This document shows, one piece after another, positions 1-64,000 of a stretch of 64,000 nt of DNA. A program made the position numbers and the translations under genes. The stretch is taken from the sequence record ON529852.1; one strand, written 5' to 3'. Position 1 is the stretch's first letter. The number at the start of each line of letters is the position of its first letter. The notes under the pieces were generated by a model. That model was not told where the DNA came from. It saw only the letters and a program-made list of their open reading frames with translations, and ran no database searches.

Positions 1-55
1 GGAAGGGTCCCCGCAGGCTATCACGGTCGGGCCGGCGCCGCCATGGGCGCGCGGC

Positions 56-139
56 GTTAACCTTAATGGCGCGTTAACCATGCCTGTTAAGGTTAACGCG
101 GGGCCGGCCGCCGTTAACCCTCTGATCGTTAAGGTTAAC
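56..139. promoter_or_regulatory. Cluster of TTAA boxes including a CtrA-consensus site (TTAA-N7-TTAAC at 63-78)
   Basis: Eight TTAA tetramers (57,63,74,87,93,114,129,135) in GC-rich DNA; GTTAACCTTAA or its reverse complement occurs three times. Confidence 0.55.
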
Positions 140-371
140 GCCGCCGGTGGCTGGCGCGAGATCGTTGACAGGGGACTCAGTTGGTCTGTCGCACTTATGA
201 CACAGTCCGAGGGCGCCGTTGTCTGTCAACAAATCGCGTCTGGAATGCGCTTCCAGCGGAGCCCCGATTTTGAACCCTTCCCTATTCTTTCATGGATCAT
301 ATCCCAACATCCAAAGAAAAAGGCCGGTGCAGCGCACCGACCCCTTTCGAGTCAGATTGTGGAGAGGCTGA

Positions 372-3095
372 TCAGCCGAACGAGCCGATCTTGCGGGAGC
401 CGAAGCGGGTCCGGGAGCCCTTCATCCACTGGAGGGCCTGGGTCATGGCGTCCACCTGGTCGTCGTGGGCGCCTTCGGGGAACTGCCCGACTTCCTTGGT
501 GAAGGCGTCCATCCATTCGGCCTTCTTGGGCAGGAAGACGTCGCCGGCCGTGATCAGCGGACTGACCTCGTCGAAGCGGAATTCCTTGGACTGGCCCTTG
601 GGGTCGATGCCCACGATGGGGGCCGGCGCCAGGCGGCGGTGGCTGGTGGTCTGCCCCCGGTTCTGGATGTAGGCGGTGCCCTGGCCCTTGTCTTCGACCA
701 GGATCACATCGACGCCGTCCTTGACCGCCTGCTGTTCGATCATCTCGATCATGGCGTCGAACTCGACCTTCTTGCGGGTCTGGCGCAGCAGGTAATACTG
801 CCGGTCGTTGGTCTCGCCCCAGGTCTGCACGACCGTGTAGTCGGCCCGCTGATTGACCTTGGCGGCGCAGTCGACCGACAGGACGATGCGGCGGAAGTGG
901 GCGCGCTTGTTCGGGATCGCCTTGCCGTGCTCGTCGACATGGCCCTCGGCGCGCTGCTTCTTCAGCGCCTCCTCGGTCAGGTGCGGGGGCCGCTCGTAAT
1001 ACTGGAAGCGGCCGGCGATCGAGTCGTCGGAGGTCGCGGTGGCGTTCTGCTGGTAGACCAGGGCGAAACGCTGGTAGGACCATTCGGTCTTCTTCGTCTT
1101 GAAGAAGGACAGATCGTAGTAGTCCCACAGGACGTCGCCCAGCTTGCGGCCGAGCACGTCGGTGTCCTCGTCGATGCACAGCGCCGGCGCCTCGACCTGG
1201 GTCCACTGGGCGTAGGCCGGCAGGCGCGGGTTCATCTCCATCAGGTGGCCCGTCAGGTCGTGCTCGTGGAAGCGCGTCATGATCAGGAACATCTTGCCGA
1301 AGGGCAGCATCCGCGAACCGATGTCGCCGACGAACCAGGTGTTGACCTTCTCGCGGGCGGCGGCCGATTCCGCCTCCTCGATCTTGGCGTAGGGGTCATC
1401 GACGCAGGCGAAGTTGGCGCGGAAACCGTGGACGGCCTGCCCGGTGCCCTTGGCGACATACTGTCCGCCGTAGCCGGCGATGGCCCACTGGTCGGCGGCG
1501 CGGGTGGCGTAGTCGACCACCACCTCGGGGAAGACCCGACGGAACTCCTGACCGCCGACCAGAGAGCGAATCTTCTTGGAGAACTCGTTCTCGACGAAGC
1601 GCTGGCTGTGGCCGCCGCCGATGATCTTCAGCTTGGGATTGCGGCCCAGACGCCAGGCGACGAACAGGCGCGAGGCGTAGGTCGAGTTGTGCACCACGAC
1701 GCCGTCGGCGGTGAAGGTGTGGTCGCCGAACACGGTCAGGCAGCGGCACTCGCCGGAGCCGGCCGCCTCGACCATCAGCACCTTGTCCGTCACCTTCGAG
1801 CCGTAGGGCAGACGCTTGGCGACGAAGTCCGGTTCGTGGCGGCCGTGGAAGCTGATGCCGGAATCGAGCAGGCGTTCGATCGCCGGCCCCTTGACGATCA
1901 GGGCGGCGCGGCGGTTCGGCTGCGGGTGATCGACCACGGCGTCGACATCGTAGCGGGCCAGCAGCTTTTGCAGGTCCTGGGCGAAGCCGACCGACTTGAT
2001 CCAGGCGATCAGCGTGGCCTGGCTATACTTCTTCGGGGTCTCGCCGCGCAGGCGGAAGTAGGTCGTCAGGAAGTGCTTGATCTTCTCGTCGTCGCCCCGG
2101 AACACGAACTCGGGCACGCGGCGTTCGCCGGCGCGCTTGGTCATACCGAGTAGTTCCTGGTAGGGCCGGGTCGTCTTCGAGCGCAGCCGGATCAGGTGGC
2201 GCTTGTTCGCCGGGACCCAGCGGCGGGCGTAGCGGATGCCCAGAGCGTCCAGCACGCCTTCAGCCTCCTCGACATGGGCCAGGGAGGAGAACCACATCTG
2301 GAGGTTCTGGTAGGGCGTGCCGTTCGGCGCCGTCGCGTCGGTGAAGGAGCCGAAGGCGGCGACGAAGGCCGCCAGCGCGAAGACATCCTTGGTATGGCCG
2401 GAGGTGTCCTCGGGTTTTTCCGGGGTATGGCTGGTCATACCGACCACGCTCAGGTTCATGCGCGGGCGCAGGTTCTGGGCTTCGATCCAGTCGCCGTCGA
2501 CCAGGAAGGGGTGGTCCGGGGCCGACAGGATCGTGCGACCCTTTTCGGTCGTGATCTTCAGCAGCGGCAGTTCGCCCTGGACGTGAACCGCCTCGACCTT
2601 GCGGCGGCGGCCGGCGTGGGTGACGACCTCCTCGCCGACTTCGATGTCGCCCAGGGCCTTGTAGGCGCCCGACCCCATCAGGACCGGGGTGGAGACGTGC
2701 AGCGGCTTGGCGTGGCCGGGCGGGCAGTTGAGGATGAAGCGATCCAGTTCGGGATCGTTCTCGATCTTCTGGAGCAGTTCGGTCAGGTAGATGTGCCACT
2801 TCGATTCCGGCGGCTCATCGGGCGAGACGTATTCGCAGAAGGCGTTGAAGTCGTCGCGGGCCAGCGGCAGCAGCCGCTCCAGGTGACGCTTTTGCAGTTC
2901 GTCGCTCAGTCCCATCAGGGCGTCGATCTGCTGGTTGGTCTCGTGCACCCCGGTGATCTTGATGATCCCCTGGCGGGTGTTGTCGGGCAGGATCAGGCCG
3001 CGTTCCGCCGAGCGCTTGGCTTCGGCCGCGAGGCTCTGGAGTTGGTTGACGGCCTGGCGCGCTTTGATGCGGTCGGCGATGATGTAGTCGGACAT
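372..3095 (-). CDS. terL: Terminase large subunit, intein-containing
   Basis: Walker A CPPGHAK/S, Walker B-like ACVDDP, C-terminal nuclease motifs SVDCA and HDDQVDA; start placed at MSDYII (3095) just after the upstream gene stop. Confidence 0.95.
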   Translation of the reverse strand: MSDYIIADRIKARQAVNQLQSLAAEAKRSAERGLILPDNTRQGIIKITGVHETNQQIDALMGLSDELQKRHLERLLPLARDDFNAFCEYVSPDEPPESKWHIYLTELLQKIENDPELDRFILNCPPGHAKPLHVSTPVLMGSGAYKALGDIEVGEEVVTHAGRRRKVEAVHVQGELPLLKITTEKGRTILSAPDHPFLVDGDWIEAQNLRPRMNLSVVGMTSHTPEKPEDTSGHTKDVFALAAFVAAFGSFTDATAPNGTPYQNLQMWFSSLAHVEEAEGVLDALGIRYARRWVPANKRHLIRLRSKTTRPYQELLGMTKRAGERRVPEFVFRGDDEKIKHFLTTYFRLRGETPKKYSQATLIAWIKSVGFAQDLQKLLARYDVDAVVDHPQPNRRAALIVKGPAIERLLDSGISFHGRHEPDFVAKRLPYGSKVTDKVLMVEAAGSGECRCLTVFGDHTFTADGVVVHNSTYASRLFVAWRLGRNPKLKIIGGGHSQRFVENEFSKKIRSLVGGQEFRRVFPEVVVDYATRAADQWAIAGYGGQYVAKGTGQAVHGFRANFACVDDPYAKIEEAESAAAREKVNTWFVGDIGSRMLPFGKMFLIMTRFHEHDLTGHLMEMNPRLPAYAQWTQVEAPALCIDEDTDVLGRKLGDVLWDYYDLSFFKTKKTEWSYQRFALVYQQNATATSDDSIAGRFQYYERPPHLTEEALKKQRAEGHVDEHGKAIPNKRAHFRRIVLSVDCAAKVNQRADYTVVQTWGETNDRQYYLLRQTRKKVEFDAMIEMIEQQAVKDGVDVILVEDKGQGTAYIQNRGQTTSHRRLAPAPIVGIDPKGQSKEFRFDEVSPLITAGDVFLPKKAEWMDAFTKEVGQFPEGAHDDQVDAMTQALQWMKGSRTRFGSRKIGSFG
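1686..2705 (-). other. 340-aa intein in the TerL P-loop with a degenerate LAGLIDADG region
   Basis: Inserted between GHAK and STYAS; starts PLHVSTPV, block B SAPDHPF, block F ECRCLTV, ends VVHN followed by Ser+1. Confidence 0.92.
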
Positions 3096-3099
3096 GCTG

Positions 3100-3336
3100 T
3101 CAGTGGGTCTCGTGAGTGTCGAGCGCAACGGCCGCCAGCAGGTCGTCGACATGGTAGATGAGGTCCGCATCGCCGAGATGGCGCGTCAGGTGACGAATGG
3201 TGCGGAGGGTGTTTTCAAGCCGCAGGATGCGGCGGCGAAGGCGCGAGGCGCGGAGCATCAGCCCCGCCACCCCGATCAGGTAGACCGCGCTCATCGTGAG
3301 CATGGCCCACAGGAAGATCGGCGGCAGTTCAGGCAT
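3100..3336 (-). CDS. Small membrane protein
   Basis: N-terminal hydrophobic helix; coupled to terS by overlapping stop/start. Confidence 0.6.
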   Translation of the reverse strand: MPELPPIFLWAMLTMSAVYLIGVAGLMLRASRLRRRILRLENTLRTIRHLTRHLGDADLIYHVDDLLAAVALDTHETH

Positions 3337-4025
3337 CAGGAGAAGTCCGGCTCATCGAAGGCTTCGAGCGGCTCCAGGGCGTCCAGCTTGCCCATCACGT
3401 CGGCGGCGCGCGCGTCGTCCATCAGGGCGACGTCGGTCTCCGATCCGGTCGTCAGCTTGCGGTCCTTGGGATCGATCCGCTCCTTCTTGACGTGGCCCTG
3501 GATCAACTCCATCGCCGTGTCGTGGCCGAACTCACGGCTCAGTTCCGCCTCGGACTTCTCCGACTGCGGCAGGGCGCCGATGGCGTCGCCCAGAACCGCG
3601 TCCAGCTTGTCCAGGTCGAAGGATTGCGGCACGCTCGACCCGGTGTCGTCGCCCTGGCCGCCCGAGAACATGCCCAGGTCCTTGCCGATCAGTTCCAGGG
3701 CCGCGTTCGATTCCTTGAACTGCCCGTCGGCGGCGGCGTTCTGCGCGTTCTCGGCCAGCTTCTGGATGACGAAGGCGCGGCTGACGCCGGTCATCTGTCC
3801 GACCACCTTGGCGGCCTCGACGGCGGCGAGCCGCTGGGCCTCGCGCTGGGCCTTCTGGTCCTCGTAAAGTTCTTCGATCCGGGCGATGACGTCCGGGTCG
3901 GTCTCCAGGTGCTGGGTGGAGGAGCCCGGCGCGTAACCGGCCGCCATGGCGGCCTTGGCGGCGTTCATTCCCTTGGCGCGGTGGCGCGCGTAGAGTTCGT
4001 TGCGTTCGTTGGCGAGTCTTGCCAC
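3336..4025 (-). CDS. terS: Terminase small subunit
   Basis: N-terminal TerS-type HTH (ELYARHRAKGMNAAKAAMAAGY), FVIQKL..NA oligomerisation segment, position upstream of terL. Confidence 0.75.
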   Translation of the reverse strand: MARLANERNELYARHRAKGMNAAKAAMAAGYAPGSSTQHLETDPDVIARIEELYEDQKAQREAQRLAAVEAAKVVGQMTGVSRAFVIQKLAENAQNAAADGQFKESNAALELIGKDLGMFSGGQGDDTGSSVPQSFDLDKLDAVLGDAIGALPQSEKSEAELSREFGHDTAMELIQGHVKKERIDPKDRKLTTGSETDVALMDDARAADVMGKLDALEPLEAFDEPDFS

Positions 4026-4034
4026 TGTGGTTTA

Positions 4035-4286
4035 CTACTTCGAAAGGTCAGCCAGCATTCGGGTCAGCTTGCCAATACGGATGTTGATGTCGAGGAAGGC
4101 TTCGTAATAGAAGGTCGCCTTGTCGCGGTTCTCTTCGATCACTTCATCGGTCACGTCCTGGAACACCAGGGACACGACCGAAGACTGGAATGAGGTGAAG
4201 GCGTCGGCCGTCAGTTCAGCCCGATCCTGAAGCGCCTTGATCTCCTTGCGGAGCCGCTGGCGTTCGGAGCGGACCGCGTCAGGCAT
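4035..4286 (-). CDS. Hypothetical protein
   Basis: Packed in operon; start MPDAVRSE overlaps upstream stop. Confidence 0.55.
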   Translation of the reverse strand: MPDAVRSERQRLRKEIKALQDRAELTADAFTSFQSSVVSLVFQDVTDEVIEENRDKATFYYEAFLDINIRIGKLTRMLADLSK

Positions 4287-4773
4287 CGGCCCCGACCTCG
4301 ACTTCGCCGGCGTCGATAAAATCGACATCGACGTTGACGCGGATGCCCTGGGCGCCCAGGGCCGAGAGCACCTCGGACAGGTTGACGGTCGAACCGTCCT
4401 CATCGTCGTCGTCATCGGCCTCGGGCGGGACGTGGTCGACGCCGGCGCCGATGTCGGAGATCGACAGCATGTCCTCGGGGATGATCGCCTCGACCTCCTC
4501 GGGCTCCTGGTTCTCCCACATCTTATGGAAGCCCATCGCCACCTTGATCGGGATGCGCACGCGCACCAGCATCATGCCGCGATGGTCGAGCACGCCGACC
4601 GGGGTGATGATCGGTTCACGCGGATCGTCCACCAGGTGGTCGGCGGTCCAGGAGATCGAGCCGTCGTCGGACGGGATCGGTCCGGCCGTCTGGCGCTCGG
4701 CCAGGTAGCGCCGCAGCGGCTTGCCCGAGAACTCACGCAGGGCGGCGCGGATGGAGGTGGTGTAATCGGTCAC
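4279..4773 (-). CDS. Hypothetical acidic protein
   Basis: GTG start overlapping the resolvase stop; phage-like codon bias. Confidence 0.55.
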   Translation of the reverse strand: MTDYTTSIRAALREFSGKPLRRYLAERQTAGPIPSDDGSISWTADHLVDDPREPIITPVGVLDHRGMMLVRVRIPIKVAMGFHKMWENQEPEEVEAIIPEDMLSISDIGAGVDHVPPEADDDDDEDGSTVNLSEVLSALGAQGIRVNVDVDFIDAGEVEVGADA

Positions 4774-5282
4774 AGGCTCGGGAACTCTGCCAGGGTGAGG
4801 GGTTGCGGCGGCGCGGTCCGGAGAACTTGCAGCACGGCGTAGAAGGCGATCATCGCCGCTTCGGCCCGGCCGTCGTCCTTGACGCGGGCGAACAGATCGT
4901 AGGCGCAGGGAAAGACCTGCATGGCGCGGCGGCGCGCTTCGTTCTTGTCCTTGGGCGTCTTGGTGAGCGTCTTCCACTCCTGCGGACGCACCTTGGTCAG
5001 CATCGCCCGGCTGGCGGACGCGCCTTCCAGGATGCCGAGGTTGCGGCCGAAGTTGAACGCCGAGACGACGCCCATCTGCGGGCTGGACCAGACGTCTTCG
5101 ATGTAGACGTGATCGGGCGCGGTCGCGTCGAACAGGCGCGCGACGCCGGCCGGAGACACCGCCTCCTTGCCGCCCTTGCCCGGCTCCTTGGGCATGTCGG
5201 TGATGGCGACGGTCCAGACCTCGGTGTCGATCAGGGCCAAGGCCCCGTTCTTGCCGGGGTCAATTCCGATAATGCGGCTCAT
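4770..5282 (-). CDS. ruvC: RuvC-like Holliday junction resolvase
   Basis: IIGIDPGKNGA, YIEDV, SAFNFG and DGRAEA motifs. Confidence 0.85.
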   Translation of the reverse strand: MSRIIGIDPGKNGALALIDTEVWTVAITDMPKEPGKGGKEAVSPAGVARLFDATAPDHVYIEDVWSSPQMGVVSAFNFGRNLGILEGASASRAMLTKVRPQEWKTLTKTPKDKNEARRRAMQVFPCAYDLFARVKDDGRAEAAMIAFYAVLQVLRTAPPQPLTLAEFPSL

Positions 5283-5632
5283 GCGTCGTTCAGCAGTTCA
5301 GGGTGGGCGGCCGCCATGCGGTCGGCGGCGCGGCGGATGATCTCCATCGCGTTGGAGTCGTCGGCGGCCTGGGCGGCGAAGGGCGGCGCGTCGCGCAGAT
5401 GCGGCCCCAGGGCGAAATCGCCGCGTCGGACCTGGCTTTGCTTGATCATCTGCCAGGCGAGGTCTTCCGCGTAGCGGTGGATGGTCTCGTGGAAGACCGT
5501 CAGGTCGTCCTGGCGCAGGCTCGACAGATCGACGCCGTCGGGCATCTCGACCGCCACGGTGAAGCCGCGATCATGCGTGGCGATGGTGTAGTGGCTGCCG
5601 GGCGTCGAGCAGGGCGTCTTCAGGCGGCTCAC
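5279..5632 (-). CDS. Hypothetical protein
   Basis: GTG start overlapping upstream stop; operon packing. Confidence 0.5.
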   Translation of the reverse strand: MSRLKTPCSTPGSHYTIATHDRGFTVAVEMPDGVDLSSLRQDDLTVFHETIHRYAEDLAWQMIKQSQVRRGDFALGPHLRDAPPFAAQAADDSNAMEIIRRAADRMAAAHPELLNDA

Positions 5633-5759
5633 AGGCTTTCCGCCTTTTCTTCGAGCGCCGCCAGCGCGGCTTCCAGGGCGGCGATCTCGACGCGGTTCAT
5701 GTGATGCTCCGCCAAGGCCTGTCGCCAGATGCGCAGCACGCGGATGGCGTTGGCGGGGG

Positions 5760-5978
5760 TCATGAGGGGCGGAATCCCTGCTCGGCGAACTTGCGCTCGA
5801 CAATGGCGTGCAGGTTCGCCGCCACGGCGCGACTGCGTGCATCAGCGAGGTTCAGCAGGTCGTAGGCGGTGCGCAGCGCAAACGCGGCGTCAACCACGAC
5901 AGCGACCTGCGCCGGGGTCAGGGTGGCGTCGGCCGCCATGGCGTCGACCCGAACCATGAGACGGTCAAAGGCGGTCAA
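5760..5978 (-). CDS. Hypothetical protein
   Basis: 4-nt overlaps on both sides. Confidence 0.5.
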   Translation of the reverse strand: MTAFDRLMVRVDAMAADATLTPAQVAVVVDAAFALRTAYDLLNLADARSRAVAANLHAIVERKFAEQGFRPS

Positions 5979-6199
5979 GCGAAATCCTGCCCGAAACGCA
6001 ACGACAGTCGATCGCTCTCGGCGTTGTCGTCCTGGCGCTGCTGCATGCGCAGGAACGACGCCTCGAAGGCGAGGCGCTGCATCTCGGCCAGATAGTCGCG
6101 CAGCACCTGGGCGTCAGGCGAACCGGCGGCCTCCAGCGTCTCGACGTGTTGTTCGATCAGGGTCCGGCCGGCGGAACGGATGGCGGCGCTGTCGGTCAC
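5975..6199 (-). CDS. Hypothetical protein
   Basis: 4-nt overlaps on both sides. Confidence 0.5.
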   Translation of the reverse strand: MTDSAAIRSAGRTLIEQHVETLEAAGSPDAQVLRDYLAEMQRLAFEASFLRMQQRQDDNAESDRLSLRFGQDFA

Positions 6200-6357
6200 C
6201 AGGCGCTCTCCTCGGCGCGGACCTTGTGCGCGATTTCGGCGTAGTCGTCCGTGGGGTCGTAGTCGGAATCGAACTCATCGAAGGCGCGGTGCAGGACGCG
6301 TTGCGGCGGCGGGGTCTGCGGGGCCGGCGCGCGGCGGTTAACCTTAACGTCGGTCAC
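6196..6357 (-). CDS. 53-aa hypothetical protein (absent from ORF track)
   Basis: GTG start and TGA stop each overlap neighbours (GTGA); SD-like AAGGGA; contains GTTAAGGTTAAC. Confidence 0.5.
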   Translation of the reverse strand: MTDVKVNRRAPAPQTPPPQRVLHRAFDEFDSDYDPTDDYAEIAHKVRAEESAW

Positions 6358-6959
6358 GCGGCGGTTCCCTTGCGGTCGGGCAGGGTCGAGACGCCGTGTT
6401 CGTCAGTGGTGATGTTGGAGACGACGCGTTCGGCCAGCACGCGGCGCGGTTCGCCCGCCTTGACCAGGCCCTCGAAGCCCTGCACCAGGGCCGAGGCGTA
6501 GCAGTTGTCCACCGCCACGATGGTGCCCGAGCGCAGCTTGTCGTTGTGATCCGCCCAGACGATCTGCTGGTTCGATTTCCCAGGGAAACGGAAGCCGGTG
6601 CGCATGGCCCATTCGGAGGTCTCGATCCGCAGCGAGAAGGCGAGGCTCTCGGTGACGTCGCGCAGCAGCAGGGCCAGGCCCATGTCGGCGGGCCAGGAGA
6701 ACTCGTTCTTCAGAACGACCGCCATCCGAAACCCGTCCGCGCCGGCGGCGCGCAGGGCGGTGGTGACCGCCTTGGCGACTTCGGCGTCATCCAGCGCAGG
6801 GATGCGCGGCTTCAGCCAGGCCTGGAAACCGTCGAGGTGGCGATCGACCGCGCGAGCGATGACGCGATCGGAAAGAGGATCGGGACGGCCGTCGCCCTGG
6901 GGCGGCGTGCGCAAGAAACCGTGAGCCATGAGGCGGAGAACTCGGCAGACCCCGGACAT
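6354..6959 (-). CDS. Hypothetical protein, first gene of the packaging operon
   Basis: TTGACA -35 near 7003-7008 upstream; start uncertain (6959 or 6929). Confidence 0.6.
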   Translation of the reverse strand: MSGVCRVLRLMAHGFLRTPPQGDGRPDPLSDRVIARAVDRHLDGFQAWLKPRIPALDDAEVAKAVTTALRAAGADGFRMAVVLKNEFSWPADMGLALLLRDVTESLAFSLRIETSEWAMRTGFRFPGKSNQQIVWADHNDKLRSGTIVAVDNCYASALVQGFEGLVKAGEPRRVLAERVVSNITTDEHGVSTLPDRKGTAA

Positions 6960-7200
6960 GAGGTCTGTTACGAGGCCGATTTCTTACATAAAATCCGCCA
7001 TCTGTCAAGATTTACGGCAGACGGAGTCAGCCTTACTGACAATCGAGGGCGGCCGCAAGCCTTTTCCGCCAGGGCCGCCCAACGATCGGCGAGACCACCG
7101 CGAAGGCGGCGGAAGAGGGTGGGAAAGGCGGCGGGGAGGTAATTCTGAATTGTTGGTCTCAAGAGAGCAATTACCCTACCTCCTTACCCCCCATACTGCG

Positions 7201-7557
7201 AGTTTGGGATATTTATTAGTAGTAAATAAGAGAGGGTGTATCGGCCGCTTTCTGGGTCTCCTATTATCTCCTAAATCGTATCCCAAAATGGTAATAGAGA
7301 GTATAGGGGGTTCGCCCTGCTCCTGTAAGAGGCTCTCCTAATATCTCCTAAATCGTATCCCATAATGACAATAGAGAGTATAGGGGCACCGGCACGCCCT
7401 GTGCGGCTATCCTATCTTCTCCTAAACAATATCCCATAAATGCGGTGGTGTGGTATAGGGGCGCGCCTTCTCACCCTTTCGCCTATTTACGCCTAAGTTA
7501 TATCCCAACATTCGAGGGTCGTGCTGTCTCCTATTTCTTCTTGGATTTTATCCCATA
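7201..7557. repeat. AT-rich cluster of degenerate ~75-bp units carrying CCTA-N5-TATCCCA and GTATAGGGG (iteron-like)
   Basis: TATCCCA at 7279, 7356, 7430, 7501, 7549 and inverted at 7205-7211; GTATAGGGG at 7301, 7378, 7453. Confidence 0.8.
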
Positions 7558-7583
7558 AAAGCCTCCTCTCTGCATGGGGCAGC

Positions 7584-7612
7584 AAAAAGCCCCAGGCGGT
7601 GAACCTGGGGCT
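7584..7612 (-). terminator. Intrinsic terminator
   Basis: AGCCCCAGG/CCTGGGGCT stem followed by a U-tract on the minus strand, after gene 7639-8859. Confidence 0.85.
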
Positions 7613-7638
7613 CTGGGCCTGACCACCGCGTGGGCGGT

Positions 7639-8859
7639 CTACACCATGCGCGCTTCTCGGTAGGCTTCGATCTCCGACATGCGCATCGCGTCGGGCGTCT
7701 CCCGGTTCGGCCGCAACTTCTCACCACGGAAATCGAGCATCAGGACGCCCCGGCTCGCCATCACCGGGTCAATCCCCAGTTCGCGCGCCAGTGTCTCATA
7801 GAAGCTGACCGGCGCCCAGCAGTGGATGTTGATGCCGCAGCCGATCTCCGGGCTCTCGAACCGGTCCAGCAGGTCCAGCAGCAACGACAGGCCTTCTCGG
7901 CTGTTTCGGCGGTCCTCCCGGAAGTCCGCCACCTGGTCGGCCGTCGCGCCCTGCTCCAGCATGGCGTCGACCTTGGCCTGGGTCTCGCCGGCGAACCAGT
8001 CGTGGGTCTCGCGCTTGATCGCCTTGTGCTGCATCAGGGCGTAGAGGGCGGCGGCGATCTTCGGCTTGCGCACGAAGTCCTCGCGCTTGATCCCCATGGA
8101 GCGCCGCGCGGCGTTGTAGACCGACCCCACCTGGACGAAGAAGTCGTCGCGCGCCGCCGCCTGCTTCTTCTCGCTGCCGCCCAGTTCGGCGATGGTCATC
8201 TTGACCATCAGCCCGCCGAAATAGCCCCGCAGGGTCATCTGGTTCAGTTCGTCCTGGGGCAGGTTGTAGAGGCCGATGCGCAGCAGGTCCTGACGGATCA
8301 CCTCGCTCTCGCGCAGCAGCTTCTTGATCTGGGCGTAGCCGGTGGTGTCGCGCGGGTCGTAGGCGGTGCGCAGCGCATTATCCTCGGCGGTGTCGGTGCC
8401 GTAGCGCCGCCGCGTCGCCTGCTTGCGCACCTGGGTGAAGTCCTCGCCGGCCGGGCGCAGGCCGTGGTCGTCCATGATCTCGGCGAAGGTGGCGAAACCA
8501 CCGCGCTTGCGGATCGAGTCCAGGATCGACTGCTCGATCTGATCCGACGCGCCCAGGCCCTTCCGCTTGAACCCCCCGGCGACGGTAAAGGTCCCGCGCA
8601 GGCCCTCGACCCGGTGCAGGACATTGCTGGACGCCATGTTGCTCAGGGTCTTCGCCAGCAGGTCGCGCCCCCGGCGGTCTTCCCATTCCGGCCCCAGCGC
8701 CGGCAGCAAGTCGGCGGCCGAACCACCGCCTTCCATCGTCATGAGCGCGTCGACGATCGCGCGCTTGAACGCGTTCTGGGAGACGGGGATGCCGTGGATG
8801 GTCTTGTCCAGCGTCGGGTTGCTGGCGCGGGGCTTGATCTGGTCGTCGGTGTCGGTCAT
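7639..8859 (-). CDS. 406-aa protein with two predicted N-terminal winged-helix domains
   Basis: AIVDALMTMEGGGSAADLL..TLSNMASSNVLHRV..GTFTV and ILDSIRKRGGFATFAEIM patterns; own promoter and terminator. Confidence 0.7.
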   Translation of the reverse strand: MTDTDDQIKPRASNPTLDKTIHGIPVSQNAFKRAIVDALMTMEGGGSAADLLPALGPEWEDRRGRDLLAKTLSNMASSNVLHRVEGLRGTFTVAGGFKRKGLGASDQIEQSILDSIRKRGGFATFAEIMDDHGLRPAGEDFTQVRKQATRRRYGTDTAEDNALRTAYDPRDTTGYAQIKKLLRESEVIRQDLLRIGLYNLPQDELNQMTLRGYFGGLMVKMTIAELGGSEKKQAAARDDFFVQVGSVYNAARRSMGIKREDFVRKPKIAAALYALMQHKAIKRETHDWFAGETQAKVDAMLEQGATADQVADFREDRRNSREGLSLLLDLLDRFESPEIGCGINIHCWAPVSFYETLARELGIDPVMASRGVLMLDFRGEKLRPNRETPDAMRMSEIEAYREARMV

Positions 8860-8882
8860 GAGAACCCTCTAGTAGAGGGCCG

Positions 8883-8911
8883 ATGTTAAGCTTACTGACA
8901 CTTTCTGTCAA
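8883..8911 (-). promoter_or_regulatory. Sigma70-type promoter
   Basis: TTGACA-17-TAACAT; a TATCCCAAC box lies 4 bp upstream of the -35. Confidence 0.75.
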
Positions 8912-9000
8912 GAATGTTGGGATATAAAATAACAGGAAATAGGAACCACCGCCCGCAGGTCTTTGAAAAGGCTCGACAAGACCACCGCCCGAAACGACAT

Positions 9001-9050
9001 CACTCGTGCGCTTCGCGCCCTCGTGACTGGCTTCGCCAGCCCTCCTTCGG
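9001..9050 (+). repeat. Dispersed double-hairpin element, copy 1
   Basis: CACTCGT-GCGC(TTC)GCGC-CCTCGTGA-CTGGC(TTC)GCCAG. Confidence 0.85.
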
Positions 9051-9078
9051 AACTCCCTGCGGTCGCTACTGCGTGAAC

Positions 9079-9350
9079 CTGAATCGGTCGTGTCGGTCGA
9101 AACGGTCAAGGGTTGGTAGGGCTGAATCGGTTGTGTCGGTCAAGACGGTCAAGGGTTGGTAGGGCTGGATCGGTCAAGGGTTGGCAGGGCTGGATCGGTC
9201 AGGGGTTGGCACGGCTGGATCGGGCATAAGCGATCAAGGACGGGCATGGCTGGATCGGTCAAGGCCTGGCACTCGAACGTGTTCGAGCCGGCTGGATCGG
9301 ACATCCTCGTTCAAGGCCTGGCACTCGAACGTGGTCGAGCCGGTTGGATC
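9079..9350 (+). repeat. Degenerate tandem array of CTG(G/A)ATCGG...TCAAGG units
   Basis: About 8 units of roughly 25-52 bp with pairwise duplications. Confidence 0.85.
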
Positions 9351-9445
9351 GTAGCCTCGCCCAGCAGCGTTTCAGCACCACCGTCTGGTCGGCTCCACAG
9401 CACTCGGACCTCCACGACGGGACGGCCGAACCGAGTCCAGGGCGA

Positions 9446-9501
9446 CCGGAGGTTGGCTGGCGAAGCCAGTCACGACGGAACGCCGCAGGCGTTCAGGAGT
9501 G
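9446..9501 (-). repeat. Dispersed double-hairpin element, inverted copy
   Basis: Minus strand reads CACTCCT-GAACGCC(TGC)GGCGTTC-CGTCGTGA-CTGGC(TTC)GCCAG-CCAACCTCCGG. Confidence 0.8.
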
Positions 9502-9825
9502 GAAGCGAGCGATGACATTAGGATTTGTCACCGTGCCCTTACAATCTGTCTCTGTCATTTTTCACGGCGGTGGTTGACAGCACCACCGGCAGTCCGTAGA
9601 CAACCTGGGCCGGGAGCGTTCTGCTCAGTCCGTGACCGGCTCTGGAAGAGAAGAGCGGCCGGCGCCTCCCGTACAGAGGATGCTGGTCGCTCCGATCTCA
9701 CCCCTGGCAGGCTCGGACTTTCCTGAACTTTCCTGAAAACTATCCCAACATTCCGAAGGGTCCCGCAGGACCACCGCCGTGTTGCATGTGGGACCACCGT
9801 CCGCATCGCTGCGCCAGGGCGGCTT

Positions 9826-9876
9826 CACTCGTGGGCTTCGCCCCCTCGTGACCGGCTCCGCCGGCCGCACCTCCGG
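9826..9876 (+). repeat. Dispersed double-hairpin element
   Basis: CACTCGT-GGGC(TTC)GCCC-CCTCGTGA-CCGGC(TCC)GCCGG-CCGCACCTCCGG. Confidence 0.85.
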
Positions 9877-9977
9877 TCTCCTGGTTCCGACAAGGCCTGG
9901 CACGGCTGAAGCGCAGCATCGGCTGCAACGTCAACACGGTGGTCCGTCAAGGCCCGGCACGGCCGTGTATTGCTTAG

Positions 9978-10057
9978 ACTTCCCTGAAATCTATCCCAAC
10001 AAATCGCAACACCCGAGCCGGTCAAACCGATTTTCAACCGACTCGGGCTCACGCCGG
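9978..10057 (+). repeat. Direct repeat block A (partner at 10980-11059)
   Basis: ACTTCCCT..TATCCCAA plus a 30-bp identical segment CGATTTTCAACCGACTCGGGCTCACGCCGG. Confidence 0.85.
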
Positions 10058-10059
10058 AC

Positions 10060-10896
10060 CTATCCTGCCTTGGCGCGGGCGATCAGCCGCGAGATGTCCG
10101 CCGGCCCCTGCCCCAGGTGCTCGCCCAGGGCGTCCCGGAAGGCTTCGCGCCAGGAGCGGTTTCGGCGGTATCCGGGGATCGCGTAGAAGGTGCGGATCGC
10201 CGTCATGATCGTATGCTCGTCGGCGTCCTCGGGCAGCCCGTAGACGATCTCGCTGATGATGGCGGGGCTCGGCGCGATGATGATCTCGGGATCGGCGCCC
10301 GGCGCGACGTAGCGGTGGTGGATGGTGGTGAACTCGCGGTGGTTCGGATGGATCGCGATACGATCGGTCGCCTGCCCGGCCTCGGTGCGTCGCCGGATCA
10401 CCTCGGCCAGCATCAGCCCGACCTCGTCCTGGGTGAAGCGGGATTCGCTGCCGCTGGCGCCGTGGTGGTGATGCGGCGTCAGGGGTTTGAAGTGGACGAC
10501 CTCGTCGTCCTCGTCGAGCCAGTCCACGCCGAGCAGGTCCGCGCCGGTCGAGCCGGCCCCGCGCACGGTGGTGTGCTGATAGACCGGCCGCAGCCGCAGT
10601 TCCGCCCGGACGCTGACGACGTCTGACAGGTCGAAGCGCCGGAACATCGGGTACTTGCCGCCGGCGTGGTCCTGCTTCTCCATGCGGTCGGCGGTGCGCA
10701 CGATGGCCTCGCCGATATAGCGGGCCATCTGGGCGGTGCCCAACGGCAGGCTGATCCGGGCGCCGTGGTCGATCTCCAGCGTATGGAGGGTGGCGTCGGG
10801 ATCGTAGCCGGGGCGCTTTTCGAGGATGCGCACGGTCATGCTGGCGCCGTGCGTGCCGGAGAAGTGCATCTCCTCCAGGGTCGTGGTCTTCTTCAT
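10060..10896 (-). CDS. Hypothetical protein
   Basis: Promoter TTGACA-17-CATGGT upstream; SD-like GAGA; flanked by direct repeats. Confidence 0.7.
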   Translation of the reverse strand: MKKTTTLEEMHFSGTHGASMTVRILEKRPGYDPDATLHTLEIDHGARISLPLGTAQMARYIGEAIVRTADRMEKQDHAGGKYPMFRRFDLSDVVSVRAELRLRPVYQHTTVRGAGSTGADLLGVDWLDEDDEVVHFKPLTPHHHHGASGSESRFTQDEVGLMLAEVIRRRTEAGQATDRIAIHPNHREFTTIHHRYVAPGADPEIIIAPSPAIISEIVYGLPEDADEHTIMTAIRTFYAIPGYRRNRSWREAFRDALGEHLGQGPADISRLIARAKAG

Positions 10897-10979
10897 GGTG
10901 GTCTCTCATCACAGGCTCTAGGCCCGAGCCGACCATGATGGGCGCCGCCGTTGCTGTCAATCCGCGACAGGTTTCCTGA

Positions 10980-11059
10980 ACTTCCCTAAGCCGTATCCCA
11001 AACCGCAGGAATGGCCGGCGCATCCAAATCGATTTTCAACCGACTCGGGCTCACGCCGG
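10980..11059 (+). repeat. Direct repeat block B
   Basis: Both sub-motifs offset exactly 1002 bp from block A. Confidence 0.85.
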
Positions 11060-11071
11060 CCTTGTCTCGGG

Positions 11072-11374
11072 TTAAGCCTCGGGCGCTGCCGAGCCTTCGG
11101 GGATCGTCGAGCCGCCGTTCAGGACCGCGTCGAACTGGTCGATCAGGTCCCAGATCGGCTTCATCTCGCCGTCGATCTCGACCTCGTCCAGGTTCCAGTC
11201 CGAGGCGATGCGGGCAAGCTGCCGGGCGACGCGGACCGCTTCGAGCGCGTCGAGCAGACGCTGGTAGTCGTGATCGTCCAGGATCAGGTCCTGGTCGTCG
11301 GGGCGGACGCCGATCAGGCGGGTGCGGATGAAGCCGGCGAGGATGTCGGCCTGGGTCGGGGGTGCTGAGGTCAT
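11072..11374 (-). CDS. Hypothetical protein, probably leaderless
   Basis: TTGACC-17-CATAGA then 6 nt to ATG; real start MTSAPP rather than the ORF-track extension. Confidence 0.65.
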   Translation of the reverse strand: MTSAPPTQADILAGFIRTRLIGVRPDDQDLILDDHDYQRLLDALEAVRVARQLARIASDWNLDEVEIDGEMKPIWDLIDQFDAVLNGGSTIPEGSAAPEA

Positions 11375-11645
11375 TGACACTCTATGTTGGGTATCTTGAC
11401 CGGGGTCAAGGGGATCGCCGCCCGCCCCGATGCATCGGGGCGGGCGCGCAACCTGGTCAACCAGCAAACCCAGGCGGGCGCACCACAGGGGCGCCTCGAT
11501 CTCGCGCTCACCGAAGAGCGCCACGGCCGCCGCAGCTAGGAACGGGACTGCGCGGACGGACCTGGACATTGCCGTCGATCCTGACAAAGGTCAAGCGAAA
11601 TGTCCGTATGTCCACAGGCGCGTGGGCGCGGTGGTCCGGGCAAGC

Positions 11646-11781
11646 AAAAACCCGCCGGCGAGGGACCGGCGGGTTCTCAGGAGCGCTTCTGTTCAGGGAA
11701 GCCGTGCTCGTGAAGAGCACCACGATCGCCTATGCCGGGTATGGGTGTCTGAAACAGGAGTCGCTGCCCGGCGCGACCGGA
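11646..11781 (-). ncRNA. Candidate sRNA F (~135 nt)
   Basis: TTGACA-16-CATTGT promoter (11787-11814), three hairpins, terminator with U-tract, no ATG-initiated ORF. Confidence 0.6.
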
Positions 11782-11828
11782 CCTCGACAATGCCATACTG
11801 GCAGTGTGTGTCAATGGGGACGACATAG

Positions 11829-11941
11829 AAAAAGACCCGCCGGCGAACCGACGGGTCTGGATCGATCAAGATGCTGGGACCTGTTAAAGGTCCACTTGCT
11901 CGGAAGCCGAAGCCCCGGACGACACAGGATACGCGTGCCTT
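11829..11941 (-). ncRNA. Candidate sRNA G (~115 nt)
   Basis: TTGACA-17-CATAGA promoter (11948-11976), hairpins, UUCG terminator with G-U pair and U-tract. Confidence 0.6.
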
Positions 11942-12017
11942 GATCCCTCTATGGGCGAACCCGGAAGGTGTGTCAAGAATCCAGGCGCCGAGATTCCTCC
12001 CGAGGGCGGGCGCCGCG

Positions 12018-12311
12018 TCAGTCGCGGGCCGCCATGGTCTCGTTCCACAGGTAGCCCGCCGGGCGCGGGACCCCGAGGGAGTCCACGAACGGGCGGAACG
12101 GGTAGCCGTTGTTCAGGACGTGCGCGGTCCAGTCGCTCATGCGCGGGATGCGGGCGCGGTTCCGGTGCAGCCAGCACAGGGCGTTGTGCTCCCAGATGTA
12201 GGGGGCTCGGACCCCGTCCCATGTCCCCGACCGGGGATAGAGCGAGGAGGCGAGCATGTCGGCCATGACATAGCCGGCGATGGCGAACTCGTGGTCGTCC
12301 GACGCGGACAT
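12018..12311 (-). CDS. Hypothetical protein
   Basis: ATG overlaps upstream TGA. Confidence 0.55.
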   Translation of the reverse strand: MSASDDHEFAIAGYVMADMLASSLYPRSGTWDGVRAPYIWEHNALCWLHRNRARIPRMSDWTAHVLNNGYPFRPFVDSLGVPRPAGYLWNETMAARD

Positions 12312-13024
12312 CAGGCCTCGCGCCGCTCGGGCACGCCGAACACCGCGTCCGGGTATTGGTCGTGGTTGTAGTTCTCGGCCGCGTCGAAGCCCTGCTCCTT
12401 GGCGATCGCCAGGGCCTCGTCGGCGCTGCTGGCGCGGATCGTCCACTGGTCGCGGCTGGTCCAGGTCACGTCGATGTCGTAGAGGCCTTCGCCTTCCGGC
12501 TCAGGTTCCGGCGTCGGGTCGGGCACGGTGATCGTTACGGCGGTGGTCTCGGCCGCCTGGCCCTGGACCGTTTCCCGAATGGTGACGACGCCTTCGTCGG
12601 TCGCCGAGAGGACTTCGACACGGTGACCCTGGAGCGCGCTCAGGCGCCCTTCTTCTCGGGCCGCCGCGATGACCCGGTTGAGATAGTAGCGCGACACCCC
12701 GTCCATGAAGACCTTGAACTCGGGTTCGAGCAGGACGCGGCGGATGAAGGCTTCATCGGTCACATAGGCGCCGATGTTCGATCGCAGGAAGCGGTGGCGG
12801 AAGTCCGGCAGCGTCTCGGGCGCGATCGCGATCAGATCATGCGCGACCAACTCGGACCCCTCGCCCCGCAGGGCGAACTCGACCTGGGCGTTGCGGGGTA
12901 GGTCGGTCAGACCGGCTTCGGCGTCCGGAGTGACGCGCACCGTCCTCACCGTGGGTTCGCGCTGCGCGATGAACCAGCGGCCGTTGAACTGGAAGAGGCC
13001 TCCGCGATTAGGGCGCTCGGTCAT
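12311..13024 (-). CDS. Protein with N-terminal cold-shock-like OB domain
   Basis: GGLFQFNGRWFIAQ..LPRNAQVEFAL..VAHDL; paralogous to 13041-13247. Confidence 0.6.
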   Translation of the reverse strand: MTERPNRGGLFQFNGRWFIAQREPTVRTVRVTPDAEAGLTDLPRNAQVEFALRGEGSELVAHDLIAIAPETLPDFRHRFLRSNIGAYVTDEAFIRRVLLEPEFKVFMDGVSRYYLNRVIAAAREEGRLSALQGHRVEVLSATDEGVVTIRETVQGQAAETTAVTITVPDPTPEPEPEGEGLYDIDVTWTSRDQWTIRASSADEALAIAKEQGFDAAENYNHDQYPDAVFGVPERREA

Positions 13025-13040
13025 ATGAAGAAACCTTCCA

Positions 13041-13247
13041 TCAGGGGTAGACCTGCTTGACGTCGGCTGCACGGTCGCCGCCGGGGCACACAGGCGCCAG
13101 TCGATAGGTGACAAAGTCGCCGGGCGCGAAGACCTTGTCGTCCACACCGCCCTCAATGGGAAGCCAATCCTCATAGCCCGAGCCCTGGGTGATCAGGAAG
13201 GCGTTCGGACCTGCGCGGTGCAGGATTCCTTGAAGACGTTCGGTCAT
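13041..13247 (-). CDS. Single cold-shock-like OB-fold protein
   Basis: QGIL..FLIT..DWLPI..FAPGDFVTYRL..GDRAADV aligns by eye with the CSD pattern. Confidence 0.6.
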   Translation of the reverse strand: MTERLQGILHRAGPNAFLITQGSGYEDWLPIEGGVDDKVFAPGDFVTYRLAPVCPGGDRAADVKQVYP

Positions 13248-14323
13248 GCTGCGGCCTCGATCTCAACCGCGAAGAGGTGGCCGTCGGCTGCGCGCTCCAG
13301 GCGATAGGTGACCGCTCCCATGGTGTCCGGGAAGCTGACGTCGCCCGCCACGGCGATCCAGTTCTGGTAGTTGGACTCCTGGGTCATCACGAAGACCTGT
13401 CCGGCGGAGCGGATCAGGATGCCGCGCTTGCTCTCCGGGCTCGACGTCTCGGCCTGGTCACGCGGCCGCACGGTGACGACCCGCTCACACCCATAGATGA
13501 AGCGCGTGCGGAACTGCACCCGCGTGCCGTTCGGGAATTCGGTCGTGGCCGATTGGATCGGGATCAGCCGTGCCTTGCCTTCGATCGTAGCGACGAACCG
13601 CCGGTCACCCACATGCATGAAGAAGCCGTTCTCCATCTCTGGCGCAGCGCCGTCGGCCTGGCCGCAGGCGTCATAGGTGCTGTTCGGCAGGGGCTTTCTC
13701 GGCGCGCAGGGCCGGATGGCGGTCGCGTAGCGCTGTCCGGATTTCCCCTCGATCACCGCGTAGGAGACACGTTCGTGCCGACGCAAGCCGAGTTCCTGGC
13801 CTGCGTTCAGCCGGATCGCGTCGCTGCCGTCCTCGGGATAGATCACGACCCATGAATGCAGCATGCCCGGCGTGTCCGTGGGTTCCTTCTGCACCCCAAC
13901 GATGCCGGTGAACCGGGCGGGCTCCAGCACCGTCTCGGGCGTCACGCCAGAAATGAAGAACTCGCCGCGTTCCTGCACCTCGAACAGGTAATCGAGGCGC
14001 TTGCGCTCCTCGGGCGTTCCGTAGGATCGGCCCTGACTGCACCAGGCGATCATGCCGGCCCATTCGATGAAGTTGACCACGGCCTGGGTGCGGGGCGTGC
14101 CGTTGTTCATCCGGGCGCCCAGCGCGAGCCCCATCAGTTCCCGCACCGCCAGTTGGCAGAACGCGCCCTCCGAGAGGCACCCCTTCAAGCCCAACTCCAG
14201 CGCGCGCACGATGCCGTCGCGCACCGACAGCGAAGCGCGCGACCGGAAGTAGTCGGCCTTCATCATGTCGTCGTGCAGATACTGGATCAGGGCGGCGTGC
14301 TGCTCGCGCGTCTTCTGGGTCAT
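13244..14323 (-). CDS. Protein with three tandem cold-shock-like OB domains
   Basis: Three repeats ending ERVSYAV..YATAI, TRVQFRT..VVTV and AVTYRL..FAVEI. Confidence 0.6.
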   Translation of the reverse strand: MTQKTREQHAALIQYLHDDMMKADYFRSRASLSVRDGIVRALELGLKGCLSEGAFCQLAVRELMGLALGARMNNGTPRTQAVVNFIEWAGMIAWCSQGRSYGTPEERKRLDYLFEVQERGEFFISGVTPETVLEPARFTGIVGVQKEPTDTPGMLHSWVVIYPEDGSDAIRLNAGQELGLRRHERVSYAVIEGKSGQRYATAIRPCAPRKPLPNSTYDACGQADGAAPEMENGFFMHVGDRRFVATIEGKARLIPIQSATTEFPNGTRVQFRTRFIYGCERVVTVRPRDQAETSSPESKRGILIRSAGQVFVMTQESNYQNWIAVAGDVSFPDTMGAVTYRLERAADGHLFAVEIEAAA

Positions 14324-14421
14324 CGGGGCTCCTCTTGTCTGTCAACGAACGCCGTAGCAGGCGCCGTCAGGATATGCAACAGCGATTGACAGGAACGGCG
14401 GCACACGCTTATGGTCACGCC

Positions 14422-15159
14422 ATGATCCTGACCGACCTCGCCCAGCATAACCAGAAGCGGCTGAAGAAGCACGACGTCATGTCGATCGCCCGCTCGGTGA
14501 AGAAGCATCTCTCGCGCCTGACGTCCGTGGGCTACACCGCCGGCGCCGTCTCGGAAGGCGAGCGCGGCATCGTCAAGGTCACCACGCCGCAGGGCCGCCG
14601 CTTCGAAATCGCCGTGCGCGAGATTTCCTGCGACGAGGAGATCATGCAGGCTCAGGCCTATTGCGCCGCGCTCGACGATCTCGACCCCAAGAACCTGCCC
14701 CCGGTCTCCGGCCCTGACCCCCTGGGCGACATCCAGACGCTTGCCGCCGAAGCGCGCGGCTGCCCGATCAAGACCTGGGTCTCTGACCCCAAGCCTGCGG
14801 TGATCACGGGCAAGGCGTCTCGCGTTCTGGAGCGCCGGAGCAGCCTGGCTGGACTCAACATCGACGGCGAGTACGTCTATCGCAACTACGCGGTCAACTA
14901 TGACGGCCGGACCTGGGACGACCTGTCGCCGAGCGAGCGCCTGTCGTGGGATGATCAGGCGGCGCTGCTCGTCGGCCGCCTCGCCCGAAAGAAGGCCCCG
15001 GAGCCCGTCGCGGCGGTCAAGACGCCCGAGCCGGTCACCGGCCGCGACCTCTACATGACGATGATCGACAACTCCGGCGTCCACTGCAACCGCTTCCCCG
15101 CCTGGAGCGAACTGGACGAGGCTGCCCAGGCGGACTGGAATCGAAAGGCTCAGAACTGA
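14422..15159 (+). CDS. Hypothetical protein, probably leaderless
   Basis: TTGACA (14386) and TATGGT (14410), then 6 nt to ATG. Confidence 0.65.
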   Translation: MILTDLAQHNQKRLKKHDVMSIARSVKKHLSRLTSVGYTAGAVSEGERGIVKVTTPQGRRFEIAVREISCDEEIMQAQAYCAALDDLDPKNLPPVSGPDPLGDIQTLAAEARGCPIKTWVSDPKPAVITGKASRVLERRSSLAGLNIDGEYVYRNYAVNYDGRTWDDLSPSERLSWDDQAALLVGRLARKKAPEPVAAVKTPEPVTGRDLYMTMIDNSGVHCNRFPAWSELDEAAQADWNRKAQN

Positions 15160-15959
15160 TGCACTGGGTCCTCCAAGAGAACATGTTCGGCGAACTCGCC
15201 TACGCCGAGTTCTGCCGCACGCTGGGCCGGCTCGGCCTGCCCTATTCGGTCCACCGGGTCGTCCCCTTCATCGGGACCTTCCTGGACGAACCACAGATCG
15301 AAACGAACAACGCCATCTGCATGGGCTCCTACTCGATGCGCTACAAGGCCGCCGAGATGGGGTGGAACCCTGGCGTGTTCGATCTGGAGCCGTTCGACTT
15401 CCCCGTCCAGCACGCCCACTGGGGCGCCAACATGCTGAACGCGGCGTCTCGCGTCCTGCCGCTGCGCGAGGTCGACCTGGGCGAGGCGCGCGCCTTCATC
15501 CGCCCGAGCCGCGACACCAAGGCCTTCCCGGCGAAGGTCTATGACCCGTTCGAGTTCCGCGACTGGCAGACCAGGGTCGAGAAGCTGGGCGACATGCCTC
15601 AGGAACTGCTGGACCGGCACACCCTGGTCCAGGTCAGTCCCGTGCGGGAAATCTATGAGGAATACCGCTTCTGGGTGATCCGGGGTGAGATCGTCTGCGC
15701 CTCGCTCTACAAGCGCGGCGACCGGGCGCTCCATGACGCCGACGTGCCGCTGGCCTACCACGAGTACGTCCGGGCGATGATCGACATCTGGCAGCCGCAC
15801 GAGGCCTTCGTGATCGACGTGGCGAACGTGCCCGACGACGGCGACGGCTGGCGCGGGATCAAGATCATCGAGATCAACTCGATCAACTCGGCGGGCTTCT
15901 ATGCGGCGAACCTGCCGAAGCTGGCGATGGCGTTCGAAGACGCCTTCAACGAGGCCTGA
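15159..15959 (+). CDS. ATP-grasp domain protein (R2K/DUF4343-like)
   Basis: FIRP..K.F, EYRFWV..GEIV..SLY, FVIDVA and IIEINSINSAGFY motifs. Confidence 0.8.
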   Translation: MHWVLQENMFGELAYAEFCRTLGRLGLPYSVHRVVPFIGTFLDEPQIETNNAICMGSYSMRYKAAEMGWNPGVFDLEPFDFPVQHAHWGANMLNAASRVLPLREVDLGEARAFIRPSRDTKAFPAKVYDPFEFRDWQTRVEKLGDMPQELLDRHTLVQVSPVREIYEEYRFWVIRGEIVCASLYKRGDRALHDADVPLAYHEYVRAMIDIWQPHEAFVIDVANVPDDGDGWRGIKIIEINSINSAGFYAANLPKLAMAFEDAFNEA

Positions 15960-16106
15960 CATGGTCCCTTCCCTGCCCCCTCACCTGCCCGCGCCGAAGC
16001 CATACTGCGCCTATGTGATCAACCATGACGGAGTCTGGTGGATTCACTCGGGGTATGGGACGGCGCGCCCCTTGACGGCGTCCGAGGTCGCGGCTGGCGG
16101 CCTGAC

Positions 16107-16460
16107 ATGCTGAAGCTGTTCCGGCGGCGCGCCCGAACGACCGCAGCGCCCGCCTTTCAACCACCGATGCCGGTCGAGATCGTAGAGACCTATGACGGTT
16201 ACCTGATCCGCAAGGTGGGGACCGACCTCTACGCCTGGTTCGCGAACTCTGATGTCCCTCATTGGCATCCCCGAGATTGGAACAATTTCGGAGTGGTGGG
16301 CGGCTACGCCTACTCGCTCTACCGCACCAAAGACCTCGACCTCGCCCGCTCCGCCCACGCCCAGGTCGAGACCTACATGGGGCGGGAGGCGGAGCGGGCG
16401 CACCGCACGGCCGTGGAGGCCTTCGAGCGCGCCAACTATGCCGAGCGGGTGATTGCGTGA
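16107..16460 (+). CDS. Hypothetical protein
   Basis: Operon packing. Confidence 0.55.
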   Translation: MLKLFRRRARTTAAPAFQPPMPVEIVETYDGYLIRKVGTDLYAWFANSDVPHWHPRDWNNFGVVGGYAYSLYRTKDLDLARSAHAQVETYMGREAERAHRTAVEAFERANYAERVIA

Positions 16461-16620
16461 CGTTCGGCGCCAGACCGCCCATCCCTGGTGATGTGATTCG
16501 CCACATCCGCAGCACCGAGACCACCGGCAAAACCCTATGCGGGCGCGCCATCAGCCGGGTCTACACTGAGCGGTCCGGCTCCCCCGCCACCTGCGCCAAG
16601 TGCATCGGCCTCAGAGACGC

Positions 16621-16872
16621 ATGACCACCGAAACCTACATCTGCCTCAACTGCCGGCAGGACTTCACGGCCCGCATCGCCGACCGTCTGCGCGGCTGGGC
16701 GCGGTTCTGCTGCAAGTCCTGCAAGGCCAAGCAACAGAAGCCCGGCATTCGGGGCCGCCGCGTCACCCACGTCGTCGTCGACGAATACGCCCTGGGCGGC
16801 TCGGTCGCCAACGGCGCCTATCACGTCTTCGATGACACCCACCCTTTCTCGGGCGACGCCCTGGAGCCGTAG
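16621..16872 (+). CDS. Zn-finger protein
   Basis: CLNC..ARFCCKSC. Confidence 0.6.
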   Translation: MTTETYICLNCRQDFTARIADRLRGWARFCCKSCKAKQQKPGIRGRRVTHVVVDEYALGGSVANGAYHVFDDTHPFSGDALEP

Positions 16873-16874
16873 CG

Positions 16875-17258
16875 ATGCAGATCAAGATGAACGGCCGCTT
16901 TGTCTCCTCCGACGGCAAGCCGCTGGAGATCGACGGCTTCACCCTCTCCAATCCGCTGGACCCGTCGCCCCTGGGCGAAATCCCCGAGACCCTGACCTTC
17001 ACCGGCGAACTGGTCATGACGGAGAAGCAGCGGGAACGCTTCGAGGCCTGGGCCGAGGAGATGCGATCGAAGGAACTGGCGCGGCTCAAGGCTTGCGCCG
17101 AGGCCGCCTGGCCGATGCCGCTGGTCTATGACACGCGGATGTTGGGGATGGCGTGGTCGCCTCGATACGACGCCGACCTCAACCTGCTCGGCTGGAGCAG
17201 CAATACCACCGACGAATACCGCACCGGCCCCGACTATCCTGGAGACGAACGCCCGTGA
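16875..17258 (+). CDS. Hypothetical protein
   Basis: SD GGAG; operon packing. Confidence 0.6.
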   Translation: MQIKMNGRFVSSDGKPLEIDGFTLSNPLDPSPLGEIPETLTFTGELVMTEKQRERFEAWAEEMRSKELARLKACAEAAWPMPLVYDTRMLGMAWSPRYDADLNLLGWSSNTTDEYRTGPDYPGDERP

Positions 17259-17551
17259 CCCGACGCAAGCGCTTCGACGCTCTGAAGCACGGCGATCTCT
17301 TCTGGCTGGACCTGGACAAAAGCGTCGTCGCGCAGGCGTATGGTGTAACCGCGTTGACCGCGCCTGACTGGGTTCAGGTTCACTACGTCCTGCCGGGCGA
17401 CCCGGTCCCCTATCGGCGCACGGTCCTGGCGGCGCATCAGGTCTTCATCCTGACGAAACCTCCCAAGGGCGAAATCAAGGAACTGAAGGCGTTGAACGGA
17501 TTGCACGGGACCGCTCTGCCCGACGACACCGCCCTGGTGTTCGGGCAGTAA
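17255..17551 (+). CDS. Hypothetical protein
   Basis: GTG overlapping upstream stop. Confidence 0.55.
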   Translation: MTRRKRFDALKHGDLFWLDLDKSVVAQAYGVTALTAPDWVQVHYVLPGDPVPYRRTVLAAHQVFILTKPPKGEIKELKALNGLHGTALPDDTALVFGQ

Positions 17552-17572
17552 GGACCACCGCCAGGGCGACTT

Positions 17573-17623
17573 CACTCCTGCGCTTCGCGCCGTCGTGCCC
17601 GGCTCCGCCGGCCGCACCTCCGG
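17573..17623 (+). repeat. Dispersed double-hairpin element, followed by three CCCGGCAC units (17691-17800)
   Basis: CACTCCT-GCGC(TTC)GCGC-CGTCGTGC-CCGGC(TCC)GCCGG; preceded by AGGACCACCGCC. Confidence 0.85.
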
Positions 17624-18023
17624 TCGTCACGTAGGAGAGTAGGGCAAGCAGGAGGGTCGGCGAGTAGGTCGAGCAGGCATCGCGATCAGGCCCGGCACGC
17701 CCTATTCGGCGTCCTCGGTCCCAGGACACAGGACACCAGGCCCGGCACACCCTATTCGGCCGCCTCGACCGGATCACTCTCCCCGTTCAAGCCCGGCACG
17801 ACCGTAACGATCTCTCGGCCGGACCGCCTGCACGTCTCCAGCAGCGTCTCCTCCAGTCGACCGGCCCGGTTCCTGAACCGCCACACGATGTCGACCTGGC
17901 AGATGAAGGGCTGGTTGTTCAGGATGCGGTCGGCGCGCGCGCGAGCCGAGTCCATGTCGAACGCCTCCGACAGCGGCTCCAGCCGCTTGACGAAATGCTG
18001 TTCGTGATGACGGCGGGTCCCGA

Positions 18024-18212
18024 TCATCGACCCATCGCCCAGACAGCGAGCAGGAAGGTGGCGGTGGCGAGGTTGATCGGATTGAAGTCGAACGGACCGA
18101 CTCCGAAGCCCATCAGGTAGCCGCCGATAACCAGCACGGCGACACCGACGTCGACGCCGTAGCGGATGATGCGATCGACATCCATCTTCATGTTGTTCTC
18201 CCTGGTGATCAT
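18024..18212 (-). CDS. Small two-TM membrane protein
   Basis: Hydrophobic segments. Confidence 0.55.
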   Translation of the reverse strand: MITRENNMKMDVDRIIRYGVDVGVAVLVIGGYLMGFGVGPFDFNPINLATATFLLAVWAMGR

Positions 18213-18949
18213 TCGACGATCAGGCCGTGCTTCAAGGCCTCCTCGCGGGTCAGGTTCTGCTTCTCATCCAGGACCAACACCGACTCGGCTTTCGCCGCGA
18301 TCGGATACCGGCACTGGATCGAGATGCGGTGCCCGTGGTTGTAGGCCCAGAAGTGGCCGCGCCCATACTGGGCGTCCAGCGCCGCTTGCAGGTCCGTGCG
18401 GATGTCGTTGATGTGGCGGCCGTCACGGGGCGTGTCGTTACAGATCAACCACTGCATCGGCGCCAGCGGCGCGGCGTCCAGAAGCATGCGATCGAAGTCA
18501 GCGAACTGCGACGGCTTCTTGTCCCAGTTCGGCCGGCGATCCGGCGGCCGATTGTCGGTCATGTTCCAAGGCCGCTCGGGCGCCTTGAACGGCACGGCCT
18601 CGATCCAGTAGGTCTGGAGCGACGTGCTCCAACGTAGGCGCTGCTCCAACCCGGACGCATCTTCCAGCGCCTTCAGCCGCTCCAGGGCGGTGGCGCGGGC
18701 GAGGTCGCGTGCGTCGCTCCCCGCCCGGACGGCTTCGGAGGCGAAGTCGGCGCACGCATACACGTCGGGGCCGGGGGTCAGAATGGGCTCGACGATGTAG
18801 GCCTCCTGGTCAGGGTCCCAACGCCGGCGAAACTGAGCGACGCCCGTCCGCTCCAGAGCCTTGATGCGATCGGCGGCCGCCATCGCGGCCTGCGCCTGAC
18901 CATCGTCGGCGCCCTTCTGAGGGTAGTCGGCTGCGCGGTAGATGGGCAT
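18209..18949 (-). CDS. Hypothetical protein with internal duplication (ATA.ERLKALE..G)
   Basis: SD GAGGAG; downstream of a phage-type promoter. Confidence 0.7.
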   Translation of the reverse strand: MPIYRAADYPQKGADDGQAQAAMAAADRIKALERTGVAQFRRRWDPDQEAYIVEPILTPGPDVYACADFASEAVRAGSDARDLARATALERLKALEDASGLEQRLRWSTSLQTYWIEAVPFKAPERPWNMTDNRPPDRRPNWDKKPSQFADFDRMLLDAAPLAPMQWLICNDTPRDGRHINDIRTDLQAALDAQYGRGHFWAYNHGHRISIQCRYPIAAKAESVLVLDEKQNLTREEALKHGLIVE

Positions 18950-18979
18950 CGGGGCGTCTCCTCTTCAGTTGAGGATCAT

Positions 18980-19006
18980 GTAAAGGAATGATTTGAGGCT
19001 GTCAAC
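18980..19006 (-). promoter_or_regulatory. Phage-type promoter TTGAC-N12-TTCCTTTAC
   Basis: One of 13 co-oriented copies. Confidence 0.8.
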
Positions 19007-19888
19007 CTACTCGTCATCCGCCCGCGTGATGGGGACGCCGGCGAGGCGCTGCGCGCGTTCCCAGATTTCCGCGTCCCTCAAGAAGCCCACCCCGCACTGG
19101 ACGTAGCCGAACTTCTTGGCCTTCACCTGGGCGACCACGTCGACCAGGGTCTGACGCAGCAGCATGGCGTCGGCCGTCGGCGCCAGCTTGCGCGCCATGA
19201 TCTTCTGCCAATCCGCCTCCGCGTGGGCTTGCGCGGCCTCGATCGTGTCGAAGGTCTCAAACGAGAACCACTCGACGACGTCCCAGAGGATGAACTTGTC
19301 GACGTCCTTCTGGATGCCGTAGGAACCGCCCAACCCGTCCGCGATCAGCACGCAGTCCGTGCGACCGAGGTCCACATCGCTCTCGGTCGGCTTGCGCCAG
19401 TCGAGCGGCAGAACAGCCGACGCGGGCGACACAGATGCGGCGTCCGGTCCGGGCCGCCCGACGTTGTAGAAGTAGTTGTCCATCACCTCGCGGACGTCCG
19501 CCTCGGACAGTTCGTCGGCGTCGCGGCGCTTGCGGTTGATGTTGTAGAGGATTTCCGAGATGTCGCGGTCGGACGGCTTGCGCGGAACGACCTGCATGAC
19601 TGCCCCGGATTCCGCCTGCGACGGACGCTGGTTCCAGGCGGCGATTGCGGTCGCGTCGTCGGGCGAAATGACGCTGTCGGGGCAGGGCGGAGCGCCCTCC
19701 GTATAGAGGGAAGCGCAGACGACGCGCCGGCGCATGGGGCCGTAGGAGCCGCCGTCGACGCCCTTCCCCTTGCCGACCCAGTCGCCCATCGTGCCGATCA
19801 GCTTGCCCGGCCCGCCGCAGTGAGGGCAGGGAGCGATCTCCACCAGGGCGACCTCAGGGCTGGGCTTCACATTGATGTCGGACAGCAT
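19007..19888 (-). CDS. Lar-like restriction-alleviation domain protein
   Basis: PCPHCGG..VVC..C..AIAAWNQRP N-terminal signature. Confidence 0.65.
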   Translation of the reverse strand: MLSDINVKPSPEVALVEIAPCPHCGGPGKLIGTMGDWVGKGKGVDGGSYGPMRRRVVCASLYTEGAPPCPDSVISPDDATAIAAWNQRPSQAESGAVMQVVPRKPSDRDISEILYNINRKRRDADELSEADVREVMDNYFYNVGRPGPDAASVSPASAVLPLDWRKPTESDVDLGRTDCVLIADGLGGSYGIQKDVDKFILWDVVEWFSFETFDTIEAAQAHAEADWQKIMARKLAPTADAMLLRQTLVDVVAQVKAKKFGYVQCGVGFLRDAEIWERAQRLAGVPITRADDE

Positions 19889-19917
19889 GGCGATCTCCTC
19901 TTCAGTTGAGGCGATCT

Positions 19918-19944
19918 GTAAAGGAATGTTTTGAGGCCGTCAAG
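19918..19944 (-). promoter_or_regulatory. Phage-type promoter
   Basis: TTGACG-GCCTCAAAACA-TTCCTTTAC. Confidence 0.8.
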
Positions 19945-19947
19945 CCG

Positions 19948-20163
19948 TCAATCGGTGGTCTCGGCCGGGACGAAACAGACCCAGGCGAACGCCATGCTGA
20001 GCAAGGCGCACGGCATCAGGGCGAGCCCCGCCGGCCCACACGTCACGGTGAGGAAGACGCTCGTCAGCGACACGAGGACGGCGATAACCACGAAAGCGGT
20101 GCAGGGAACGTTCGCCACCGCACTGAGGGGTCGGCGCTCGCCCTTATAGTCACGGGTGTCCAT
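19948..20163 (-). CDS. Small membrane protein
   Basis: Two hydrophobic segments; SD GGAGG. Confidence 0.55.
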   Translation of the reverse strand: MDTRDYKGERRPLSAVANVPCTAFVVIAVLVSLTSVFLTVTCGPAGLALMPCALLSMAFAWVCFVPAETTD

Positions 20164-20171
20164 TGGCCCTC

Positions 20172-20264
20172 CTAGTTGATCGACAGGATTTCCCTGATCA
20201 GCATGAAGAGGATGATCAGGTAGATGATGATGACGACGCCCAGGGTTACGTAGAGGCCGGACAT
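20172..20264 (-). CDS. 30-aa single-TM peptide MSGLYVTLGVVIIIYLIILFMLIREILSIN (absent from ORF track)
   Basis: SD AAGGA; hydrophobic; fills the gap between genes. Confidence 0.5.
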   Translation of the reverse strand: MSGLYVTLGVVIIIYLIILFMLIREILSIN

Positions 20265-20375
20265 GGTCTGTCCTTCTTGTCCGAAGCGGCCATCAGCCGC
20301 TTGAAGAAGTCGTCCGGCGCCGGACGTAGCGCCGGCATGAGATAGTAGGGATCGCCGTCGCGGGTCCAGTAGGGT

Positions 20376-20675
20376 TCAGGCGGCATCGGCGACCGCCAGT
20401 CGTTTGTCGCGGGCGTCCATCGTCGCCAGCATCATGGACAGACTGCCAATGCACGCAAACGCCCTGGGGTAGCTGTTCGGCTCCGCCTCGGCGTCCCTAC
20501 AAACCGCCTTCACGCCCGCCGCCATGTCTTTGACCGCCAGCGTGCGCTCGGCGGCCAATCGCTCGTTGGCGCGCTCCTGCATGACGTGATGCGTCACGAG
20601 GAAGGTGATGGAGATCGCGAACGCCATGGCGATCCCGACCAGCGCCCACAGGGCGGCCTTGTCATTCTTCGACAC
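20376..20675 (-). CDS. Membrane-anchored hypothetical protein
   Basis: N-terminal TM; SD GAGGAG. Confidence 0.55.
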   Translation of the reverse strand: MSKNDKAALWALVGIAMAFAISITFLVTHHVMQERANERLAAERTLAVKDMAAGVKAVCRDAEAEPNSYPRAFACIGSLSMMLATMDARDKRLAVADAA

Positions 20676-20966
20676 TGGCGCGGAACTCCTCTTTCAAACT
20701 GTAGAGGCGCAGCACGCGATTACGCCCCAGGCTGTCGCAGGCGTGGAACCGCCCGATCTCGAAGCGCTCGTCCCGGCCGAGCCAGGACGCCGCGACCTGC
20801 GCGCGGTTCATCGGGTGCGGGCTCATGCCCTTCCACAGCTTGGGCTCAGGCACGGCGTCGCAGAAGGCTGAGTTCATCCAGCCGTCCATGATACAGACGC
20901 TCCAGACGACGCCGCCCCCTTCGCGGCGCATCAGGGCGACCATGGCGTCGCCTACCGGATTGGTCT

Positions 20967-21251
20967 TCATGCCGACACCTGCGCGCGGTTCTTGCCGATG
21001 TGGTAGCCGTCGCAGAACGCGCACTTGTAGGGGCGAAACTCGCCGCCGTGCTTGCGCTGCATGGAATCGGCAGCCTTCTGGGCGCTCTCGGGCGAACCGT
21101 ACATCACCTTGGGCTTGCCCGACCCCTGGGCGATGTGGGAGTGGCGGCTGAACAGCCCCCAGGCGTTGCCGGTGATGAAGAAGTTGCGCAGCAGACGCTT
21201 GAGCGGCAACTGGCTCTTGAGCGCCAGGAAGAGGTTGCGCGGTCGGATCAT
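20967..21251 (-). CDS. Phage protein with C-terminal YKCxxCxxYH motif
   Basis: PKVMYGS..A..AA..RPYKCAFCDGYHIG. Confidence 0.65.
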   Translation of the reverse strand: MIRPRNLFLALKSQLPLKRLLRNFFITGNAWGLFSRHSHIAQGSGKPKVMYGSPESAQKAADSMQRKHGGEFRPYKCAFCDGYHIGKNRAQVSA

Positions 21252-21622
21252 GCCGTGATCCCCATGCGGCGCATCAGGCCGCTGATGTAGTGGGCGCCGA
21301 AGGTGTGGTAGGAGAAGAAGAGCGACGGGTGTCCGAAGCAGTCGTCGTTGCGCCCGACCTCGTTGCGGGCCGCCCGCTCACGCGCGTCGCTCGGCATGAT
21401 GCAGCCGTTCGCCGCCGTGTGCAGGGCGCCGACACAGTAGGCGGTCTCGGGGTTCTCCGGGCCGTGGTCGCGTAGGTGGCAGGACGGAACCTGGTTCTCC
21501 TGCACCACGTCGGCATACCATTGCGCCTCGTGCCCGCCCAGGTAGCCCTGGAGGGCGTCCTTGCGCCACGGGCACTCGTTGCAGGGGGTCTTGTGAATCA
21601 GGCGGCGGTTGTCGGTGGTCAC
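21248..21622 (-). CDS. Cys/His-rich phage protein
   Basis: PCNECPWRKD, SCH and YCVG motifs. Confidence 0.65.
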   Translation of the reverse strand: MTTDNRRLIHKTPCNECPWRKDALQGYLGGHEAQWYADVVQENQVPSCHLRDHGPENPETAYCVGALHTAANGCIMPSDARERAARNEVGRNDDCFGHPSLFFSYHTFGAHYISGLMRRMGITA

Positions 21623-21906
21623 GAAAGTTCCCCCAGGCGGCGATCGGTAAGCTGACCCCAGACGTAGCGGCGCATCATGACCGCGCCGGCGCAGCGCTCT
21701 TGCGGGTCACCCGTCTCGACTTTACGGGGCGGCTCGGTGCAGACCATCTGCTCCGCGTTCAGCAGGTCGGCGTGCACGGCCAGGCGCTCGGCCTGCACGT
21801 CGTCCGTGTCCTGGGTGCTGACGCCTACGGCGATGCCGACCACGAAGATGAAGACGGCCGCGATAAACATCACCACCGTCACCATCGGATTGACACGCTC
21901 GCCCAT
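21619..21906 (-). CDS. Membrane-anchored hypothetical protein
   Basis: N-terminal TM; resembles 20376-20675 in architecture. Confidence 0.5.
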   Translation of the reverse strand: MGERVNPMVTVVMFIAAVFIFVVGIAVGVSTQDTDDVQAERLAVHADLLNAEQMVCTEPPRKVETGDPQERCAGAVMMRRYVWGQLTDRRLGELS

Positions 21907-22508
21907 CAGATCGTCTCCAGCTTCTTGCCCGTCAGGGCTTCCAAGGCGGCGGCTGCCGCCCGGTAGTTCTCCAGCCGGAACACCGACGTGGCGGGGCCGC
22001 CGACGAACCCGTGGTCGGTCCAGATTTCGTGGCTGCCGTCTTCGGCCGCATCGTAGCTGCGCACGACGGCCGCGAACGGGGCCAGCGCCGCGATGGCCTG
22101 CTCGACCGTTTCCACCGAAGGGGTGGGCGGGGCCACATAAGGGCGGATGTAGGAGATGATGCACTGCCAGGCGACGTCGGGGAAATCGCAGGCGCGGCCG
22201 CGCAACACCGCCCCCGTCACCAGCCAAGCCTCAACCACCGCCTCGCCGACGGGATTGACGTCTCCGGTGAACTTCAACCAGCCGTCCCGGCGGGGCCGGC
22301 CGATGAAGGTGTAGTGGGTCAACGGTCCCGCCATCCCACCGATGCCGATGGCGCCGCCCTTCGAGGCGCTGGGGTCCCGCTCAAGGGTTCGGATCGCACC
22401 GAAGCACGGACGGCCGCGATGCGTCGCCCACACAAAATCGCCCACCTGGATATGGGCCGAGTTCTGGATCGTCAGGCGCTCGCCGAGCGCGGGCAAGGTG
22501 GTGGTCAT
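21906..22508 (-). CDS. Hypothetical protein
   Basis: Operon packing. Confidence 0.55.
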   Translation of the reverse strand: MTTTLPALGERLTIQNSAHIQVGDFVWATHRGRPCFGAIRTLERDPSASKGGAIGIGGMAGPLTHYTFIGRPRRDGWLKFTGDVNPVGEAVVEAWLVTGAVLRGRACDFPDVAWQCIISYIRPYVAPPTPSVETVEQAIAALAPFAAVVRSYDAAEDGSHEIWTDHGFVGGPATSVFRLENYRAAAAALEALTGKKLETI

Positions 22509-22744
22509 CGGGCAGGCCCCCTGTTGGTCACGCGTTGGCGGATTTTGGTCAGGCACTCTTCCATCTGGCGGGCGTCGTCCTCCTGCTGATGGCGGCGACC
22601 GGCGTCGTAGGCGCGCTGCACCATGGCGCCCAGGAAATCGACATCGATCTCGGTGACGGTCTTCGGGATTTCCCCCGCGAGGACTTCCGCGCCGGCCGCA
22701 TTGACGTAGGTCACGCGGGCCTTGTCTATGGCCGCGTCAGCCAA
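22505..22744 (-). CDS. Hypothetical protein
   Basis: Operon packing. Confidence 0.5.
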   Translation of the reverse strand: MADAAIDKARVTYVNAAGAEVLAGEIPKTVTEIDVDFLGAMVQRAYDAGRRHQQEDDARQMEECLTKIRQRVTNRGPAR

Positions 22745-23087
22745 TGGACAGGCCCACGGCGGCGGCCATGCGGTCGCTGATCTCGCGCAGCGTGGTGGTC
22801 TCGCCGGCGATGAAGGTGTTGCGCTCAGCGACCCATTCCCGGACCAGAGCCTCCAGGTCCGGCGCGTTGTGCGGCCGGATCACGAAGGGCTCGTCGCAGG
22901 GGTCCTCGAAAATCGAGTCCTTGGCCTTGGCGTACCACTGGTAGAGGTTGGTCCCGTCGTAGCGGAACAGGCGGGGATCGCGGACGCCGACCTTCGGCAT
23001 CTGGTTGTAGGCGAAGGATTCCATGTCGGGGACGTGGGTCCGGTCCGCCGCCGCCGGGAAATCATACGTCAGGTGCGTGTCGCTCAT
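22737..23087 (-). CDS. Hypothetical protein
   Basis: SD AAGGAGG after promoter. Confidence 0.65.
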   Translation of the reverse strand: MSDTHLTYDFPAAADRTHVPDMESFAYNQMPKVGVRDPRLFRYDGTNLYQWYAKAKDSIFEDPCDEPFVIRPHNAPDLEALVREWVAERNTFIAGETTTLREISDRMAAAVGLSIG

Positions 23088-23114
23088 GCGGTCCTCCTTC
23101 GTGGTCAGGGGTGT

Positions 23115-23141
23115 GTAAAGGAATGATTTGCGGCTGTCAAC
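23115..23141 (-). promoter_or_regulatory. Phage-type promoter
   Basis: TTGACA-GCCGCAAATCA-TTCCTTTAC. Confidence 0.8.
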
Positions 23142-24726
23142 TCTTTGCGGCTGCCTGATCGTGCTTCATAAGCGACTCGACGAAGTCTGCCCACAGCCCC
23201 TCGTTGACGATGTAGTCGTCACGCCGCCGCAGCAGGTCCGACCACTCGGCCTGCGACCGCCACGGGTTCTCTTCATCTTCCGGCTTGACCTTCAGTTCGT
23301 CCAGCACGACGCGGGCATGGGCGTGCGCCTGGCGGGCTCCGGCTTCGGCCTGTTTCCAGGCGTTGGTGTCCAGATGGCGTTGGCCGGGGTCGTAGAAGGC
23401 CAGGACGAAGTTGAGCGCGCCCCAGCACTTCTCCAGCGCCTCGCTCGCGGCCTTGTAGGCGTCCGACCGAACGACGCGCCCTGCCTCCAGAATCTCTTCG
23501 ACCACAGCCTCGAATTCCCGCTGGGCGATGGGGTCTTCGGGCGTCCGGTATCCCGCACGGTCCTCCATCCCCATGGCCTTCCACCACCCGTAGCGGCGCC
23601 CGATGCGATACAGGGCTTCGGCGGCGACCTCGACAGCCGGCACGTCTTCCGTCAGCGCCAGAGTCGCTTCGGTCTCCAGTTCCTGCGCCGACGCGTCCAG
23701 GGCGGCGTTGTAGTCCGCCGCGCCGCGTTTCAGGTAGTCCATCCAGTCGGTTTCGATGCTACGCTCGAAGTAGGCGGGATCATCCGCCGGCAGGGCGGCG
23801 TTCGTGCGCCAGCCGGCCCGGAACGCCGCGAACTGGTCAGACGCCGCTTGCAGGCCGATCATCGTCCACAGGTCGTCCGCCAGCAGGCGGATGCCGCCCA
23901 AGGGCGCCGACTTGTGCGGATGGTCGAACAGGCTGCCCGCGATCAGATCAAACAGGTGGTCGGCGGACCGCAGGCCTTCCTTCGGACCCGCCGTCGCCTG
24001 CGCCAGGATGTCGCCGATCCAGGCGTTCATCTTCTTGCCGCTGGCGAGCGCCGCCGCCTGGGTCGGATCGACGGCGTTGCGCAGCAGCGGCCACAGGGCG
24101 TTCGCCACGTCGTCCGCCATCAGGTCGTAGTCGCCGGCGCGGCGGTGCGTGATCAGGTCCTTGACCGAGGCCTTCAGCGCCGCCTCATCCTTGAACGCCG
24201 GGGTATGCGGCGTCGCCTTCAAAGCCTCGGACGCCATGTCGCAGGCGCGCTCGGCGGCGGCCCGAAACGCCTCGTCGCCGCTATTGCAGCGGCCGACCCA
24301 CAGCTTGTCCTGGCACTCCCTCAGAGCGGCGCACAGGCGCTCGACGTTGAGCGGATCGGACAGCGCTCGCGCCCACTTCCGAAACTCTACCGCTGTTTTT
24401 CGGCACTGCGCTGCGACCGCGCGGCTGTTGTCCGCCCGCTTGGCCTTGAAGGGGTCGGGGTTCTGCGCCCAGTCCGCCGCATCCTCGTCGTAGCGCACGG
24501 CGGCGTCGTCATTCGATTCGGCCTGACGCAAGCAATAGTCGTGCAGGGCGGCGACGCTGGGATCGGGCGTGAGTTCGGCCGCGACAGCGTCGGCCTGGGC
24601 TTGCGCGGGCTCGCCATAGATGGCGAACCCCTCGCCGGGCTCCCAGTGGACAGGGTAGTCGGCTCCCCACCAGGTGACTTCACGGTCGTTGCGGACCCAG
24701 CCGAGCGGCGTGCGGGTGTCGGTCAT
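23137..24726 (-). CDS. 529-aa mosaic hypothetical protein
   Basis: Long ORF with phage codon bias; SD AAGGAG. Confidence 0.75.
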   Translation of the reverse strand: MTDTRTPLGWVRNDREVTWWGADYPVHWEPGEGFAIYGEPAQAQADAVAAELTPDPSVAALHDYCLRQAESNDDAAVRYDEDAADWAQNPDPFKAKRADNSRAVAAQCRKTAVEFRKWARALSDPLNVERLCAALRECQDKLWVGRCNSGDEAFRAAAERACDMASEALKATPHTPAFKDEAALKASVKDLITHRRAGDYDLMADDVANALWPLLRNAVDPTQAAALASGKKMNAWIGDILAQATAGPKEGLRSADHLFDLIAGSLFDHPHKSAPLGGIRLLADDLWTMIGLQAASDQFAAFRAGWRTNAALPADDPAYFERSIETDWMDYLKRGAADYNAALDASAQELETEATLALTEDVPAVEVAAEALYRIGRRYGWWKAMGMEDRAGYRTPEDPIAQREFEAVVEEILEAGRVVRSDAYKAASEALEKCWGALNFVLAFYDPGQRHLDTNAWKQAEAGARQAHAHARVVLDELKVKPEDEENPWRSQAEWSDLLRRRDDYIVNEGLWADFVESLMKHDQAAAKS

Positions 24727-24737
24727 CAGGGGCTCCT

Positions 24738-25286
24738 TCAGATCATGTCCATGGCGCGCAGGCGCGCGGCGGCGCCGTAGACCCGGACGGTCTCACGGGT
24801 GATTCGGGGGTCGCTCAGGCTGCTGGTGACCAGAGGCGCATGGCATTCGTCGGTCGGTTCGAACACGCCCAGCGACATGGCGCGCCCGGTGTAGATTTGC
24901 TGGTAGGACAGGGGGAACGGGTAGGGGTAGTGCCCTTCCGGCCTGTCGCCGGCGCAGAACATGCGCAGATAGCCGAGGGGCTCGGGATCGCGCACGTCAT
25001 CGACGCCGGTCTCCTCACGCAGTTCGCGCAGCGCGGCGTCCAGCATCCCTTCGCCGGCCTCGATATGACCGCCCGCCATCTCGATCCCGCGCCGGGTGTT
25101 ATGCGCCAGGACCACCGCCCAGGTGTCCAGATAGGGGACCATGAAGGCGGTGCGGGTCAGGTCTTCAGGGGCCTCGTCGTCCGACAGGATCAGGTCCACC
25201 CGGTTCGGCTTCGGCAGCCAGTCGACGTCAAACTCGGTGCGTGCGATCACGGCGCCGGGCGGCAAGGTGGTCTTGGGGGTGGACAT
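24738..25286 (-). CDS. NUDIX hydrolase
   Basis: GGHIEAGEGMLDAALRELREETG Nudix box. Confidence 0.9.
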   Translation of the reverse strand: MSTPKTTLPPGAVIARTEFDVDWLPKPNRVDLILSDDEAPEDLTRTAFMVPYLDTWAVVLAHNTRRGIEMAGGHIEAGEGMLDAALRELREETGVDDVRDPEPLGYLRMFCAGDRPEGHYPYPFPLSYQQIYTGRAMSLGVFEPTDECHAPLVTSSLSDPRITRETVRVYGAAARLRAMDMI

Positions 25287-25315
25287 CGACGCTCCTTCAA
25301 CGGTTCGCCCGTCGT

Positions 25316-25342
25316 GTAAAGGAACGGTGTGAGGAATACAAG
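25316..25342 (-). promoter_or_regulatory. Phage-type promoter (variant -35 TTGTAT)
   Basis: TTCCTTTAC core at the same spacing. Confidence 0.65.
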
Positions 25343-25450
25343 CAGAACTTCTTGCCGCCTGACAATATTCGTGTCACTCAGGTTTTACCGTCAGGGATGT
25401 CCCCTGCCGGCCCAGGCGGCTGCGGCCGTCGATCGAAAGGACCACCGCCC

Positions 25451-26536
25451 ATGAGCGGCACTGACCTGCGCGTCCGCGCGCATTTGACCTATTCCGTCAC
25501 GTCCTACCAGGATACCGGCAAGACCGGCACGAGCCGGGAAGTAGGCTCCGGCTTCACGGCTGACGTCGCAAACGAAATCGCGGAGGCCGTACATGCCGTC
25601 GCCGACGCCCCGCGCGACCTGACCCTGGTTGACGTCACCGACGCCACTTATGAAATCGCGAAGGCTGCGCATCGCGTCAGTCAGATCGTCGACGCCCCTG
25701 AAGGGACAGCCTACCTCATTGAGCGCCTGTCCCCGCGCCAAGTCCGCCTGACCGAAGTCACGCCGCAAACGCAGCGCTACACGATCGACGCCACGGTCTT
25801 GGACCTGAAGAGCAGCCTGGGTAACCTCCAGACCGTCGCCGATACGGTCAAGGATTCCATCATGCGTGAGATCAGCCGCATTAACCTGCCCGAGCGGTGG
25901 GATGACCTGTCGAGCGAGACCACCCGGCGTGGGCTGGAAGCCTTCATGGCGGTCCAGACGGTGGGCAAGGATGCCTGGCGGGATCATGAGATCGAGGGGA
26001 TGGTGAATCGCATCGCTCAGCGGACCGGCAAGGCCAAGGTCGACCTGCGGCGCATGTTTGAGAACGCCCAGGAGCGGGTGATGGAGGCCAAACGCATCCT
26101 GGCGGACGCCGTCCCGACCAAGGCGCCCCTGACCGCGCGTGAAGAGCACTACTGCAAGAACCGCGCGAAGGGTTGCACGCCCCACGACGCGGCGCGCTAT
26201 GCGGGGTTCCTCAACGATCCGACGTCGTCGTTCAATACCGCACTGCTGGAAAACTCACCCCCGATCCAGGCGCGGATCGCGGAACTGATCACCGCCAAGG
26301 CGCCCGCCGCAACCCCGACTACGGCGCAGACTCCGCCCAACGGCTCCTACCGCCTGGACAACGCCACGCAGGAGTTCTTCGCCATGAACATCGGCTTCTA
26401 CGGCATGACGGTCGAAGCGGCCGCCAAGCAGATGAGCCTGCCGCTGGAAACAGCGGACGGTCTGATGCAGATGCCGTCGGTGGAGGCGCGGATCAAGTTC
26501 TTCCAGCGCTGCGCCGCCTGGGGCGAACGCGGATGA
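25451..26536 (+). CDS. Hypothetical protein with C-terminal TerS-like HTH repeats
   Basis: REEHYCKNRAKGCTPHDAARYAGF matches TerS RNELYARHRAKGMNAAKAAMAAGY. Confidence 0.7.
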   Translation: MSGTDLRVRAHLTYSVTSYQDTGKTGTSREVGSGFTADVANEIAEAVHAVADAPRDLTLVDVTDATYEIAKAAHRVSQIVDAPEGTAYLIERLSPRQVRLTEVTPQTQRYTIDATVLDLKSSLGNLQTVADTVKDSIMREISRINLPERWDDLSSETTRRGLEAFMAVQTVGKDAWRDHEIEGMVNRIAQRTGKAKVDLRRMFENAQERVMEAKRILADAVPTKAPLTAREEHYCKNRAKGCTPHDAARYAGFLNDPTSSFNTALLENSPPIQARIAELITAKAPAATPTTAQTPPNGSYRLDNATQEFFAMNIGFYGMTVEAAAKQMSLPLETADGLMQMPSVEARIKFFQRCAAWGERG

Positions 26537-26766
26537 AGCGCCTGTTCGATGACGCCCAGAACTGGACGCTGGACGGACAGGAGGCCCTGCGGATCGCCGG
26601 CACGCATATGCGGGCGGCGGTCGCTGAACTGGTCGCGGCGGGGTTCTCCTGCCGCGACGCCGGCCTGGTCCTCCACGAGGAGGTGACGATGTCGGTCGCA
26701 TTGCACCACATCGCACCTCCGCTTCGGGCGAACGTCGAGGCCTTCCGCGCGGAAGGTCCGCAATGA
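26533..26766 (+). CDS. Hypothetical protein, paralog of 26763-27110
   Basis: MKRLFDD..W vs MKRVFDD..W. Confidence 0.6.
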   Translation: MKRLFDDAQNWTLDGQEALRIAGTHMRAAVAELVAAGFSCRDAGLVLHEEVTMSVALHHIAPPLRANVEAFRAEGPQ

Positions 26767-27110
26767 AGCGCGTCTTCGACGACCACGGCCTCTGGAACCC
26801 GGAGGCTCACGCCGCCGGGCTCCGGGCGCTGCCCCTAGTGAAGCAGGCGTTTGAACTGCTGCTGGGCGAGGGCTACAACCCGCGCGAGGCGCAGGCGCTG
26901 CTCAACGCCACGGTGGATGAGGAGACGCTGGACCGCATCCTTGTGGTCAAGGAGCGGCTTCGACTGAAGCAGGCCGGGCACGCCGAGGCTGAGCGGGTCG
27001 GAAACCTGCGCCGGCATCTGCCGTTCCCGCCGGCCGACCACCCCGTCTTCACGCCCGAGCACAAGCAGAAGGCCTTCGATCTGGTGCGGCCTGAAGGCGA
27101 ATCGGCATGA
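26763..27110 (+). CDS. Hypothetical protein
   Basis: ATGA overlap; paralog of upstream gene. Confidence 0.6.
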   Translation: MKRVFDDHGLWNPEAHAAGLRALPLVKQAFELLLGEGYNPREAQALLNATVDEETLDRILVVKERLRLKQAGHAEAERVGNLRRHLPFPPADHPVFTPEHKQKAFDLVRPEGESA

Positions 27111-27382
27111 GCCCTGGATACAAGGCGGTCGCGGTCCAGGACGGGTTCCTCCGAAACCGATACGGTTATGAGCAGCGCGTTGCGCCCGGCTGCTTCACCA
27201 TTGTGGACGTGCACGACAACCCGATCCGCACCCACGACGGCTTCGCGACCTTTTCCAGCCTCAAGGAAGCGGCCTGGTGCGCCGAGTTGATGCAGGGCGC
27301 CTTCTTCGAGGGCGAGGCCAGCGTCAAGGCGGCCATGCGCAATCTGCTCGACATCCCGGAACCACCGGACGACGAAGATTGA
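27107..27382 (+). CDS. Hypothetical protein
   Basis: ATGA overlap. Confidence 0.6.
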   Translation: MSPGYKAVAVQDGFLRNRYGYEQRVAPGCFTIVDVHDNPIRTHDGFATFSSLKEAAWCAELMQGAFFEGEASVKAAMRNLLDIPEPPDDED

Positions 27383-27389
27383 TGGCGGC

Positions 27390-27419
27390 TTGACGGTATG
27401 GAGGCGGTCGTGCTAAACA
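27390..27419 (+). promoter_or_regulatory. Host-type promoter for the tRNA locus
   Basis: TTGACG-16-GCTAAAC, resembling the Caulobacter housekeeping consensus. Confidence 0.7.
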
Positions 27420-27426
27420 ACGCCTC

Positions 27427-27459
27427 ATGCTGACCGCCCTGAGACTCAGGACTGCCTAA
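27427..27459 (+). CDS. Putative leaderless leader peptide MLTALRLRTA (Arg codons AGA, AGG)
   Basis: ATG at the predicted +1; TAA forms the base of the terminator stem. Confidence 0.55.
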   Translation: MLTALRLRTA

Positions 27460-27486
27460 GCGCCCCAGACCACCGGGGCGCTTTTT
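27458..27486 (+). terminator. Intrinsic terminator immediately 5' of tRNA-Arg
   Basis: AAGCGCCCC/GGGGCGCTT stem plus TTTTT. Confidence 0.85.
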
Positions 27487-27487
27487 C

Positions 27488-27562
27488 GCGTCCTGGGTGT
27501 GTTGGACAGCACGTTCAGCTTCTAACTGGAAAGGCCGGGTTCGATTCCTGGAGGACGCGCCA
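27488..27562 (+). tRNA. tRNA-Arg(UCU)
   Basis: Full cloverleaf: GCGTCCT/AGGACGC acceptor, G73, CCA, loop CT-TCT-AA, A20, GGTTCGATTCC. Confidence 0.93.
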
Positions 27563-27601
27563 TCGCTTGACACCACTTGAGGCGCGTGCATCATTCTTTC
27601 T

Positions 27602-27847
27602 ATGAAGAAACACCCTGACCCATGGTGCGGCGTCGGAGCCTTGCGCGCGCTCCACCACCCCTACGCCGCTAAATCGTTTCCAGGCGCCACGTACCTCCGT
27701 ACAGAATTTTGCACGGTATTCGATAAGTGGACCACCGTATATCAGGACGACAAGGGGCAAGAGTGCGTGATGGTTGAGATGTGGCAAGACCCTGAGGGAA
27801 AGACCGGCCGTATGGCGGTCATCAAACCGCGCGGCGTGCTCCACTAA
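27602..27847 (+). CDS. Hypothetical protein, probably leaderless
   Basis: TTGACA at 27567, -10 near 27589-27595, ATG at the predicted +1. Confidence 0.6.
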   Translation: MKKHPDPWCGVGALRALHHPYAAKSFPGATYLRTEFCTVFDKWTTVYQDDKGQECVMVEMWQDPEGKTGRMAVIKPRGVLH

Positions 27848-27848
27848 T

Positions 27849-27899
27849 CACTCCTGCGCTGCGCGCCGTCGTGCCCGGCTCCGCCGGCCGCACCTCCGG
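27849..27899 (+). repeat. Dispersed double-hairpin element
   Basis: CACTCCT-GCGC(TGC)GCGC-CGTCGTGC-CCGGC(TCC)GCCGG. Confidence 0.85.
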
Positions 27900-27922
27900 T
27901 CGATAACGCCCAGAATGACCAC

Positions 27923-28078
27923 GCCCGGCACAGCCGATACGGCTGATCCCGTTCGGGAACATTCGCCCCAAGCCCGGCACAGCCGATACGGCTGATCCCG
28001 TTCGGGAACATTCGCCCCAAGCCCGGCACAGCCGATACGGCTGATCCCGTTCGGGAACATTCGCCCCAAGCCCGGCAC
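27923..28078 (+). repeat. Perfect tandem repeat, 3 x 49 bp plus 9 bp
   Basis: Unit GCCCGGCACAGCCGATACGGCTGATCCCGTTCGGGAACATTCGCCCCAA starts at 27923, 27972, 28021, 28070. Confidence 0.95.
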
Positions 28079-28265
28079 GGCCGCAGCGTTTTGATCCCGA
28101 ACGGGATCACGCCGATGGTCGCCATATCATCCGCAACGGCCGATACGGGTTGATATGGGCGCCATCAGGGCCGGCGGGCAGTCGAGGCGGATGCATCAGA
28201 TATGACGCACGGGCTACGGCTGTCGGTATGTTTGACACCCATCGCCTGCTGTGTCATGCAGAGGG

Positions 28266-28426
28266 ACGGCTTCAGCCGCTAGGCTTTCGGGCCTGCCTGC
28301 TGACCGCATGCGGCGTGATGGAACCTGCGAGGCGCGGGCATTGCGCGGCCTAGTCCCGGATTACCGGCTGGAAAGATCGGGGCCTGCCCTGTGATCCGCT
28401 CGGCGCGTGCCCGGAGTGCGGTCAGC
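28266..28426 (+). ncRNA. Candidate structured RNA E
   Basis: TTGACA-17-CATGCA (28232-28260); UUCA and UUCG hairpins; 10-bp helix GCTGACCGCA/TGCGGTCAGC. Confidence 0.5.
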
Positions 28427-28430
28427 GGGC

Positions 28431-28820
28431 TTAAGCGAGGCGCACCAACGGCGTGTCGACGAAACGCTCGTCGGCGAACATCACCCCGACCAGCGCATAG
28501 AGATCGGGATCAGCGGCGAATTCTTCCACCACGTCCATGACGAACATCTCGGCCGTCCAGCCCCAGCCGCTCGCCTGAACGATGGCCTGGTTCAGATCAA
28601 GCAGGCGCTGCACGGCTCGCTCGTCCCACACATACAGGGCGCCGCCGAAGACGTTGCTTTCGGCTTCCGTGAAGACACGGTGCTTGAGATCGGTGGTCTG
28701 GAGCCAGGCCAGAGCCCGCTCCAGGGTCCACCCCGCCATAACGATGGTGCCCAGCGGCAGATACCCCATGGGCTTGTCGCGGCCGACCCGCAGGAGATCG
28801 TTCATATAGGCTTCGGACAT
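28431..28820 (-). CDS. Hypothetical phage protein
   Basis: SD AGGAG; DLLRVG.DKP.GYLPL pattern. Confidence 0.7.
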   Translation of the reverse strand: MSEAYMNDLLRVGRDKPMGYLPLGTIVMAGWTLERALAWLQTTDLKHRVFTEAESNVFGGALYVWDERAVQRLLDLNQAIVQASGWGWTAEMFVMDVVEEFAADPDLYALVGVMFADERFVDTPLVRLA

Positions 28821-28835
28821 GGGGTTCTCCTGGTT

Positions 28836-28878
28836 CAGATATGACGCGTTGGGCCGCGCAAGGCGTCAGATATGACGC
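28836..28878. promoter_or_regulatory. Operator-like palindrome GCGTCA-GATA-TGACGC plus a half-site
   Basis: CAGATATGACGC at 28836, 28867 and 28197. Confidence 0.55.
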
Positions 28879-28906
28879 AGATAGGCAAGGTCACGCGGTT
28901 GTTGGG

Positions 28907-29248
28907 TCAAGCCGCGAGCGCGGCGATGGTCAGGGAGACGGCCGCCAGAATGACCATCTTGAGGGCGCCGCCGATCAGGCTGTCGCCGTAGGAGAGCGAG
29001 GCCGGGTCGCCCCAACTCCGGCGCTCCCGCCCCGCGAGCGTCAACATGCCCGCGAACAGGACGAGGAAGCCGGCGGTCGCCAGGAAGGTCAGGACGACCC
29101 AGCCCGCCGACAGTGGGAAGAAGGCGAACATACCCCAGACCAGAAACAGGCCCAGGCTGAACCCACCTTCGATGTCCCGGTGCAGGGGTTCGTAGTCGGC
29201 GGCCGCCATGCGGGCCGAGGCGAGACGCAGGTGAGTTTCACGATCCAT
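28907..29248 (-). CDS. Three-TM membrane protein
   Basis: Hydrophobic segments. Confidence 0.6.
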   Translation of the reverse strand: MDRETHLRLASARMAAADYEPLHRDIEGGFSLGLFLVWGMFAFFPLSAGWVVLTFLATAGFLVLFAGMLTLAGRERRSWGDPASLSYGDSLIGGALKMVILAAVSLTIAALAA

Positions 29249-29771
29249 GCAGGGGTCCTTTCAAGGCGTCGAGCACCGCCGCGACGGCGACGGGATTCAT
29301 GGTGAGCGGCTCGCCCTCGCCGCGTAGGCGGGCGGTCCAGTAGGCGTTCTGTTCCCGAACATGGGCGCCCCAGTCCCGGACGTGCTGATCGGGTTGAGCC
29401 GGCAGTTCGGCGGTTCCGGCGCGGATGTCGCAGATCACGCCGAACTGCTCCAGGCAGAAGGTCTCGGCCATCTGGATGGCTTGATCCGTCGCGGGGCCTG
29501 GGGCGGCCTCGTAGAGGATCATGGCGTGCCACAGGGTCTCCTGCCCGACGGCGAAGGTCTGGCGGACATCTTCGCTGATCTCGGCCCCGACGATCTGCAA
29601 CACGCCCGCGTGGAACCCTTGCAGGAAGTCGAAGGCGGCCCGACGCCCGTCATCATCGGCCGCATCCGCCACCGCGTAGATGCGCTCCAGCGCGTCCAGC
29701 ACCAGGACGTCTTCAGTCCCCCGCTGGCAGGCGTAGGCGAACGTCGCGAGGTCGTCGGCGCGATGGGTCAC
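29238..29771 (-). CDS. Hypothetical protein
   Basis: Operon packing. Confidence 0.6.
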   Translation of the reverse strand: MTHRADDLATFAYACQRGTEDVLVLDALERIYAVADAADDDGRRAAFDFLQGFHAGVLQIVGAEISEDVRQTFAVGQETLWHAMILYEAAPGPATDQAIQMAETFCLEQFGVICDIRAGTAELPAQPDQHVRDWGAHVREQNAYWTARLRGEGEPLTMNPVAVAAVLDALKGPLHGS

Positions 29772-30082
29772 GCGGCAGGCTCAGGGTCGACCAGAGCCAG
29801 ATGTTCGCGCATGATGCCGTAGGCCTCCTCGGCAGACAGGTGGCTGTCGAGCAACTGTCGAGACAGGAAGTGGCGATTGGCGTCGATCTTGTGCGGCCCG
29901 TCCGCCACCCGATTGATCTCCAGCGCCCGCACAGCCTCGTCGATCGTCAGGGCGTCCACCAAGGCTGCCGAGGGCGTCGGCCCGCCGATGGTAGTCTGGA
30001 ATAGCTTCTGGTCAACCACACGCAGGGTCGAGGCCATGGCGCGCAGGCGGTCCAGCAGGGAGGTGGCTTGGTCGTGGGTCAT
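29768..30082 (-). CDS. Hypothetical protein
   Basis: Operon packing. Confidence 0.55.
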   Translation of the reverse strand: MTHDQATSLLDRLRAMASTLRVVDQKLFQTTIGGPTPSAALVDALTIDEAVRALEINRVADGPHKIDANRHFLSRQLLDSHLSAEEAYGIMREHLALVDPEPAA

Positions 30083-30492
30083 CAGGTCTCTTTCAGTTCG
30101 GGCGGAAGTTCAAACAGGCGGCGCTCGCCGGCCCGGTCGCGCCAGGCGTTGATCATCGCGACGGACGCAGCGTAGCCGGTGATCTCGGCGTCCATCGTCG
30201 GGGTCAGGTTGAAGGCGGCGCGCAGGGCCTGCGCCCTGGGGTCTTCGCGCATCTGCACCAGATGCGCCGACAGAACCTTAACGGGGTGCGGGCGGAACAG
30301 CAGGATGTCGAGGATGATCGACAGGTGCGACTGACCCGCCTGGTTCATGACCGCCTCGTGGATGGCGGTGTTCGCGGCCGAGGCGCCCATCTCAGGCTTG
30401 ACGCCGAAGGCCCGGCACACAGGCGCCGCGATCTCGGGGTTCGCCCGAAGGTAACGCACGAAGACGTCCACCGAGTCAGGACGACCGCTCAT
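30082..30492 (-). CDS. Hypothetical protein
   Basis: Operon packing; start MSGRPD. Confidence 0.55.
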   Translation of the reverse strand: MSGRPDSVDVFVRYLRANPEIAAPVCRAFGVKPEMGASAANTAIHEAVMNQAGQSHLSIILDILLFRPHPVKVLSAHLVQMREDPRAQALRAAFNLTPTMDAEITGYAASVAMINAWRDRAGERRLFELPPELKET

Positions 30493-30821
30493 GCGTCGCC
30501 CTGGTAGGCCGCAAAGAGGCGCTGCGCTTCGGCGGCGCGCTTCAGCCGCCCGGCGATGCCGTCCTGGATGACCTGCTCGCAGTAGGCCTTGGCGGCGTCC
30601 GCCGACTCGAAGCCCAGCTTGCCGCTGTTGTTGACCACCGCGCCCCACTTATACTTGTAGAAGTCGAAGCCGATGTTCACACGGGCCTCGTAGTCGCCGT
30701 GGATCAGCTTCCAGACGGGCTCGCCGTTGTTCTCGCCGGCGTTGCGCCACGTCATGGTGCGGTCGCCGACCGGCTCGGGGGTGAAGCGCTCCTGGGCCAG
30801 CGGATTAGGGGCGTCGGTCAT
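30489..30821 (-). CDS. Hypothetical protein
   Basis: Operon packing. Confidence 0.6.
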   Translation of the reverse strand: MTDAPNPLAQERFTPEPVGDRTMTWRNAGENNGEPVWKLIHGDYEARVNIGFDFYKYKWGAVVNNSGKLGFESADAAKAYCEQVIQDGIAGRLKRAAEAQRLFAAYQGDA

Positions 30822-31063
30822 GCGATCTCCTCGAAGTTGATGCGGGCGATGAAATAGCGTTGCGGGACCCGGTCCCAGGCGTCCTTGGTGGTCTTCAGGC
30901 GTTCGGTGCGGCGATCGTTCGCGCTCTTCAGGAAGGCCTGGGCCTCGGCGAGGTCCATAGGGACCGAGACGCTCCAGACCTTTCCGCTCCTCTCGATGCG
31001 GACGACGTAAATCTTGTCCTGCTCAACAGGGGCGGGCGAAACAGATACTGATACAGCAGTCAT
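30818..31063 (-). CDS. Hypothetical protein
   Basis: Start MTAVSV downstream of the promoter at 31091. Confidence 0.55.
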   Translation of the reverse strand: MTAVSVSVSPAPVEQDKIYVVRIERSGKVWSVSVPMDLAEAQAFLKSANDRRTERLKTTKDAWDRVPQRYFIARINFEEIA

Positions 31064-31090
31064 GGGGTCCCTTCGGTTGATGCCGTCGCT

Positions 31091-31117
31091 GTAAAGGAAC
31101 GATTTGCAGATGTCAAT
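31091..31117 (-). promoter_or_regulatory. Phage-type promoter
   Basis: TTGACA-TCTGCAAATCG-TTCCTTTAC. Confidence 0.8.
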
Positions 31118-31184
31118 CGGAATCTCACTCATTGTCAGCCCGAGAGAGTTGACAGACGTCAATCACCCCGCTAGGAGTGCCGTC

Positions 31185-31338
31185 GTTGGTGGCGCTCCCA
31201 CCCTCTCCCGAGGCGACGGCCAGACGGATCAAGAGGGTGACGTGGTAGGAGCCATGATTTTGATGAGGCCCGCCGGATCGCCGGCGTGAACGCGGGCCAG
31301 TCCGAGACATGCGGGTTCGACTCCCGGCCGCCGACCCA
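31185..31338 (+). ncRNA. Candidate tRNA-like RNA A (154 nt)
   Basis: TTGACA-17-TAGGAG promoter; 5'/3' ends pair (GTTGGTGGC/GCCGCCGAC); T-arm CGGG-TTCGACT-CCCG; ends CCA. Confidence 0.65.
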
Positions 31339-31357
31339 AATTCACTGGAGGGGCCGC

Positions 31358-31804
31358 ATGACCACGATCGCCGAACTGCTGGAGCAGACCCCTGCTCGCA
31401 TTGACACCGGCATCGAGAAGCTGGTCGCCTCACGCTACAACCACGTCACGGAGGTCGAGGATCACCACCTCTATGGCCTCATCTACAACGACGACTTCTG
31501 CCCTCTGGTCGAGCAGCACATCTTCCACGAGGCGGTGTACGACTACCGCCGGGCCTGGGTGCTGTTCGGCGTGCGCTTCAACGGCGCCTGGGTCATGCTG
31601 TGCTCGAACGCCGGCCGCGAACTGGACGACTACGCCCAACGTCAGGTCCTGGACGCCGAGGCCTATGTCGCCATGATCGCCTACATTCGGTCCGAACTCG
31701 TGCGGCATGGCGAGACGCCGCTGCCCGAGGTCACGCCGCTGGACACCGAAGTCCAATTCACCTTCTACGGGCATGACGTCCGTGAGCCGCACTACCACTT
31801 CTAG
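31358..31804 (+). CDS. Hypothetical phage protein
   Basis: SD GGAGG. Confidence 0.7.
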   Translation: MTTIAELLEQTPARIDTGIEKLVASRYNHVTEVEDHHLYGLIYNDDFCPLVEQHIFHEAVYDYRRAWVLFGVRFNGAWVMLCSNAGRELDDYAQRQVLDAEAYVAMIAYIRSELVRHGETPLPEVTPLDTEVQFTFYGHDVREPHYHF

Positions 31805-31811
31805 GAGCCCC

Positions 31812-32318
31812 ATGAACTTCGCCGACCTCAAGAACCTGCTGGCCCGACACGGCTTCGGCAACATCACCGCGATCAACCATGTCGCGGGATCGCTGCGCGA
31901 GGCTGGGCTGATCCAGGCCGGCACGAAGACGCCCATGACGGCCGAGGACGCCGTTGCGATGATCCTGGGTATGTCGTGCCGGGGGACGGTGCGCGAGAAG
32001 TTCCACAACGTCGAGGCGCTGCTGGCGATGCGCGGGATTAGCTACGGGCACGCGTGGACGGATGAAAACCGCACTTTCGGCGCGTTGTTCGCCCACTTGC
32101 TTCGGGCCTATCAGCCGGACCAACGCCGCCACAGCCTGTCGATTTCGCCCGATCGCCCTGTGGCGACCTACACCTGCCATGACACCTATACAGCGGATTC
32201 CTCGGGGATCGCCTACGGCAAAGGGGTGAGTGCGACCGCGCCCCTGGCGCCGGTGATCTGGACCGTGTCGATCAGTCACGACGTCCTGCATGATGTCGCC
32301 CTGTCGCTGCGCGCCTAA
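31812..32318 (+). CDS. Hypothetical protein
   Basis: SD AGGAG. Confidence 0.65.
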   Translation: MNFADLKNLLARHGFGNITAINHVAGSLREAGLIQAGTKTPMTAEDAVAMILGMSCRGTVREKFHNVEALLAMRGISYGHAWTDENRTFGALFAHLLRAYQPDQRRHSLSISPDRPVATYTCHDTYTADSSGIAYGKGVSATAPLAPVIWTVSISHDVLHDVALSLRA

Positions 32319-32336
32319 TCCCTCAAGACGCCCAAC

Positions 32337-32372
32337 AAAAAGGCCCTGCCCGTTCCCAGGTCAGGGCCTTTA
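32337..32372. terminator. Bidirectional terminator
   Basis: AAGGCCCTG/CAGGGCCTT stem with A/T tracts between convergent genes. Confidence 0.8.
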
Positions 32373-32393
32373 TTAGCAGTCGAGCCGCCTATA

Positions 32394-33017
32394 TTAGACG
32401 CCGTAGCCCGGCTCAAGCGCGCGCCGCATGTTCTGGCGCGCCTGCACTTCCAGCGGCTTGAACTGCTCGGTGAAGAAGATCGACGGTTGCTCCAGGGTGT
32501 GCTGGAGAAAGGCGCGACGCCCCTTCTCATAGGCGTCGGGGTCCAGCCCGCCCGACAGGAACTCCAGCTTCAGGTTCTCGCTGTTGCGGTCGTATTCGTC
32601 AGGGTCGGCCGCCAGCGGCGCCATGTCCAGGTCGACCATGTGGCGGATCATGTGGCGCACCGACGGGTCGTCATGCGGGAACTCGTCCGGATTGTGATTG
32701 ATCGTCACCAGGATCAGCGCCTCGGCGATCTCCGGCCGAACGAACAGGCCCTTCGCGCGCCACGCCTCCAGGCTCTGGCGCTCGTTCCACCCCTTCTCGC
32801 GTCCGATCTGGTAGACGCAGTCGTGCGCGGCCACGGCGGTGCGGAAGATCACCTCCAGGTAGGCCGGGAAGTAGGGCTTGCGGTAGCCGAGGACGCGCAG
32901 ACCGCGCGTGGCGCCGCTGTCGTGCATCTCCAGCATCTCCAGGACGTGGAAGACGCTGTGGTAGCGGCGGTGCGGCTCGTCGTAGAGGCGCAGGAGTTCG
33001 AGTTGGGTGAGGTTCAT
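32394..33017 (-). CDS. HD-superfamily metal-dependent phosphohydrolase
   Basis: YDEPHRRYHS..H..EML, AHDCVY and DLDM..LA motifs. Confidence 0.85.
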   Translation of the reverse strand: MNLTQLELLRLYDEPHRRYHSVFHVLEMLEMHDSGATRGLRVLGYRKPYFPAYLEVIFRTAVAAHDCVYQIGREKGWNERQSLEAWRAKGLFVRPEIAEALILVTINHNPDEFPHDDPSVRHMIRHMVDLDMAPLAADPDEYDRNSENLKLEFLSGGLDPDAYEKGRRAFLQHTLEQPSIFFTEQFKPLEVQARQNMRRALEPGYGV

Positions 33018-33029
33018 GTGGGCCTGCGG

Positions 33030-33263
33030 TTACCGGTTGAGCGAGAGGCGTCCCGCATGGAACGCCCGGATCGGGTTGAGCCCGTCGTCCAGAGGCTGGA
33101 ACGCCTTCCACAGGTCGTTGCGCCAGGGCTTGGTCAGGGCGAGGATGCGGTCGCGTTCGGCGCCCTCCAGCACTTCGCCGGTGTCGGGATCGACGACATA
33201 GAAGTCGTGCGTCATCAGCCGACGGAAGGCGTCGCACATCTGTTCGGAGGGGTTGGACCGCAT
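33030..33263 (-). CDS. Hypothetical protein, probably leaderless
   Basis: TTGACA-16-CAAGGT then 6 nt to ATG. Confidence 0.55.
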   Translation of the reverse strand: MRSNPSEQMCDAFRRLMTHDFYVVDPDTGEVLEGAERDRILALTKPWRNDLWKAFQPLDDGLNPIRAFHAGRLSLNR

Positions 33264-33312
33264 AGCTTCACCTTGCGCATGCCGCCACGAATGTCAAGGA
33301 TACCGACAATGC

Positions 33313-33516
33313 AAAACGCCCCCGGCGAACCGGGGGCGTCAGGGTGGCGTGGAATAAACGACACGATCCGAAAAGGGTCCGGGCTCCACTCCCCCGTTAG
33401 CTGTTCGGTCGGCTCACCGTAAGGCCCGACGGTGATCGTCGCCGGGTTGCAGTCCTACCCCCGGCTGGCTGGGCTTAATCCAGGAACCGAGGCCCCTAGT
33501 TGCTGCGCCGCTATGC
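33313..33516 (-). ncRNA. Candidate structured RNA B (~200 nt)
   Basis: TTGACT-16-CACCAT promoter (33523-33550), several hairpins, UUCG terminator at 33313-33339. Confidence 0.5.
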
Positions 33517-33546
33517 CTGAGCATGGTGCCTGAATAGGCGTAAAAG

Positions 33547-33756
33547 TCAAGCTTTCAGCGCCGCCTTGCGCATCCGGGCCGCCAGAGGATCGTCGGCGCC
33601 GCGAGGCTCGACGCCGTCCGGCAGCACGCTATAGGCGACGAACGGATTGCGCCGGTGCGCCCCGACCTTGATCATCGACAGCACGGTCTTCTCGCGCAGG
33701 ACCAGGTAGCAGGGTTCGTCCCGAAACCAGACCTCATAGCGCCGACGTTTCGACAT
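33547..33756 (-). CDS. Hypothetical protein
   Basis: Operon packing. Confidence 0.5.
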   Translation of the reverse strand: MSKRRRYEVWFRDEPCYLVLREKTVLSMIKVGAHRRNPFVAYSVLPDGVEPRGADDPLAARMRKAALKA

Positions 33757-33937
33757 CAGCCGGGAAACATCGCCGAGCGCTGTTCCGGCGTCAGGCGCGG
33801 ACTCGGCAGGCGTGTCCGTAGACGTGTGGCGATCCGCCGGGCCAGGTCATAGTCGGCCTCCTCCAGGAACTCGGGGGTCACGTCTTCCAGCGCGTTGAAC
33901 CACTGGCGCAGCAGGTCGATCTCTTCGTCGCTGAAAA

Positions 33938-34462
33938 TCACAGCTTCACAATCCCCTCGCAGGTGCGGGTGTAATAGAGCGCGCCCTGGACGGCCGGGTG
34001 CTGGTAGTAGGAGAAGCCGCAGCGGCAGACGACGTCGCCGCCGGCGCGCGGCACGCCGACCTCGTCGATGAAGAGGCGGTCCGCCTCGGCCAGAAGGGCG
34101 GGCGCGTTGCCGTTCTGGTCATAGCCCAGGCTCTCGCGCATGGTGTCGGGGATGCCGAACAAGCGCTTGTCGCGCCGGGCCTCGATCTCCTTGCACAGGT
34201 CGCTGTAGGCTTTGATGATCCACAGCGACGCGTCGCGTTGGGCGCTCGGGTCGCCCTCGTAGTAGGCGATGACTGGGTTCATCTCGTTGAGGTAAACAGT
34301 CCACCCCGGCCCTTTCGCCCTGGTCCCCTCGACCTGGACACCGTAGATGTCCCCTTGATACCTGCGCAGGACGGTCCTCAACAGGTCCCCGCCGGACCCA
34401 GGCTCCATCTCCACCACGCCTTCCGGCAGGAACTTCGCCCGCCGCTCGCGCGCTGTCGTCAT
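33938..34462 (-). CDS. Hypothetical protein with C-terminal CxC..H..C motif
   Basis: CRCGFSYYQHP..TCEGIVKL. Confidence 0.6.
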   Translation of the reverse strand: MTTARERRAKFLPEGVVEMEPGSGGDLLRTVLRRYQGDIYGVQVEGTRAKGPGWTVYLNEMNPVIAYYEGDPSAQRDASLWIIKAYSDLCKEIEARRDKRLFGIPDTMRESLGYDQNGNAPALLAEADRLFIDEVGVPRAGGDVVCRCGFSYYQHPAVQGALYYTRTCEGIVKL

Positions 34463-34903
34463 CCGTATCGTCCTTCATCTTCACGCCGACGCGGCATGTC
34501 ATGATCTTCGCGACGGTCCTCGAAGACCTCGATCGCCCGCGTCAGGCGCTCTCGCACATGCTGCCGCCGCGCGTCTTTCCTGATCTTCGGCAGTTCATCC
34601 AGCGCCAGGCGCAGGGCGTCCTCGATCATGTCGCCGTAGTCGTCGTCGATGATCACGCGGGGTCCGCCTTCGGCAGCGAATCCACGATGACGTGCCCCGC
34701 GACGTCGAGCCGCAGGCCTTGACCGTCCCCCGCGAACTCGCCCGCCAACTGCTGGGCCGCGCCGGACGGATCAGGCTTGTGCCAGACCTGCCAGCCGCCG
34801 GCGCGGGTGCAGGTGATCTCGACATTGTAGGGCAGGTCGAAGATCGACGTGCGCTCCATGTCCTCGGTCGTCAGGTGCAGGTCGTGATATGAGGGCGCCT
34901 CGG

Positions 34904-35206
34904 TCACCGCTTGACCTCGAAGGTCGTGCCGTTCGGGCTCTGGAGGATTTCGCCGTAGAGCGGCACGACGTCGAACACCTCGGTCGAGCCGTCGGCCCAG
35001 CCCTTCGCCCCGCGCAGGTCCCGCGTTTGCAGCAGGCGCAGGTGCGCTTCGCCGATGTCGAAGTCGTGGAAGATCGTGCCGTGGTGGGGCGCTCGGGTCC
35101 AGGTCGACGGCGTCATGTAATAACGGACCTGGACGGCACCGTCGGGCGCAGTCTTGGTCGAGCGCAGGACGTAGCAGTTCTCTTCCAGCAGGGTGATCTT
35201 GCTCAC
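34904..35206 (-). CDS. Hypothetical protein
   Basis: Operon packing. Confidence 0.55.
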   Translation of the reverse strand: MSKITLLEENCYVLRSTKTAPDGAVQVRYYMTPSTWTRAPHHGTIFHDFDIGEAHLRLLQTRDLRGAKGWADGSTEVFDVVPLYGEILQSPNGTTFEVKR

Positions 35207-35514
35207 AGTCCGGCCGCCTGGCGCGCCGCCTTGATGTCGCCGATGCGCACCGAGACCTGATTGAGCATGACCCGGTCATTGTCCTTCAGCCCGTGCCAAT
35301 CCCCGTCGCTCGGCCCGCCGTAATACCCGGCAGCGGTCTTGGCGACCTGATCCAAGACGCCAAGACGCACGAACGCCGCGCTCAACAGATCACGGGCGTG
35401 CCCGCCTAGTCCGTGCGGCGCCAGGGCGTCGGCCTCGTCCAGGGCCAGTATGGCACTGATGCTGCCCAGGAGGTTGGCGTTGTCGCCCCGGAAGGTGTCG
35501 GTGATTTCGGTCAT
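35203..35514 (-). CDS. Hypothetical protein
   Basis: Operon packing. Confidence 0.55.
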   Translation of the reverse strand: MTEITDTFRGDNANLLGSISAILALDEADALAPHGLGGHARDLLSAAFVRLGVLDQVAKTAAGYYGGPSDGDWHGLKDNDRVMLNQVSVRIGDIKAARQAAGL

Positions 35515-35517
35515 GGC

Positions 35518-35955
35518 TTATCCAATACGGAAGACGATGCGTTCGACGCCGAGCGCCCGCATCTGGTGAAGGTCAGAGAAGTAGGCCTCGCCCAGGTGTT
35601 CGCGCACCGACATGGACACGCCGGCGTCAGGCGGCCGCTGATTGACGAAGGTCTGATCGTAGTCGAACGCCAGCATCTCCTCCAGCGTCAGCCAGGACTT
35701 GACCCCGTCCCCGAGATCGTAGACGTCGGCCCAGGCGGTCCAGCGGGCGAACCCGCCCATCTCGTAGGGCGGTTCGTCGGGCCAGTCGGCGGGCAGGTGC
35801 CGGGGCTCTGCGATGCTGGGCGCGGCCGCGTAGTTGCGTTGGTTCGCCAGGACGCCGAAGATGTCATAGGCGCCCCATACCGGATCGAACGTGATCGGCT
35901 CCCAGACCCCGGCGCCGTTACGGCGTTGTGCGACCAGTTTGAGAGAGGCGCTCAC
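35518..35955 (-). CDS. Conserved-type phage protein
   Basis: YDIFGVLANQRN..PR.LP.D..SWLTLEE..FDY..RIVF pattern. Confidence 0.65.
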   Translation of the reverse strand: MSASLKLVAQRRNGAGVWEPITFDPVWGAYDIFGVLANQRNYAAAPSIAEPRHLPADWPDEPPYEMGGFARWTAWADVYDLGDGVKSWLTLEEMLAFDYDQTFVNQRPPDAGVSMSVREHLGEAYFSDLHQMRALGVERIVFRIG

Positions 35956-36548
35956 GACACCATATCCGCAAGCACCGTCTGCGCTTTCCTGTATTCGATC
36001 TCCAGGAGCCCGGCGATGTGGGCCTCAGGATCGTATTGAAGGGCGAAGTCCGGGTGGAACCAGAACCGGGCATGGTTGGAAATCCCGTCCGGCTCGCGGT
36101 AGGTCCAGAGCCCGCCATGGCCCTGCATCAGTCCTTCCGACAGGCTGTAGCCGGGGCGCCGCGTGATGCCGTCGAAATGCCCGCCGTCGATGTAGCCGGG
36201 TGTCGCCGCCCCGCCGAACGCAGCGTAGATGGCCTGGAACATGAGACGTTCCTTTTCGGTGGCGTAGCGGATCATGCGGCGGCCTCCCGCGCCAGGAACC
36301 GACGCCGAGCCTCGCGCGCCTTCATCCCGCACTCGGTCGTGATGGAGCCGAACGGCTCACCGACGCCCTCCAGGCAGGCGTCCTCGTCGTTGGCGTAGCG
36401 CGCCAGCGCTTCATCGACCAGGGCCAGTTCGGCCTCCAGAGCCGCGATATGTTGGGCGGCGTCCTTGACCACGGCCGGTCCGCGCCAGTTATCGCAGCCC
36501 AGCTTGCCCGACTTGTCGAGGAAGTAGGCGGCGCGGGGTTTGATCAGA

Positions 36549-37256
36549 TCAGGACCCATAGTCGTCCCCCAGCTTGATTTCCAGGTTGGCGTACAGGTCC
36601 TCGGCGGCGGCCTTGAACCATTCATGTCCGGGCCGGAAGGCGTTGAAGTCGATCTCCGACCCGGTCTCGCGAGGCTGGAGCGCGGCGTTGTGCCAGTTGT
36701 TCGGATCGATGCCGGCCTTGCGCGCCAGGGCGAAAGAGATTTGCCGGATGGCGGCGGGACGTTTGACCATGGAGCCGTGCTCCAGCGCCGACACCATCAC
36801 CTCGACCAGATCGACCAGAGCCATGACCACCGAAGGATCGGCCTCGGCGGCGAAGGCGTTCTCTTCATGCCCGTCGAAGTTGGCGATCCAGTCACCGTTC
36901 TTGTCGGCCAGATAGCCTGCCTCGTTCCCATAGAGCGTGCGGGTGCGTTCGGTATGCTGCCAAGGGGTTGGCGACAGTTCCTGGGCGTCCTGGGCGGCCG
37001 CCCGCAAGCGGCGCAGGCGCGCCCGGTCGATCACGGTGTCGTCGGGTTTGTCCGCTGCGGGCGCGTAGCCGACCTGACGGGCGGCCGCCGGCCCCAGCAC
37101 CAGGGCGTAGTGGCGCGCACAGACATAGGCCGTCAGATTGTGCCGGGAGGGGTGGGGGTCGTCGTGCGGGATTTCCTCGCCGATCTTGGCGACGGCGGGC
37201 GCGCCGCAGCGGCAGGTCTCGCCCTCGCAGGTGCTGGAGATGAAGGGCGCGCTCAC
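36549..37256 (-). CDS. Protein with N-terminal Zn-binding motif and Ea22-like segment
   Basis: CEGETCRCG..C..H, then TPW..IA..NAF.A.ADP.VV.ALVD. Confidence 0.6.
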   Translation of the reverse strand: MSAPFISSTCEGETCRCGAPAVAKIGEEIPHDDPHPSRHNLTAYVCARHYALVLGPAAARQVGYAPAADKPDDTVIDRARLRRLRAAAQDAQELSPTPWQHTERTRTLYGNEAGYLADKNGDWIANFDGHEENAFAAEADPSVVMALVDLVEVMVSALEHGSMVKRPAAIRQISFALARKAGIDPNNWHNAALQPRETGSEIDFNAFRPGHEWFKAAAEDLYANLEIKLGDDYGS

Positions 37257-37792
37257 AGTTCCAGCCCCGCGTCGAACAGCACCGTCTTCGCGCGCTCGAT
37301 TTCGGGCGCGTCTTCCTGGCCCTCGGCCAGCGTGCCTTCGCCGACCGCCCAGTCCATCGTCGGGTAGATGCTTTCCCACGCGGCGCCCCAGTCGTCGCCT
37401 TCGCCGGCGGCGCGCGCCATCTCCATGGCCCACTGCGCCATAGGCAGGACGCCTTGCAGGGCCAGGGCGACTTCACTCGGCGCGGGCACGCCTTTGCTCC
37501 AGCCTTCCAGCGCCAGGGCGTTGCCGCGCACGCGTTCGATCAGGGTGGTGTAGGTCGAGGCGAGCGCACCCGTCTCCTCGGCGTCGAAGCCTTGCAGGAA
37601 GACGTGCAGGTCGCACAGGTCGTTGAAGGTTTCTCGGACGCACTCCGCCTGCACCGCGATGACGGCGCGTGCGCGCTCCAGCGACAGGTCGGTCGTGATG
37701 CCCAGGAACTTCGCCTTCTCGGCCCCCTCGGCGTCGAGGATTTCCCAAGCGAGGGGGTCGATGATGCGGGCGATTCGCTCGGTCGGGGTCAT
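37253..37792 (-). CDS. Hypothetical protein
   Basis: Operon packing. Confidence 0.55.
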   Translation of the reverse strand: MTPTERIARIIDPLAWEILDAEGAEKAKFLGITTDLSLERARAVIAVQAECVRETFNDLCDLHVFLQGFDAEETGALASTYTTLIERVRGNALALEGWSKGVPAPSEVALALQGVLPMAQWAMEMARAAGEGDDWGAAWESIYPTMDWAVGEGTLAEGQEDAPEIERAKTVLFDAGLEL

Positions 37793-38211
37793 GGTTGCGC
37801 GGCCTTCGTGATGTCGTTGCTGCTGGCGGCGTGGAGACGCGGCGCCAGGACGTCTTTGATGGCGTCGTGAATGATGTAGCGGCTTGCTTCGTTGAAACCC
37901 GTGCTGTCCCCATAACAATGGGTCTGGTTGGCGCAGACCTGGATTCCCCATGCGCCGTTCGGCCACCAGATCGCCAGAGAACCGTCGAGCCGGGTGGCGG
38001 TGTGTGGGGTGATGGCCCAGCGTTCAGGGCGGTCACGGATGTCGCGGGCGACCGCCACGGCGGCGGGGTCAGGCTTAAGCCAGAAGGGGTAGATCATACC
38101 CTGGTTCGAGGCGAAAAGGGCGAGACCCGCCACCAACCCAGCCAGACTAAGGAGGGCGAAGGCCCCCGCGAGGGGCGTTCCTGGCGTGCGGGAAGTCTGG
38201 TCCGGCTTCAT
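37789..38211 (-). CDS. Membrane-anchored hypothetical protein
   Basis: N-terminal TM. Confidence 0.55.
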   Translation of the reverse strand: MKPDQTSRTPGTPLAGAFALLSLAGLVAGLALFASNQGMIYPFWLKPDPAAVAVARDIRDRPERWAITPHTATRLDGSLAIWWPNGAWGIQVCANQTHCYGDSTGFNEASRYIIHDAIKDVLAPRLHAASSNDITKAAQP

Positions 38212-38482
38212 GCGGCGTCCTGACGAATCATGGCGGCAGCGCGCCGATAGATGGTGTCGTGCGGCGCGCCTTCATGCGCGGTGCGGTCGATGGTGTCGGC
38301 GATGTAGTCGAGGATGGCAGCGACGGCGTGGCGCTCTTCAGGGGCGTCATGGTCGTTCGCCAGAAGCGGCAGCGCGCGGCGGTAGACGTTGGTGGCGCGA
38401 TAACGCACGTCCATCTGGAGCGCCTTGAAGATGAAGACTTCGGCGATGTCGCCGCAGCGCTGCGGCGTCACATAGACTGGCG

Positions 38483-38860
38483 TCACCGCTGCATATCCTC
38501 AAAGGCGCCGAGACGGCAGCCCGCATGGAAGACCGATCCGTTACGGGTCCGCGCCATGTTGGGCGTCAGGCTTTCAGAGCCAGACATCAGGTACTCGCAA
38601 CCCGTTTCGGGCTGGGTGACGATGTAGAAGGTGTCCGCGTGCCCCGCCGGATACCGGACGGTGAAGGTCCGAACGGCGCCAGGCGCGGGCGCCGTCGTAA
38701 CGGTGCGGCCCAGGGGTTCAGGCTTGGCTTCCGCCGCTGCGGGCGCAGGCCTGCACCCCTCCAGGGCCACGCCCGCGCCGAGCAAGGCCGCCAACATCAA
38801 CACGCTCACGGCGCGGCGTCCGAAGAAGAAGGCGCTCAAGGCGTCAATTGGATCACGCAT
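38483..38860 (-). CDS. Putative lipoprotein
   Basis: Hydrophobic signal ending ALEGC. Confidence 0.55.
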   Translation of the reverse strand: MRDPIDALSAFFFGRRAVSVLMLAALLGAGVALEGCRPAPAAAEAKPEPLGRTVTTAPAPGAVRTFTVRYPAGHADTFYIVTQPETGCEYLMSGSESLTPNMARTRNGSVFHAGCRLGAFEDMQR

Positions 38861-39249
38861 GGCGGCGCCTCCCCAGATAATGAAAGAACAGCCCCACGAC
38901 GACAGCGGTCAGCCCCGCCGTCACCTGGGCCTCGATGGTCAAGACGCGCGTCACGCCGAACAGCGGCAGCCCGGCGTAGACGGCCGCCACTCCCGAGACC
39001 GCCACAAAGAAGAGGGCCGCAGCGAGCGACAGCCCGGCGAAGACGCGGTCGACCATCAGCGCTTGCCGAAGTCCACCGAGATGACGCGACCGGAAACCCC
39101 CATCACCTGGGGATGGCGCTCGCGCATGGCGGCCTTCTGCCGCGCCGCGATGGTCTCGTGGGCCTTGTCGATGGCGCGGGCGGCCTTGGACGCCGGCCGC
39201 AGCAGCGCCCCCAGGGTGTATTCCAGATCGGGTTCGAAGGTGTTGCCCA

Positions 39250-39936
39250 TCAGTCTGCGCTCCTCGCCAGTTCAGCGGCCTCGGCCTCTGCAAATTCCGT
39301 TTCGTCGAACCGATCGCGCAGATAGGTCCGCATTTCCTCACCGACCCGCGACAGGCGCACGCCTTCCGGGGTCATCGGATCGGCGATCACGAGCCCCTTC
39401 ATCTGAAGGTATTTCAGCGTGCGATCGTAACTCATTTCCGGTCGGCTCGACTGCTCGATCGCCTTGGCAAGGCCGACCTCCGGCATCAAGCGGATGACCT
39501 GCCGGACCTCCAGCCCGAGCATGACCGCGCGCCCGTACATCAGCGAATCTTCATCCCGGACGCGCGCGGCCTCGGCGACGGCGTCAGAGGAGCCGCGCAT
39601 GTTCATTTCGGCCAGAGAGCGCAACATGGCGCAGGCGAGGGTATTGGACTGTTCGGCGGCCTCGACCTGTTCGGGGAGAATCCGATACGCCGACCAGACT
39701 TCCATACCGAAGTGGATGTAGTCGCGTCCGCTGTCCGGGTCGATCGTGCCGTCAGAGTTCAAGCCGGCCGATCCCTGGATGCGGAACCGCGCCGTCTGCA
39801 TGAGCGCGCGCCACAGGCGCGCATCCTCCAACGCCGCCAGGACCGTCTCCAGTGCGGCGTAGGGCGGGTTCGCCGAGTTTTCCACGACCGCGCGCAGTTC
39901 GGCTTCGGCGGCGTTCAGGTCGATGGCTTGGGTCAT
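39250..39936 (-). CDS. Hypothetical protein
   Basis: SD GGAGG after promoter 39967. Confidence 0.7.
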   Translation of the reverse strand: MTQAIDLNAAEAELRAVVENSANPPYAALETVLAALEDARLWRALMQTARFRIQGSAGLNSDGTIDPDSGRDYIHFGMEVWSAYRILPEQVEAAEQSNTLACAMLRSLAEMNMRGSSDAVAEAARVRDEDSLMYGRAVMLGLEVRQVIRLMPEVGLAKAIEQSSRPEMSYDRTLKYLQMKGLVIADPMTPEGVRLSRVGEEMRTYLRDRFDETEFAEAEAAELARSAD

Positions 39937-39966
39937 GGGTCCTCCGTGGCGTCGTCACCAGCACGC

Positions 39967-39993
39967 GTAAAGGAACGGCCAGCGACTGTCAAC
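39967..39993 (-). promoter_or_regulatory. Phage-type promoter
   Basis: TTGACA-GTCGCTGGCCG-TTCCTTTAC. Confidence 0.75.
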
Positions 39994-40004
39994 GGTGCTG
40001 ACAA

Positions 40005-40388
40005 TCAGCGCCGTCGTTTTTTAAGGCGGGCCTCGACCAACTGGCGAACGATGTCGGGGTCAGCGGTGAAGGCGCGCTTCAGCGCCCACTTTTCCTCCAG
40101 GGGCCTTGAGCCGGCCTCGGTATTGCAGATGGCGTGGGCGACGACGACGTTTTCCGGCAGGTAGCCGTCGGGGTGGTCCCGTCCCAGCAGATGTTCGATC
40201 GTGCAGATCAACGCGCCGCTGGCGAAGGGCCTGGCGCAGAACCAGCAGACGTCGCCGTCGCGGGCTCGGGCGTTCTCTCTTAGAAAGACGCGATACTCGT
40301 CGCGATGGTGGCGCGGGTTCTTGTCGGACCAGACCCTCATCCCGAGGTGATAGACACGGCGCCACAATAGGGGCGTGGGCAGGGTCAT
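40005..40388 (-). CDS. HNH endonuclease
   Basis: RDGDVCWFC..TIEHL..NVVVAHAICN. Confidence 0.85.
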   Translation of the reverse strand: MTLPTPLLWRRVYHLGMRVWSDKNPRHHRDEYRVFLRENARARDGDVCWFCARPFASGALICTIEHLLGRDHPDGYLPENVVVAHAICNTEAGSRPLEEKWALKRAFTADPDIVRQLVEARLKKRRR

Positions 40389-40726
40389 GCGTGAGGCCGG
40401 CGCGCCTTGATCCGGGCGATGATGTCGGTCATGACAGCCTCGTCGTCGATCCCATGCTTGTCCTTGAGCGCGTTCATGCGCCGGCGCGCTTTCCATTCAG
40501 GCTCGCCGCGTCGCCCTACTTTCGACCGGCGGCGGAAAGTCGGACTGAAGGCGAACAGACAGAAGAACACCACGGCCGCCAGAATCAGGGGAAGCCACAG
40601 GAAGGTCACGGCCAGCAGGCACAGGAACTGGTCCTTCAGGTCCATCATGTGGACCCGGAACCAACTCAGGAGCGCGAGGACCAGGCCGACGCCGATATAG
40701 GCGCCGGCGATGTCGTTCCAGGTCAT
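40385..40726 (-). CDS. Two-TM membrane protein
   Basis: Hydrophobic segments; start MTWNDI. Confidence 0.55.
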   Translation of the reverse strand: MTWNDIAGAYIGVGLVLALLSWFRVHMMDLKDQFLCLLAVTFLWLPLILAAVVFFCLFAFSPTFRRRSKVGRRGEPEWKARRRMNALKDKHGIDDEAVMTDIIARIKARRPHA

Positions 40727-41391
40727 AGGCCCTCCTTGGCGATGCGGTTTTCCAAAAGCTGGAGCAGGTAGAGATAGGCGTCGAAGTCGGTCAGCACCGG
40801 TTGGGTCGGCGTCCCGTCGATCTTCACATGGACCCATTCCGGGTCGTCGCGAGCGGCGTGCGGGCGATTGTCGAAGCGATAGATCATGACGTGCAGGGCG
40901 TGGTGGGCCTTCTCCACCAGCTTGCGCGCTCCCATGCAGGACAGGCTGGCGTAGCTGAAGCGGACATTCGCCTTGTGCGTGTCGCCCATGCCTTTCGGAT
41001 AGCCGAAATTCGTCCCCCAAGGCAGGGTCAGCTTGATCAGGTAAAAGAGGTAGCGCAGCGCCACCAAGTGGCCGCCAAGCAGATTATCCTCATCCATAAT
41101 GAGGACCGTAGACCAGACAGGCCGCCCTTCAAAGCGCGCGGCCTCGTCGTACTCCGGCGCCAAAGAGCGTGGGTTCCGCACCGCCCGAATGCTCAGGCGC
41201 AGGGCCTCCAGAAGCTGCGTGCGGTCCATCGCCTTCAGGACCTTGACCTGATAGGACAGGACGGCGCGTTCCCACGACTCTCGGGGCAGATTGATCACAG
41301 CGTGGAACTCCCGTCTTCGTCCAGATTGTGCCACCACTCGCCGATCGTGCTGCGGCTCAGCGCTTCGATCATTTCGGCGGTCAGGGTGCAC
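40723..41391 (-). CDS. Hypothetical protein (start uncertain, possibly GTG near 41298)
   Basis: Operon packing. Confidence 0.55.
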   Translation of the reverse strand: MHPDRRNDRSAEPQHDRRVVAQSGRRREFHAVINLPRESWERAVLSYQVKVLKAMDRTQLLEALRLSIRAVRNPRSLAPEYDEAARFEGRPVWSTVLIMDEDNLLGGHLVALRYLFYLIKLTLPWGTNFGYPKGMGDTHKANVRFSYASLSCMGARKLVEKAHHALHVMIYRFDNRPHAARDDPEWVHVKIDGTPTQPVLTDFDAYLYLLQLLENRIAKEGL

Positions 41392-41485
41392 CCGGTGCCG
41401 CGTTCGCTGGCGCGCTTCATGCGGCGCAGGGCGTCGCCCTGGAGCCGCTGCACCCGATCGTTCTCCGCTCGCCAGTCCTCCACCA

Positions 41486-42283
41486 TCACCAGTAGGCCGT
41501 GACGCTGCGATGGTCGGGGAAGGTGGCGTTGAGCCAGGCCAGGGCCTCGGCCTTCAGCGGCGCTTCGGCGATCTCGTGGTCGCGGTAGGCCATGGGCTCG
41601 CACTGGTAGGTGCCGGTCTCGAACACGAAGACGTCGCAGGCGCGATCCTTGACCCCGAAGCCCTTGGCGAAGGCCTGAGGCTGCGGCTGCTGATCATCCG
41701 GCAACGGCACCTCGACCTCGCGCATCTCGTAACGCGGACCGGGCTCGTAACGCTCGCCGTAGTAGCCGTCCACGTCAGGGAAGAAGAGGCCGCGCGCCTG
41801 GACCCACTCGGGATCATAGGAGTCGACATGCCGCGCGCGCGCCTCGTCCTTGACGCGGACCTTGCGCATGACCTTCTGGGTCAAGGTTTCGGGGCGATGC
41901 AGGCGCCACCAATTCTCGGGGCGCACGTCATCGATCGCGTAGCGGGTCAGGAAGTAGAAGCTGGCGAAGCGGTCATGCCAGGAGCCCTTGTAACCCAGTT
42001 GACCCCGGACGCGTCCCTGAGCGTCCACGGCGTGCGAATACATATAGTGGTCGGTCGACACCAGGCCCCAGCCGGCCGGGGCCGTCACGGCGGTGAACAG
42101 GTCATCGACCGCCTCGCCGATGATGAACCCCAGGGTCTCAAGGTCGACGCGGTTCTCCGCGACCGCGACGAACTCGGTCGGCAGGCGATTCAGGTCGCGC
42201 GGCTTGGTCGCGCGGGTCACCGTGTCCGGACCCGTCAGCAGGGTGGTCAGGGCTTCTTCCTGGATGCTCATCTGGGTCGACAT
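41486..42283 (-). CDS. Hypothetical protein
   Basis: SD GAGGAGG; start MSTQMS downstream of promoter 42314. Confidence 0.7.
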   Translation of the reverse strand: MSTQMSIQEEALTTLLTGPDTVTRATKPRDLNRLPTEFVAVAENRVDLETLGFIIGEAVDDLFTAVTAPAGWGLVSTDHYMYSHAVDAQGRVRGQLGYKGSWHDRFASFYFLTRYAIDDVRPENWWRLHRPETLTQKVMRKVRVKDEARARHVDSYDPEWVQARGLFFPDVDGYYGERYEPGPRYEMREVEVPLPDDQQPQPQAFAKGFGVKDRACDVFVFETGTYQCEPMAYRDHEIAEAPLKAEALAWLNATFPDHRSVTAYW

Positions 42284-42313
42284 CGGGTCCTCCTCGGCGG
42301 TGATCAGAGGCGT

Positions 42314-42340
42314 GTAAAGGAATGTTTTGCGGCGGTCAAG
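42314..42340 (-). promoter_or_regulatory. Phage-type promoter
   Basis: TTGACC-GCCGCAAAACA-TTCCTTTAC. Confidence 0.8.
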
Positions 42341-42430
42341 CCGTAATCGTTGGAGGCCTGCACGCGATCGGCGTATTTGAGCCCCGTGTTGATCAGGGCT
42401 TCCAGATGGTCCTCCATCGTTGAACCTGCC

Positions 42431-42457
42431 GTAAAGGAATGAGATGCGGATGTCAAC
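42431..42457 (-). promoter_or_regulatory. Phage-type promoter (tandem with 42314)
   Basis: TTGACA-TCCGCATCTCA-TTCCTTTAC. Confidence 0.8.
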
Positions 42458-42497
42458 CGGCTCGACATTTGTGTCGATAAGTGTCAGGTAAACCAAC

Positions 42498-43046
42498 ATG
42501 ACCCAGTTGCGCCGCTACCACGTCGATCAGATCGAAATCACCGACCACCGGGAAGCGCGGCTTCCGCAGTCGGACGAATGGGCCTTTCCGATCCTCATCA
42601 ACCACTCCAGGGAGATGGATGCGGCCTACCTCCTGGGGGTTTGGCGCGCCAGCGTGCGGTTGGATGATCGACCGGGGCAGTCGACGCCGCACGACCCGGA
42701 GGCGGTCGCGGCGGCCCTGGAGACCTGGGCGGCGACCTGGAACGGACGGAATTTCCAGAAACGGCTGAACGCCGTCCCCTTCGACGACGACCTGAAAACG
42801 ACGCCAGGCCTGGAGCGGTTGGCGATCACCCTGTTCATCCAGGATCGAGAGTTCGACGGTCCCTACGAGGCCAGCGAAACCGAGGAAGGGAGCGAGATTT
42901 ATCGCGCGGCCGACCCGAACGCCGTCACCCTGGTGACGGTGAACTATCTGGAGGACGAGAGCCTGGAGGACCATCAGGCGCGCGTGGCGGAGGTCGTGCG
43001 CGGCATGACCTGGGCGCTGCAAAACCCCGCGCGATGTCTGGTATAA
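42498..43046 (+). CDS. Hypothetical protein
   Basis: ORF with phage codon bias; divergent from promoter 42431. Confidence 0.65.
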   Translation: MTQLRRYHVDQIEITDHREARLPQSDEWAFPILINHSREMDAAYLLGVWRASVRLDDRPGQSTPHDPEAVAAALETWAATWNGRNFQKRLNAVPFDDDLKTTPGLERLAITLFIQDREFDGPYEASETEEGSEIYRAADPNAVTLVTVNYLEDESLEDHQARVAEVVRGMTWALQNPARCLV

Positions 43047-43177
43047 CGCTGGGTTGTAAACCGTCAGGAAAACTGACAGTTACTGCGCGGAATCTTGACT
43101 TTTAGCCCCTAAAATGGTAACGGTCAAGGCTTGTTCCCTGCCAAAGGGTCCTTGCCTTCCGCCACCTTTCATGGGAG

Positions 43178-43209
43178 CGGCCGGGCCTTTGAGGCTGCGG
43201 CCGTTTTTT
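43178..43209 (+). terminator. Intrinsic terminator
   Basis: CGGCCG-GGCCT(TTG)AGGCT-G-CGGCCG-TTTTTT. Confidence 0.75.
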
Positions 43210-43211
43210 AA

Positions 43212-43493
43212 TTGACGATTCTCGTTCTGGGCGCCCTGGGGCGTCACACCAATCTCCCCGTCAATGAACGGCCCGAGACCACTTTCACCGCCGCCCGCCC
43301 TTCCGCTGATCACCTGATCAGCGCCACGGTGTCGGTCCACATCGCCCCGAGCGGCGAAATCCCCACGTTCGATCACTTCAAGCTGCCCAAGGGCGTCTAT
43401 GCGCGGGTTCGCCTGATGAAGGGCGAGACTCTGGGCTTCCTCGTCGGCGACGGCGAGCCCGACGGCGTCGTCTCCATCACGGAGGCTGTGTGA
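43212..43493 (+). CDS. Hypothetical protein (start uncertain)
   Basis: Overlaps the next gene; phage codon bias in the 3' half. Confidence 0.5.
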   Translation: MTILVLGALGRHTNLPVNERPETTFTAARPSADHLISATVSVHIAPSGEIPTFDHFKLPKGVYARVRLMKGETLGFLVGDGEPDGVVSITEAV

Positions 43494-43891
43494 TGCCCGC
43501 TCTCTCCTACTACATGCACAACCGCCTGGTGAACTGGATGAAGGGGGCCTCGTTCGGCTTCCCGCCCACGGGCCTGCGCTTCGGACTTCTGACGGTCGAA
43601 CCCAGCGCCAACGGCCAGGGCGTCGTCGAGCCGCAGTCGTCTATGGGTTATGCGCGCCAGCCGATCACCCTGACTGACATCGAGCAGGCCAACGGCATCT
43701 CTTCGGTCAAGAACGTCCAGCCTCTGGTGTTCGGACCCGCCACTGGCAACTGGCCGGCGCTGACCTGGGGCGCGATCTTCGACCAGGACGGCAACCTGCT
43801 GCTGCACGGCGCCCTGGCGGCGTCCCGTGTCGCCCCCACGGGAGATTCCATCTCCTTCGGCGCTGGCGCGATCCAGTTCCGCCTGAAGTAA
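43490..43891 (+). CDS. Virion structural protein of a type seen in phage tail-fibre modules
   Basis: ALSYY..NRL.NW..G, YARQ.I, N...LVF..AT..W and GD.ISF.AGAI pattern. Confidence 0.7.
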   Translation: MMPALSYYMHNRLVNWMKGASFGFPPTGLRFGLLTVEPSANGQGVVEPQSSMGYARQPITLTDIEQANGISSVKNVQPLVFGPATGNWPALTWGAIFDQDGNLLLHGALAASRVAPTGDSISFGAGAIQFRLK

Positions 43892-43892
43892 C

Positions 43893-44264
43893 ATGGCGAC
43901 GCTTGAGGGTCGTCTGGGCATCAACATCGAGGTGGACCTTGCGCTCGCCTCGGTGATGATCCGTCGCGGGGCGTGTGAGATGGACGGCTCCGTCGAGGTG
44001 AACTTTGTGGGTGAGGTCGGCCGCGCCGCCGCCTTCAGTCCCCTCTTCACTGTCGATGGCGACCCGAACTGGTTCAACGCCATCGGCTGGGCCACTGACC
44101 GCGCCGGACCCATCACCCACGCCTTCGGCGCCATCGACGACGGCGTCCCGCTCTGCACCGCCTACGAATTCGATACCGGCCCCGTCGTCTATGCCGAAGG
44201 CGGGGGCGGACCCGTCCCTGATCCCGGCGACCTCACCCTTCTTTTCGACAACCGCCTGATCTAG
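43893..44264 (+). CDS. Putative structural protein
   Basis: Module context; C-terminal DPGDLTLLFDNRL resembles the DPDTDLVAVF..AL end of the next gene. Confidence 0.6.
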   Translation: MATLEGRLGINIEVDLALASVMIRRGACEMDGSVEVNFVGEVGRAAAFSPLFTVDGDPNWFNAIGWATDRAGPITHAFGAIDDGVPLCTAYEFDTGPVVYAEGGGGPVPDPGDLTLLFDNRLI

Positions 44265-44282
44265 TCGGTCCGGAGTTCCCCC

Positions 44283-45086
44283 ATGTCCACGCTTACGGTC
44301 CGTCTACAGGACCTCACCACCCGCATCGCCACGGAATGCAAGGCGATCCGCACGTTGATGAACGGCAATGCGGCGTCCAATAGCGCCTTGCTGACGACGG
44401 CCAAGTCCAACCTCCTGGCGGCGATCAACGAACTGCACACCCGCCTGGCGTCCGCCGAAGGCGCGCTGGGTGGAAAGGCCACGATCGACGATGAACTGTC
44501 GAGTCTGACGACGACCTTCTCGTCGAGCAAGATCAGCAACCTGATCAGCGCCAAGCCGTCGATCAACGACAGCGCGGCGTCGGCCACCACCGTCTACTCT
44601 TCGTCCAAGACGGTCACGCTGATCGACGCCAAGGCGGCCATCAATGACGCCACGGGCTCGTCGGCGACCGAGACCTATTCGATCGACAAGATCAAGGCCG
44701 AGATCGCCGCCGCCGTCGGCGCCGTGGACGCCGGCGAAGTCATCAACGACGCCCTCTCTTCCTCGACCACCCGGACCTACTCGATCGACAAGATCAAGTC
44801 GGAACTGTCGGCGACCGCCATCGCCGTCAAGGATGAAATCCTGGGCGGCGCCGGCGCGGCCTATGATACGCTGAAGGAACTGCAAGACCTGCTGATCGCC
44901 GCCGACGGCGACCTGACGGCCTTCAACACCGCGCTCGCCAACCGGGTGCGCACCGACATCAACAATCAGAACCTGACGGCGCTCCAGAAGCAGAACGCCC
45001 GCACCAACATCGACGCTTACGGCTCGCAGGAACTGGGCGACCCCGACACCGACCTCGTGGCGGTGTTCGTCGCCGCCCTGGTCTAA
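44283..45086 (+). CDS. Fibre-like protein with four IND..S.T..YS..KI repeats
   Basis: Ser/Thr-rich ~26-aa repeats; YDTLKELQD.L and QKQNARTNI motifs. Confidence 0.75.
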   Translation: MSTLTVRLQDLTTRIATECKAIRTLMNGNAASNSALLTTAKSNLLAAINELHTRLASAEGALGGKATIDDELSSLTTTFSSSKISNLISAKPSINDSAASATTVYSSSKTVTLIDAKAAINDATGSSATETYSIDKIKAEIAAAVGAVDAGEVINDALSSSTTRTYSIDKIKSELSATAIAVKDEILGGAGAAYDTLKELQDLLIAADGDLTAFNTALANRVRTDINNQNLTALQKQNARTNIDAYGSQELGDPDTDLVAVFVAALV

Positions 45087-45089
45087 GCG

Positions 45090-46268
45090 ATGGCGACGCT
45101 GATCAACCGCCTGTCGGCGGTGTTGCAACGCGTCGCCGACGAGTTCAACACCGTCGCCACGACCCTGTCGGGGAAGGCGGACAAGGCCGACACCTACACC
45201 AAGGCGGAAGTCGACGCCTTGTCCGGAGGCGTAGCCGTATGGACGGCTAAAACGGGAACCTACACGGCCGTGGACGGAGACCGCATTCTTGCGGATACGT
45301 CTGAGGCGGCCTGGACGCTGACCCTGCCTGAAGCCGGTGCCTTCGTCGAAGTGGCGGACCCGATCGGAGCCTGGGCGACCAACGCCCTGACTGTGAAACC
45401 GGTCGCGGGCGAAGCCCTGCGCGGGGTGGCGGGATACCTGATTTGCGATCAGCCGGCGAACCTCCAGTTTCAGAAGCTGTCTGGCGGCGTCTGGCTGGTG
45501 AGGAAGATCGCCCTGGTGCCTGGCAAGCCGCCGATCTCGATCGACCCGCCTGTCATTACGGGTTCCGCATGGGTGGGCGAAACGCTCACCGCCTTGGCGG
45601 GGGCCTGGGAGAATGCGCCGACCCAGTTCAGTTGGCGCTGGTATGCGAATGGCGTGGTGATCGCCGGCGCAACCGCCTCCACCTACACCGTCGCCCAGGC
45701 GGATGTCGGCAAAGCGATTTCGGTTCGGGTCACCGCAACCAATGGTGACGGAGCCACCACGGCTGTATCCGTCGCGACGAGCCAGGTGCCGAAGTCTCAG
45801 GCGGACTGGCTGGCCCACATTGCGAGCCGCGCGCCGACCTTCGCGGACCCGAACCGACAGATTTCCAACGTCGGCGCCGGCACGTTCCGCTATGTCGGAG
45901 GGACGTCGACCGAAACCAGCTACTGGGGCACGCCGTGGCGCCCGCTCTATGCGAACGGCTTCGCCGGAGCCTTGCGTAGCGGTCTCATCCACGGATTCGC
46001 TTCGGCGGCCGCCTTCACCGCCCAGAACGGCAAGACGATGCTGTTCGTCTCCCGTCTGCTGGGCGAGTTCGCGCAGATCGACGGCCACACCCGTAACGGC
46101 CTCACCAGCGCCACCCTGACCCAGGCTCAGAACGGCGGGTCCCTGATCATGGGCTTTACGCTGGATGAAATCTCCTACTGGGACGCCGCGCTCGGCAAGC
46201 CGATGACTATGCGGCCGTCCGCCACTTCAAACAACGGCCCGAGCGATTACACGCACGCCGCCTGGTGA
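45090..46268 (+). CDS. Fibre protein with Ig-like domain
   Basis: ADKADTYTKAEVD, ILADTSEAAWTLTLP, PVITGSAWVGETLT..STYTV..DVGK.I.V.VTATN. Confidence 0.75.
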   Translation: MATLINRLSAVLQRVADEFNTVATTLSGKADKADTYTKAEVDALSGGVAVWTAKTGTYTAVDGDRILADTSEAAWTLTLPEAGAFVEVADPIGAWATNALTVKPVAGEALRGVAGYLICDQPANLQFQKLSGGVWLVRKIALVPGKPPISIDPPVITGSAWVGETLTALAGAWENAPTQFSWRWYANGVVIAGATASTYTVAQADVGKAISVRVTATNGDGATTAVSVATSQVPKSQADWLAHIASRAPTFADPNRQISNVGAGTFRYVGGTSTETSYWGTPWRPLYANGFAGALRSGLIHGFASAAAFTAQNGKTMLFVSRLLGEFAQIDGHTRNGLTSATLTQAQNGGSLIMGFTLDEISYWDAALGKPMTMRPSATSNNGPSDYTHAAW

Positions 46269-47191
46269 CTATGACCCTTCTCAGCGAACTCTTCCCTGAC
46301 GGCTCCAGCGGCGGCCTGCGCCGTGGCGCTCGCATCAGCCTTACCACCTCAACCACGCTCCAGGTGGCGGACCATGTCGCCCTGGCTCCTGCGGGTTACG
46401 GCCTGTGGGGGTGGGACGTCATCTGCATCGGGGCCGGCGGCTCAGGCATGCGTTACTTCGGCGGTTCCGGCGGCGGCCGAGAACAACGTTTCGTCCCGGT
46501 CGCGGAAGTGGGGACGTCGGTGGCGGTCGTGGTCGGCGCCGGCGGCGTTGCCGTGAGCCACAGCATCGGCTCGCCCGGAGGCGACACCAGCTTTGGCGTC
46601 TCGCTCGGGGCGAGCGGCGGAGGCGCCGGGCTAGGGTCAGCGGCGGTCGACGGCATCTTCCCGGCGCGGACCTCAAAACGACCGCTCGTCGACGTCGGAC
46701 CGAGCAGTGCGACCGCCTGGGCCAACTATCAGACCGGAGCCCCAGGGACTTCGGCGACCGCGACGGTCCCCACGAACGTGTTCGACGGAAGTCGCGGCGG
46801 CGGCGGCGGCGTGGGGCCGTCCCAGGCTGGCGGCTCGGTATGGCCTCACCCGAGCGCCATGAGCACCGTGCGTGCGGCGGGGGGCGGCTTTGGGGGCGTT
46901 GACGGGGGCGCACCTGCTTCAGCCGCCCAACTTGCCCTGGTGCGTGTCCGCGCCGACGTCGCTACAGCGGGGCCAGGCAACCCGTCCACAACGCCAGGCG
47001 CTGCCGGCCACCCCGGCGTGGGCGACTATCCGGGCGGCGGCGGCAACGGCAACGCAGGTTCCGCAGGCAATGTAGCGGGTGACGGCGGCTTTCCCGGCGG
47101 TGGCGGCGGCGGCAGCAACGGCTCCAGCGGAACCCAAGGCAATGGCGCCGACGGCGTCGTCTACCTCTATCCGATTTTCGAGCCTCTTTGA
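46265..47191 (+). CDS. Glycine-rich fibre/adhesin-like protein
   Basis: IGAGGSG, GGSGGG, GGDTSFG, GGFPGGGGGG, GNGADGVV. Confidence 0.75.
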   Translation: MTMTLLSELFPDGSSGGLRRGARISLTTSTTLQVADHVALAPAGYGLWGWDVICIGAGGSGMRYFGGSGGGREQRFVPVAEVGTSVAVVVGAGGVAVSHSIGSPGGDTSFGVSLGASGGGAGLGSAAVDGIFPARTSKRPLVDVGPSSATAWANYQTGAPGTSATATVPTNVFDGSRGGGGGVGPSQAGGSVWPHPSAMSTVRAAGGGFGGVDGGAPASAAQLALVRVRADVATAGPGNPSTTPGAAGHPGVGDYPGGGGNGNAGSAGNVAGDGGFPGGGGGGSNGSSGTQGNGADGVVYLYPIFEPL

Positions 47192-47676
47192 TGCGCCACG
47201 CTCTCATCCGCGACGACCGGGTCGTCAATATCATCCTGTGCGGTCCTGACTTCCAGCCGCCCGAAGGCCTCACGCTTGTTGTGTTGGGTGAAGCCGAAAC
47301 GGCTGCGATCGGCTGGCTCTATGACGGCCAAGGCTTCGCGCCCCCGACCGATGTCGCGCCGGAGCCGCAAACGCCGGACCTGCGCCCGACCAAGGCGCGT
47401 TTCGGCGACCTGTTCACCGATGACGAGCACGCCGCCATGAACCTGATCCGTTGGCAGTGCCGTCAGATGGATGCGGCCGAGCGCGCCATCCCTGGCAATC
47501 CTTTGGTCTACGCCGAGACCTTGTTCATCAAGTTCGACCTGCCGGCTGAGTTCATTGAACTGGACTTGCCCATGGTGGCGCAGGGTCTGGGCCTTCTCGG
47601 CATGTTGGGCGTGTTCGGCGACCGCGCCGAGTCGCGCATTCCCCAGGTCCTGGCGAACGAAGACCCGCCGGCCTAA
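47188..47676 (+). CDS. Putative fibre assembly chaperone
   Basis: ALI.D..VVNI...IGWLYDG..F.PP N-terminus directly after the Gly-rich fibre gene. Confidence 0.55.
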   Translation: MMRHALIRDDRVVNIILCGPDFQPPEGLTLVVLGEAETAAIGWLYDGQGFAPPTDVAPEPQTPDLRPTKARFGDLFTDDEHAAMNLIRWQCRQMDAAERAIPGNPLVYAETLFIKFDLPAEFIELDLPMVAQGLGLLGMLGVFGDRAESRIPQVLANEDPPA

Positions 47677-47861
47677 GTGATCGGCGGATCGACCCATTCG
47701 CCGAACTTGAAGACGCCTGGGCAGGTCTGTCCGTCTTGTCCCTTATGGCGGCGCGGAAATCGTTCGGAGCCGTCTCCTTTATGGCGCCCCTGTCGCGGCA
47801 GGCGTCCGTTCGCGGTCTCTTTACCACAGACGACGCACTGCACGATCAGCCAGGTCGCCAT
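47673..47861 (-). CDS. Small Zn-binding protein
   Basis: CVVCG..H..CPG. Confidence 0.5.
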   Translation of the reverse strand: MATWLIVQCVVCGKETANGRLPRQGRHKGDGSERFPRRHKGQDGQTCPGVFKFGEWVDPPIT

Positions 47862-48300
47862 CAGGCGTCCGGATTGAGCCGCCAGGTGGCGACCGCGCCG
47901 TGACGGGCGCCCACCAGGGTGTTCCTGCGTTCCGCCTTCCTGGCGTTAACCAGCATGCCGAGCATGCCTTGCAGCATCGCCGCGCTGCTGCGGTCGCCCC
48001 AGCGGCGGTGCAGGGCCTCGATGTCTTCCCAGTCGTCGGACAGGATGCCGAGGGCTTCCAGCGCCAGCGGCGGTATGGCGTCCTCGGCCAGACGTCGCGG
48101 CGGGCTCGTCGCCTCCCGCAGCGCCTTCTGGTGTTCGGCCGGCAGGCCGTAGAGCGCGATGAGGCCGTGGCTTAGCATTCGCGCCTGATCGTTCGACAGG
48201 TCAAGCGTGAAGCTGCCCAGGCCGATCTCACAGCGACCGCTGCGATCGATCGATATGCCGCAGTCGCCGTGCGGGCGGAAACGCCCTGTAAATCCAGCGG

Positions 48301-48750
48301 TCATGCCATCTTCCAACGATAGGTCGGCGACCCCGCGCCCGTGGGCTTCGGGTTTTGCTCGATCCGACCTTCCGCCAGCAGGGTGGCGATGGCGCGGTTC
48401 AAGCGCGGGGTCGGAATGCCGGCTTCCCCCATGGAATCGTGGATTTGCAGCGGCGTGCGCCAGAAGCCGCGAATGTGCCGAGCAACCGTCTCGACGTCCT
48501 GCACGGCGACCGACACCAGGCCCATGCGCTCCAGCCATTCCTTGTAGCGCAGGTCGCAGGCAGCCTTGGCCTGATCCACCGTCTTGAACTCGTCGGTGCG
48601 GAAGGGCTGGCTGTTGACGTAGTCGTAGACCGTGACCACCTCGCCGACCTTCTGGATGTCGAACACCGAAGGACCGGCATGACCATCCATGTCCACAGCG
48701 CAGCCATGCGCCTCGTTCTTGTGTTCCGATTGCCAGATCAGCGCGCCCAT
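48301..48750 (-). CDS. Hypothetical protein with possible C-terminal winged helix
   Basis: SD GAGGAGG after promoter 48782. Confidence 0.65.
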   Translation of the reverse strand: MGALIWQSEHKNEAHGCAVDMDGHAGPSVFDIQKVGEVVTVYDYVNSQPFRTDEFKTVDQAKAACDLRYKEWLERMGLVSVAVQDVETVARHIRGFWRTPLQIHDSMGEAGIPTPRLNRAIATLLAEGRIEQNPKPTGAGSPTYRWKMA

Positions 48751-48781
48751 ACGGCCCTCCTCGAATGTCGTTGAGGTGGTT

Positions 48782-48808
48782 GTAAAGGAATGATTTGCGG
48801 CTGTCAAT
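48782..48808 (-). promoter_or_regulatory. Phage-type promoter
   Basis: TTGACA-GCCGCAAATCA-TTCCTTTAC. Confidence 0.8.
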
Positions 48809-49046
48809 CCCACTGGAAGGCGTCCCAGTCGATCGCCAGCCGCGCCGCTTCCTCTTCCGAGATCGGGTGAGGGTCCGAACAGACCCGATAGGGCTCGCCC
48901 TTCAGGGTGACACGGCGGATGTGCCGCCCCTGGTGGCGTTCGTAGGCGCTGCACAGGCAATCGCCGCGAACTTCGTAAACCTCGACCACAATGCCAGGCT
49001 CGATCTTGCGCCGCCGTCGCCGGTTCATCGTCTTAAGGGTCGCCAT
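48804..49046 (-). CDS. Hypothetical protein
   Basis: Operon packing. Confidence 0.5.
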   Translation of the reverse strand: MATLKTMNRRRRRKIEPGIVVEVYEVRGDCLCSAYERHQGRHIRRVTLKGEPYRVCSDPHPISEEEAARLAIDWDAFQWD

Positions 49047-49205
49047 GTCGCGCCTCCAGCTTGGTGTTGAGGTCAGCCCAGGCCTGGGCGACGCGACGGT
49101 CGCGCTCCCGATCGGTAATGCGCCCTTGGTTCCGCAGCAGGTCTGCGTCCTCGATCTTCCAGCGGCAATGGCGCTTCAGTTCCGCCTCCGAGGCGACATA
49201 GGCGC

Positions 49206-49829
49206 TCAATCGTCTAGTCCACGCAACGTGAGTTCCGAGAGTGCGCCGCGCCGCGCCATCGCCGCCCGACAACGGTTCAGGAAGTCGGGGTAGGCGGCGA
49301 TCTTGTCCCGAGCGCAGTAGAGGATGCGCAGGTAGGTGACGATCTCGTTGTTGGACATCCGCGTCGGATCGCGCGCGGCGTAGACCTCCGACAGATAGAC
49401 CCAGTTCTCGGCGTGGGCATGGTCGCTCAGATCGCGCATCAACGCCGTCATCAGCGACGTCGACAGGGGCGCGGGGGTCTGGGCGATCGCCCAGCAGCGG
49501 TCCGCCGCCGACTGGGTGTGGAGGCAGGCGACCGTACCGCCGCTCGGATCGTATTCCCCGCCGTGACGGACATGGAATATGTCCCAGATGGCCCGGCCGA
49601 TCTGCTCAATCTGCGCCTGCTCGTGCGTCAGTTGAGGCTCGGGAGGGCGGACCCAATCGGGACCTTGCGGATAGGCTTTTTCGAAATCGGTCCAGGCCTC
49701 GGCCGCTTCACGTCGGGCGTCGTCATGGGACAGATAGCCCAGGCGACGCCGCCTCGCGGCGGTTTCCGCCCGGTATTCGGTCACAGCGCGGGCGTCGTCC
49801 TCGGACGTCTCGGCGTCGAAGTAGGGCAT
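49206..49829 (-). CDS. Hypothetical protein
   Basis: SD GGAGG. Confidence 0.6.
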   Translation of the reverse strand: MPYFDAETSEDDARAVTEYRAETAARRRRLGYLSHDDARREAAEAWTDFEKAYPQGPDWVRPPEPQLTHEQAQIEQIGRAIWDIFHVRHGGEYDPSGGTVACLHTQSAADRCWAIAQTPAPLSTSLMTALMRDLSDHAHAENWVYLSEVYAARDPTRMSNNEIVTYLRILYCARDKIAAYPDFLNRCRAAMARRGALSELTLRGLDD

Positions 49830-50079
49830 AGGGCCTCCGGGTTAGGCGTTGGCGGCGGACAGGAAATAGCGCTGGGTTTGGTCCAGCCAGAGATGAAACG
49901 GCCGTACCGCCGCCTTTACGCCGCCACGCGGGGCCGTCTGGTCGAACAGGGCTTGTGCGCGGCCGACCTGGTCGGCGGTGACGCCGAGGCGTCGCATCTC
50001 AGTCTCAACAGTCGTCATGGGGCTCCAAGTACGCAGGAGGGGAAGAAGGCGGGCCGCCGGAGCGGCCCGCCGTTGTGGA

Positions 50080-51381
50080 TTAGGCGCTTGCCTTGTCCAG
50101 GGTCGTCGAGGTGGCATCGCGCGGCTGGAACTTGCCGTCCTCGGCGCGGGTCATGTTGGCGAGGCGCTCGGCCGGCGAGACCTTGGGCGCCGGCATGCGC
50201 AGGTCGGCGCGGGGGAAGGTCAGGCTGCTCGGGACATAGCCCATGATCGCCAGGTCCTTCTGGGTCGGGCTGGTGATGCCCCGGATCGTCGTCAGCGACT
50301 TGTCGACCGCAAAGGCGTTCCAGGCGCGGGCGGCGGCGCCGAAGGCGACGGACGGATGCACGATGTTGCGGCTGCGCGCGCGCTCCAGCGCCTCCCACTC
50401 ACGCAGCGTCAGGCGCGGGTCGCCCTTCTCCAGTCCGGCGCCGGTTTCAAGCGCCTCCAGGAACTCGTCCACCTTCGAACTGAACAGGCCCTTGCTGTCG
50501 CCCAGCGCCAGCACGGCGGCGAGCGGACCCTTGGGGAAGCGAATCTTGCGCTTGGCGACCTTGTCGATGACGCCGTCCAGGACGGGGTTGGCTTCGATGA
50601 ACTCCAGCAGGGCGACGCGGCCCAGCGGGCCGGTCAGCGACAGGTTGGCCCCGTAGTTGTGCACGAAGCGTCCGGCGGTCGCCAGCAGGCTGGAGTTCTC
50701 CTTGCCCGCCAAGGCGACGACGTCGCCGGCCGAACGGGTCTTGCCGTTGTCGATCGTGGTGAAGACTTCATCAGCCGCGTCGTAGGCGATCAACATCTTC
50801 AGCGTGACGCCGGCGCGGACGATGGCGTGCAGGCGGTGCTGACCGTCCAGCAGGCGGTTGGTGAGGCTCACCACGATGGTGGCGCCGTTCTGTTGCCAGG
50901 ACCCGGCGATCATATCTTGCGCGTACTTCCGCACCAACGCTTCCGAGAGCGGGCGGTTGTGGGTGTTGGCTTTCAGCAGGGCTTCGGCCTCGTCGGGGCC
51001 GATCATTTCGAACTGGATACGGGGCTGCATGGGCGCGGGTTGTCCTTTCGTGGCAGGGGCGGACGAGACCAGGGTCGCGGCCGGAGCAGATGAAGGTGAA
51101 GGGATGGACTTGGGGACCACCTTGAGCGCACGCGGTTGAGCGCCTCGGGTGGAGAAGAGCGGCGTGACGTCGCCGGCGGTTGCGGCTCCGGTCGCAGAGG
51201 CGGTCGTTTTACCGGCCTTGCGGTCGGCGCGCACGCGTTCGTAAATATCGGGAGCCTTGGCTTTCACCATCTGCTGCACGCCTGTGCGGTCGACGTTGAA
51301 ATGACGCCCAAGTTGGGCGAAGGAGTAGTTGCCCGTCGCGAACATCTTGATCGCTTCGTCATGGTTATACTTGGCTTGCAA
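50080..51381 (-). CDS. HTH plus ParB/Srx-like (DGQHR) domain protein
   Basis: NRPLS..V.KYA.DM..G.W..NG.TI..LLDGQHRL.AIV; N-terminal HTH; TTG start with SD AGGAG. Confidence 0.8.
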   Translation of the reverse strand: MQAKYNHDEAIKMFATGNYSFAQLGRHFNVDRTGVQQMVKAKAPDIYERVRADRKAGKTTASATGAATAGDVTPLFSTRGAQPRALKVVPKSIPSPSSAPAATLVSSAPATKGQPAPMQPRIQFEMIGPDEAEALLKANTHNRPLSEALVRKYAQDMIAGSWQQNGATIVVSLTNRLLDGQHRLHAIVRAGVTLKMLIAYDAADEVFTTIDNGKTRSAGDVVALAGKENSSLLATAGRFVHNYGANLSLTGPLGRVALLEFIEANPVLDGVIDKVAKRKIRFPKGPLAAVLALGDSKGLFSSKVDEFLEALETGAGLEKGDPRLTLREWEALERARSRNIVHPSVAFGAAARAWNAFAVDKSLTTIRGITSPTQKDLAIMGYVPSSLTFPRADLRMPAPKVSPAERLANMTRAEDGKFQPRDATSTTLDKASA

Positions 51382-51382
51382 T

Positions 51383-51733
51383 TCAGAACTCCTGGGTCTT
51401 AGGGGGCTTGGAGACGCAGACGCGCCGGGGCTTGACGGGGGTTACGTGGTCGGGGTGGCGTTTCAGCGCCCGGCCGGGATGGCCCAGACGTCGGAGCGTG
51501 GCGTGATTGGCGCGCGAGGAGACCCGTCCGACCGGGAAGGCGCCTTTGACCGGGACCACCTTGCCGTAGCAATCGGGGTTCAAAGGGTCGTCGCCATACC
51601 ACAGGCCCGTGAAAAGGTAGTCCCCCGGCACACGGATCAGGGAGGTCGGACGCTCGACGTCCGCCTTGGACAGCGACAAACGCACCCACAGGCGGTCGCT
51701 GCGATCTCTCGGGCGGCGGTAGAGCGCGCTCAT
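51383..51733 (-). CDS. Hypothetical protein
   Basis: Operon packing. Confidence 0.5.
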   Translation of the reverse strand: MSALYRRPRDRSDRLWVRLSLSKADVERPTSLIRVPGDYLFTGLWYGDDPLNPDCYGKVVPVKGAFPVGRVSSRANHATLRRLGHPGRALKRHPDHVTPVKPRRVCVSKPPKTQEF

Positions 51734-52083
51734 GCCGGGGCGTCCAGGATGGCCGAGAGCGATTCGATCTCGGCGGTCGTCAGGTGCGAAGGCGGGTCCA
51801 TGTCATCCGCAAGCTTCCGGAGCCGACGCCAGGCCGCCTTGCGACCCTGCTCGGCGTCGAAGGCGTCTCGGCTCGGCCAGAGTTGGGCGCGATGGCCGAA
51901 GTCGGAATCCTGGCGCCCCGAGAAGTCATAGCGGTCCTGGGACCAGGTTGCCGATTGCACCGTCAACCAGGCGCGACCGATCTTCACGACCTTCGCCTCG
52001 GAGGTCTCGATCCCGCGCCGGCCCGGATAGGCGATGATCACCGCTTGGCCTTCGGTCCAGGTGCTTTTATCGAACGTCGGCAT
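51730..52083 (-). CDS. Hypothetical protein
   Basis: SD GGAGG after promoter 52113. Confidence 0.65.
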   Translation of the reverse strand: MPTFDKSTWTEGQAVIIAYPGRRGIETSEAKVVKIGRAWLTVQSATWSQDRYDFSGRQDSDFGHRAQLWPSRDAFDAEQGRKAAWRRLRKLADDMDPPSHLTTAEIESLSAILDAPA

Positions 52084-52112
52084 CAGCCCTCCCTCTCGTC
52101 TGAAGAGATGAC

Positions 52113-52139
52113 GTAAAGGAATGGTTTCCGGCTGTCAAC
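52113..52139 (-). promoter_or_regulatory. Phage-type promoter
   Basis: TTGACA-GCCGGAAACCA-TTCCTTTAC. Confidence 0.8.
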
Positions 52140-52288
52140 AGTCTCGCGCTGAATATTCGCAACGTCGTAGCCGCTCGCATCGAGCAACGCGTAGGCGATG
52201 TCTCCAGCCCTTTCAAGCGGCGCCGCGCCGCTATGGACGAGACCCGCCGCAATGGCGTTGAGTTGACGCCGGGTGGCGACGGGGGCCG

Positions 52289-52636
52289 TCATGCGTGACC
52301 TCGCGTGCGAACGGCCTCGCAGACCTCGCTGGCGGGGTCGCCGTCGTTGTTGCGCCGTCGTTCGCTGGCAGGGTGTTTGCGCCATCCTGACGGCTCGCCC
52401 TGGAAGTCCCGCTCGGACCATTCGATCAGGGCGAGCAGGGCGCGGCGGAAGTCCGCATAGCAGTAGCGGTCGAGATAGCCCGAACGGTCGCCCACCTCCC
52501 CGATGTGCAGGGTCCAGTGGAAGAGCAGCGGCTTGACCCCGCACCACATGGCGTCCGGCATGATCAGCGCGGCGGCGTATCCCTGGCTTTCCAGCCAGGT
52601 CAGGAACTCGGCTTCAGCGGCGTCCGGCTTAAGCAT
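52289..52636 (-). CDS. Conserved-type phage protein
   Basis: W.G...LLFHW.L..G...Y.DRYCY..EP.GW.KH. Confidence 0.6.
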   Translation of the reverse strand: MLKPDAAEAEFLTWLESQGYAAALIMPDAMWCGVKPLLFHWTLHIGEVGDRSGYLDRYCYADFRRALLALIEWSERDFQGEPSGWRKHPASERRRNNDGDPASEVCEAVRTRGHA

Positions 52637-52976
52637 CGGGAGAACAGGCTGCGGCGCAGCGCAGCCCCATCGCCCAGCCGGCGGCGTTCGGGCGGAACCG
52701 GGCGATCGGCGAGAGAAAGTCGACGGATTCGCTGAAGTGCGGATCGACCACGCCGCGATTGCGCGCCACCACCGCCTCAAAGCAATCCGCCTGGAACAAC
52801 ATGATCTTGCGACCCTCGTAGTTGCTGGCGTCCGGATACTGGACCTCGACGAGCACGAAGGCGCCGACGCGCAACTGTTGGATCAGGCGGAAGTTCGTTG
52901 CGACGGGATTTCCCGGCGGCGGCGCCGCCGGGCGATCGAAGGTGGAGCCGCTCAACCGGTAGCCGACCCCCATCAC
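52629..52976 (-). CDS. Conserved-type phage protein
   Basis: VQYPDASNYEGRKIMLF..DPHF..SPIARFRP..GW. Confidence 0.7.
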   Translation of the reverse strand: MMGVGYRLSGSTFDRPAAPPPGNPVATNFRLIQQLRVGAFVLVEVQYPDASNYEGRKIMLFQADCFEAVVARNRGVVDPHFSESVDFLSPIARFRPNAAGWAMGLRCAAACSPDA

Positions 52977-53302
52977 GACGCCCTTTCGCTCAGGTAGACG
53001 ACATTGGAGCCGTCGATCGCGCCCAGCCCCTGGTCGGCGTTGAGCGCACGTTCGACGCGGCGCTGCGCGTCCAGGCGGAACTGATCGCGATCCGCCATCG
53101 TCACCAGCGGAAGCGTCAAAGGCCCGCCCGTCAAGGCCAGGCCGTGGGACCGCGCGGCATCGGCCGCGCCCGTCCGGGTGCCGAAAGCGCCGTAGTGCGG
53201 CTGCGCCTTACCGGGGAAGAGCGTGCTTTCACTGACCAGGCGGTATTGGTGGGGATGGCTGCGGTAGCCGGTAGACTCTTCTATGATCCAGGCCTTGCGC
53301 AT
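52973..53302 (-). CDS. Hypothetical protein
   Basis: Operon packing. Confidence 0.5.
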   Translation of the reverse strand: MRKAWIIEESTGYRSHPHQYRLVSESTLFPGKAQPHYGAFGTRTGAADAARSHGLALTGGPLTLPLVTMADRDQFRLDAQRRVERALNADQGLGAIDGSNVVYLSERAS

Positions 53303-53303
53303 C

Positions 53304-53765
53304 TCAGACCGCCTTGCTCTTGGGCCAGTGCCGCAGCACACCGGCGGCGATCTGCTGCCCGCGCGCGGTGAGCGTGGTCTTGCCCGTCAGCAGCCCCAGG
53401 CGGATGAGATGGTCGAAGATCGGTTGCAGAGACCCGACTTCGGCCGGCATCGGGCGCTCCTGATGCAGACGGATCAGCACCCGGCGATCGTCTTCGTCAA
53501 GGGCGCTGTAGATTTGTTGACGTTCGCTGGCGTCGACTTCGCCCGTCTCGATCAACGTGGAGTCGATCTCCAACGCGCGCGCCGTCAGCATGTCGGCGAT
53601 CTCCATCGCGGTATGCATGGCGCTGTTGCGATCCTGCGTGCGGAACGCGGCGACAAGGCGATGGCCCATCTGCGCAGCCGCCCAGGCCGAGATCACCTTG
53701 GGAGAGCCTACAGGCTCCGCCGCCATCACGGTGTCCAGGGGAACTTCGATGTCGAACTCTTCCAC
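53304..53765 (-). CDS. Hypothetical protein
   Basis: GTG start with SD AGGAGG after promoter 53796. Confidence 0.6.
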   Translation of the reverse strand: MEEFDIEVPLDTVMAAEPVGSPKVISAWAAAQMGHRLVAAFRTQDRNSAMHTAMEIADMLTARALEIDSTLIETGEVDASERQQIYSALDEDDRRVLIRLHQERPMPAEVGSLQPIFDHLIRLGLLTGKTTLTARGQQIAAGVLRHWPKSKAV

Positions 53766-53795
53766 GCAGCCTCCTATGTGTCGTCGAACCACCGC

Positions 53796-53822
53796 GTAAA
53801 GGAATGAATCCTGACTGTCAAC
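53796..53822 (-). promoter_or_regulatory. Phage-type promoter
   Basis: TTGACA-GTCAGGATTCA-TTCCTTTAC. Confidence 0.8.
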
Positions 53823-53969
53823 CACCGCCAGTTCTGCTGACGTAGCTTGTCCTTTCACTGGGCGTCCTGTTTTCAGCGCGTGCTGAAACCACCGTGGGGA
53901 GTGAAACCGGCCGTCTTGCGCCATCGGCTGGCCGAGATATGGTGTCGGACGGCCATGGGAGGCAAGCGC

Positions 53970-54269
53970 ATGACTTACATGACGATCGGGCAGGTGGGCG
54001 CGATGGCGCGAGGTCGGGGCATGGTTTTCAGCCGGACCGCCGACACCTATCAATTCCGGCTGCGGTATCGGGACCCGACCGCCTCTGATGCGGACGGCCG
54101 TTCAGAATGGATCACGGCGGACCTTCAAGAAATCATCGCGGTGCTGCGAACCATGGAGCCGTTCGAACCGCCTCCGGTCGTCACCATCCCCCGCCAGGCG
54201 AACTTCAGCAACAATCGGGCGTGCAGCGACCTGGAGCCGCGCGACAAGCGCTCGTCCAGCGACTACTAG
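53970..54269 (+). CDS. Hypothetical protein
   Basis: TTGCGC..TATGGT promoter; SD GGAGG. Confidence 0.55.
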   Translation: MTYMTIGQVGAMARGRGMVFSRTADTYQFRLRYRDPTASDADGRSEWITADLQEIIAVLRTMEPFEPPPVVTIPRQANFSNNRACSDLEPRDKRSSSDY

Positions 54270-54333
54270 GACAACGCCTAAGGACAGGATGTCCGCCTAA
54301 GTATACATCACGGGTAAAAAGAGTCCGATGGCT

Positions 54334-54383
54334 CACTCGTGGGCTTCGCCCCCTCGTGACCGGCTGCCGCCGGCCCCCTCCGG
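54334..54383 (+). repeat. Dispersed double-hairpin element
   Basis: CACTCGT-GGGC(TTC)GCCC-CCTCGTGA-CCGGC(TGCC)GCCGG; CCGGCACAGCCG follows at about 54410. Confidence 0.85.
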
Positions 54384-54506
54384 ACGCCCTGCGCTCAGAC
54401 CGACCCGGACCGGCACAGCCGTTTCGGTCGATGTGGATTTTTTCATGTTGCTTAAGTCAGCTTCATGTTGTTTAAGTCGCGTCATCGCTCAATCAAGGAG
54501 ACCGCG

Positions 54507-54830
54507 ATGCGCTACACGCAAGAACAGATCGCCGCCCAGTCGCAACTGGTGACGGACGCCCTGGAGGAACTGACCGAGCATCAAGCCCGGCTCGCCCACA
54601 TGCTGAAGCAGAACGCCGCGCCGCTGAAGCCGGGGCCGAAACCGGCCCTGCTGAACATGTACGGCAAGCTGACCGAGTACGGCACGATGGTCATGTTCGG
54701 CATGTTCGCGGCCGGCGATCGCGATAGCGACATTGCAGCCCACTTTGAGATCACGCCCTCGGCCGTGTACGCGCGCCGTCAGCGCTGGGAGAGCGCCCAG
54801 CGCAAGAAGAAGGCGCTTCAGTCGGCCTGA
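54507..54830 (+). CDS. HTH DNA-binding protein
   Basis: GDRDSDIAAHFEITPSAVYARR; SD AAGGAG. Confidence 0.7.
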   Translation: MRYTQEQIAAQSQLVTDALEELTEHQARLAHMLKQNAAPLKPGPKPALLNMYGKLTEYGTMVMFGMFAAGDRDSDIAAHFEITPSAVYARRQRWESAQRKKKALQSA

Positions 54831-54840
54831 CGCAGCCTTC

Positions 54841-54977
54841 GTGTTGCCGTATCGGCTGATACGGCAACACGATCTTTACACGAGGCCGGACAGTATCCGG
54901 ACATAAGCGGACATCGTGGCCGTCCATATATGGACGTTTAACCCGCATAACGCCCCTCAAACGTCCATATATGGACG
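54841..54977. promoter_or_regulatory. 13-bp perfect hairpin plus two identical 16-bp palindromes CGTCCATATATGGACG
   Basis: Hairpin 54841-54870; palindromes 54921-54936 and 54962-54977. Confidence 0.7.
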
Positions 54978-55009
54978 GCAGGCTCGACAATCCGGACATT
55001 ATCCGGACA

Positions 55010-55540
55010 TCAGGACGGGCGAAGCTGGCTCAGCCGCATCTCGTCGATCCCCTTCGCCAGGGCGTAGTTGGAATAGGCGCGGTCCCCGGTGATCTCGGCG
55101 TCGACGGCTTCGGCGAACCAGGCCGGCATGTTGACGCCGTGGTTCTCGTCCGGCAGTTCGACCTCCAGGATCATCAGGTGGCGCAGGGCGGGGTGATCGA
55201 ACATGTCGAACTCCAGCGTCAGGTCGCCGTGCGGGATCGACCAACGCGTCTTCTCGATACAGGCGCCTTTTGTGTGGTGGATCGCCAGGTTCAGGTAGGT
55301 CATCCCGTCGATCTCGAACTCGATCTCATGGCTGGCGAAGGCCGAACCTTCGACGGGCCGCTTCATCGTCAGGTGATAGCGCGGGTTGAACAGCTTGCAC
55401 GAGGTCTGGCGGATGCGCACGATCCATTCGCCCGTCCCCTGGATGTAGGCCTGGGTGATCTTCACCATGCGGGCGGCGTCCAGGACGGCTTCCGGCGGCA
55501 GCGCCTTGAGCCGAAACCGGCGTTCGATCTCCACGCTCAT
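55010..55540 (-). CDS. CYTH-domain (triphosphate tunnel) protein
   Basis: MSVEIERRF, I.QAYI, VRIR, LTMK, EIEFEI, IEKTR, EFDMF, ILEVEL, YSNYALA. Confidence 0.9.
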   Translation of the reverse strand: MSVEIERRFRLKALPPEAVLDAARMVKITQAYIQGTGEWIVRIRQTSCKLFNPRYHLTMKRPVEGSAFASHEIEFEIDGMTYLNLAIHHTKGACIEKTRWSIPHGDLTLEFDMFDHPALRHLMILEVELPDENHGVNMPAWFAEAVDAEITGDRAYSNYALAKGIDEMRLSQLRPS

Positions 55541-56262
55541 GCCGGAGCCTGAGGCGCACGGCCGTAAGCGGTTTCCTGGATGTGGCGCAGGATGTGCGGC
55601 CGATACGCGTTCGCCGCCTTAGCCCCTGCGCCCGAGATTGCAGCGGTCGTGGGCCTGAACGTCATGTAGGCGCCCTGGGCGTCTGCCGCCGCGTAGTAGG
55701 GGTAGACCAGACCGGCCTGCATGGCGCCCGCGTATTCTTCATGGATGAACTTGCCGAACGACCCGAAGGAATCCGTGGCGTCGGCGCGCCGCAGCAGCAG
55801 GGCGTCGACCCGTTTGTTGAGGGGCTGACGCGCGCCTTCCCAGTTCCAACGCGACGCCATGCGCCGGAAGGCCAGGACCTGCGCGGGATCAGGGAGCGTC
55901 TTTTCGCAGGCGTAAAGCCGCCCTTTGAGCGTGACGCCCCAGAGGATGGGGAGCCCGCGCGTCGTTTCCGCCACCGCCAGGCGGCCGTCCTCCACGGCCT
56001 GGTCAACCAAACCTCGCAGGGCGGGATCGTCGCGCATGGGCGTGCAGTGGTCGTAGTCCGGGACCAGACCGGCGGTGTCGTCATGCCCGTCGGCGAATAG
56101 GTACAATGCGCCAGAGGCGGCGACCGCCGCCCACATGGCGTCGTCCTCCATCCGGGCGCTCTCGGGGTCCATGCCTTGCGGCGCGGGCGCGATGCCGGCG
56201 ACGGCCGGCAATCCGACCAGGGCGGCGAGCGCGGTGAAGACGGTGCGTCGGTTCAGGTTCAT
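55537..56262 (-). CDS. Exported protein with Tat-like signal (NRR..F), probably leaderless
   Basis: MNLNRRTVFTALAALVGLPAVA; TTGACA-17-CAGAAA then 6 nt to ATG. Confidence 0.6.
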   Translation of the reverse strand: MNLNRRTVFTALAALVGLPAVAGIAPAPQGMDPESARMEDDAMWAAVAASGALYLFADGHDDTAGLVPDYDHCTPMRDDPALRGLVDQAVEDGRLAVAETTRGLPILWGVTLKGRLYACEKTLPDPAQVLAFRRMASRWNWEGARQPLNKRVDALLLRRADATDSFGSFGKFIHEEYAGAMQAGLVYPYYAAADAQGAYMTFRPTTAAISGAGAKAANAYRPHILRHIQETAYGRAPQAPA

Positions 56263-56526
56263 GCCGCTTTTCTGCCTTGTCGATTTTTTCGTGTCAACCG
56301 CAACGGCGCCGGTTGACAGCAATCCCGGCACATGCGAGAAGGACCACCTCGGCGGCGCGGTCCCAGGACAGCGTCGTCGGGCGATCTCGACCGGCACACG
56401 GGCTTGGGAAGATCAGAGGAATAGATGGGGAACCACAGCAGCGCTCCGGCGGGCTGCCCGATCACCGCGCTATCCTTGCGGACCCCTCAGGGGATAGGCT
56501 CTGACGCCGCAAAGATGTCGAGAGGA

Positions 56527-56810
56527 CGGACCCTGCTGAACGGCGCTGTAACGCCGCCTCGGTAGGAACAAGGTCGAGCCGTATCGCCCTTCGGGCGCTG
56601 CATCGACTGGACCCCGCCCATTACCAGTATCGTAGGTGGCTAAGCGTTCGCCTCCCCCGTCCGGGACATGTACCGGCCGGACCGAGAGGTATTCGCGAGG
56701 CGAGCACGCCAGGGTTACGTCACCGAAGCCGGTTCACCCGCCCGGCGCGATCGAGGGTCCATGGCCCTCCTTACCAAACCCCCGTCGGCTCGCGCCGGCG
56801 GGGGTCTCTT
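56527..56810 (+). ncRNA. Candidate multi-domain RNA D
   Basis: Long-range helices GGACCCT/AGGGTCC, CTCGGT/ACCGAG, TTCGCCTC/GAGGCGAG; UUCG hairpin; terminator-like stem at 56777-56810. Confidence 0.5.
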
Positions 56811-56821
56811 CTTGAGGGCCT

Positions 56822-57040
56822 ATGCCGTACCAGATCAGAATCACCGCCGTCGATTGCGAAACCCTCTCGGGCCAGACAGGCCTCAAGGGGATGATCTCAG
56901 GCTTGCGCACCATGAAGGCCTGGGCCGAGGAACATACGCCGGGATGGACCTACATCGCGGGCCTTCAGCGGTTCCAATTCCAGACGGCGGAGGACTTGGA
57001 CCGGTTCGAAGCGACGTTCAAAAGCGCGCCGGAGGCCTGA
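56822..57040 (+). CDS. Hypothetical protein
   Basis: SD GAGG. Confidence 0.55.
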   Translation: MPYQIRITAVDCETLSGQTGLKGMISGLRTMKAWAEEHTPGWTYIAGLQRFQFQTAEDLDRFEATFKSAPEA

Positions 57041-57317
57041 CGAGTCTTCAAGGCTGAATCCGGACCGGACCTGAAGGTGCCGGGTCTCGTGATGATCCGG
57101 TCTGATTTTCCTGGTGTTTCCTGCGCCTTATCCCAACAATTTGTTAAGACCTCCGACGGCGCCTCCAGGCGGACTCGCTGCGCTGTTGTCGGGCGAGGCT
57201 TCCCTGCCGCCGGGGGATGGCGGAGCCTCGCGGCCGGAGCGTAATCGGGGGGCGTCATGCGCTCGCACAGGGAAGTGTCCTGCCAAGGACAAGGCTTTGT
57301 GGCACACTTGGGGCGAA

Positions 57318-57568
57318 ACGAAAAGCCCCGCCGGAGAACCGACGGGGCTTATCCACAAGGGAAGGTCCTAAGACCTCGCTCGGTGCCTCTTGCCTTACGG
57401 CTATCCCGCACAACGCGTGGACCCCTTACAGGGCGGGTGGACGCTTTTGCTCCGAAGAGCGCAACCGATCTATCGTCCGAAACAGGGTGAGACCTCGGCG
57501 GCCGCACGAGGTCTCGGGCGTTCTCAAGCCGGCGTTCCGATCCTCGTACTGACCGGCGATTGAACAGC
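57318..57568 (-). ncRNA. Candidate multi-branch RNA C (~250 nt)
   Basis: TTGACT-17-CATACT promoter (57573-57601); two GUAA and one UUCG tetraloop; terminator with U-tract. Confidence 0.65.
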
Positions 57569-57597
57569 CGGGAGTATGGCCCAGCTTGACTGTAAAG

Positions 57598-57942
57598 TCA
57601 AGACCGCGCGGCGAGGGAGCAGGCCATGGAGTTCGGATCGTAGTCGTTGGATCGGTAGCCTTCCGCAAACAGGTAGGTCTGGCCGCCGGTCTGGAAGGTG
57701 TAGACGACGCAATGTTCGCCCGTGAAGACCCGCGTCAGACCGACGGCGGCGCGTTCCTGGGCGGCCTTGTCAGCGGCGAAGCGCCGTCGTTCCTCGGCGG
57801 TCATCGGCCGGGTCTGATTCGGCCCCACGTCGACGAGGGTCGGGACGTGCTCGACCGGCGGCGCCGGGCTCTGCGACGGCGCATTGCAGGCGGCCGTCAG
57901 CAGCATGGCGGCGGCGGCGAGGATGAGTGTGGTCTTGGTCAT
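57598..57942 (-). CDS. Lipoprotein
   Basis: Lipobox LTAAC; paralog of 58388-58696. Confidence 0.75.
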   Translation of the reverse strand: MTKTTLILAAAAMLLTAACNAPSQSPAPPVEHVPTLVDVGPNQTRPMTAEERRRFAADKAAQERAAVGLTRVFTGEHCVVYTFQTGGQTYLFAEGYRSNDYDPNSMACSLAARS

Positions 57943-57998
57943 GGGGTCCTTTCGAGGGAGCGGCCGGGATTCCTCCCGAGGGCGGCTCCGAGATGGGG

Positions 57999-58325
57999 TT
58001 AGTCGTCTAAATCAGGATGCCAGCCTGCTGGACGCGGCTCCGGCTTCCAGCGGCGATCTTCCCCGGTCGGGAAGCCGAACTTCAGCACCATGTCGTAAGA
58101 GTCCCAGAACGCACGCGCCTGGGGATAGGCGACCAGCACCAGATACAGCGCCATAAGGCCGTTCAGTGCGGGGATCAGGAAGAACAGCATCACCGGGAAC
58201 ATCATCATAGGTTGGATGACCGCGTTGCCGTAATCAGACCGGCTCCACCAGTGGGCGCTTTGGATGATGAAGACCCCGCAGACGCACATAGGTGCGAGCC
58301 AGCAGATCAGGAATGGGACAGGCAT
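57999..58325 (-). CDS. Two-TM membrane protein
   Basis: Hydrophobic segments; SD GGAGG. Confidence 0.6.
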   Translation of the reverse strand: MPVPFLICWLAPMCVCGVFIIQSAHWWSRSDYGNAVIQPMMMFPVMLFFLIPALNGLMALYLVLVAYPQARAFWDSYDMVLKFGFPTGEDRRWKPEPRPAGWHPDLDD

Positions 58326-58334
58326 GGAGACCTC

Positions 58335-58391
58335 CTAGATGCAGATCAGCGCCAGGATGAAGGTGAAGATGAAGACGCGTAGCGCGATCAT
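58335..58391 (-). CDS. 18-aa hydrophobic peptide MIALRVFIFTFILALICI
   Basis: ATGA overlap with lipoprotein stop; fills the gap. Confidence 0.45.
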   Translation of the reverse strand: MIALRVFIFTFILALICI

Positions 58392-58696
58392 CGGGGCGCC
58401 GGAGTGATGGCGCAGCCGGCCCGAGAATAACGCTCGCTGGCCGCAACGAGATAGGTCTGCCCGTCGTAGGTAAAGGCCCCGATCTCGCACTCACTCACCT
58501 GCGCCAGCGGCGTGTAGGTCCACAGGGGGTCGCCGGCCGGCTTGTCTTCGGTCTGGATCGCCGCCTGCGACGGGCCAAAGGCCGCCGGCGCGGTCACCGC
58601 CGACGCTGCGGGCGCAGGGGCCTGGCCCGCCGGCTGGCAGGCCGCCAGTGCGGAGCCCATGGCGCCGGCGAGCAGGATGAGTTTGAAACGGGTCAT
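58388..58696 (-). CDS. Lipoprotein
   Basis: Lipobox LAAC; C.I..F...GQTYL motif shared with 57598-57942. Confidence 0.75.
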   Translation of the reverse strand: MTRFKLILLAGAMGSALAACQPAGQAPAPAASAVTAPAAFGPSQAAIQTEDKPAGDPLWTYTPLAQVSECEIGAFTYDGQTYLVAASERYSRAGCAITPAPR

Positions 58697-58732
58697 GAAA
58701 AAGTCCTCCAGGCGTTGTCGTCTGGAGGACTT

Positions 58733-58758
58733 GTAAAGGAATGATTTGAGGTGTCAAC
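58733..58758 (-). promoter_or_regulatory. Phage-type promoter (spacer 1 nt shorter)
   Basis: TTGACA-CCTCAAATCA-TTCCTTTAC, followed by an 11-bp hairpin covering the SD. Confidence 0.8.
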
Positions 58759-58828
58759 CCAGGAAGAAGCGGATCAACAGTCCGGCGGCCCCGAACAGGC
58801 CGAAGATCAGCACCAGGTCGAGCGCCAT
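58754..58828 (-). CDS. 24-aa hydrophobic peptide MALDLVLIFGLFGAAGLLIRFFLG
   Basis: Single TM; no clear SD. Confidence 0.35.
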   Translation of the reverse strand: MALDLVLIFGLFGAAGLLIRFFLG

Positions 58829-58854
58829 GCTCGGCGGCTTGTCTCGCTGAGGCA

Positions 58855-59352
58855 TCAGGCGCGGTTGAAGTTGAACGGGGTGAAGGGTCGCCCCTCGCCA
58901 GCGTCCAGCAGGGTGTCCAGCAAGGCCTGCCCCGCCGCCGACTGCGGATCGAGGTCGGCGCCGAAGCCGCTCGCATAGAGGTCCAGGGCCAGGAACCGCA
59001 GGTTGGCCTCGGTGTTGGCGACCGGCGCGCCCCGATCCATCGCGGTGTGATAGGCCTCGTGGGCGTCCTCGTCGTGGGGAACGGCGACCGTCGTCTCGGG
59101 CTCATCCGCATCAAGCAGCAGCGGAATGTCCGGGTCCAGGGTCAGACCGTACTGCTTGGCGAGCGCCCGCGCATAGGCTTCCGCGCCGGGCTCGTCGTCG
59201 TAGAAGTCGCGGCGCGCCGCCAGGGCGTAGTCGCGCCGCTCGTGGTCACAGGCCGGGGTGATCTCGGCGATGCCGATGCGGGACCGATCGCCACGCGGGT
59301 AGATGATGATCCAGGTGCTGGGGACGGGGTCCCGGTCAAGGAGGTCGGTCAT
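58855..59352 (-). CDS. Hypothetical protein
   Basis: Operon packing. Confidence 0.6.
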   Translation of the reverse strand: MTDLLDRDPVPSTWIIIYPRGDRSRIGIAEITPACDHERRDYALAARRDFYDDEPGAEAYARALAKQYGLTLDPDIPLLLDADEPETTVAVPHDEDAHEAYHTAMDRGAPVANTEANLRFLALDLYASGFGADLDPQSAAGQALLDTLLDAGEGRPFTPFNFNRA

Positions 59353-59768
59353 GCGGGCGTGTACGTCAGATGGAGGGGCTCGAACGACGGGTAGTCGACG
59401 CCGCCGCCCGTGGCGTTAGTCATCTGGGCCAACCCTTGCCGCTCCAGCAAAATGGCGGCGCAGACGGCCTCGGTACGGCTCATCCAAAACCCCTTCTGGG
59501 TGTTCAGGATGTCGTCGTCCAGTCTCACGGTCTTGGCGAGACCGGCTTCCCGCAAGGTCAGCCAGATCGCGCCGGCGGCCGTCGTCACCCAGCGCTTGTT
59601 CAGCACGACTTCCCTGATCTCGACGAGACCGCACCGCTCCAGCATGCGCAGTTGCGGCAGGCGGGCCAGGTTGATGGGGTGTCCCACCACGGACTCATCG
59701 CAGGCGTAGGTGTCGACGAGGTGGCGCAGGACGTCTACGGCGTCCCTCGGGTTGTCGGTCGTTCTCAT
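59349..59768 (-). CDS. Hypothetical protein
   Basis: SD GGAGG. Confidence 0.6.
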   Translation of the reverse strand: MRTTDNPRDAVDVLRHLVDTYACDESVVGHPINLARLPQLRMLERCGLVEIREVVLNKRWVTTAAGAIWLTLREAGLAKTVRLDDDILNTQKGFWMSRTEAVCAAILLERQGLAQMTNATGGGVDYPSFEPLHLTYTPA

Positions 59769-59777
59769 CCTGTCCTC

Positions 59778-60773
59778 CTAGTGATCGACGTCGCTGAAGA
59801 TGTCTTCGATGGATTCGCCTCGCAGGGCGAGCAGCCCGGCGGCGTTGGGCAGGATGTCGCCTCCGGAGATTCCGCCGGCCGAGGGCGCCCACCCTGGACC
59901 GGTGATGAACTGCAACCACTGCTTCGCCGACAGGCCGTCCGAGTAGCGCAGGGAGAGGGACATGTAATCCGCCAACACCTCCGGGGTCGAGAACACCGGG
60001 GAGATCGGCCCGTCCGAGACGGTCTGCCACATCTGCCAGCCCTCGCCCTCGGGCGGCTCGACGCGCACCCAGGCGTCGAGCGCCGCCTTGATCTGAGCAC
60101 TGTCGTAGACCGCGCCGGCATGGCAGTCGGGGTTGGGGCAGTCCCAGCTTTCGCCGGCCTCGCGGATCACGCGGTCCATGCAGGCGCCCATGCCGATCTG
60201 GCTGTGATTTAGGTTCATCGCTGAAAGCTGACGCGCCGTGAAGGACGGCGCGGGATCAAACGGAACCCAGACCTTAGCCTCGCGGTCGAACGCGCCCGTC
60301 AGATGCGGCGGGATGCCGTGCTCGGCCGCCAGGATGGCGTCCAGGTCGGCGTCGGACAGGCGATACATCCAGGACTCGTTGAACAGAGCCGCCAGGCGGA
60401 CCGATTCGTGCAGGATAGCCGCCCTCACTTCGGGGCGTGACAGATCATCCTGGGTCAGGGGCGTTTCATCGCGCAGGGCGCCTATGCGGCCGTAGACATA
60501 GTATCCAGGCGACTGCATGACGTTCTTTTGAGCAAATTGGCGCACTTCGGGGTCTTCGGCGGTCCAGCGGTGCGCGCCGGCCTCGTCGCCTATCCGGGTG
60601 TAATCCTCGCCTTGCCCATACCAGCGCTTCTGGAGGTGATTGGCGAAAGGGGATTGCGCCATGCCGTTGCAGACAGAGCAGTTGTGCACGCCGTCCGACG
60701 GACGGATGTAGCCTGCCCAGGCCGACATGGGGGCGTCGAAGTCCAGGGCGACGCGTTTGACTTCACGACCCAT
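59778..60773 (-). CDS. Phage protein with split CxxC/DnaJ-like Zn motifs
   Basis: MGREVKRVALDF, CSVCNG, CPNPDCHAG, EPPEGEGWQMWQTVSDGPISPVF. Confidence 0.75.
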   Translation of the reverse strand: MGREVKRVALDFDAPMSAWAGYIRPSDGVHNCSVCNGMAQSPFANHLQKRWYGQGEDYTRIGDEAGAHRWTAEDPEVRQFAQKNVMQSPGYYVYGRIGALRDETPLTQDDLSRPEVRAAILHESVRLAALFNESWMYRLSDADLDAILAAEHGIPPHLTGAFDREAKVWVPFDPAPSFTARQLSAMNLNHSQIGMGACMDRVIREAGESWDCPNPDCHAGAVYDSAQIKAALDAWVRVEPPEGEGWQMWQTVSDGPISPVFSTPEVLADYMSLSLRYSDGLSAKQWLQFITGPGWAPSAGGISGGDILPNAAGLLALRGESIEDIFSDVDH

Positions 60774-61420
60774 CAGCAAGACACTCCGTCATATTGACCG
60801 CCGGCATGGTCGGGGCTGACGCTGTCGCGCGCCGGCGCCTTAGGCTTCGGCAGGATCGCCAGTTCGGGGAAGTCGCGCCCGGCGACGAAGACAAAGTCGG
60901 GCTGACCCTGGGCGACGCGCCACATGGAATGCGCCAGGTCGTCGTGCAGCCTTTCGATCGGCAGGCCGTAACGGGCGCTGTAGGCGCGGTACTGGTCGTC
61001 GAACTGTTCGAACAGGGCCTTGACCGACGGGTCCGCCTGGAGCCGGCGATAGGCGACCGCCCGCGAATGCTGCATCACCGCGCGCATGTCGGAGACGGTG
61101 TATTGTTGATCTTGGGACAGATCGTGGTAGGGCGCTTCAGGCGCGGCGAAGATTTCTTCGATCATCTCGTCGTCGGTCCAGCGGAAGCGCTCGCCGTCCA
61201 TGACGAAATGGTCGACGCTGGACGACAGCAGGGTGCGGGCGCCGGGGTGCTTGATCTGAGCCGCATAGGCGATCTGCTGCGCCCGCATGTAGTCGACATC
61301 GGGCGCGCGGGAGTAGATGGTGAACTCACGCCCGCCGGGCAGGGTCAGGACGACGCCGCGATAGGTCGACTGATCGCCTTCATCATAGTCGATTGCGATG
61401 TGGAAGTTCGGCGTCGCCAT
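60773..61420 (-). CDS. Hypothetical protein
   Basis: SD GAGGAG. Confidence 0.65.
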   Translation of the reverse strand: MATPNFHIAIDYDEGDQSTYRGVVLTLPGGREFTIYSRAPDVDYMRAQQIAYAAQIKHPGARTLLSSSVDHFVMDGERFRWTDDEMIEEIFAAPEAPYHDLSQDQQYTVSDMRAVMQHSRAVAYRRLQADPSVKALFEQFDDQYRAYSARYGLPIERLHDDLAHSMWRVAQGQPDFVFVAGRDFPELAILPKPKAPARDSVSPDHAGGQYDGVSC

Positions 61421-61431
61421 GGGTCGCTCCT

Positions 61432-61629
61432 CTAGGGTTTGGCGGTCAGGGCGCAGCGCCGGCAGACATCTCCCTCGTAGACACGCTTCTCTTCGATGTT
61501 GTGCCACTCGATGGGGCCGCCGAACCCGTGGTTGGGCTCAGACTCCATCACCGAGATCGGCACCACCGAATAGCGGGGGCGCATCTTATGGCCGAAAACT
61601 CGGCACCACCAGGGGGTCTCCTGCGTCAC
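61432..61629 (-). CDS. Small Cys/His protein (C.VFGHK..CRRC)
   Basis: Start moved downstream of promoter 61652. Confidence 0.5.
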   Translation of the reverse strand: MTQETPWWCRVFGHKMRPRYSVVPISVMESEPNHGFGGPIEWHNIEEKRVYEGDVCRRCALTAKP

Positions 61630-61651
61630 GAACTGACCTTTCGAGGGTTCT

Positions 61652-61678
61652 GTAAAGGAATGTTTTGCGGTCGTCAAG
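61652..61678 (-). promoter_or_regulatory. Phage-type promoter
   Basis: TTGACG-ACCGCAAAACA-TTCCTTTAC. Confidence 0.8.
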
Positions 61679-61697
61679 CGCCCGCGTGCGCATCGCG

Positions 61698-62090
61698 TCA
61701 GCGCCGCCGTTCACCGACGACCAGCCGGGCGCGTTCCAACATTTCGGGCGCGCAGCCCGTCTCGCCGGCCGCCAGGCGCTCCGCCACGAAGGCGCGTCCC
61801 TTGTCGGTGGCCTCGTAGTCGCCCCGGCAGCCGCAGGGGCAGCCGTCAATCAGGCCGCGCCGGATCAGGTTCGCCATCTTGCCGCGCAACAGCTTTTCCG
61901 GGATGTCCTCGGGGAAGAGCGGCGCGACCGAATGGAACCAGAACTGGGGATCGGCGTGGACGGTGTCGGTCCAGCACCAGGTTCCCCAGACGCCGTCCAG
62001 GGCGGTGACGAACTGGACGATCGGAAGGTCGGGGATGTCCTTGAGTTTGCGCGGCATGGGGCCGGTCCAGTAGGAGACGAACGCAGTCAT
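61698..62090 (-). CDS. Hypothetical protein (GCPCGCRGD motif)
   Basis: KM.NLIRRGLIDGC.CGCRGD. Confidence 0.6.
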   Translation of the reverse strand: MTAFVSYWTGPMPRKLKDIPDLPIVQFVTALDGVWGTWCWTDTVHADPQFWFHSVAPLFPEDIPEKLLRGKMANLIRRGLIDGCPCGCRGDYEATDKGRAFVAERLAAGETGCAPEMLERARLVVGERRR

Positions 62091-62365
62091 CGCGCAGCGC
62101 CCTGGCGCAGGCTGTCATAGACCCCCGAGGTGATGCCGGCGACCTCGCAGGCGGCCTTGCGGAAGATGCCGCGATAGGGTTCGGCGTGGGCCTCGATATG
62201 GGTGATCACGTCGATGACCTCCAGGTCGGTCGACGCGGGGGTCAGCCGGGCGATCATGGCGGGGATCGGCGCCTCGGGGTGAAGGACGCCGGCCTCGCAG
62301 CAGGCGTCGTCCGGCTCGGCCTTGATCTTCTCCAGCAGCCATTCGCGGGTGATGTGCATCTTCAT
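62087..62365 (-). CDS. Hypothetical protein
   Basis: Operon packing. Confidence 0.5.
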   Translation of the reverse strand: MKMHITREWLLEKIKAEPDDACCEAGVLHPEAPIPAMIARLTPASTDLEVIDVITHIEAHAEPYRGIFRKAACEVAGITSGVYDSLRQGAAR

Positions 62366-62606
62366 GCCTTGATCTCCTCAGGCGGACGATCCAGCCAGCC
62401 CGGTTCTGACTTGAACCGGACCGGCGCGGGCTCGTAGAGTTTCTCGATCGTCTCTCGTCGGCCCCAGTGTTGGACGTAGCCCTTGGCGTCGGTTACGACC
62501 CAGGCCCCGACCCAAGGGCCGCTGACGACGCCCTCGAACTCCGCGAGGTTCTCGGCGGTGATCTGCTCGACGATGCAGGGCGCCGAACGACCCTTGAGGG
62601 CGACCT

Positions 62607-63041
62607 TCATGCGCGGCGGCCGTCGCACGCCAGGCAGGCCATCAGCGCCAGGGTCAGGCCGGAGGCGGAGCCGGAGGCATCCACATGGAAGTAATCGTCC
62701 GTGTGATCGTCCGTGATGTAACCGGGACCGGCGACCCAGGCGCGCACCTCAGTCGCACCGTCGTCTCCTGCGCCCGGCATGGTGCAGTAGCCATGCACCC
62801 ACTGGGGCAGGATGGCCTCGATCAGCCGGACGATGGAATCCACGGAGGCGGTGTAGCGCGGGACCGGCGTGCGGTCCGAAGCCTGGGGGTAGAGCAACGC
62901 GTGCAGGTCGCGATCAATGGCCCGATCGGCGCCCTTGACGAGGCGCTCGGACAGGGACTGGAGATGGGCCTTGGCGTCCGGGTCCAGCAGGATCGCGGGT
63001 TTCTGGACGGCGCCCGAGGCGGGATCGTAGGCTTCAGTCAA
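62607..63041 (-). CDS. Hypothetical protein
   Basis: P.YTASVD....LI...LP.W pattern. Confidence 0.55.
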   Translation of the reverse strand: MTEAYDPASGAVQKPAILLDPDAKAHLQSLSERLVKGADRAIDRDLHALLYPQASDRTPVPRYTASVDSIVRLIEAILPQWVHGYCTMPGAGDDGATEVRAWVAGPGYITDDHTDDYFHVDASGSASGLTLALMACLACDGRRA

Positions 63042-63468
63042 GGGTCGTGCTCCCCGGTTTGATAAGGGCTTTGCCGCGTCGCATCAGGTCGACCAGGAAC
63101 GGGCTGGGCGCACCCAGGGCCATGAACATCCGGACGAGCAACAGCTTGTGCGCCTTGGGGATGGTGATGGACTCGTCCGGGTTGATGACGCACAGGCGGG
63201 TGAGGGTTTTGGCGGCCTCTTCGCCGCCGGCGCGGTCCCGGTAGTGCAGGTCGAGGCGATCGACGAGCGTCTCTTCAGCCTCAGGCTCCCAGGGCCTGCC
63301 GTCCTGGAGCGCCAGCATCAGCGCGCGAATCTGACCGGCGACCACCGGGGCGTCGATCAGATTGTCGCGTTCAGCGAACTCGTCGAGCATCCCCGCCGCC
63401 GCCGCCATGACGTCGGGCAGCGGGGTGCGGCCGATCTTGTGCGGGACCTTCCGGGTCAGGAACTCCAC
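63034..63468 (-). CDS. Hypothetical protein
   Basis: Operon packing. Confidence 0.55.
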   Translation of the reverse strand: MEFLTRKVPHKIGRTPLPDVMAAAAGMLDEFAERDNLIDAPVVAGQIRALMLALQDGRPWEPEAEETLVDRLDLHYRDRAGGEEAAKTLTRLCVINPDESITIPKAHKLLLVRMFMALGAPSPFLVDLMRRGKALIKPGSTTLD

Positions 63469-63470
63469 GC

Positions 63471-63758
63471 TTAGGCGCTCGTCTTGGCCTTGGTGCGGCT
63501 GGCCGGCGACAGGGCGTCAGGCCCCTCGAATTCCAGGCCCTTGTAGAAGTGCGAGACCGGCTTGCCCAACAGGCTCGCCAGGGCGAACAGGTTGTCCACC
63601 GTGATGCGGCGGTTGCCCTTCTCATAGTGGTGCATCGCCACTTCGGAGATGCCCATGCCGCGCGCCAGTTCGGCGCGGCTCAAACCACGCTTCTCGCGGG
63701 TCTCGGCGACGACGGCGCCGACATGATCGGAAACGCGTTGATCGGTAGGTCTGGGCAT
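63471..63758 (-). CDS. XRE-family HTH transcriptional regulator
   Basis: VG..V...R..RGLSR.ELA..MGIS......YEKGNRRI....LF.LA..LG.PV..FY. Confidence 0.9.
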   Translation of the reverse strand: MPRPTDQRVSDHVGAVVAETREKRGLSRAELARGMGISEVAMHHYEKGNRRITVDNLFALASLLGKPVSHFYKGLEFEGPDALSPASRTKAKTSA

Positions 63759-63771
63759 GGAATGTCCTTTC

Positions 63772-63984
63772 TTAGAACGGATTGACGGCGGCCTCGAAGG
63801 CCGCGATGAACTGGTGATGACGGTCCACAGGCTTGGCGGTCATCCGCGCGGCGAGCGCGTTCAACCCCTGGCGATTACGCACGAACCCCGTCAGCCAGTC
63901 CGGCACCTGGTAGGCGGTATGCCCGGTCTCCACGCATTGGATCGACAGGGTCTGATTCCGCTTGACCACGAAATAGGTGAACAC
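63772..63984 (-). CDS. Hypothetical protein
   Basis: ORF near the window edge. Confidence 0.45.
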   Translation of the reverse strand: MFTYFVVKRNQTLSIQCVETGHTAYQVPDWLTGFVRNRQGLNALAARMTAKPVDRHHQFIAAFEAAVNPF

Positions 63985-64000
63985 CGCCGGATCATCCTTG

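Follow-up and report, generated by a model that had tools for sequence, protein, structure and literature searches.

What purpose is served by the AT-rich array of repeated boxes that, in the genome of Brevundimonas phage vB_BpoS-Kabachok, separates the terminator of the gene at 7639-8859 from the twelve genes of an operon running from 6929 to 372? Kabachok is a giant phiCbK-like siphophage infecting B. pondensis (PMC10070969); it belongs to the Dolichocephalovirinae as a relative of phiCbK and carries 566 genes on 356,285 bp. The window, i.e., the whole 64,000-nucleotide stretch of DNA analyzed here, comprises bases 1-64000 of record ON529852.1, and window coordinates equal record coordinates, given that 6000-9500 matches the same bases of the record with 100% identity; genome-wide scans took in the complete record of 356,285 bp. 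All genes around the array are located on the minus strand. An initial annotation of the window had proposed that the boxes are the target of one phage DNA-binding protein and that the array is a candidate origin or packaging/terminal-repeat signal.

A tripartite element at twelve intergenic sites

Alignment of all copies defined the repeated element as a 33-bp sequence of three parts, TTYCCTR-N3-TTYCCTR-N5-TATCCCAAMA, with two TTYCCTR boxes 10 bp apart and TATCCCAAMA located 12 bp beyond the second. The two-part TATCCCA box described earlier is real, with 12 occurrences in the window versus 0.8 expected, and is now extended by a third box. TATCCCA on its own was observed 12 times in the window versus 2.4 expected, a count of at least 12 being reached in 0 of 100 shuffles. 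A 36-nt weight matrix built on the 12 sites and run over the 356,285 bp scored them at 37-53 bits (leave-one-out 29-49 bits); besides these, no site in the entire genome exceeded 12 bits, leaving no weaker tail.

The TATCCCA cores are found at 300, 7279, 7356, 7430, 7501, 7549, 9741, 9992, 10994, and 57129 on the plus strand and at 7211 and 8924 on the minus strand (Table 1). All 12 copies are intergenic, none being contained in an annotated gene. Ten of them run antisense to the surrounding genes; the two gene-sense copies are positioned upstream of gene starts, one directly against a -35 element. Eleven copies are concentrated at 0.3-11 kb, the remaining one is at 57 kb, and the other 300 kb are devoid of them. 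With just 12 clustered sites in 356 kb, the motif is thus not reused genome-wide: the full-genome motif scan delivered 12 strong sites, and no general reuse. The outlying copies named in the initial annotation (300, 8924 on the minus strand, 9741, 9992, 10994, and 57129) were all confirmed, and the variant box reported at 11387-11403 was discarded on account of a weight-matrix score below 12 bits.

Table 1. Positions of the motif copies and of neighbouring features in the window.
Feature	Position	Strand	Description
Outlying copy	277..309	+	66 nt beyond terL stop, directly after terL terminator
Twelve-gene operon downstream of array	372..6929	-	RNaseH-like resolvase, TerS (3336-4025), TerL
TerL with intein	372..3095 (also given as 372-3170)	-	Intein_splicing and Hint matches, residues 160-495
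Conserved block CAATTACCCTACCTCCTTACCCCCCATACTGCGAG	7163..7201	.	All but two or three positions kept in four phages
Inverted copy	7202..7234	-	43.5 bits; TATCCCA 7211->7205; tail-to-tail with first direct copy, 21 bp between
Array copy 1, GTCTCCTATTATCTCCTAAATCGTATCCCAAAA	7256..7288	+	52.8 bits
Module B, ATAGAGAGTATAGGG	7294..7308	+	Exact repeat 7371-7385; degenerate repeat ~7447-7461
Array copy 2	7333..7365	+	50.4 bits
Array copy 3	7407..7439	+	48.8 bits
Array copy 4	7478..7510	+	47.1 bits
Array copy 5	7526..7558	+	46.7 bits; terminator of upstream gene 25-30 nt away
Intrinsic terminator of 406-aa gene	7575..7611	-	12-bp GC stem, then CUUUUUGC U tract
406-aa protein, PHROG 10876	7639..8859	-	Homologue of phiCbK gp311 and Colossus gp440; candidate motif binder
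Promoter of 406-aa gene	8883..8911	-	Sigma-70-type, TTGACA-17-TAACAT; kept in Papperlapapp, Bambus, L034
Copy at promoter of 406-aa gene	8915..8947	- (gene sense)	43.5 bits; ends 6 nt before -35
Outlying copy, canonical form TTTCCTGAACTTTCCTGAAAACTATCCCAACA	9718..9750	+	48.3 bits
Outlying copy	9969..10001	+	Directly beyond terminator hairpin of gene 10060-10896
Outlying copy	10971..11003	+	Directly beyond hairpin ending gene 11072-11569; without counterpart in Papperlapapp or Bambus
Distant copy	57106..57138	+	In 557-bp non-coding gap; kept in Papperlapapp and Bambus

The array and its AT-rich island

The six TATCCCA boxes previously counted in 7201-7557 were all recovered, five on the plus strand and one (7205-7211) on the minus strand. 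From start to start, the direct copies are spaced by 77, 74, 71, and 48 bp. The word GTATAGGGG, likewise reported for the units, is present at 7301, 7378, and 7453. The region 7201-7401 is the sole 200-bp window below 45% GC in the genome and the lowest-GC one of the 356 kb, and the longest low-GC tract of the genome extends over 7076-7626. The GC skew of Kabachok tracks the direction of the genes and offers no indication of an origin.

Next to the array, the conserved block CAATTACCCTACCTCCTTACCCCCCATACTGCGAG is recognizable in the metagenomic relative L034 and in Gurke as a TTACCCTAC core. An anti-Shine-Dalgarno mimic, ACCTCCTTA at ~7176-7184, was considered and rejected, not being kept in L034. 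Small ORFs in 6968-7162 were rejected as well; indels between relatives shift the frame, making a coding function unlikely. A conserved sigma-70-like TTGACA element at ~7008 probably serves the twelve-gene operon as part of a promoter at ~7008-6975. The intein of TerL is likewise annotated in phiCbK and Colossus.

Several copies directly follow terminator-type hairpins. Those with cores at 300, 7549, 9992, and 10994 are located 5-30 nt beyond strong gene-sense hairpins, followed by U tracts at 300 and 7549; a counterpart of the terminator of the 406-aa gene is annotated in CcrColossus. Two further non-coding stretches of the region were recorded. Two minus-strand units in 11570-12017 look like small RNA genes; both combine a TTGACA-type promoter with a strong intrinsic terminator (at 11833-11858 and ~11640-11680). 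A further iteron-like array is found at 9079-9350, within the 1.2 kb of non-coding DNA that precede the 406-aa gene; it is made up of GC-rich tandem units of ~25 bp (GGTCAAGGnTTGGCAGGGCTGGATC) together with longer variants.

Comparison of the motif with known sites

A search for the strict motif in 185,579 species genomes yielded none in Brevundimonas, Caulobacter or Caulobacterales and 13 single matches in unrelated taxa, mostly Bacteroidota and Firmicutes; in IMG/VR, it was not found. The CtrA box (TTAA-N7-TTAAC) was rejected, as the motif lacks TTAA half-sites and the island contains no such box. Genuine CtrA-type arrays downstream of terL have been published for phiCbK-group phages (PMC9437464), and CtrA-type boxes are abundant elsewhere in Kabachok, namely at window 55-140 and at the record end. 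From the DnaA box (TTATCCACA; Caulobacter G-box TGATCCACA), TATCCCAAMA differs by an extra C. Neither perfect nor G-type DnaA boxes occur in the island, and the entire genome holds two perfect ones; a perfect box TTATCCACA at 57349-57357, 215 bp from the copy at 57129, may be a chance occurrence. No IHF site is present in the island, and the sole Rfam match in the window is a tRNA.

Promoter classes were compared in the same manner. The sigma-54 consensus (TGGCAC-N5-TTGC) has a similar spacing on the minus strand and fails at the missing -12 GC, and a sigma-32-like reading (CTTACA-N15-CCCCTATAC) fits a single unit. A T7-like reading of module B was dropped as no polymerase gene was found: no T7-type RNA polymerase was identified among the large ORFs scanned, three of which are unassigned, and a six-frame search with PF00940 gave no match, though the search control gave none either. 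Sigma-70 region 2 was not detected. A general promoter class was rejected because 10 of 12 sites are antisense and 11 of 12 lie within 11 kb, with none in the other 300 kb.

Conservation in related phages

Three relatives with 83-90% DNA identity, Papperlapapp, Domovoi, and Bambus, retain the array along with its TATCCCA cores and module B (AATAGAGAGTATAGGGG) while the flanks diverge; their upstream boxes are altered, with TCTCCTA changed to TCATTAA. Copies are likewise retained in these three phages downstream of terL, within the gap at 8.9-10 kb, at the distant position, and upstream of the 406-aa gene. The metagenomic relative L034, whose protein is 62% identical and whose flanks are unalignable, has an array of at least five direct copies and one inverted copy with an assembly gap inside, and further copies at the promoter against TTGACA and in a 1.3-kb gap upstream of the gene. 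In four phages in total, a copy stops 6 nt short of the TTGACA -35.

On a wider scale, the order of 406-aa gene, terminator, and AT-rich repeat island is common to six lineages (Kabachok, L034, Gurke, CcrColossus, phiCbK, and L036). In every lineage, the GC content of the island is 19-34 points under the locus mean, and in phiCbK, Colossus, L034, and L036, i.e., all lineages where the minimum was computed, the lowest-GC 200-bp window of the locus is the island region. The repeat words differ in the islands of Gurke, CcrColossus, phiCbK, and L036. The downstream neighbour gene of the island is a different one in L036, indicating that the island goes with the 406-aa gene. The equivalent island of phiCbK is located at 199.6-200.3 kb. 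It contains the 15-mer ATAGAGAGTATAGGG once and exactly (JX100813 199,740-199,754), on the same side relative to the genes as the two exact occurrences in Kabachok; with up to two mismatches allowed, this 15-mer is absent outside the islands across both genomes.

A further word, GACCACCGC(C), appears in non-coding gaps of Kabachok (7090, 7620, 8940, 8980, 9769, and 9790) and Gurke (L006 1340-1700), the surrounding sequence being unalignable between the two. The Gurke record ON529850 opens within a tandem island repeat, and the N-gap of L034 (5610-5690) lies inside the array. Islands thus break assemblies, and published copy numbers may be too low.

The winged-helix protein encoded beside the array

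The 406-aa protein belongs to PHROG 10876, a family of unknown function, and its homologues are confined to Caulobacter and Brevundimonas phages and related metagenomic contigs. A Pfam search and a PDB sequence search gave no match, including none to a known Rep family with two winged-helix domains, e.g., Pfam Rep_3. In the AlphaFold model (mean pLDDT 81), residues 24-102 form a winged helix with matches of the IclR, MarR, and histone H1 type (Z 8-9, rmsd ~2 A over ~67 residues). Residues T71 and N74 of its recognition helix (helix 3) are invariant in nine of nine aligned homologues. A possible second winged helix at residues 96-204 is hinted at (Z 7.6). Beyond the N-terminal winged helix, fold and sequence searches returned nothing specific, and the remainder is helical.

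The packaging region and the genome end

The terminal repeat begins in terL codon 652 in phiCbK and ~95 bp after the terL stop in CcrColossus, and in both phages it runs away from the island (PMC3556154). Downstream of terL, the block order of Kabachok equals that of the first 1.9 kb of Colossus beside the mapped left terminus. Shared blocks are a GGGGACCCT array, GAGTCAC words, arrays of short GACG-containing direct repeats (in Kabachok CGTCAAATCG, in Colossus of the GACGCGATTCCATT type), and CtrA-type boxes. Colossus furthermore has a motif-like element, TAGCCTA-TTTC-TACCCTA-ATTTCGAAGGGTCCCC, 27 bp from the left terminus, the positional equivalent of which is the Kabachok copy at 277-309. 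Based on this common end architecture, the Kabachok end is expected near window 255-265, and the repeat would extend from it in the direction of the record end. The array is ~7 kb away from this predicted end; of all copies, that at 277-309 alone is close to it. By the analogy to Colossus, the earlier suggestion of the array as a packaging/terminal-repeat signal is not supported. Low-depth Logan contigs with Kabachok DNA (virome and wastewater libraries) displayed no starts, ends or coverage step.

Two repeat-rich blocks were recorded in this context. Window 1-371 and ON529852 354,470-356,285 (L008 48185-50000) together form a stretch of ~2.2 kb that follows terL and is almost devoid of genes, holding CtrA-type boxes, 11 CGTCAAATCG, GAGTCACG words, and 7-10 GGGTCCCC at 24-50 bp. 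A second such block at ON529852 336,500-338,300 (L008 30230-32000) comprises CtrA-type boxes, GCGTCAAATCGAAA units, and GAGTCACG words, with six GGGTCCCC repeats of 24-bp period inside CDS 337382-338389. Given its distance of ~18 kb from the first, it may be near the other terminal-repeat boundary or represent a duplication.

Discussion

The motif set is read most economically as the target of a phage-specific DNA-binding protein. The proposal of one such protein is strengthened by the 12 specific intergenic sites, their conserved positions, the absence of the motif from the host clade, and the adjacent winged-helix gene; binding itself is the part that we infer. The neighbouring winged-helix protein stands out as the best candidate for the binder, judged by its synteny with the island, the copy at its own promoter, and the absence of the motif from the host clade.

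Several known systems share traits with the locus. As in iteron origins (Rep-iteron systems of pPS10, F, and R6K, P1 oriR, lambda ori-O protein, and SPP1 oriL-G38P), direct repeats lie in or beside the most AT-rich DNA, an initiator-like DNA-binding gene adjoins, an extra copy is located at the promoter of that gene, and the candidate binder has a winged-helix domain. An unwinding region is represented by the lowest-GC 200 bp of the genome, and tandem repetition by five direct copies and one inverted copy. However, iterons are 17-22 bp long and recur every two helical turns, whereas the Kabachok sites are tripartite, 33 bp long, and arranged in units 71-77 bp apart, about seven helical turns. 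Moreover, the island lacks perfect or G-type DnaA boxes, the protein matches neither Rep_3 nor another family, and further copies are spread across 11 kb, with one at 57 kb. The head-to-tail boxes of ~7 bp with a period of 10-12 bp recall response-regulator sites (pho box, CtrA box) and suggest head-to-tail oligomers of the winged-helix protein; the sequence of the motif, in contrast, differs from those boxes and was not found in host-clade genomes. RTP-Ter of B. subtilis and Tus-Ter likewise feature ~30-bp bipartite sites for a winged-helix protein, a strong orientation bias, and several dispersed copies, but the 406-aa protein has no RTP or Tus homology, and five tandem copies on AT-rich DNA would be atypical. 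With terminase sites (lambda cosB R sites, SPP1 pacL/pacR), the locus shares repeated boxes and bent AT-rich DNA near terminase genes as well as one copy near the predicted end; unlike in these, the array is ~7 kb from that end and the phiCbK island lies outside the mapped terminal repeat.

Taken together, we tentatively favor a reading in which the array offers iteron-like binding sites to the neighbouring winged-helix protein and serves as origin or control hub. The three ~7-bp boxes of the 33-bp element would all face one side of the helix and would be recognized by a single phage-specific, sequence-specific DNA-binding protein, most likely the winged-helix protein from 7639-8859, encoded directly upstream. 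On the six copies at 7202-7558, placed on the most easily melted DNA, a large nucleoprotein complex would assemble. The same protein would also occupy the copy that adjoins the -35 element in front of its gene, which would imply self-regulation. We infer that the winged-helix protein binds the motif and that the complex on the array starts replication: an initiator gene, AT-rich direct repeats, and an operator-like promoter copy follow the logic of iteron origins, and on this logic the array is read as a candidate origin or control hub. Speaking against this reading, the protein has no demonstrated Rep-like two-domain fold, ten copies oppose the genes and four of the five such copies outside the array directly follow terminator-type hairpins, a placement that an origin model does not need, and the copies at 57 kb and 0.3 kb are left unexplained by an origin. 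The repeat words of Gurke, Colossus, and phiCbK, moreover, differ despite a similar recognition helix. A broader version, which we regard as rather unlikely, would make winged-helix gene and island the origin/initiator module of all Dolichocephalovirinae including phiCbK, with long tripartite iterons varying by genus and, as a second function of the same protein, the oriented post-terminator copies acting as polar barriers that shield the packaging region from transcription or forks.

Alternatively, the element could act on transcription at unit boundaries, either as a polar roadblock or insulator aiding termination or by activating or repressing the winged-helix gene and the packaging operon. 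We consider this possible, though doubtful. The exclusively intergenic position, the four copies 5-30 nt beyond strong hairpins, and the two gene-sense copies upstream of gene starts, one of them against a -35, are all consistent with such a role, but six tandem copies far exceed the needs of a roadblock or operator, the probable operon promoter is ~200 bp beyond the array, and the lowest-GC location of the island in six lineages would have no explanation. A packaging signal for terminase (TerS) or a helper, marking the approach to the terminal-repeat junction or directing the terminal cut, appears quite unlikely. The copy at 277-309 matches the position of the Colossus element 27 bp from the mapped left terminus (PMC3556154), relative to the predicted junction, all copies are found on the side of terL, ten of them in one orientation, and the operon headed by the array encodes TerS and TerL. 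Yet, beside the distance of ~7 kb from array to predicted end, the phiCbK island lies outside the terminal repeat at a distance of 5.2 kb, its words are absent at the mapped boundaries, and richer repeat blocks (GGGTCCCC, CGTCAAATCG) occupy the predicted Kabachok end.

Improbable to a similar degree are tandem promoters, facing the plus direction with the boxes as -35 and TATCCCA as -10 and giving antisense or non-coding RNAs, or in gene sense with CCCCTATACT as -10, and feeding a replication primer or strong late transcription. The 16 nt from box 1 to TATCCC and a gene-sense CTTACA-18-TATACT scoring 9/12 would suit them, the TATAGGG(A)GA core of module B resembles T7-type promoter starts, and its 15-mer is common to phiCbK. 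However, neither sigma-70 region 2 nor a T7-type RNA polymerase was found, TATCCC has no -7 T of a -10 element, the plus-strand copies have no downstream genes and run into hairpins lacking U tracts, and 12 clustered sites are unlike a promoter class for a 566-gene genome. Finally, it is highly improbable that the copies merely reflect local duplication of a small repeated or mobile element devoid of its own function. Besides the box, copies 9992 and 10994 share a 42-nt hairpin module with 90% identity, suggestive of duplication, and the copy at 10994 has no counterpart in Papperlapapp or Bambus; against this, TATCCCA core and positions persist at 62% protein identity where flanks are unalignable, and the island is syntenic in six lineages.

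Neither the phiCbK genome paper nor full-text literature searches yielded a description of the island, and for the phiCbK group, no defined replication origin, packaging recognition site or phage-specific regulator site was found in the literature searched. The element is now separated from the CtrA-box arrays already described in phiCbK-group phages. What is gained is a set of sites that is precise and very clean, a candidate binder that can be named (a homologue of phiCbK gp311), and an equivalent island in phiCbK, a model phage in long use for which genetics and RNA-seq exist. Together, site set, candidate binder, and phiCbK island render the question directly testable, with the array as a good candidate for the replication start or control site of the phage.

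Follow-up and report, generated by a model that had tools for sequence, protein, structure and literature searches.

DNA mini-hairpins, in which a G-N-A or G-NN-A loop is closed by a C-G pair on a G+C stem (GCGNAGC or GCGNNAGC), have been documented at the complementary-strand origin of G4, at ssiA of RSF1010, and in the promoters of N4 (PMC13037366). The origins of G4, St-1, and alpha3 and the ssiA and ssiB sites of RSF1010 are sets of short hairpins that lie in non-coding DNA and are specific to one strand, and the loops of G4 and RSF1010 are GCGNAGC, GCGNNAGC, or CCGAAGG mini-hairpins. The G4 origin consists of three hairpins, while RSF1010 has two oppositely oriented sites beside iterons. 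These ssi signals belong to single-stranded DNA phages and small plasmids, with one or two per replicon. They are active in single-stranded DNA only, and the matching primase begins its primer at a set position. The N4 early promoters, which the phage-encoded virion RNA polymerase recognizes, consist of a single hairpin with a 5 to 7 bp stem and a three-nucleotide GNA-type loop, carried by one strand of a double-stranded DNA phage; the loop center is a purine, and genes are transcribed from the hairpin. At the level of gene borders, the PeSL elements of T4-like phages combine an early promoter with a terminator-like stem-loop oriented with transcription (PMC2839356, PMC4122927). Intrinsic (Rho-independent) terminators are G+C-rich hairpins placed shortly after stop codons, with a T/U-tract immediately behind the hairpin. 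Bacterial REP/BIME sequences are imperfect palindromes that recur at gene ends, in either orientation to the genes; REPs number in the hundreds of copies, carry a GTAG head, and are associated with a RAYT transposase.

The window analyzed here consists of bases 1-64000 of Brevundimonas phage vB_BpoS-Kabachok, a 356-kb member of the Dolichocephalovirinae, and carries six copies of a ~57-bp repeat that folds as three small hairpins. The original prediction had described a double hairpin of ~50 bp at six positions. The core pattern gave five matches against 0.08 expected by chance, and a covariance model found all six copies, including the inverted one, but the element has a third hairpin, which sits in the stretch that had been written as '..CCTYCGG'. 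We found no earlier description of the element in the literature on phiCbK-like phages; it is previously undescribed, and its function is one that we infer. Our favored reading, to which we assign a probability of roughly 40%, is that the element is a strand-specific signal in folded DNA. This reading competes mainly with two others, an RNA boundary element and the border of a recombination cassette.

The architecture is best followed in copy C (9824..9882, plus strand, 84 bits). From the base up, hairpin 1 (9825..9851, plus) consists of a lower helix (TCAC:GTGA), a 2x2 internal loop (TC/TC in this copy), a covarying G-C/C-G pair, a mismatch (T.C), and an upper stem, here of 4 bp with a C-TTC-G loop. 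The stem of this hairpin had been recognized correctly, but its extent was drawn too short, and the two positions given as 'S' in the original prediction are the covarying pair. The mismatch occurs as T.C or C.T, both pyrimidine-pyrimidine on the strand that reads CACTC; since this holds for the internal loop as well, both features are of the purine-purine, G.A type on the opposite strand, referred to below as the GNA strand. Hairpin 2 (9852..9864, plus) reads CCGGC-TCC-GCCGG, and hairpin 3 (9869..9877, plus) reads ACC-TCC-GGT. Across copies, hairpin 3 has 3 to 4 bp and follows (A/T/G)CC-TYC-GG(T/A/C), with A-T as the outer pair 30 times, T-A 11 times, and G-C once. The alternation of stem 1 (GCGC/GGGC) and stem 2 (CCGGC/CTGGC) is as first described, and the same goes for the 7-bp stem 1 in the inverted copy and for the one four-nucleotide loop, TGCC, which reads GGCA on the other strand.

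Three of the copies are grouped at 9.0-9.9 kb. Copy A (8999..9057, plus; 81 bits with covariance model R1) lies in a 1.2-kb non-coding region, ~90 nt upstream of the promoter-like site (8911-8883, minus) of minus-strand gene 00130. Across tandem repeats at 9079-9223 it faces copy B (9441..9503, minus; 51 bits for a covariance-model match at 9437-9503), the only inverted copy, which has a 7-bp upper stem in hairpin 1. Downstream of minus-strand gene 00140, copy C lies 175 nt past the stop codon. The resulting plus/minus/plus trio recurs in Marchewka and Papperlapapp, and the arrangement of A and B across tandem repeats is comparable to the paired sites of RSF1010. The fourth copy (17571..17629, plus, 82 bits) occupies a convergent junction, starting 20 nt past the stop of plus-strand gene 00260 and lying 120 nt past that of minus-strand gene 00270. 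An unannotated 81-aa ORF (27602-27847, plus) precedes the fifth copy (27847..27905, plus, 78 bits), which begins at the stop codon of the ORF, and a 49-bp repeat array follows. The sixth (54332..54389, plus, 59 bits), with a hairpin 2 loop of TGCC, lies between plus-strand genes 01050 and 01060. Three copies had been proposed to end plus-strand islands. This holds for the copy at 17573 and, if the 81-aa ORF is counted, for the one at 27849; it applies only loosely at 54334, where a plus-strand gene follows.

Scanning the whole genome with the covariance model brought the Kabachok total to 10, with four copies beyond the window at 65438, 89690, 113790, and 156733; nine of the 10 are on the plus strand and none lies past 157 kb. 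The element is carried by Kabachok, six sister Brevundimonas phages, CcrColossus, CcrPW, and several uncultivated contigs. The genomes, of 280-356 kb, have 5 to 10 copies each, confined to one part, and every copy is amid small, poorly conserved genes. When viral, genome, and metagenome collections were scanned with a loose pattern, most of the matches listed were chance ones; filtering left a few true copies among the matches listed, namely L140, L175, L244, L268, L341, L342, and L367, and among these listed matches the element is rare outside the Kabachok/CcrColossus phage group. No copy was detected in the phiCbK group by blastn. An Rfam search at the gathering score matched a tRNA-Arg and nothing else, and a search of 8900-10000 with E up to 1 gave no match.

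Covariation was assessed over 43 distinct copies and 17 base pairs, with 500 shuffles and slid controls for comparison. Two-sided compensatory changes were present at 11 of the 17 pairs, a count that no shuffle reached (0/500) and that slid controls approached with at most four. Of all cells, 96.3% were paired versus 85.7% in the shuffles. Helices 1 to 3 contained no one-sided changes of the G-U type; a DNA hairpin or cruciform requires such strict Watson-Crick pairing. Some copies lie antisense within ORFs and yet retain the fold. In one such CcrPW copy, the lower helix has gone from TCAC/GTGA to TTGC/GCAA, two compensatory pairs that change the encoded amino acids. Selection on structure, as originally proposed, is thus borne out by the covariation.

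All 129 loops of the 43 copies are C-TNC-G or C-TNNC-G, that is, C-GNA-G or C-GNNA-G on the opposite strand, and every one falls within the mini-hairpin definition given above; the GNA-strand hairpins read GCGAAGC, GCGGAGC, GCGNNAGC, or CCGAAGG. Loop positions 1 and 3 are invariant (129/129), whereas the middle base is free. The GNA loops of the original prediction stand as a G and an A closed by C-G and kept, together with the pairing, across related phages; all four bases occur at the center, not just purines. A census of perfect hairpins across the Kabachok genome revealed no general bias toward GNA loops and no strand switch.

The GGA and GAA loops on 5-bp stems do match the mini-hairpins of N4 early promoters, and the position of the element on one strand of a double-stranded DNA phage is a further likeness, which raises the idea of a promoter that works in single-stranded DNA, of the N4 hairpin type or another. 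However, the element has three hairpins where an N4 promoter has one, its loop center is unconstrained and may also be C or T, and about half of the copies would drive antisense RNA in either direction of transcription. Moreover, the Kabachok annotation lists no RNA polymerase, and a scan of four of the largest proteins, of ~1,070-3,020 aa, detected no RNA polymerase domain. The Papperlapapp gene annotated as 'RNA polymerase' was considered as a partner enzyme and rejected, as it holds only HTH and sigma region-4-like repeats. The analogy drawn with N4 promoters therefore finds no support from a polymerase, nor is there a consistent downstream gene, and we regard a promoter of this kind as highly improbable.

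Folding predictions also separate the two strands. With RNA and DNA parameters alike, all 27 of 27 copies have the GNA strand as the one predicted to fold more stably, and the same is true of all six window copies. Folded DNA mini-hairpins are further marked by exceptional heat stability and by resistance to nucleases. Under nearest-neighbor models that include no mini-hairpin bonus, the folding energies are only modestly better than those of shuffled sequence (z of -0.3 to -2.6). The fold is under selection and differs between the two strands, of which the GNA strand appears to be the relevant one.

A single strand carries 9/10 copies in Kabachok, 6/6 in CcrColossus, 5/5 in CcrPW, and 3/3 or 2/2 in each of four uncultivated contigs, counts that are not fully independent because copies in sister phages are orthologous; for Kabachok alone, the bias has a two-sided p of ~0.02. 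Relative to neighboring genes, about half of the copies are antisense. Orientation thus tracks the genome strand, independent of gene direction. GC skew follows gene orientation and yields no origin or fork direction against which the polarity could be tested. Compensatory pairing and a fixed strand regardless of genes point away from an ordinary RNA terminator and toward a signal that is read in single-stranded DNA once it has folded.

Most copies are nevertheless tight against gene ends, where, like intrinsic terminators, they place G+C-rich hairpins right after stop codons. The element could therefore be an RNA-level transcription-unit boundary that, like bacterial REP sequences, works in either orientation, whether its hairpins terminate transcription weakly or with the help of a factor, hold back 3'-exonucleases, or serve as a processing site. 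The copies at 17571, 27847, and 156733 and those of CcrColossus at 163469 and 271541 begin 0-22 nt past co-oriented stops, and the copy at 113790 and the CcrColossus gp291 and gp390 copies overlap the stop codons of anti-oriented genes. Convergent junctions host two copies, and promoter-like TTGACA sites follow several copies, on either strand, in the direction of transcription. For either RNA strand, the predicted folding energy is about -20 to -24 kcal/mol. An orientation-free boundary, however, predicts random strands instead of 9/10, 6/6, and 5/5 on one strand; it leaves the invariant loop positions and free middle base unexplained, and G-U pairs are absent despite the many compensatory changes. 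There is no T-tract at any copy, the flanks have no T run on either strand, and no element was among the terminator-like sites. Canonical T-tract terminators do exist at other sites, including one that the same transcript would reach 100 nt downstream of a CcrColossus copy. The conserved unpaired sequence and fixed loops set the element apart from intrinsic terminators as well. Copies also occur within ORFs, where ribosomes would melt hairpins, and in divergent promoter regions (Gurke, L384 20002; CcrColossus 272173), whereas only two of the ~6 convergent junctions of the window have one, and Rfam offers no matching family. The element is not a T-tract terminator, in keeping with the original interpretation. 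We consider an RNA boundary somewhat unlikely. An anti-Shine-Dalgarno or hidden-ORF role for the CCTCC tail (GGAGG opposite) was also evaluated and discarded, there being no start codon at a usable distance.

The position of the copies is relevant to a further alternative, in which the element is a recombination module at cassette borders, acting through its 57-bp identities or as phage recombinase sites, and reshuffles genes in the hypervariable early region, in the manner of PeSL or, as a more speculative parallel, of attC-like sites that fold. Homology between Kabachok and Papperlapapp is lost at the 3' edge of one copy (17626) and returns with the first base of another (27849); at the latter border, an 81-aa ORF is swapped for a 321-aa multi-HTH gene. 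Marchewka homology restarts at 17572, such that both edges of the copy at 17571 are homology breakpoints versus sister phages. In this regard the element is like PeSL, a conserved intergenic repeat of hyperplastic regions that lies at replacement borders and is sometimes followed by a promoter, and the breakpoints at 17572, 17626, and 27849 are borders of this type, with the caveat that intergenic spaces are short. It differs from PeSL in having no fixed promoter part, three covarying hairpins, and an orientation set by the genome strand. The location of all copies among small, poorly conserved genes, the conservation of a minimal tyrosine recombinase in the group (PMC3556154), and the direct orientation, as in integron attC arrays, would also suit recombination. 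Against this, indels that spare a conserved element in short intergenic spaces often abut it by chance, and in these comparisons the majority of indel borders fall away from elements. Covarying stems and fixed loops are needless for plain homologous recombination, the stems are too short for two recombinase monomers, and the orthologous copies of CcrColossus and CcrPW are stable. Recombination as the function of the element is accordingly judged unlikely.

Much the same features could be read as those of a selfish miniature mobile element, either REP/RAYT-like or derived from IS200/IS605, whose single-stranded DNA intermediate would cause a strand bias. Several hairpin-rich 57-bp units share one strand, some copies lie within the 3' ends of ORFs as though inserted, and the positions in Kabachok and CcrColossus are not all syntenic. 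Like REP/BIME, the element is a repeated imperfect palindrome at gene ends in either orientation to genes, but its head reads (A)TCAC, each genome has only 5-10 copies, and no transposase is annotated, including of the HUH/Y1 type. The flanks have neither a conserved target sequence nor a duplicated target, a search of the 5' flanks for a conserved insertion site found none, orthologous sites are retained across sister phages, and selection keeps the fold even in coding sequence. We therefore view a mobile element as very unlikely.

Returning to the favored reading of a folded-DNA signal, when the minus (GNA) strand of the window becomes unpaired, whether during replication, resection, or recombination or by cruciform extrusion under supercoiling, ~57 nt would fold as three adjacent mini-hairpins, with hairpin 1 stiffened further by the tandem G.A internal loop. 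Such a compact fold would be expected to resist nucleases, to be poorly bound by SSB, and to be recognized by a protein, the likeliest readers being an ssi-like priming or replication-restart factor or a nuclease or recombination enzyme. The fixed polarity may mirror the direction of a process that runs through the last-packaged half of the genome. Both single-stranded DNA as the active form and the process that uses the element are what we infer. The likeness to G4 and RSF1010 extends to the strand-specific short hairpins in non-coding DNA, their loop types, and, for G4, their number; in contrast to ssi signals, the element has 5-10 copies over 150 kb of a giant double-stranded DNA phage and no sequence similarity except in the loops, and priming by it is hypothetical, as are the DNA-entry and nuclease-target roles of the original prediction. 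With 5-10 copies in one part of the genome, it is too sparse for general lagging-strand priming.

To our knowledge, the phiCbK group has no recognized SSB. Nor does it have a recognized primase (PMC3556154). As a counterpoint to priming, this group without a recognized primase is also without the element by blastn. Kabachok gene 05240, annotated as 'DNA primase', is ArdC-like; gene 03250 (1218 aa) has only weak primase/helicase matches in PHROGs, and its protein gave no match to solved structures. A bolder form of the favored reading is that the polar series of mini-hairpins lies on the strand ending 3' at the last-packaged, presumably first-entering end, where, on exposure of that strand, it would provide G4/RSF1010-style entry for a host or phage primase or Chi-like or roadblock stops for an exonuclease, with the 9.0-9.9 kb trio and its iteron-like repeats as an RSF1010-type origin. 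This scenario is speculative and, as a whole, rather unlikely.

If the fold is read in DNA, the element would be the first dispersed family of polar mini-hairpin signals in a giant double-stranded DNA phage. It would then offer a handle on priming, restart, or DNA protection in phiCbK-like phages, which have no recognized primase or SSB, and a natural in vivo test bed for GNA/GNNA mini-hairpins. Even as an RNA or recombination boundary, it would be a clean, covariation-backed family and a marker of where cassettes meet in the hypervariable early region. Whatever its role as boundary or signal, the element is usable as an annotation landmark in this phage group.

Brevundimonas phage vB_BpoS-Kabachok (ON529852.1; hereafter Kabachok) is a giant siphophage of the Dolichocephalovirinae with a genome of 356,285 bp. 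The window matches its bases 1-64000 exactly, so that positions are the same in both. Reading the window sequence bore out the positions originally predicted for five direct copies and one inverted copy of the element, and the core pattern was matched five times against 0.08 expected by chance. A covariance-model search revealed ten copies in Kabachok, at 8999, 9437 (inverted), 9824, 17571, 27847, 54332, 65438, 89690, 113790, and 156733, and zero copies from 157 to 356 kb. The only Rfam match was a tRNA-Arg at 27488-27562, with no match to the elements even at E = 1, and the element was not described in the literature searched. An alignment of 43 distinct copies was built with two covariance models and then parsed copy by copy, which resolved a unit of ∼57 nt consisting of three hairpins. 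On the CACTC strand, the base of hairpin 1 is a lower helix, TCAC:GTGA, followed by a 2x2 internal loop in which TC lies opposite TC. The two positions previously written as S proved to be the partners of a single hairpin 1 pair, which is G-C in some copies and C-G in others. Above this pair there is usually a pyrimidine-pyrimidine mismatch (T.C, C.T, or C.C) and then an upper stem of 3 to 7 bp capped by a C-TNC-G loop. In hairpin 2, the stem is CCGGC/GCCGG or one of the variants CTGGC/GCCAG, TCGGC/GCCGA, and CTGCC/GGCAG, and the loop is TNC or TGCC; hairpin 3 is (A/T/G)CC-TYC-GG(T/A/C), extended to 4 bp in some copies.

In the final alignment, 96.3% of cells were paired as compared to 85.7% in shuffles. 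Two-sided changes were present at 11 of the 17 pairs, a count reached by 0 of 500 shuffles, and a control in which partner columns were slid gave at most four such pairs. An earlier covariation count made without hairpin 3 agrees with this result. The lower helix is invariant in most copies and compensated in the rare others (CCAC/GTGG, ACAC/GTGT, TCGC/GCGC, and, in the Caulobacter phage CcrPW, TTGC/GCAA). G-U type pairs are absent from helices 1 to 3. Since single-sequence folding energies were only modestly better than those of shuffles (z = -0.3 to -2.6), the case for the fold rests on covariation, not on energy.

The loops follow a strict rule. In 129 of 129 loops, T is first and C is last, the middle is free, and the closing pair is C-G. 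Loop 1 is TTC, TCC, TGC, or TAC; loop 2 is TGCC, TCC, TTC, or TGC; and loop 3 is TCC or TTC. On the opposite strand, referred to here as the GNA strand, these loops read GCGAAGC, GCGGAGC, GCGNNAGC, and CCGAAGG, and so belong to the two DNA mini-hairpin classes documented as exceptionally stable (PMC13037366). The GGCA loop, noted in the original prediction as an exception, is indeed present; it belongs to the documented 4-nt mini-hairpin class and is not an exception (PMC13037366). On the GNA strand, the hairpin 1 internal loop and mismatch read as purine pairs of the G.A type. Predicted stability was higher for the GNA strand in all 27 copies compared, with RNA and DNA parameters alike, and likewise in all six window copies. 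Among other Kabachok hairpins, neither the same loop preference nor any strand switch was found.

The element keeps almost entirely to one genome strand. When each copy is compared with the first copy of its own genome, the strand agrees in 18 of 19 (p roughly 4e-5, a value inflated by orthology between genomes; p about 0.02 for Kabachok alone). In the Caulobacter phages, the count is six for CcrColossus and five for CcrPW, which also has a decayed orthologue, on a single strand throughout, and four uncultivated viral contigs carry 2 to 3 copies each, again on a single strand per contig. The +/-/+ trio of the window (8999, 9437-9503, and 9824) recurs in the sister phages Marchewka and Papperlapapp. 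Element orientation is independent of transcription direction: the Kabachok copies at 17571, 27847, 54332, and 156733 lie 0 to 63 nt after co-oriented genes, those at 8999, 9824, 65438, 89690, and 113790 run antisense to the adjacent genes, and the CcrColossus copies divide into three co-oriented and three antisense. Taken together, selection for a fold in DNA, specifically on the GNA strand, is the best joint account of three observations, and we give it a probability of roughly 0.4. It is favored because the genome strand is constant whatever the gene direction, because the G..A loops and purine-purine mismatches always fall on the same strand, and because pairing is strictly Watson-Crick.

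An RNA boundary element would account for placement at gene ends. Beyond some copies, in the direction in which the locus is transcribed, there are promoter-like TTGACA sites, so the element often lies at a boundary between transcription units. Outside the window, two near-identical promoter-like sites on the minus strand, at 65370-65437 and 113725-113789 (TTGACA-N11-ATTCCTTTAC), lie 7 to 8 nt after the element, upstream of genes 01270 and 02280. No T run follows the element on either strand in any copy, and other sites do carry canonical T-tract terminators (e.g., 11858-11833, minus strand). None of the terminators annotated in CcrColossus coincides with the element, and one of them is located 100 nt downstream of a copy with which it shares its direction. 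The RNA reading, which we consider unlikely, leaves unexplained the polarity, the loops, and the copies in ORFs and divergent regions. The copy at 113790 extends across a stop codon, that at 65438 overlaps an ORF 3' end, and that at 89690 lies inside an ORF. In CcrColossus, the final 20 codons of gp291 and those of gp390 each consist of an antisense copy, and there the TGA stop derives from the reverse complement of the element head and overlaps the next ATG. One CcrColossus copy and one copy in the sister phage Gurke lie in divergent promoter regions.

Copies also coincide with mosaic borders. Kabachok-Papperlapapp homology ends at 17626 and resumes at 27849, with an element edge at each, and Kabachok-Marchewka homology resumes at 17572. 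At 27849, an 81-aa ORF is swapped for a 321-aa HTH-repeat gene in Papperlapapp. This ORF (27602-27847, plus strand) is unannotated in Kabachok, follows a promoter-like site at 27567-27594, has a stop codon abutting the element, and is annotated in Marchewka as MARCHEWKA_02110. By sequence comparison, these breaks fit a cassette-border role, and the coincidence is partly expected by chance because intergenic spaces are short. A recombination-cassette role, a still weaker candidate than the RNA reading, may result from the repeats instead of being their purpose. A selfish mobile element is a poor fit and quite improbable. Matches by blastn were confined to seven Brevundimonas giant phages and the two Colossusvirus phages, with none found in the phiCbK group. 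Bona fide copies also occur on two genome-collection contigs, L175 (7678-7739; Phenylobacterium MAG contig JBEBYB010000018.1) and L244 (5933-5993).

Several other repeats neighbor the element. A second family, with core CCCGGCAC(A/G)GCC, is found on the plus strand after five of the six copies in the window (27919-28083, period 49; 17687-17760, period 50; 9896-9965; and 54405-54430), and the core GGCACRGCCG gave six matches versus 1.3 expected, on the plus strand every time. After the 27849 copy, three nearly identical units of 49 bp are arrayed in tandem, and each unit contains small inverted repeats. The family may represent iterons bound by a protein, or additional structured units. The non-coding region at 8860-10059 (1.2 kb) contains tandem repeats at 9079-9223 (43 bp, 2.3 copies; 25 bp, 3.1 copies) between the oppositely oriented copies at 8999 and 9437, then a promoter-like TTGACA-17-TAGACA near 9576-9605, and then the 9824 copy. 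Such an arrangement is reminiscent of an iteron-type origin that has a pair of ssi sites. The motif GGACCACCGCC has 11 matches with at most one mismatch, versus 4.3 expected, including 8943, 8979, 9768, 9791, 17552, 25109, and 25439 on the plus strand. It lies 9 to 50 nt upstream of the copies at 8999, 9824, and 17571 as well as immediately 5' of the gene 00430 start codon, and may act in translation initiation or simply be a motif of the flanks. At 54442-54478, just upstream of gene 01060, a 17-nt sequence (TTCATGTTGYTTAAGTC) is present as two direct repeats 20 nt apart.

Candidate partner proteins were also considered. Protein 03250 of Kabachok (1218 aa) has weak primase/helicase matches in PHROGs, and no relative with a solved structure was found. 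It adjoins a minimal tyrosine recombinase of 224 aa that consists of the catalytic core only (together 173048-177489; 9048-13489 on L008, Kabachok sequence outside the window), and both CcrColossus (gp183/gp182) and CcrPW retain the pair. Neither a primase nor an SSB was found by Gill et al. in phiCbK-like phages (PMC3556154). KABACHOK_05240 (321191-322102; 7191-8102 on L011, likewise outside the window), annotated as a DNA primase, is not one; its matches are to an ArdC N-terminal domain, a zincin metallopeptidase, and an anti-restriction PHROG. No RNA polymerase is present among Kabachok annotations, and the largest Kabachok proteins are tail or lectin-like. An N4-type promoter, in which a polymerase would read the hairpin, fits poorly and is the least probable reading. 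Papperlapapp_02080 (38323-39288 on L385, the Papperlapapp sequence), annotated as an RNA polymerase, has repeated HTH and sigma-70 region-4-like motifs. Since it is without a polymerase domain, it is probably a DNA-binding regulator, as judged from its motifs.

Packaging in CcrColossus starts just downstream of terL, per Gill et al. (PMC3556154). By that map, the elements fall in the portion of the unit genome that is packaged last, and by analogy the same would hold for Kabachok. The element is akin to two known kinds of feature, the mini-hairpin signals of ssDNA and the intergenic repeat cassettes of phages. If the fold is indeed selected in DNA, the leading candidates for its use are priming or restart at an ssi-like site and a polar signal for a nuclease or for recombination, the user of the fold being inferred.

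Follow-up and report, generated by a model that had tools for sequence, protein, structure and literature searches.

The window analyzed here is the first 64,000 nt (bases 1-64000) of ON529852.1, the 356-kb genome of the giant phiCbK-like Brevundimonas phage vB_BpoS-Kabachok. Between 11.5 and 57.6 kb, the deposited annotation has 16 gaps that measure 98 bp or more, and a codon model, for which the 123 annotated CDSs served as training set, detected almost no coding signal in them. A sequence-only reading of this stretch had proposed a battery of seven structured noncoding RNAs (ncRNAs) in such gaps, with decoys, antisense regulators and scaffolds as hypothetical roles. The ORF-free gaps it described are present, and both of its end coordinates coincide with actual features, as a minus-strand terminator has its 3′ end at 11646 and the -35 box at 57603 belongs to a TTGACT-N17-CATACT promoter on the minus strand. 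We assessed every annotation gap, using 'E' (33.4 kb) and 'A' (43.1 kb) as our own labels. With Rfam at gathering thresholds, the sole match in the whole window was a tRNA-Arg, which was also the only ARAGORN call (27488-27562); ARAGORN made no call at the loci of phages Kikimora and Gurke that carry homologs of the RNAs described below. Sensitive Rfam E-value scans of 53.7-57.7 kb, 33.24-33.58 kb and 31.12-31.37 kb returned sub-threshold matches at chance level only. The literature searched contained no RNA-seq of these phages, and the promoters, 5′ ends and strands given for the proposed RNA units are predictions from sequence.

About half of the gaps are not RNA genes, as they hold four missed ORFs, several divergent mRNA promoter regions, one operator/terminator region, and one repeat with a gene remnant. 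At least four ORFs were missed, and third-position substitution bias marks the gaps at 16.5, 20.3, 27.6 and 49.1 kb as protein-coding and not RNA genes. A plus-strand 55-aa ORF (16457-16624) fills the gap at 16461-16620, with 9/5/20 substitutions at codon positions 1/2/3 relative to Marchewka and no indels, and its stop overlaps the start of the next gene as ATGA. The gap at 20265-20375 is filled by a minus-strand 46-aa ORF (20246-20386; substitutions 7/7/18) that is annotated in Domovoi. Just 3′ of the tRNA-Arg lies a plus-strand 81-aa ORF (27602-27847; 2/4/15) annotated in Marchewka, and a minus-strand 58-aa ORF (49033-49209; 0.53 bits/codon; 2/3/9), present as a CDS in the Marchewka and Bambus annotations, fills the gap at 49047-49205. 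The annotation can thus be corrected by four missed genes, as well as by one probable wrong start.

As a neutral yardstick for constraint we took third codon positions in genes lying no more than 2 kb away, with Marchewka and Bambus as the comparison genomes. By this measure, no constraint beyond neutral sites was seen for the gaps at 17.6, 54.4 and 54.9 kb or for unit F, discussed below. The convergent gap at 17552-17751 is fast evolving and holds a copy of T1, a dispersed 67-nt repeat (17559-17625), together with a duplicated remnant of a gene 3′ end. The region at 54270-54506 (plus strand) is not an RNA gene; it is a regulatory and 3′-end region upstream of an HTH gene, containing T1 (54320-54386), a single copy resembling a 49-bp repeat (54392-54432), and two 18-nt direct repeats (54442-54459 and 54462-54479). 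The convergent intergenic region at 54831-55009 is operator-like DNA and not an RNA gene. It carries a 15-bp perfect terminator hairpin (54839-54873) that includes GCCGTATCG, two copies of the 16-bp palindrome CGTCCATATATGGACG (54921-54936 and 54962-54977), and ATCCGGACAT repeats, and its fold has a z-score of about -9 on both strands.

Three units are well supported as structured ncRNAs, while neither the number seven nor the uniformity of the proposed battery held. The minus-strand sRNA cassette E (33313-33551) begins with CTTGACTTT and a -35 TTGACT at 33551-33545, and this box overlaps the stop of KABACHOK_00590, the same-strand upstream gene. The predicted RNA body (~33515-33313, ~200 nt) forms 5-6 hairpins and ends in a conserved U-rich stretch followed by a terminator, with its stem at 33340-33317, a TTCG loop, and a U-tract at 33316-33313. 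In a 7-phage alignment, RNAalifold predicted 74 pairs, four of them compensatory. The RNA recurs in Kikimora and Gurke in different neighborhoods, with 83.4% identity to Kikimora over 253 nt, a cross-clade SCI of 0.97 and 8% broken pairs. Identity to Marchewka and Bambus is 0.97, as compared with 0.85-0.86 at flanking third positions (P 2e-6 to 5e-8). We found no coding score, codon periodicity or substitution phase bias and no Rfam match for this RNA, and its folding z-score is unremarkable (-0.2).

The largest unit, D (56313-56813, plus strand), has a -35 TTGACA at 56313-56318 and a predicted RNA of ~470 nt (~56345-56813). Runs at 56375-56444, 56465-56535 and 56648-56727 are invariant, and a 145-nt cross-clade core (56382-56525) is carried by both Kikimora and Gurke at 85.6% identity. 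The predicted fold has 158 pairs with six compensatory changes, including long-range ones (RNAalifold), and one hairpin is cleanly deleted in Marchewka. For the core, the SCI is 0.96; none of the 42 plus-strand pairs is broken, whereas 7/44 are broken on the antisense strand, an asymmetry that implies G-U pairs. Identity to Marchewka and Bambus is 0.84-0.93 vs 0.73-0.75 at flanking third positions. The folding z-score (-1.6) is unremarkable. D had no match in Rfam, and the GOLLD, ROOL and HEARO models did not match even at E up to 1. The terminator stem (56778-56805) lies 9 nt ahead of the RBS/ATG (56822) of KABACHOK_01090, which encodes 72 aa and is a real gene by its substitutions (8/3/14).

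In the third unit, C2 (57312-57602, minus strand), CTTGACTTT and a TTGACT-N17-CATACT promoter occupy 57602-57573 and overlap the stop of the same-strand upstream gene, KABACHOK_01100. The predicted RNA of C2 (~57566-57312, ~255 nt) ends in a terminator (stem 57350-57323, tail TTCGTTTCG), and the fold has 88 pairs, four of them compensatory. The cross-clade core (57390-57440) consists of two hairpins with invariant stems and variable loops; these 51 nt are 84.3% identical to Kikimora 4894-4944, where the homolog forms its own promoter-RNA-terminator cassette within a 568-bp unannotated gap. Identity to Marchewka and Bambus is 0.86-0.87 vs 0.76 at flanking third positions, and the folding z-score is unremarkable (-2.3). 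Adjacent to C2 lies block C1 (57106-57311, listed on the plus strand), in which a P2 motif (57106-57139) precedes a conserved segment (57140-57311) containing a 66-nt run (57225-57290) identical across all five close phages. C1 identity is 0.88-0.89 vs 0.76 at flanking third positions and its predicted fold is multi-branch; no homolog was found in Kikimora. C1 is constrained but ambiguous, both in strand and in whether it is an RNA or a DNA element.

Three further candidates are weaker. The region at 31133-31357 (plus strand) is a divergent promoter region with a ~170-nt conserved 5′ leader of the gene at 31358-31804. Leader identity is 0.94-0.95 vs 0.83-0.84 at flanking third positions, and a 64-nt part matches Kikimora 32390-32452 at 81% identity. 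The leader holds a degenerate tRNA-like element (31245-31335) with the T-loop GGGTTCGACTCCC; as a tRNA it was rejected, scoring 18.7 bits with the tRNA-Sec model against a 47-bit threshold and drawing no ARAGORN call. The leader is constrained, and its nature is ambiguous. Unit A (43094-43210, plus strand), a short cassette or leader, has CTTGACTTT at 43094-43102 and a predicted ~85-nt RNA with one hairpin and a folding z-score of -2.3. Its strong terminator (43175-43210) runs right up to position 43212, where a plus-strand operon (43212-47676) has its annotated TTG start. The unit occurs only in Kabachok, Papperlapapp and Domovoi (99.4% identity), and the whole block 43047-47676 is missing from Marchewka and Bambus; from the sequence features of these three near-identical genomes, a cassette is plausible. 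Unit F (11646-11814, minus strand), with a -35 TTGACA at 11814-11809, a ~140-nt predicted RNA and a terminator at ~11680-11646, lies just after an operon terminator (11858-11833). Its terminator is conserved and one hairpin shows a compensatory U-A to C-G change; identity is 0.79, not above the 0.83 of flanking third positions, with many indels. F is a plausible cassette that lacks comparative support.

Neither generic sigma-70 promoter matches (3 vs 1.8, 1 vs 2.0 and 2 vs 1.0) nor generic terminator matches (12 vs 9.5, 15 vs 10.6 and 9 vs 4.5) were enriched relative to shuffles, and only a few long-stem terminators stand out. At the supported units, TTGAC boxes and intrinsic terminators, the putative signals of separate transcription, are present and conserved, also in Kikimora. 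That the units share no primary sequence proved wrong: T1 occurs in three gaps, and the promoter word CTTGACTTT is common to three units. It occurs exactly three times in the window (expected 0.24; 0/100 shuffles reach three), each time at the 5′ edge of a cassette, namely the 33.4-kb RNA (minus strand), C2 (minus strand) and the 43.1-kb unit (plus strand), and it is kept at orthologous sites. The short motif GCCGTATCG, put forward in the same reading, has five matches vs 0.88 expected, yet this carries no significance, because three of the five are copies in one 49-bp tandem repeat, leaving effectively three independent sites.

Using blastn, the window gave 30 matches to Kikimora 1-50000, of which the coding ones reach 66-80% identity, below the three RNA cores (83-86%). 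In Kikimora each of the three units again has its own promoter-like box and terminator, while for the 33.4-kb RNA and D the tested flanking proteins of one clade do not resemble those of the other. Identity of the three RNAs to Marchewka and Bambus is 0.84-0.97 overall vs 0.73-0.86 at third positions (P 1e-4 to 5e-17). Across the deep split, 12 coding controls gave an SCI of 0.73 +/- 0.10 and ~30% broken pairs, a contrast that is imperfectly matched since identity is somewhat lower in the controls (74%) than in the RNAs (82-84%). Within the five close genomes, covariation is weak and not distinguishable from coding controls, which gave 0.85 +/- 1.2 'compensatory' pairs (maximum 5) and an SCI of 0.89. 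Divergence along the genome is a mosaic. No homologs of the three RNAs were found beyond seven Brevundimonas phages, so alignment depth is 5-7 sequences in effectively two clades.

The conserved segments could also be cis-acting parts of mRNAs (5′ leaders, attenuators or 3′ UTRs) as opposed to independent RNA genes. D would then be the leader or attenuator of the 72-aa gene, the 43.1-kb unit an attenuator of the operon whose annotated start its terminator abuts, and the 31.2-kb segment the leader of the gene at 31358. C2 and the 33.4-kb RNA, which start right at the stops of same-strand upstream genes, would be the 3′ UTRs of those genes. The D terminator directly precedes a real gene without a TTGAC box of its own, so D may have a role as a cis leader. 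However, the Kikimora D homolog ends in its own terminator and the next gene there has a separate P1-type promoter. The gene beyond the 33.4-kb terminator likewise carries its own TTGACA box at 33297, and the conserved CTTGACTTT boxes argue for separate initiation. Furthermore, the neighbors of D and the 33.4-kb RNA are nonhomologous between clades, indicating that these RNAs are not tied to one mRNA. We consider it unlikely that the segments are cis-acting mRNA parts.

We regard it as quite improbable that the constrained blocks act as DNA, as protein-binding, replication or packaging signals, with folds that are by-products of GC-rich palindromic sequence. DNA-level repeats (the P1, P2 and T1 families) and palindromes (those at 54.9 kb) are indeed plentiful in the window, antisense strands score about equally in alifold on the close genomes, and C1 follows a P2 motif and lacks the variation that could reveal a strand. 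Against this stand the strand asymmetry of the D core with its implied G-U pairs, stems that are conserved while loops vary, the loss of a whole hairpin as a module, and the UNCG-type tetraloops and U-tract terminators, which are strand-specific RNA features. Least credible of all is that the gaps are simply unannotated small protein genes. This is true of the four gaps described above, and a 48-codon ORF with a good RBS does begin at 56425 within the D core, but its ATG is missing in Kikimora and Gurke, both of which also have a 1-nt deletion inside the ORF. D, C1 and C2 have no coding score or phase bias, as noted for the 33.4-kb RNA, and frame-breaking indels are present (for C1, in Marchewka and Bambus).

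From the sequence comparisons, we think it probable that the segment holds a small set of genuine phage ncRNA genes (33.4 kb, D and C2), not seven. Each RNA would most likely be transcribed by host RNA polymerase from a TTGAC-type promoter, end at a GC-rich intrinsic terminator, and fold into several hairpins whose stems are kept while the loops vary. The RNAs would be self-contained modules, with the same cores amid unrelated genes in the second clade. The earlier idea of promoter-RNA-terminator cassettes that move like small genes fits these three units, since their cores are 83-86% identical in different neighborhoods with unrelated tested flanks (33.4 kb and D); it does not extend to the remaining gaps, which appear ordinary (missed small ORFs, mRNA promoters, terminators and operator-like repeats). 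We infer that the 33.4-kb RNA and C2 may be trans-acting regulatory sRNAs. D is more likely a protein-binding or scaffold RNA, given that it is large and highly structured with long invariant runs, and in the Kabachok group it may double as promoter and leader of the 72-aa gene that follows its terminator and for which no other is visible. We speculate, with low confidence, that D represents the first example of a new RNA class in giant phiCbK-like phages, large (~470 nt) and multi-domain, acting as a protein-binding or self-assembling machine and not as a simple regulator, and forming a conserved toolkit with the 33.4-kb RNA and C2. An RNA-machine role has recently been proposed for other large phage-borne RNAs.

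Annotations of giant phiCbK-like phages list ~85% hypothetical proteins along with tRNAs, and the literature searched described no ncRNA in them. Of the nucleotides that the two clades share, those of the three RNA modules are conserved best, although the genes around them have otherwise been exchanged, which points to RNA functions at least as indispensable as those of proteins. The three RNAs offer precise deletable targets for the study of host takeover or defense evasion in a tractable Brevundimonas/Caulobacter-type system, and the analysis also defines the main promoter motif of the phage. The original claim is tempered, as most gaps are not RNA genes.

Hfq-type trans-acting sRNAs have a promoter, a length of 50-300 nt, a U-rich site and a Rho-independent terminator. 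The 33.4-kb RNA and C2 resemble them in their TTGAC-type promoter, 200-255-nt body of several hairpins, and GC stem with a U-tract, and the 33.4-kb RNA further has its conserved U-rich stretch just ahead of the terminator, which with the U-tail would be typical of this type. They differ in that complementarity to the window is at chance level (longest 13-15 nt; 7/40 shuffles reach at least 15 nt), and their long invariant stems and loops suggest protein binding or tertiary structure more than they do a simple seed. GOLLD, ROOL and HEARO are Rfam families of large structured RNAs that are often phage-carried. D is similarly phage-borne, multi-domain and noncoding with long invariant runs; however, it matches none of these models, is shorter than GOLLD or ROOL, and has an alignment depth far too low for the label 'ornate'. 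As in attenuating leaders and riboswitches, a strong terminator directly precedes an ORF in D and in the 43.1-kb unit, although no known aptamer class was matched, D is far longer than typical leaders, and in Kikimora the D homolog is not coupled to the gene that follows. The element at 31245-31335 shares with tRNAs a canonical T-loop and a partial acceptor-like helix, conserved across clades, but has mismatched acceptor pairs and no 7-nt anticodon loop. The Kabachok RNAs have no sequence or Rfam relation to described phage ncRNAs and are confined to the seven Brevundimonas phages. In the jumbo phage PA5oct, ncRNAs were found by RNA-seq (PMC7318152), whereas the Kabachok units are known from comparative evidence only; in both, short, independently terminated noncoding units with no assigned family lie between the protein genes of a very large phage.

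The window matched bases 1-64000 of the Brevundimonas phage vB_BpoS-Kabachok record (356,285 bp, Dolichocephalovirinae) at 100% identity by megablast; window coordinates are the record coordinates of ON529852.1. Among its four close relatives, Papperlapapp and Domovoi are ~94-98% identical and Marchewka and Bambus ~88-90%, and a more distant pair, Kikimora and Gurke, has almost no DNA in common with Kabachok. The Kabachok genome paper annotates CDSs and tRNAs only (PMC10070969). No ncRNAs are described in the phiCbK genomics paper or in the RNA-seq study of phiCbK. Over the window, Rfam at gathering thresholds and ARAGORN returned tRNA-Arg (27488-27562) and nothing else, and Rfam at permissive thresholds, applied to 53.7-57.7, 33.24-33.58 and 31.12-31.37 kb, also matched no family. 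From 11.5 to 57.6 kb, 16 stretches of 98 bp or more are free of annotated genes. Codon log-odds scoring, with the 123 annotated CDSs as the training set (true genes, 0.58 ± 0.17 bits/codon; spurious ORFs, -0.50 ± 0.43), found just three weak ORF signals in these gaps. The sequence-only reading had placed seven candidate structured ncRNAs, designated by letters, across 11646-57603. Its outer coordinates fall on real features, 11646 being the end of a terminator and 57603 a -35 box, but the letters could not be matched to coordinates, and all gaps were examined.

Several gaps hold something other than an RNA gene. Four were rejected as RNA genes on a third-codon-position substitution bias relative to Marchewka, with no indels, which identifies them as missed small protein genes: 16457-16624 (plus strand, 55 aa, substitutions 9/5/20, with an ATGA overlap with the following gene), 49033-49209 (minus, 58 aa, 2/3/9), 27602-27847 (plus, 81 aa, 2/4/15) and 20246-20386 (minus, 46 aa, 7/7/18). 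Three of the four are annotated in at least one relative, and none has a Pfam family. The gaps at 25287-25450, 39937-40004, 42418-42497 and 53766-53969 each carry one copy of the promoter motif P1 (TTGACA-N11-ATTCCTTTAC) and are likewise not RNA genes. P1, a strong and highly conserved motif, occurs 13 times in the window between 18966 and 61685 (e.g., 18966-19013, 23101-23148 and 48768-48815), always on the minus strand and, in 12 copies, at a distance of 0-23 nt from the annotated start of a CDS. This gene block probably uses it as its chief class of promoter, and in Kikimora, too, one gene has a P1-like copy ahead of it. All 13 copies serve minus-strand genes, and none lies upstream of a candidate RNA unit. 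The one exception in spacing, 31077-31124, falls within the annotated start of KABACHOK_00540 (30818-31132). P1 sits inside the annotated 5′ end, and the annotations of the Papperlapapp, Marchewka and Bambus homologs are shorter by 69 nt; the start given for Kabachok is therefore probably misplaced, and the true length of the intergenic region is probably ~294 nt.

Repeats account for further gaps. Gap 17552-17751 contains the dispersed repeat T1 and a duplicated gene-end remnant and changes faster than neutral sites, and gap 54270-54506, upstream of an HTH gene, contains T1, a single unit of the 49-bp repeat and a pair of 18-nt direct repeats (54442-54479). In gap 54831-55009 a terminator hairpin with 15 bp of perfect pairing (z -7.2) is accompanied by two copies of one 16-bp palindrome and by ATCCGGACAT repeats; the gap's folding z of about -9 on both strands is what DNA palindromes would give, and its conservation is neutral. 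The HTH gene (54507-54830) is flanked by operator-like DNA repeats, with the 18-nt direct repeats immediately 5′ of it and perfect 16-bp palindromes CGTCCATATATGGACG at 54921-54936 and 54962-54977 and ATCCGGACAT repeats at 54895-54904 and 54990-55010 on its other side. The short motif GCCGTATCG, earlier thought to be common to the RNA units, belongs to the 54831-55009 hairpin and the 49-bp tandem repeat, and its three independent occurrences are not significant.

T1 itself is a 67-nt GC-rich element that usually follows a plus-strand gene or tRNA at a distance of a few to 50 nt (window 8987-9053, 9812-9878, 17559-17625, 27835-27901 and 54320-54386; Kikimora L019 1363, 17324, 32074 and 46130). 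Copies from different phage clades share 83-90% identity, but the element folds no more stably than its shuffles (z -1.1 to +0.4); it may be a 3′-end or protein-binding element. The region 3′ of tRNA-Arg (27563-28430; L003 17459-18424) is a replacement hotspot. Kabachok has there an 81-aa ORF, T1, a 49-bp tandem repeat in 3.4 copies (27919-28083) and ~350 nt unmatched in relatives; in Papperlapapp the place is taken by a 321-aa CDS whose label, 'RNA polymerase', is misleading, the product being a multi-HTH / sigma-70-region-4-like protein, and in Domovoi and Bambus by a minus-strand gene of 91 aa.

Three units behave as RNA genes. The gap at 33264-33546 reads, on the minus strand, as a TTGACT box over the upstream gene's stop codon, a ~200-nt candidate (the 33.4-kb RNA, ~33515-33313), a U-rich stretch, a terminator (11-bp GC stem, TTCG loop, TTTT) and a second TTGACA box, which is the next gene's. 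The RNA is 96.6-97.0% identical to its Marchewka and Bambus counterparts, compared with 85-86% at third codon positions within 2 kb (P 2e-6 and 5e-8), and it retains 83.4% identity to Kikimora over 253 nt and 82% to Gurke, with no homology between clades in the protein upstream. Its consensus fold from seven sequences has 74 pairs, four with double compensatory changes. One compensated hairpin appears in three versions, GGGGC/GUUCC, GGGAC/GUCCC and GGAGAU/GUCUCC; in a long-range helix, one clade has CCGAA/UUCGG where the other has CUGAA/UUCAG. A sensitive Rfam scan of this RNA matched the terminator alone.

The second unit, D, is the most unusual of those found. It occupies the plus strand of gap 56263-56821 (~56345-56813), behind a TTGACA box at 56313 that is divergent from the TTGACA box of minus-strand KABACHOK_01080, and its terminator (56778-56805, 12-bp stem) ends 9 nt 5′ of the RBS/ATG of a real 72-aa gene (substitutions 8/3/14). 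Its identity to Marchewka and Bambus is 0.84-0.93, compared with 0.73-0.75 for third codon positions in the flanking genes (P 1e-6 and 5e-17). With Kikimora and Gurke, D shares a 145-nt core (56382-56525) at 85.6% identity. In those phages the core occupies an unannotated gap of 1,049 bp, with a TTGACA box ahead of it and, behind it, a terminator of its own and next a distinct promoter of the P1 type; the proteins downstream are unrelated between clades. Folding of the five full-length copies predicts 158 pairs, six of them compensatory, including long-range pairs, and a variable hairpin keeps its pairing despite entirely different sequences. Marchewka has precisely deleted one hairpin, and Bambus and Marchewka share a 62-nt insertion ahead of the terminator. 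Other identities for D were weighed and rejected. A 48-codon ORF in the core lacks its start codon and carries a 1-nt deletion in Kikimora and Gurke. The GAGCCGTAT motif recalls a group I or group II intron; however, D has no flanking exons, the hairpin varies among phages and Rfam gave no match. A T-loop-like motif in the Kikimora homolog hints at a tmRNA or tRNA, a reading against which ARAGORN was negative and Rfam sub-threshold.

The third unit, C2 (~57566-57312, minus strand), shares gap 57041-57597 with a second constrained block, C1 (57140-57311). At the gap's right edge a promoter-like box, TTGACT-N17-CATACT, overlies the KABACHOK_01100 stop codon on the minus strand, and a central hairpin (57350-57323, 12-bp stem) has its U-tract on the minus-strand side. 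C2 has 88 predicted pairs, four compensatory, and an identity of 0.86-0.87 vs 0.76 at flanking third positions. A core of 51 nt matches Kikimora 4894-4944 at 84.3% identity, with differing loops and invariant stems, and the Kikimora segment lies in an unannotated gap of 568 bp, where a TTGACG-N17-TATACA promoter-like sequence and a clean terminator flank it. Directly after that cassette, Kikimora L019 4990-5249 contains a second box, TTGACG-N17-TATACG, and further unannotated sequence, which may be another small RNA unit.

C1 is constrained as strongly as C2 (0.88-0.89 vs 0.76), has a 66-nt invariant run (57225-57290) and a multi-branch fold without informative variation, and has no homolog in Kikimora. 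To its left are the terminator of the 72-aa gene (57079-57101) and the gap's single copy of the 34-nt motif P2 (57106-57139), the sole signal upstream of C1. P2 consists of two TCCTA/G half-sites one helical turn apart, followed by TATCCCAA. It has 12 copies in the window, this isolated one and others at 277-310, 7234-7559 (six copies), 8914-8947, 9718-9751, 9969-10002 and 10971-11004, clustering 7-11 kb from terL, where the end of the ~10-kb terminal repeat of phiCbK-like phages is located (PMC3556154). The minus-strand annotations neighbouring P2 are correct.

The predicted structures of these units were set against controls. Folding z-scores are uninformative at 65% GC (coding controls -0.4 ± 1.0; 33.4-kb RNA -0.2, D -1.6, C2 -2.3), and covariation on the five close genomes was no better than in coding controls, with antisense strands scoring alike: forty coding windows given identical treatment had 79 pairs, 0.85 ± 1.2 compensatory pairs (maximum 5) and a fold-conservation score (SCI) of 0.89. 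More informative is the comparison of Kabachok with Kikimora, in which the SCI is 0.97 for the 33.4-kb RNA, with 5 of 60 pairs broken, and 0.96 for the D core, with none of 42 broken (antisense, 7 of 44), compared with an SCI of 0.73 ± 0.10 (maximum 0.92) and ~30% broken pairs in twelve coding controls that are somewhat more diverged. The window has 30 nucleotide matches to 50 kb of Kikimora; the most conserved are the RNA cores, T1 copies, the tRNA and a tRNA-like element, and coding matches are all at most 80% identical. The best-kept protein-coding segment, KABACHOK_00360 (21297-21635), reaches 79.9% over 339 nt, less than the RNA cores. The 33.4-kb RNA, D and C2 carry no coding signal, are under purifying selection, are conserved as modules across clades and maintain their pairing.

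Beyond these phages the units were not seen. Against 50,697 phage records, blastn found seven Brevundimonas phages only, and exact-word scans of IMG/VR viral contigs, JGI metagenomes and GTDB species-representative genomes, for which the D core, the 33.4-kb RNA and C1 supplied invariant 17-23-mers as queries, returned no hits or chance 17-21-mers without flanking similarity. Antisense targets inside the window were at chance level, the best being 15 nt at the KABACHOK_00230 start codon, which is not conserved.

Other units are weaker. Unit F (minus strand), just past an operon terminator (11858-11833), runs from TTGACA at 11814 to a terminator at ~11680-11646; the terminator and one hairpin are kept, with one compensatory change, amid many indels and a rate no slower than neutral sites. 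The 43.1-kb unit (plus strand) has CTTGACTTT at 43094, one hairpin and a strong terminator to 43210, adjoins an annotated operon start, and may be an attenuating leader. It occurs only in the near-identical Kabachok, Papperlapapp and Domovoi. Marchewka and Bambus lack the whole 4.6-kb block that holds it together with seven plus-strand genes (43047-47676), and in them the genes on either side are directly adjacent. The 31.2-kb region (31133-31357) is conserved at 0.94-0.95 vs 0.83-0.84 and contains a degenerate tRNA-like element, also conserved in Kikimora, that was rejected as a tRNA or tmRNA (ARAGORN negative, Rfam sub-threshold). The units had been described as sharing no primary sequence beyond terminator stems and one short motif, yet the window has three copies of CTTGACTTT against 0.24 expected (0 of 100 shuffles), each at a cassette 5′ edge (33.4-kb RNA, 43.1-kb unit and C2), and this word is kept at the orthologous sites of relatives and nowhere else in ~50 kb of each. 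The F, D and C2 terminators are variants of one design, CCCGYCGG-loop-CCGRCGGG.

We propose that host RNA polymerase would initiate at the TTGAC boxes and that the hairpins would terminate transcription. Tentatively, the 33.4-kb RNA and C2 might regulate in trans, and D might bind protein or serve as a scaffold, with an added leader role in the Kabachok group. An RNA layer probably exists here, as the sequence-only reading held, although not one of seven structured ncRNAs: three units are solid and at most four more are tentative. That observation and its interpretation hold in part; the remaining gaps include missed ORFs, promoters and repeats. The RNA set would add new instances of phage ncRNAs, a kind already known.
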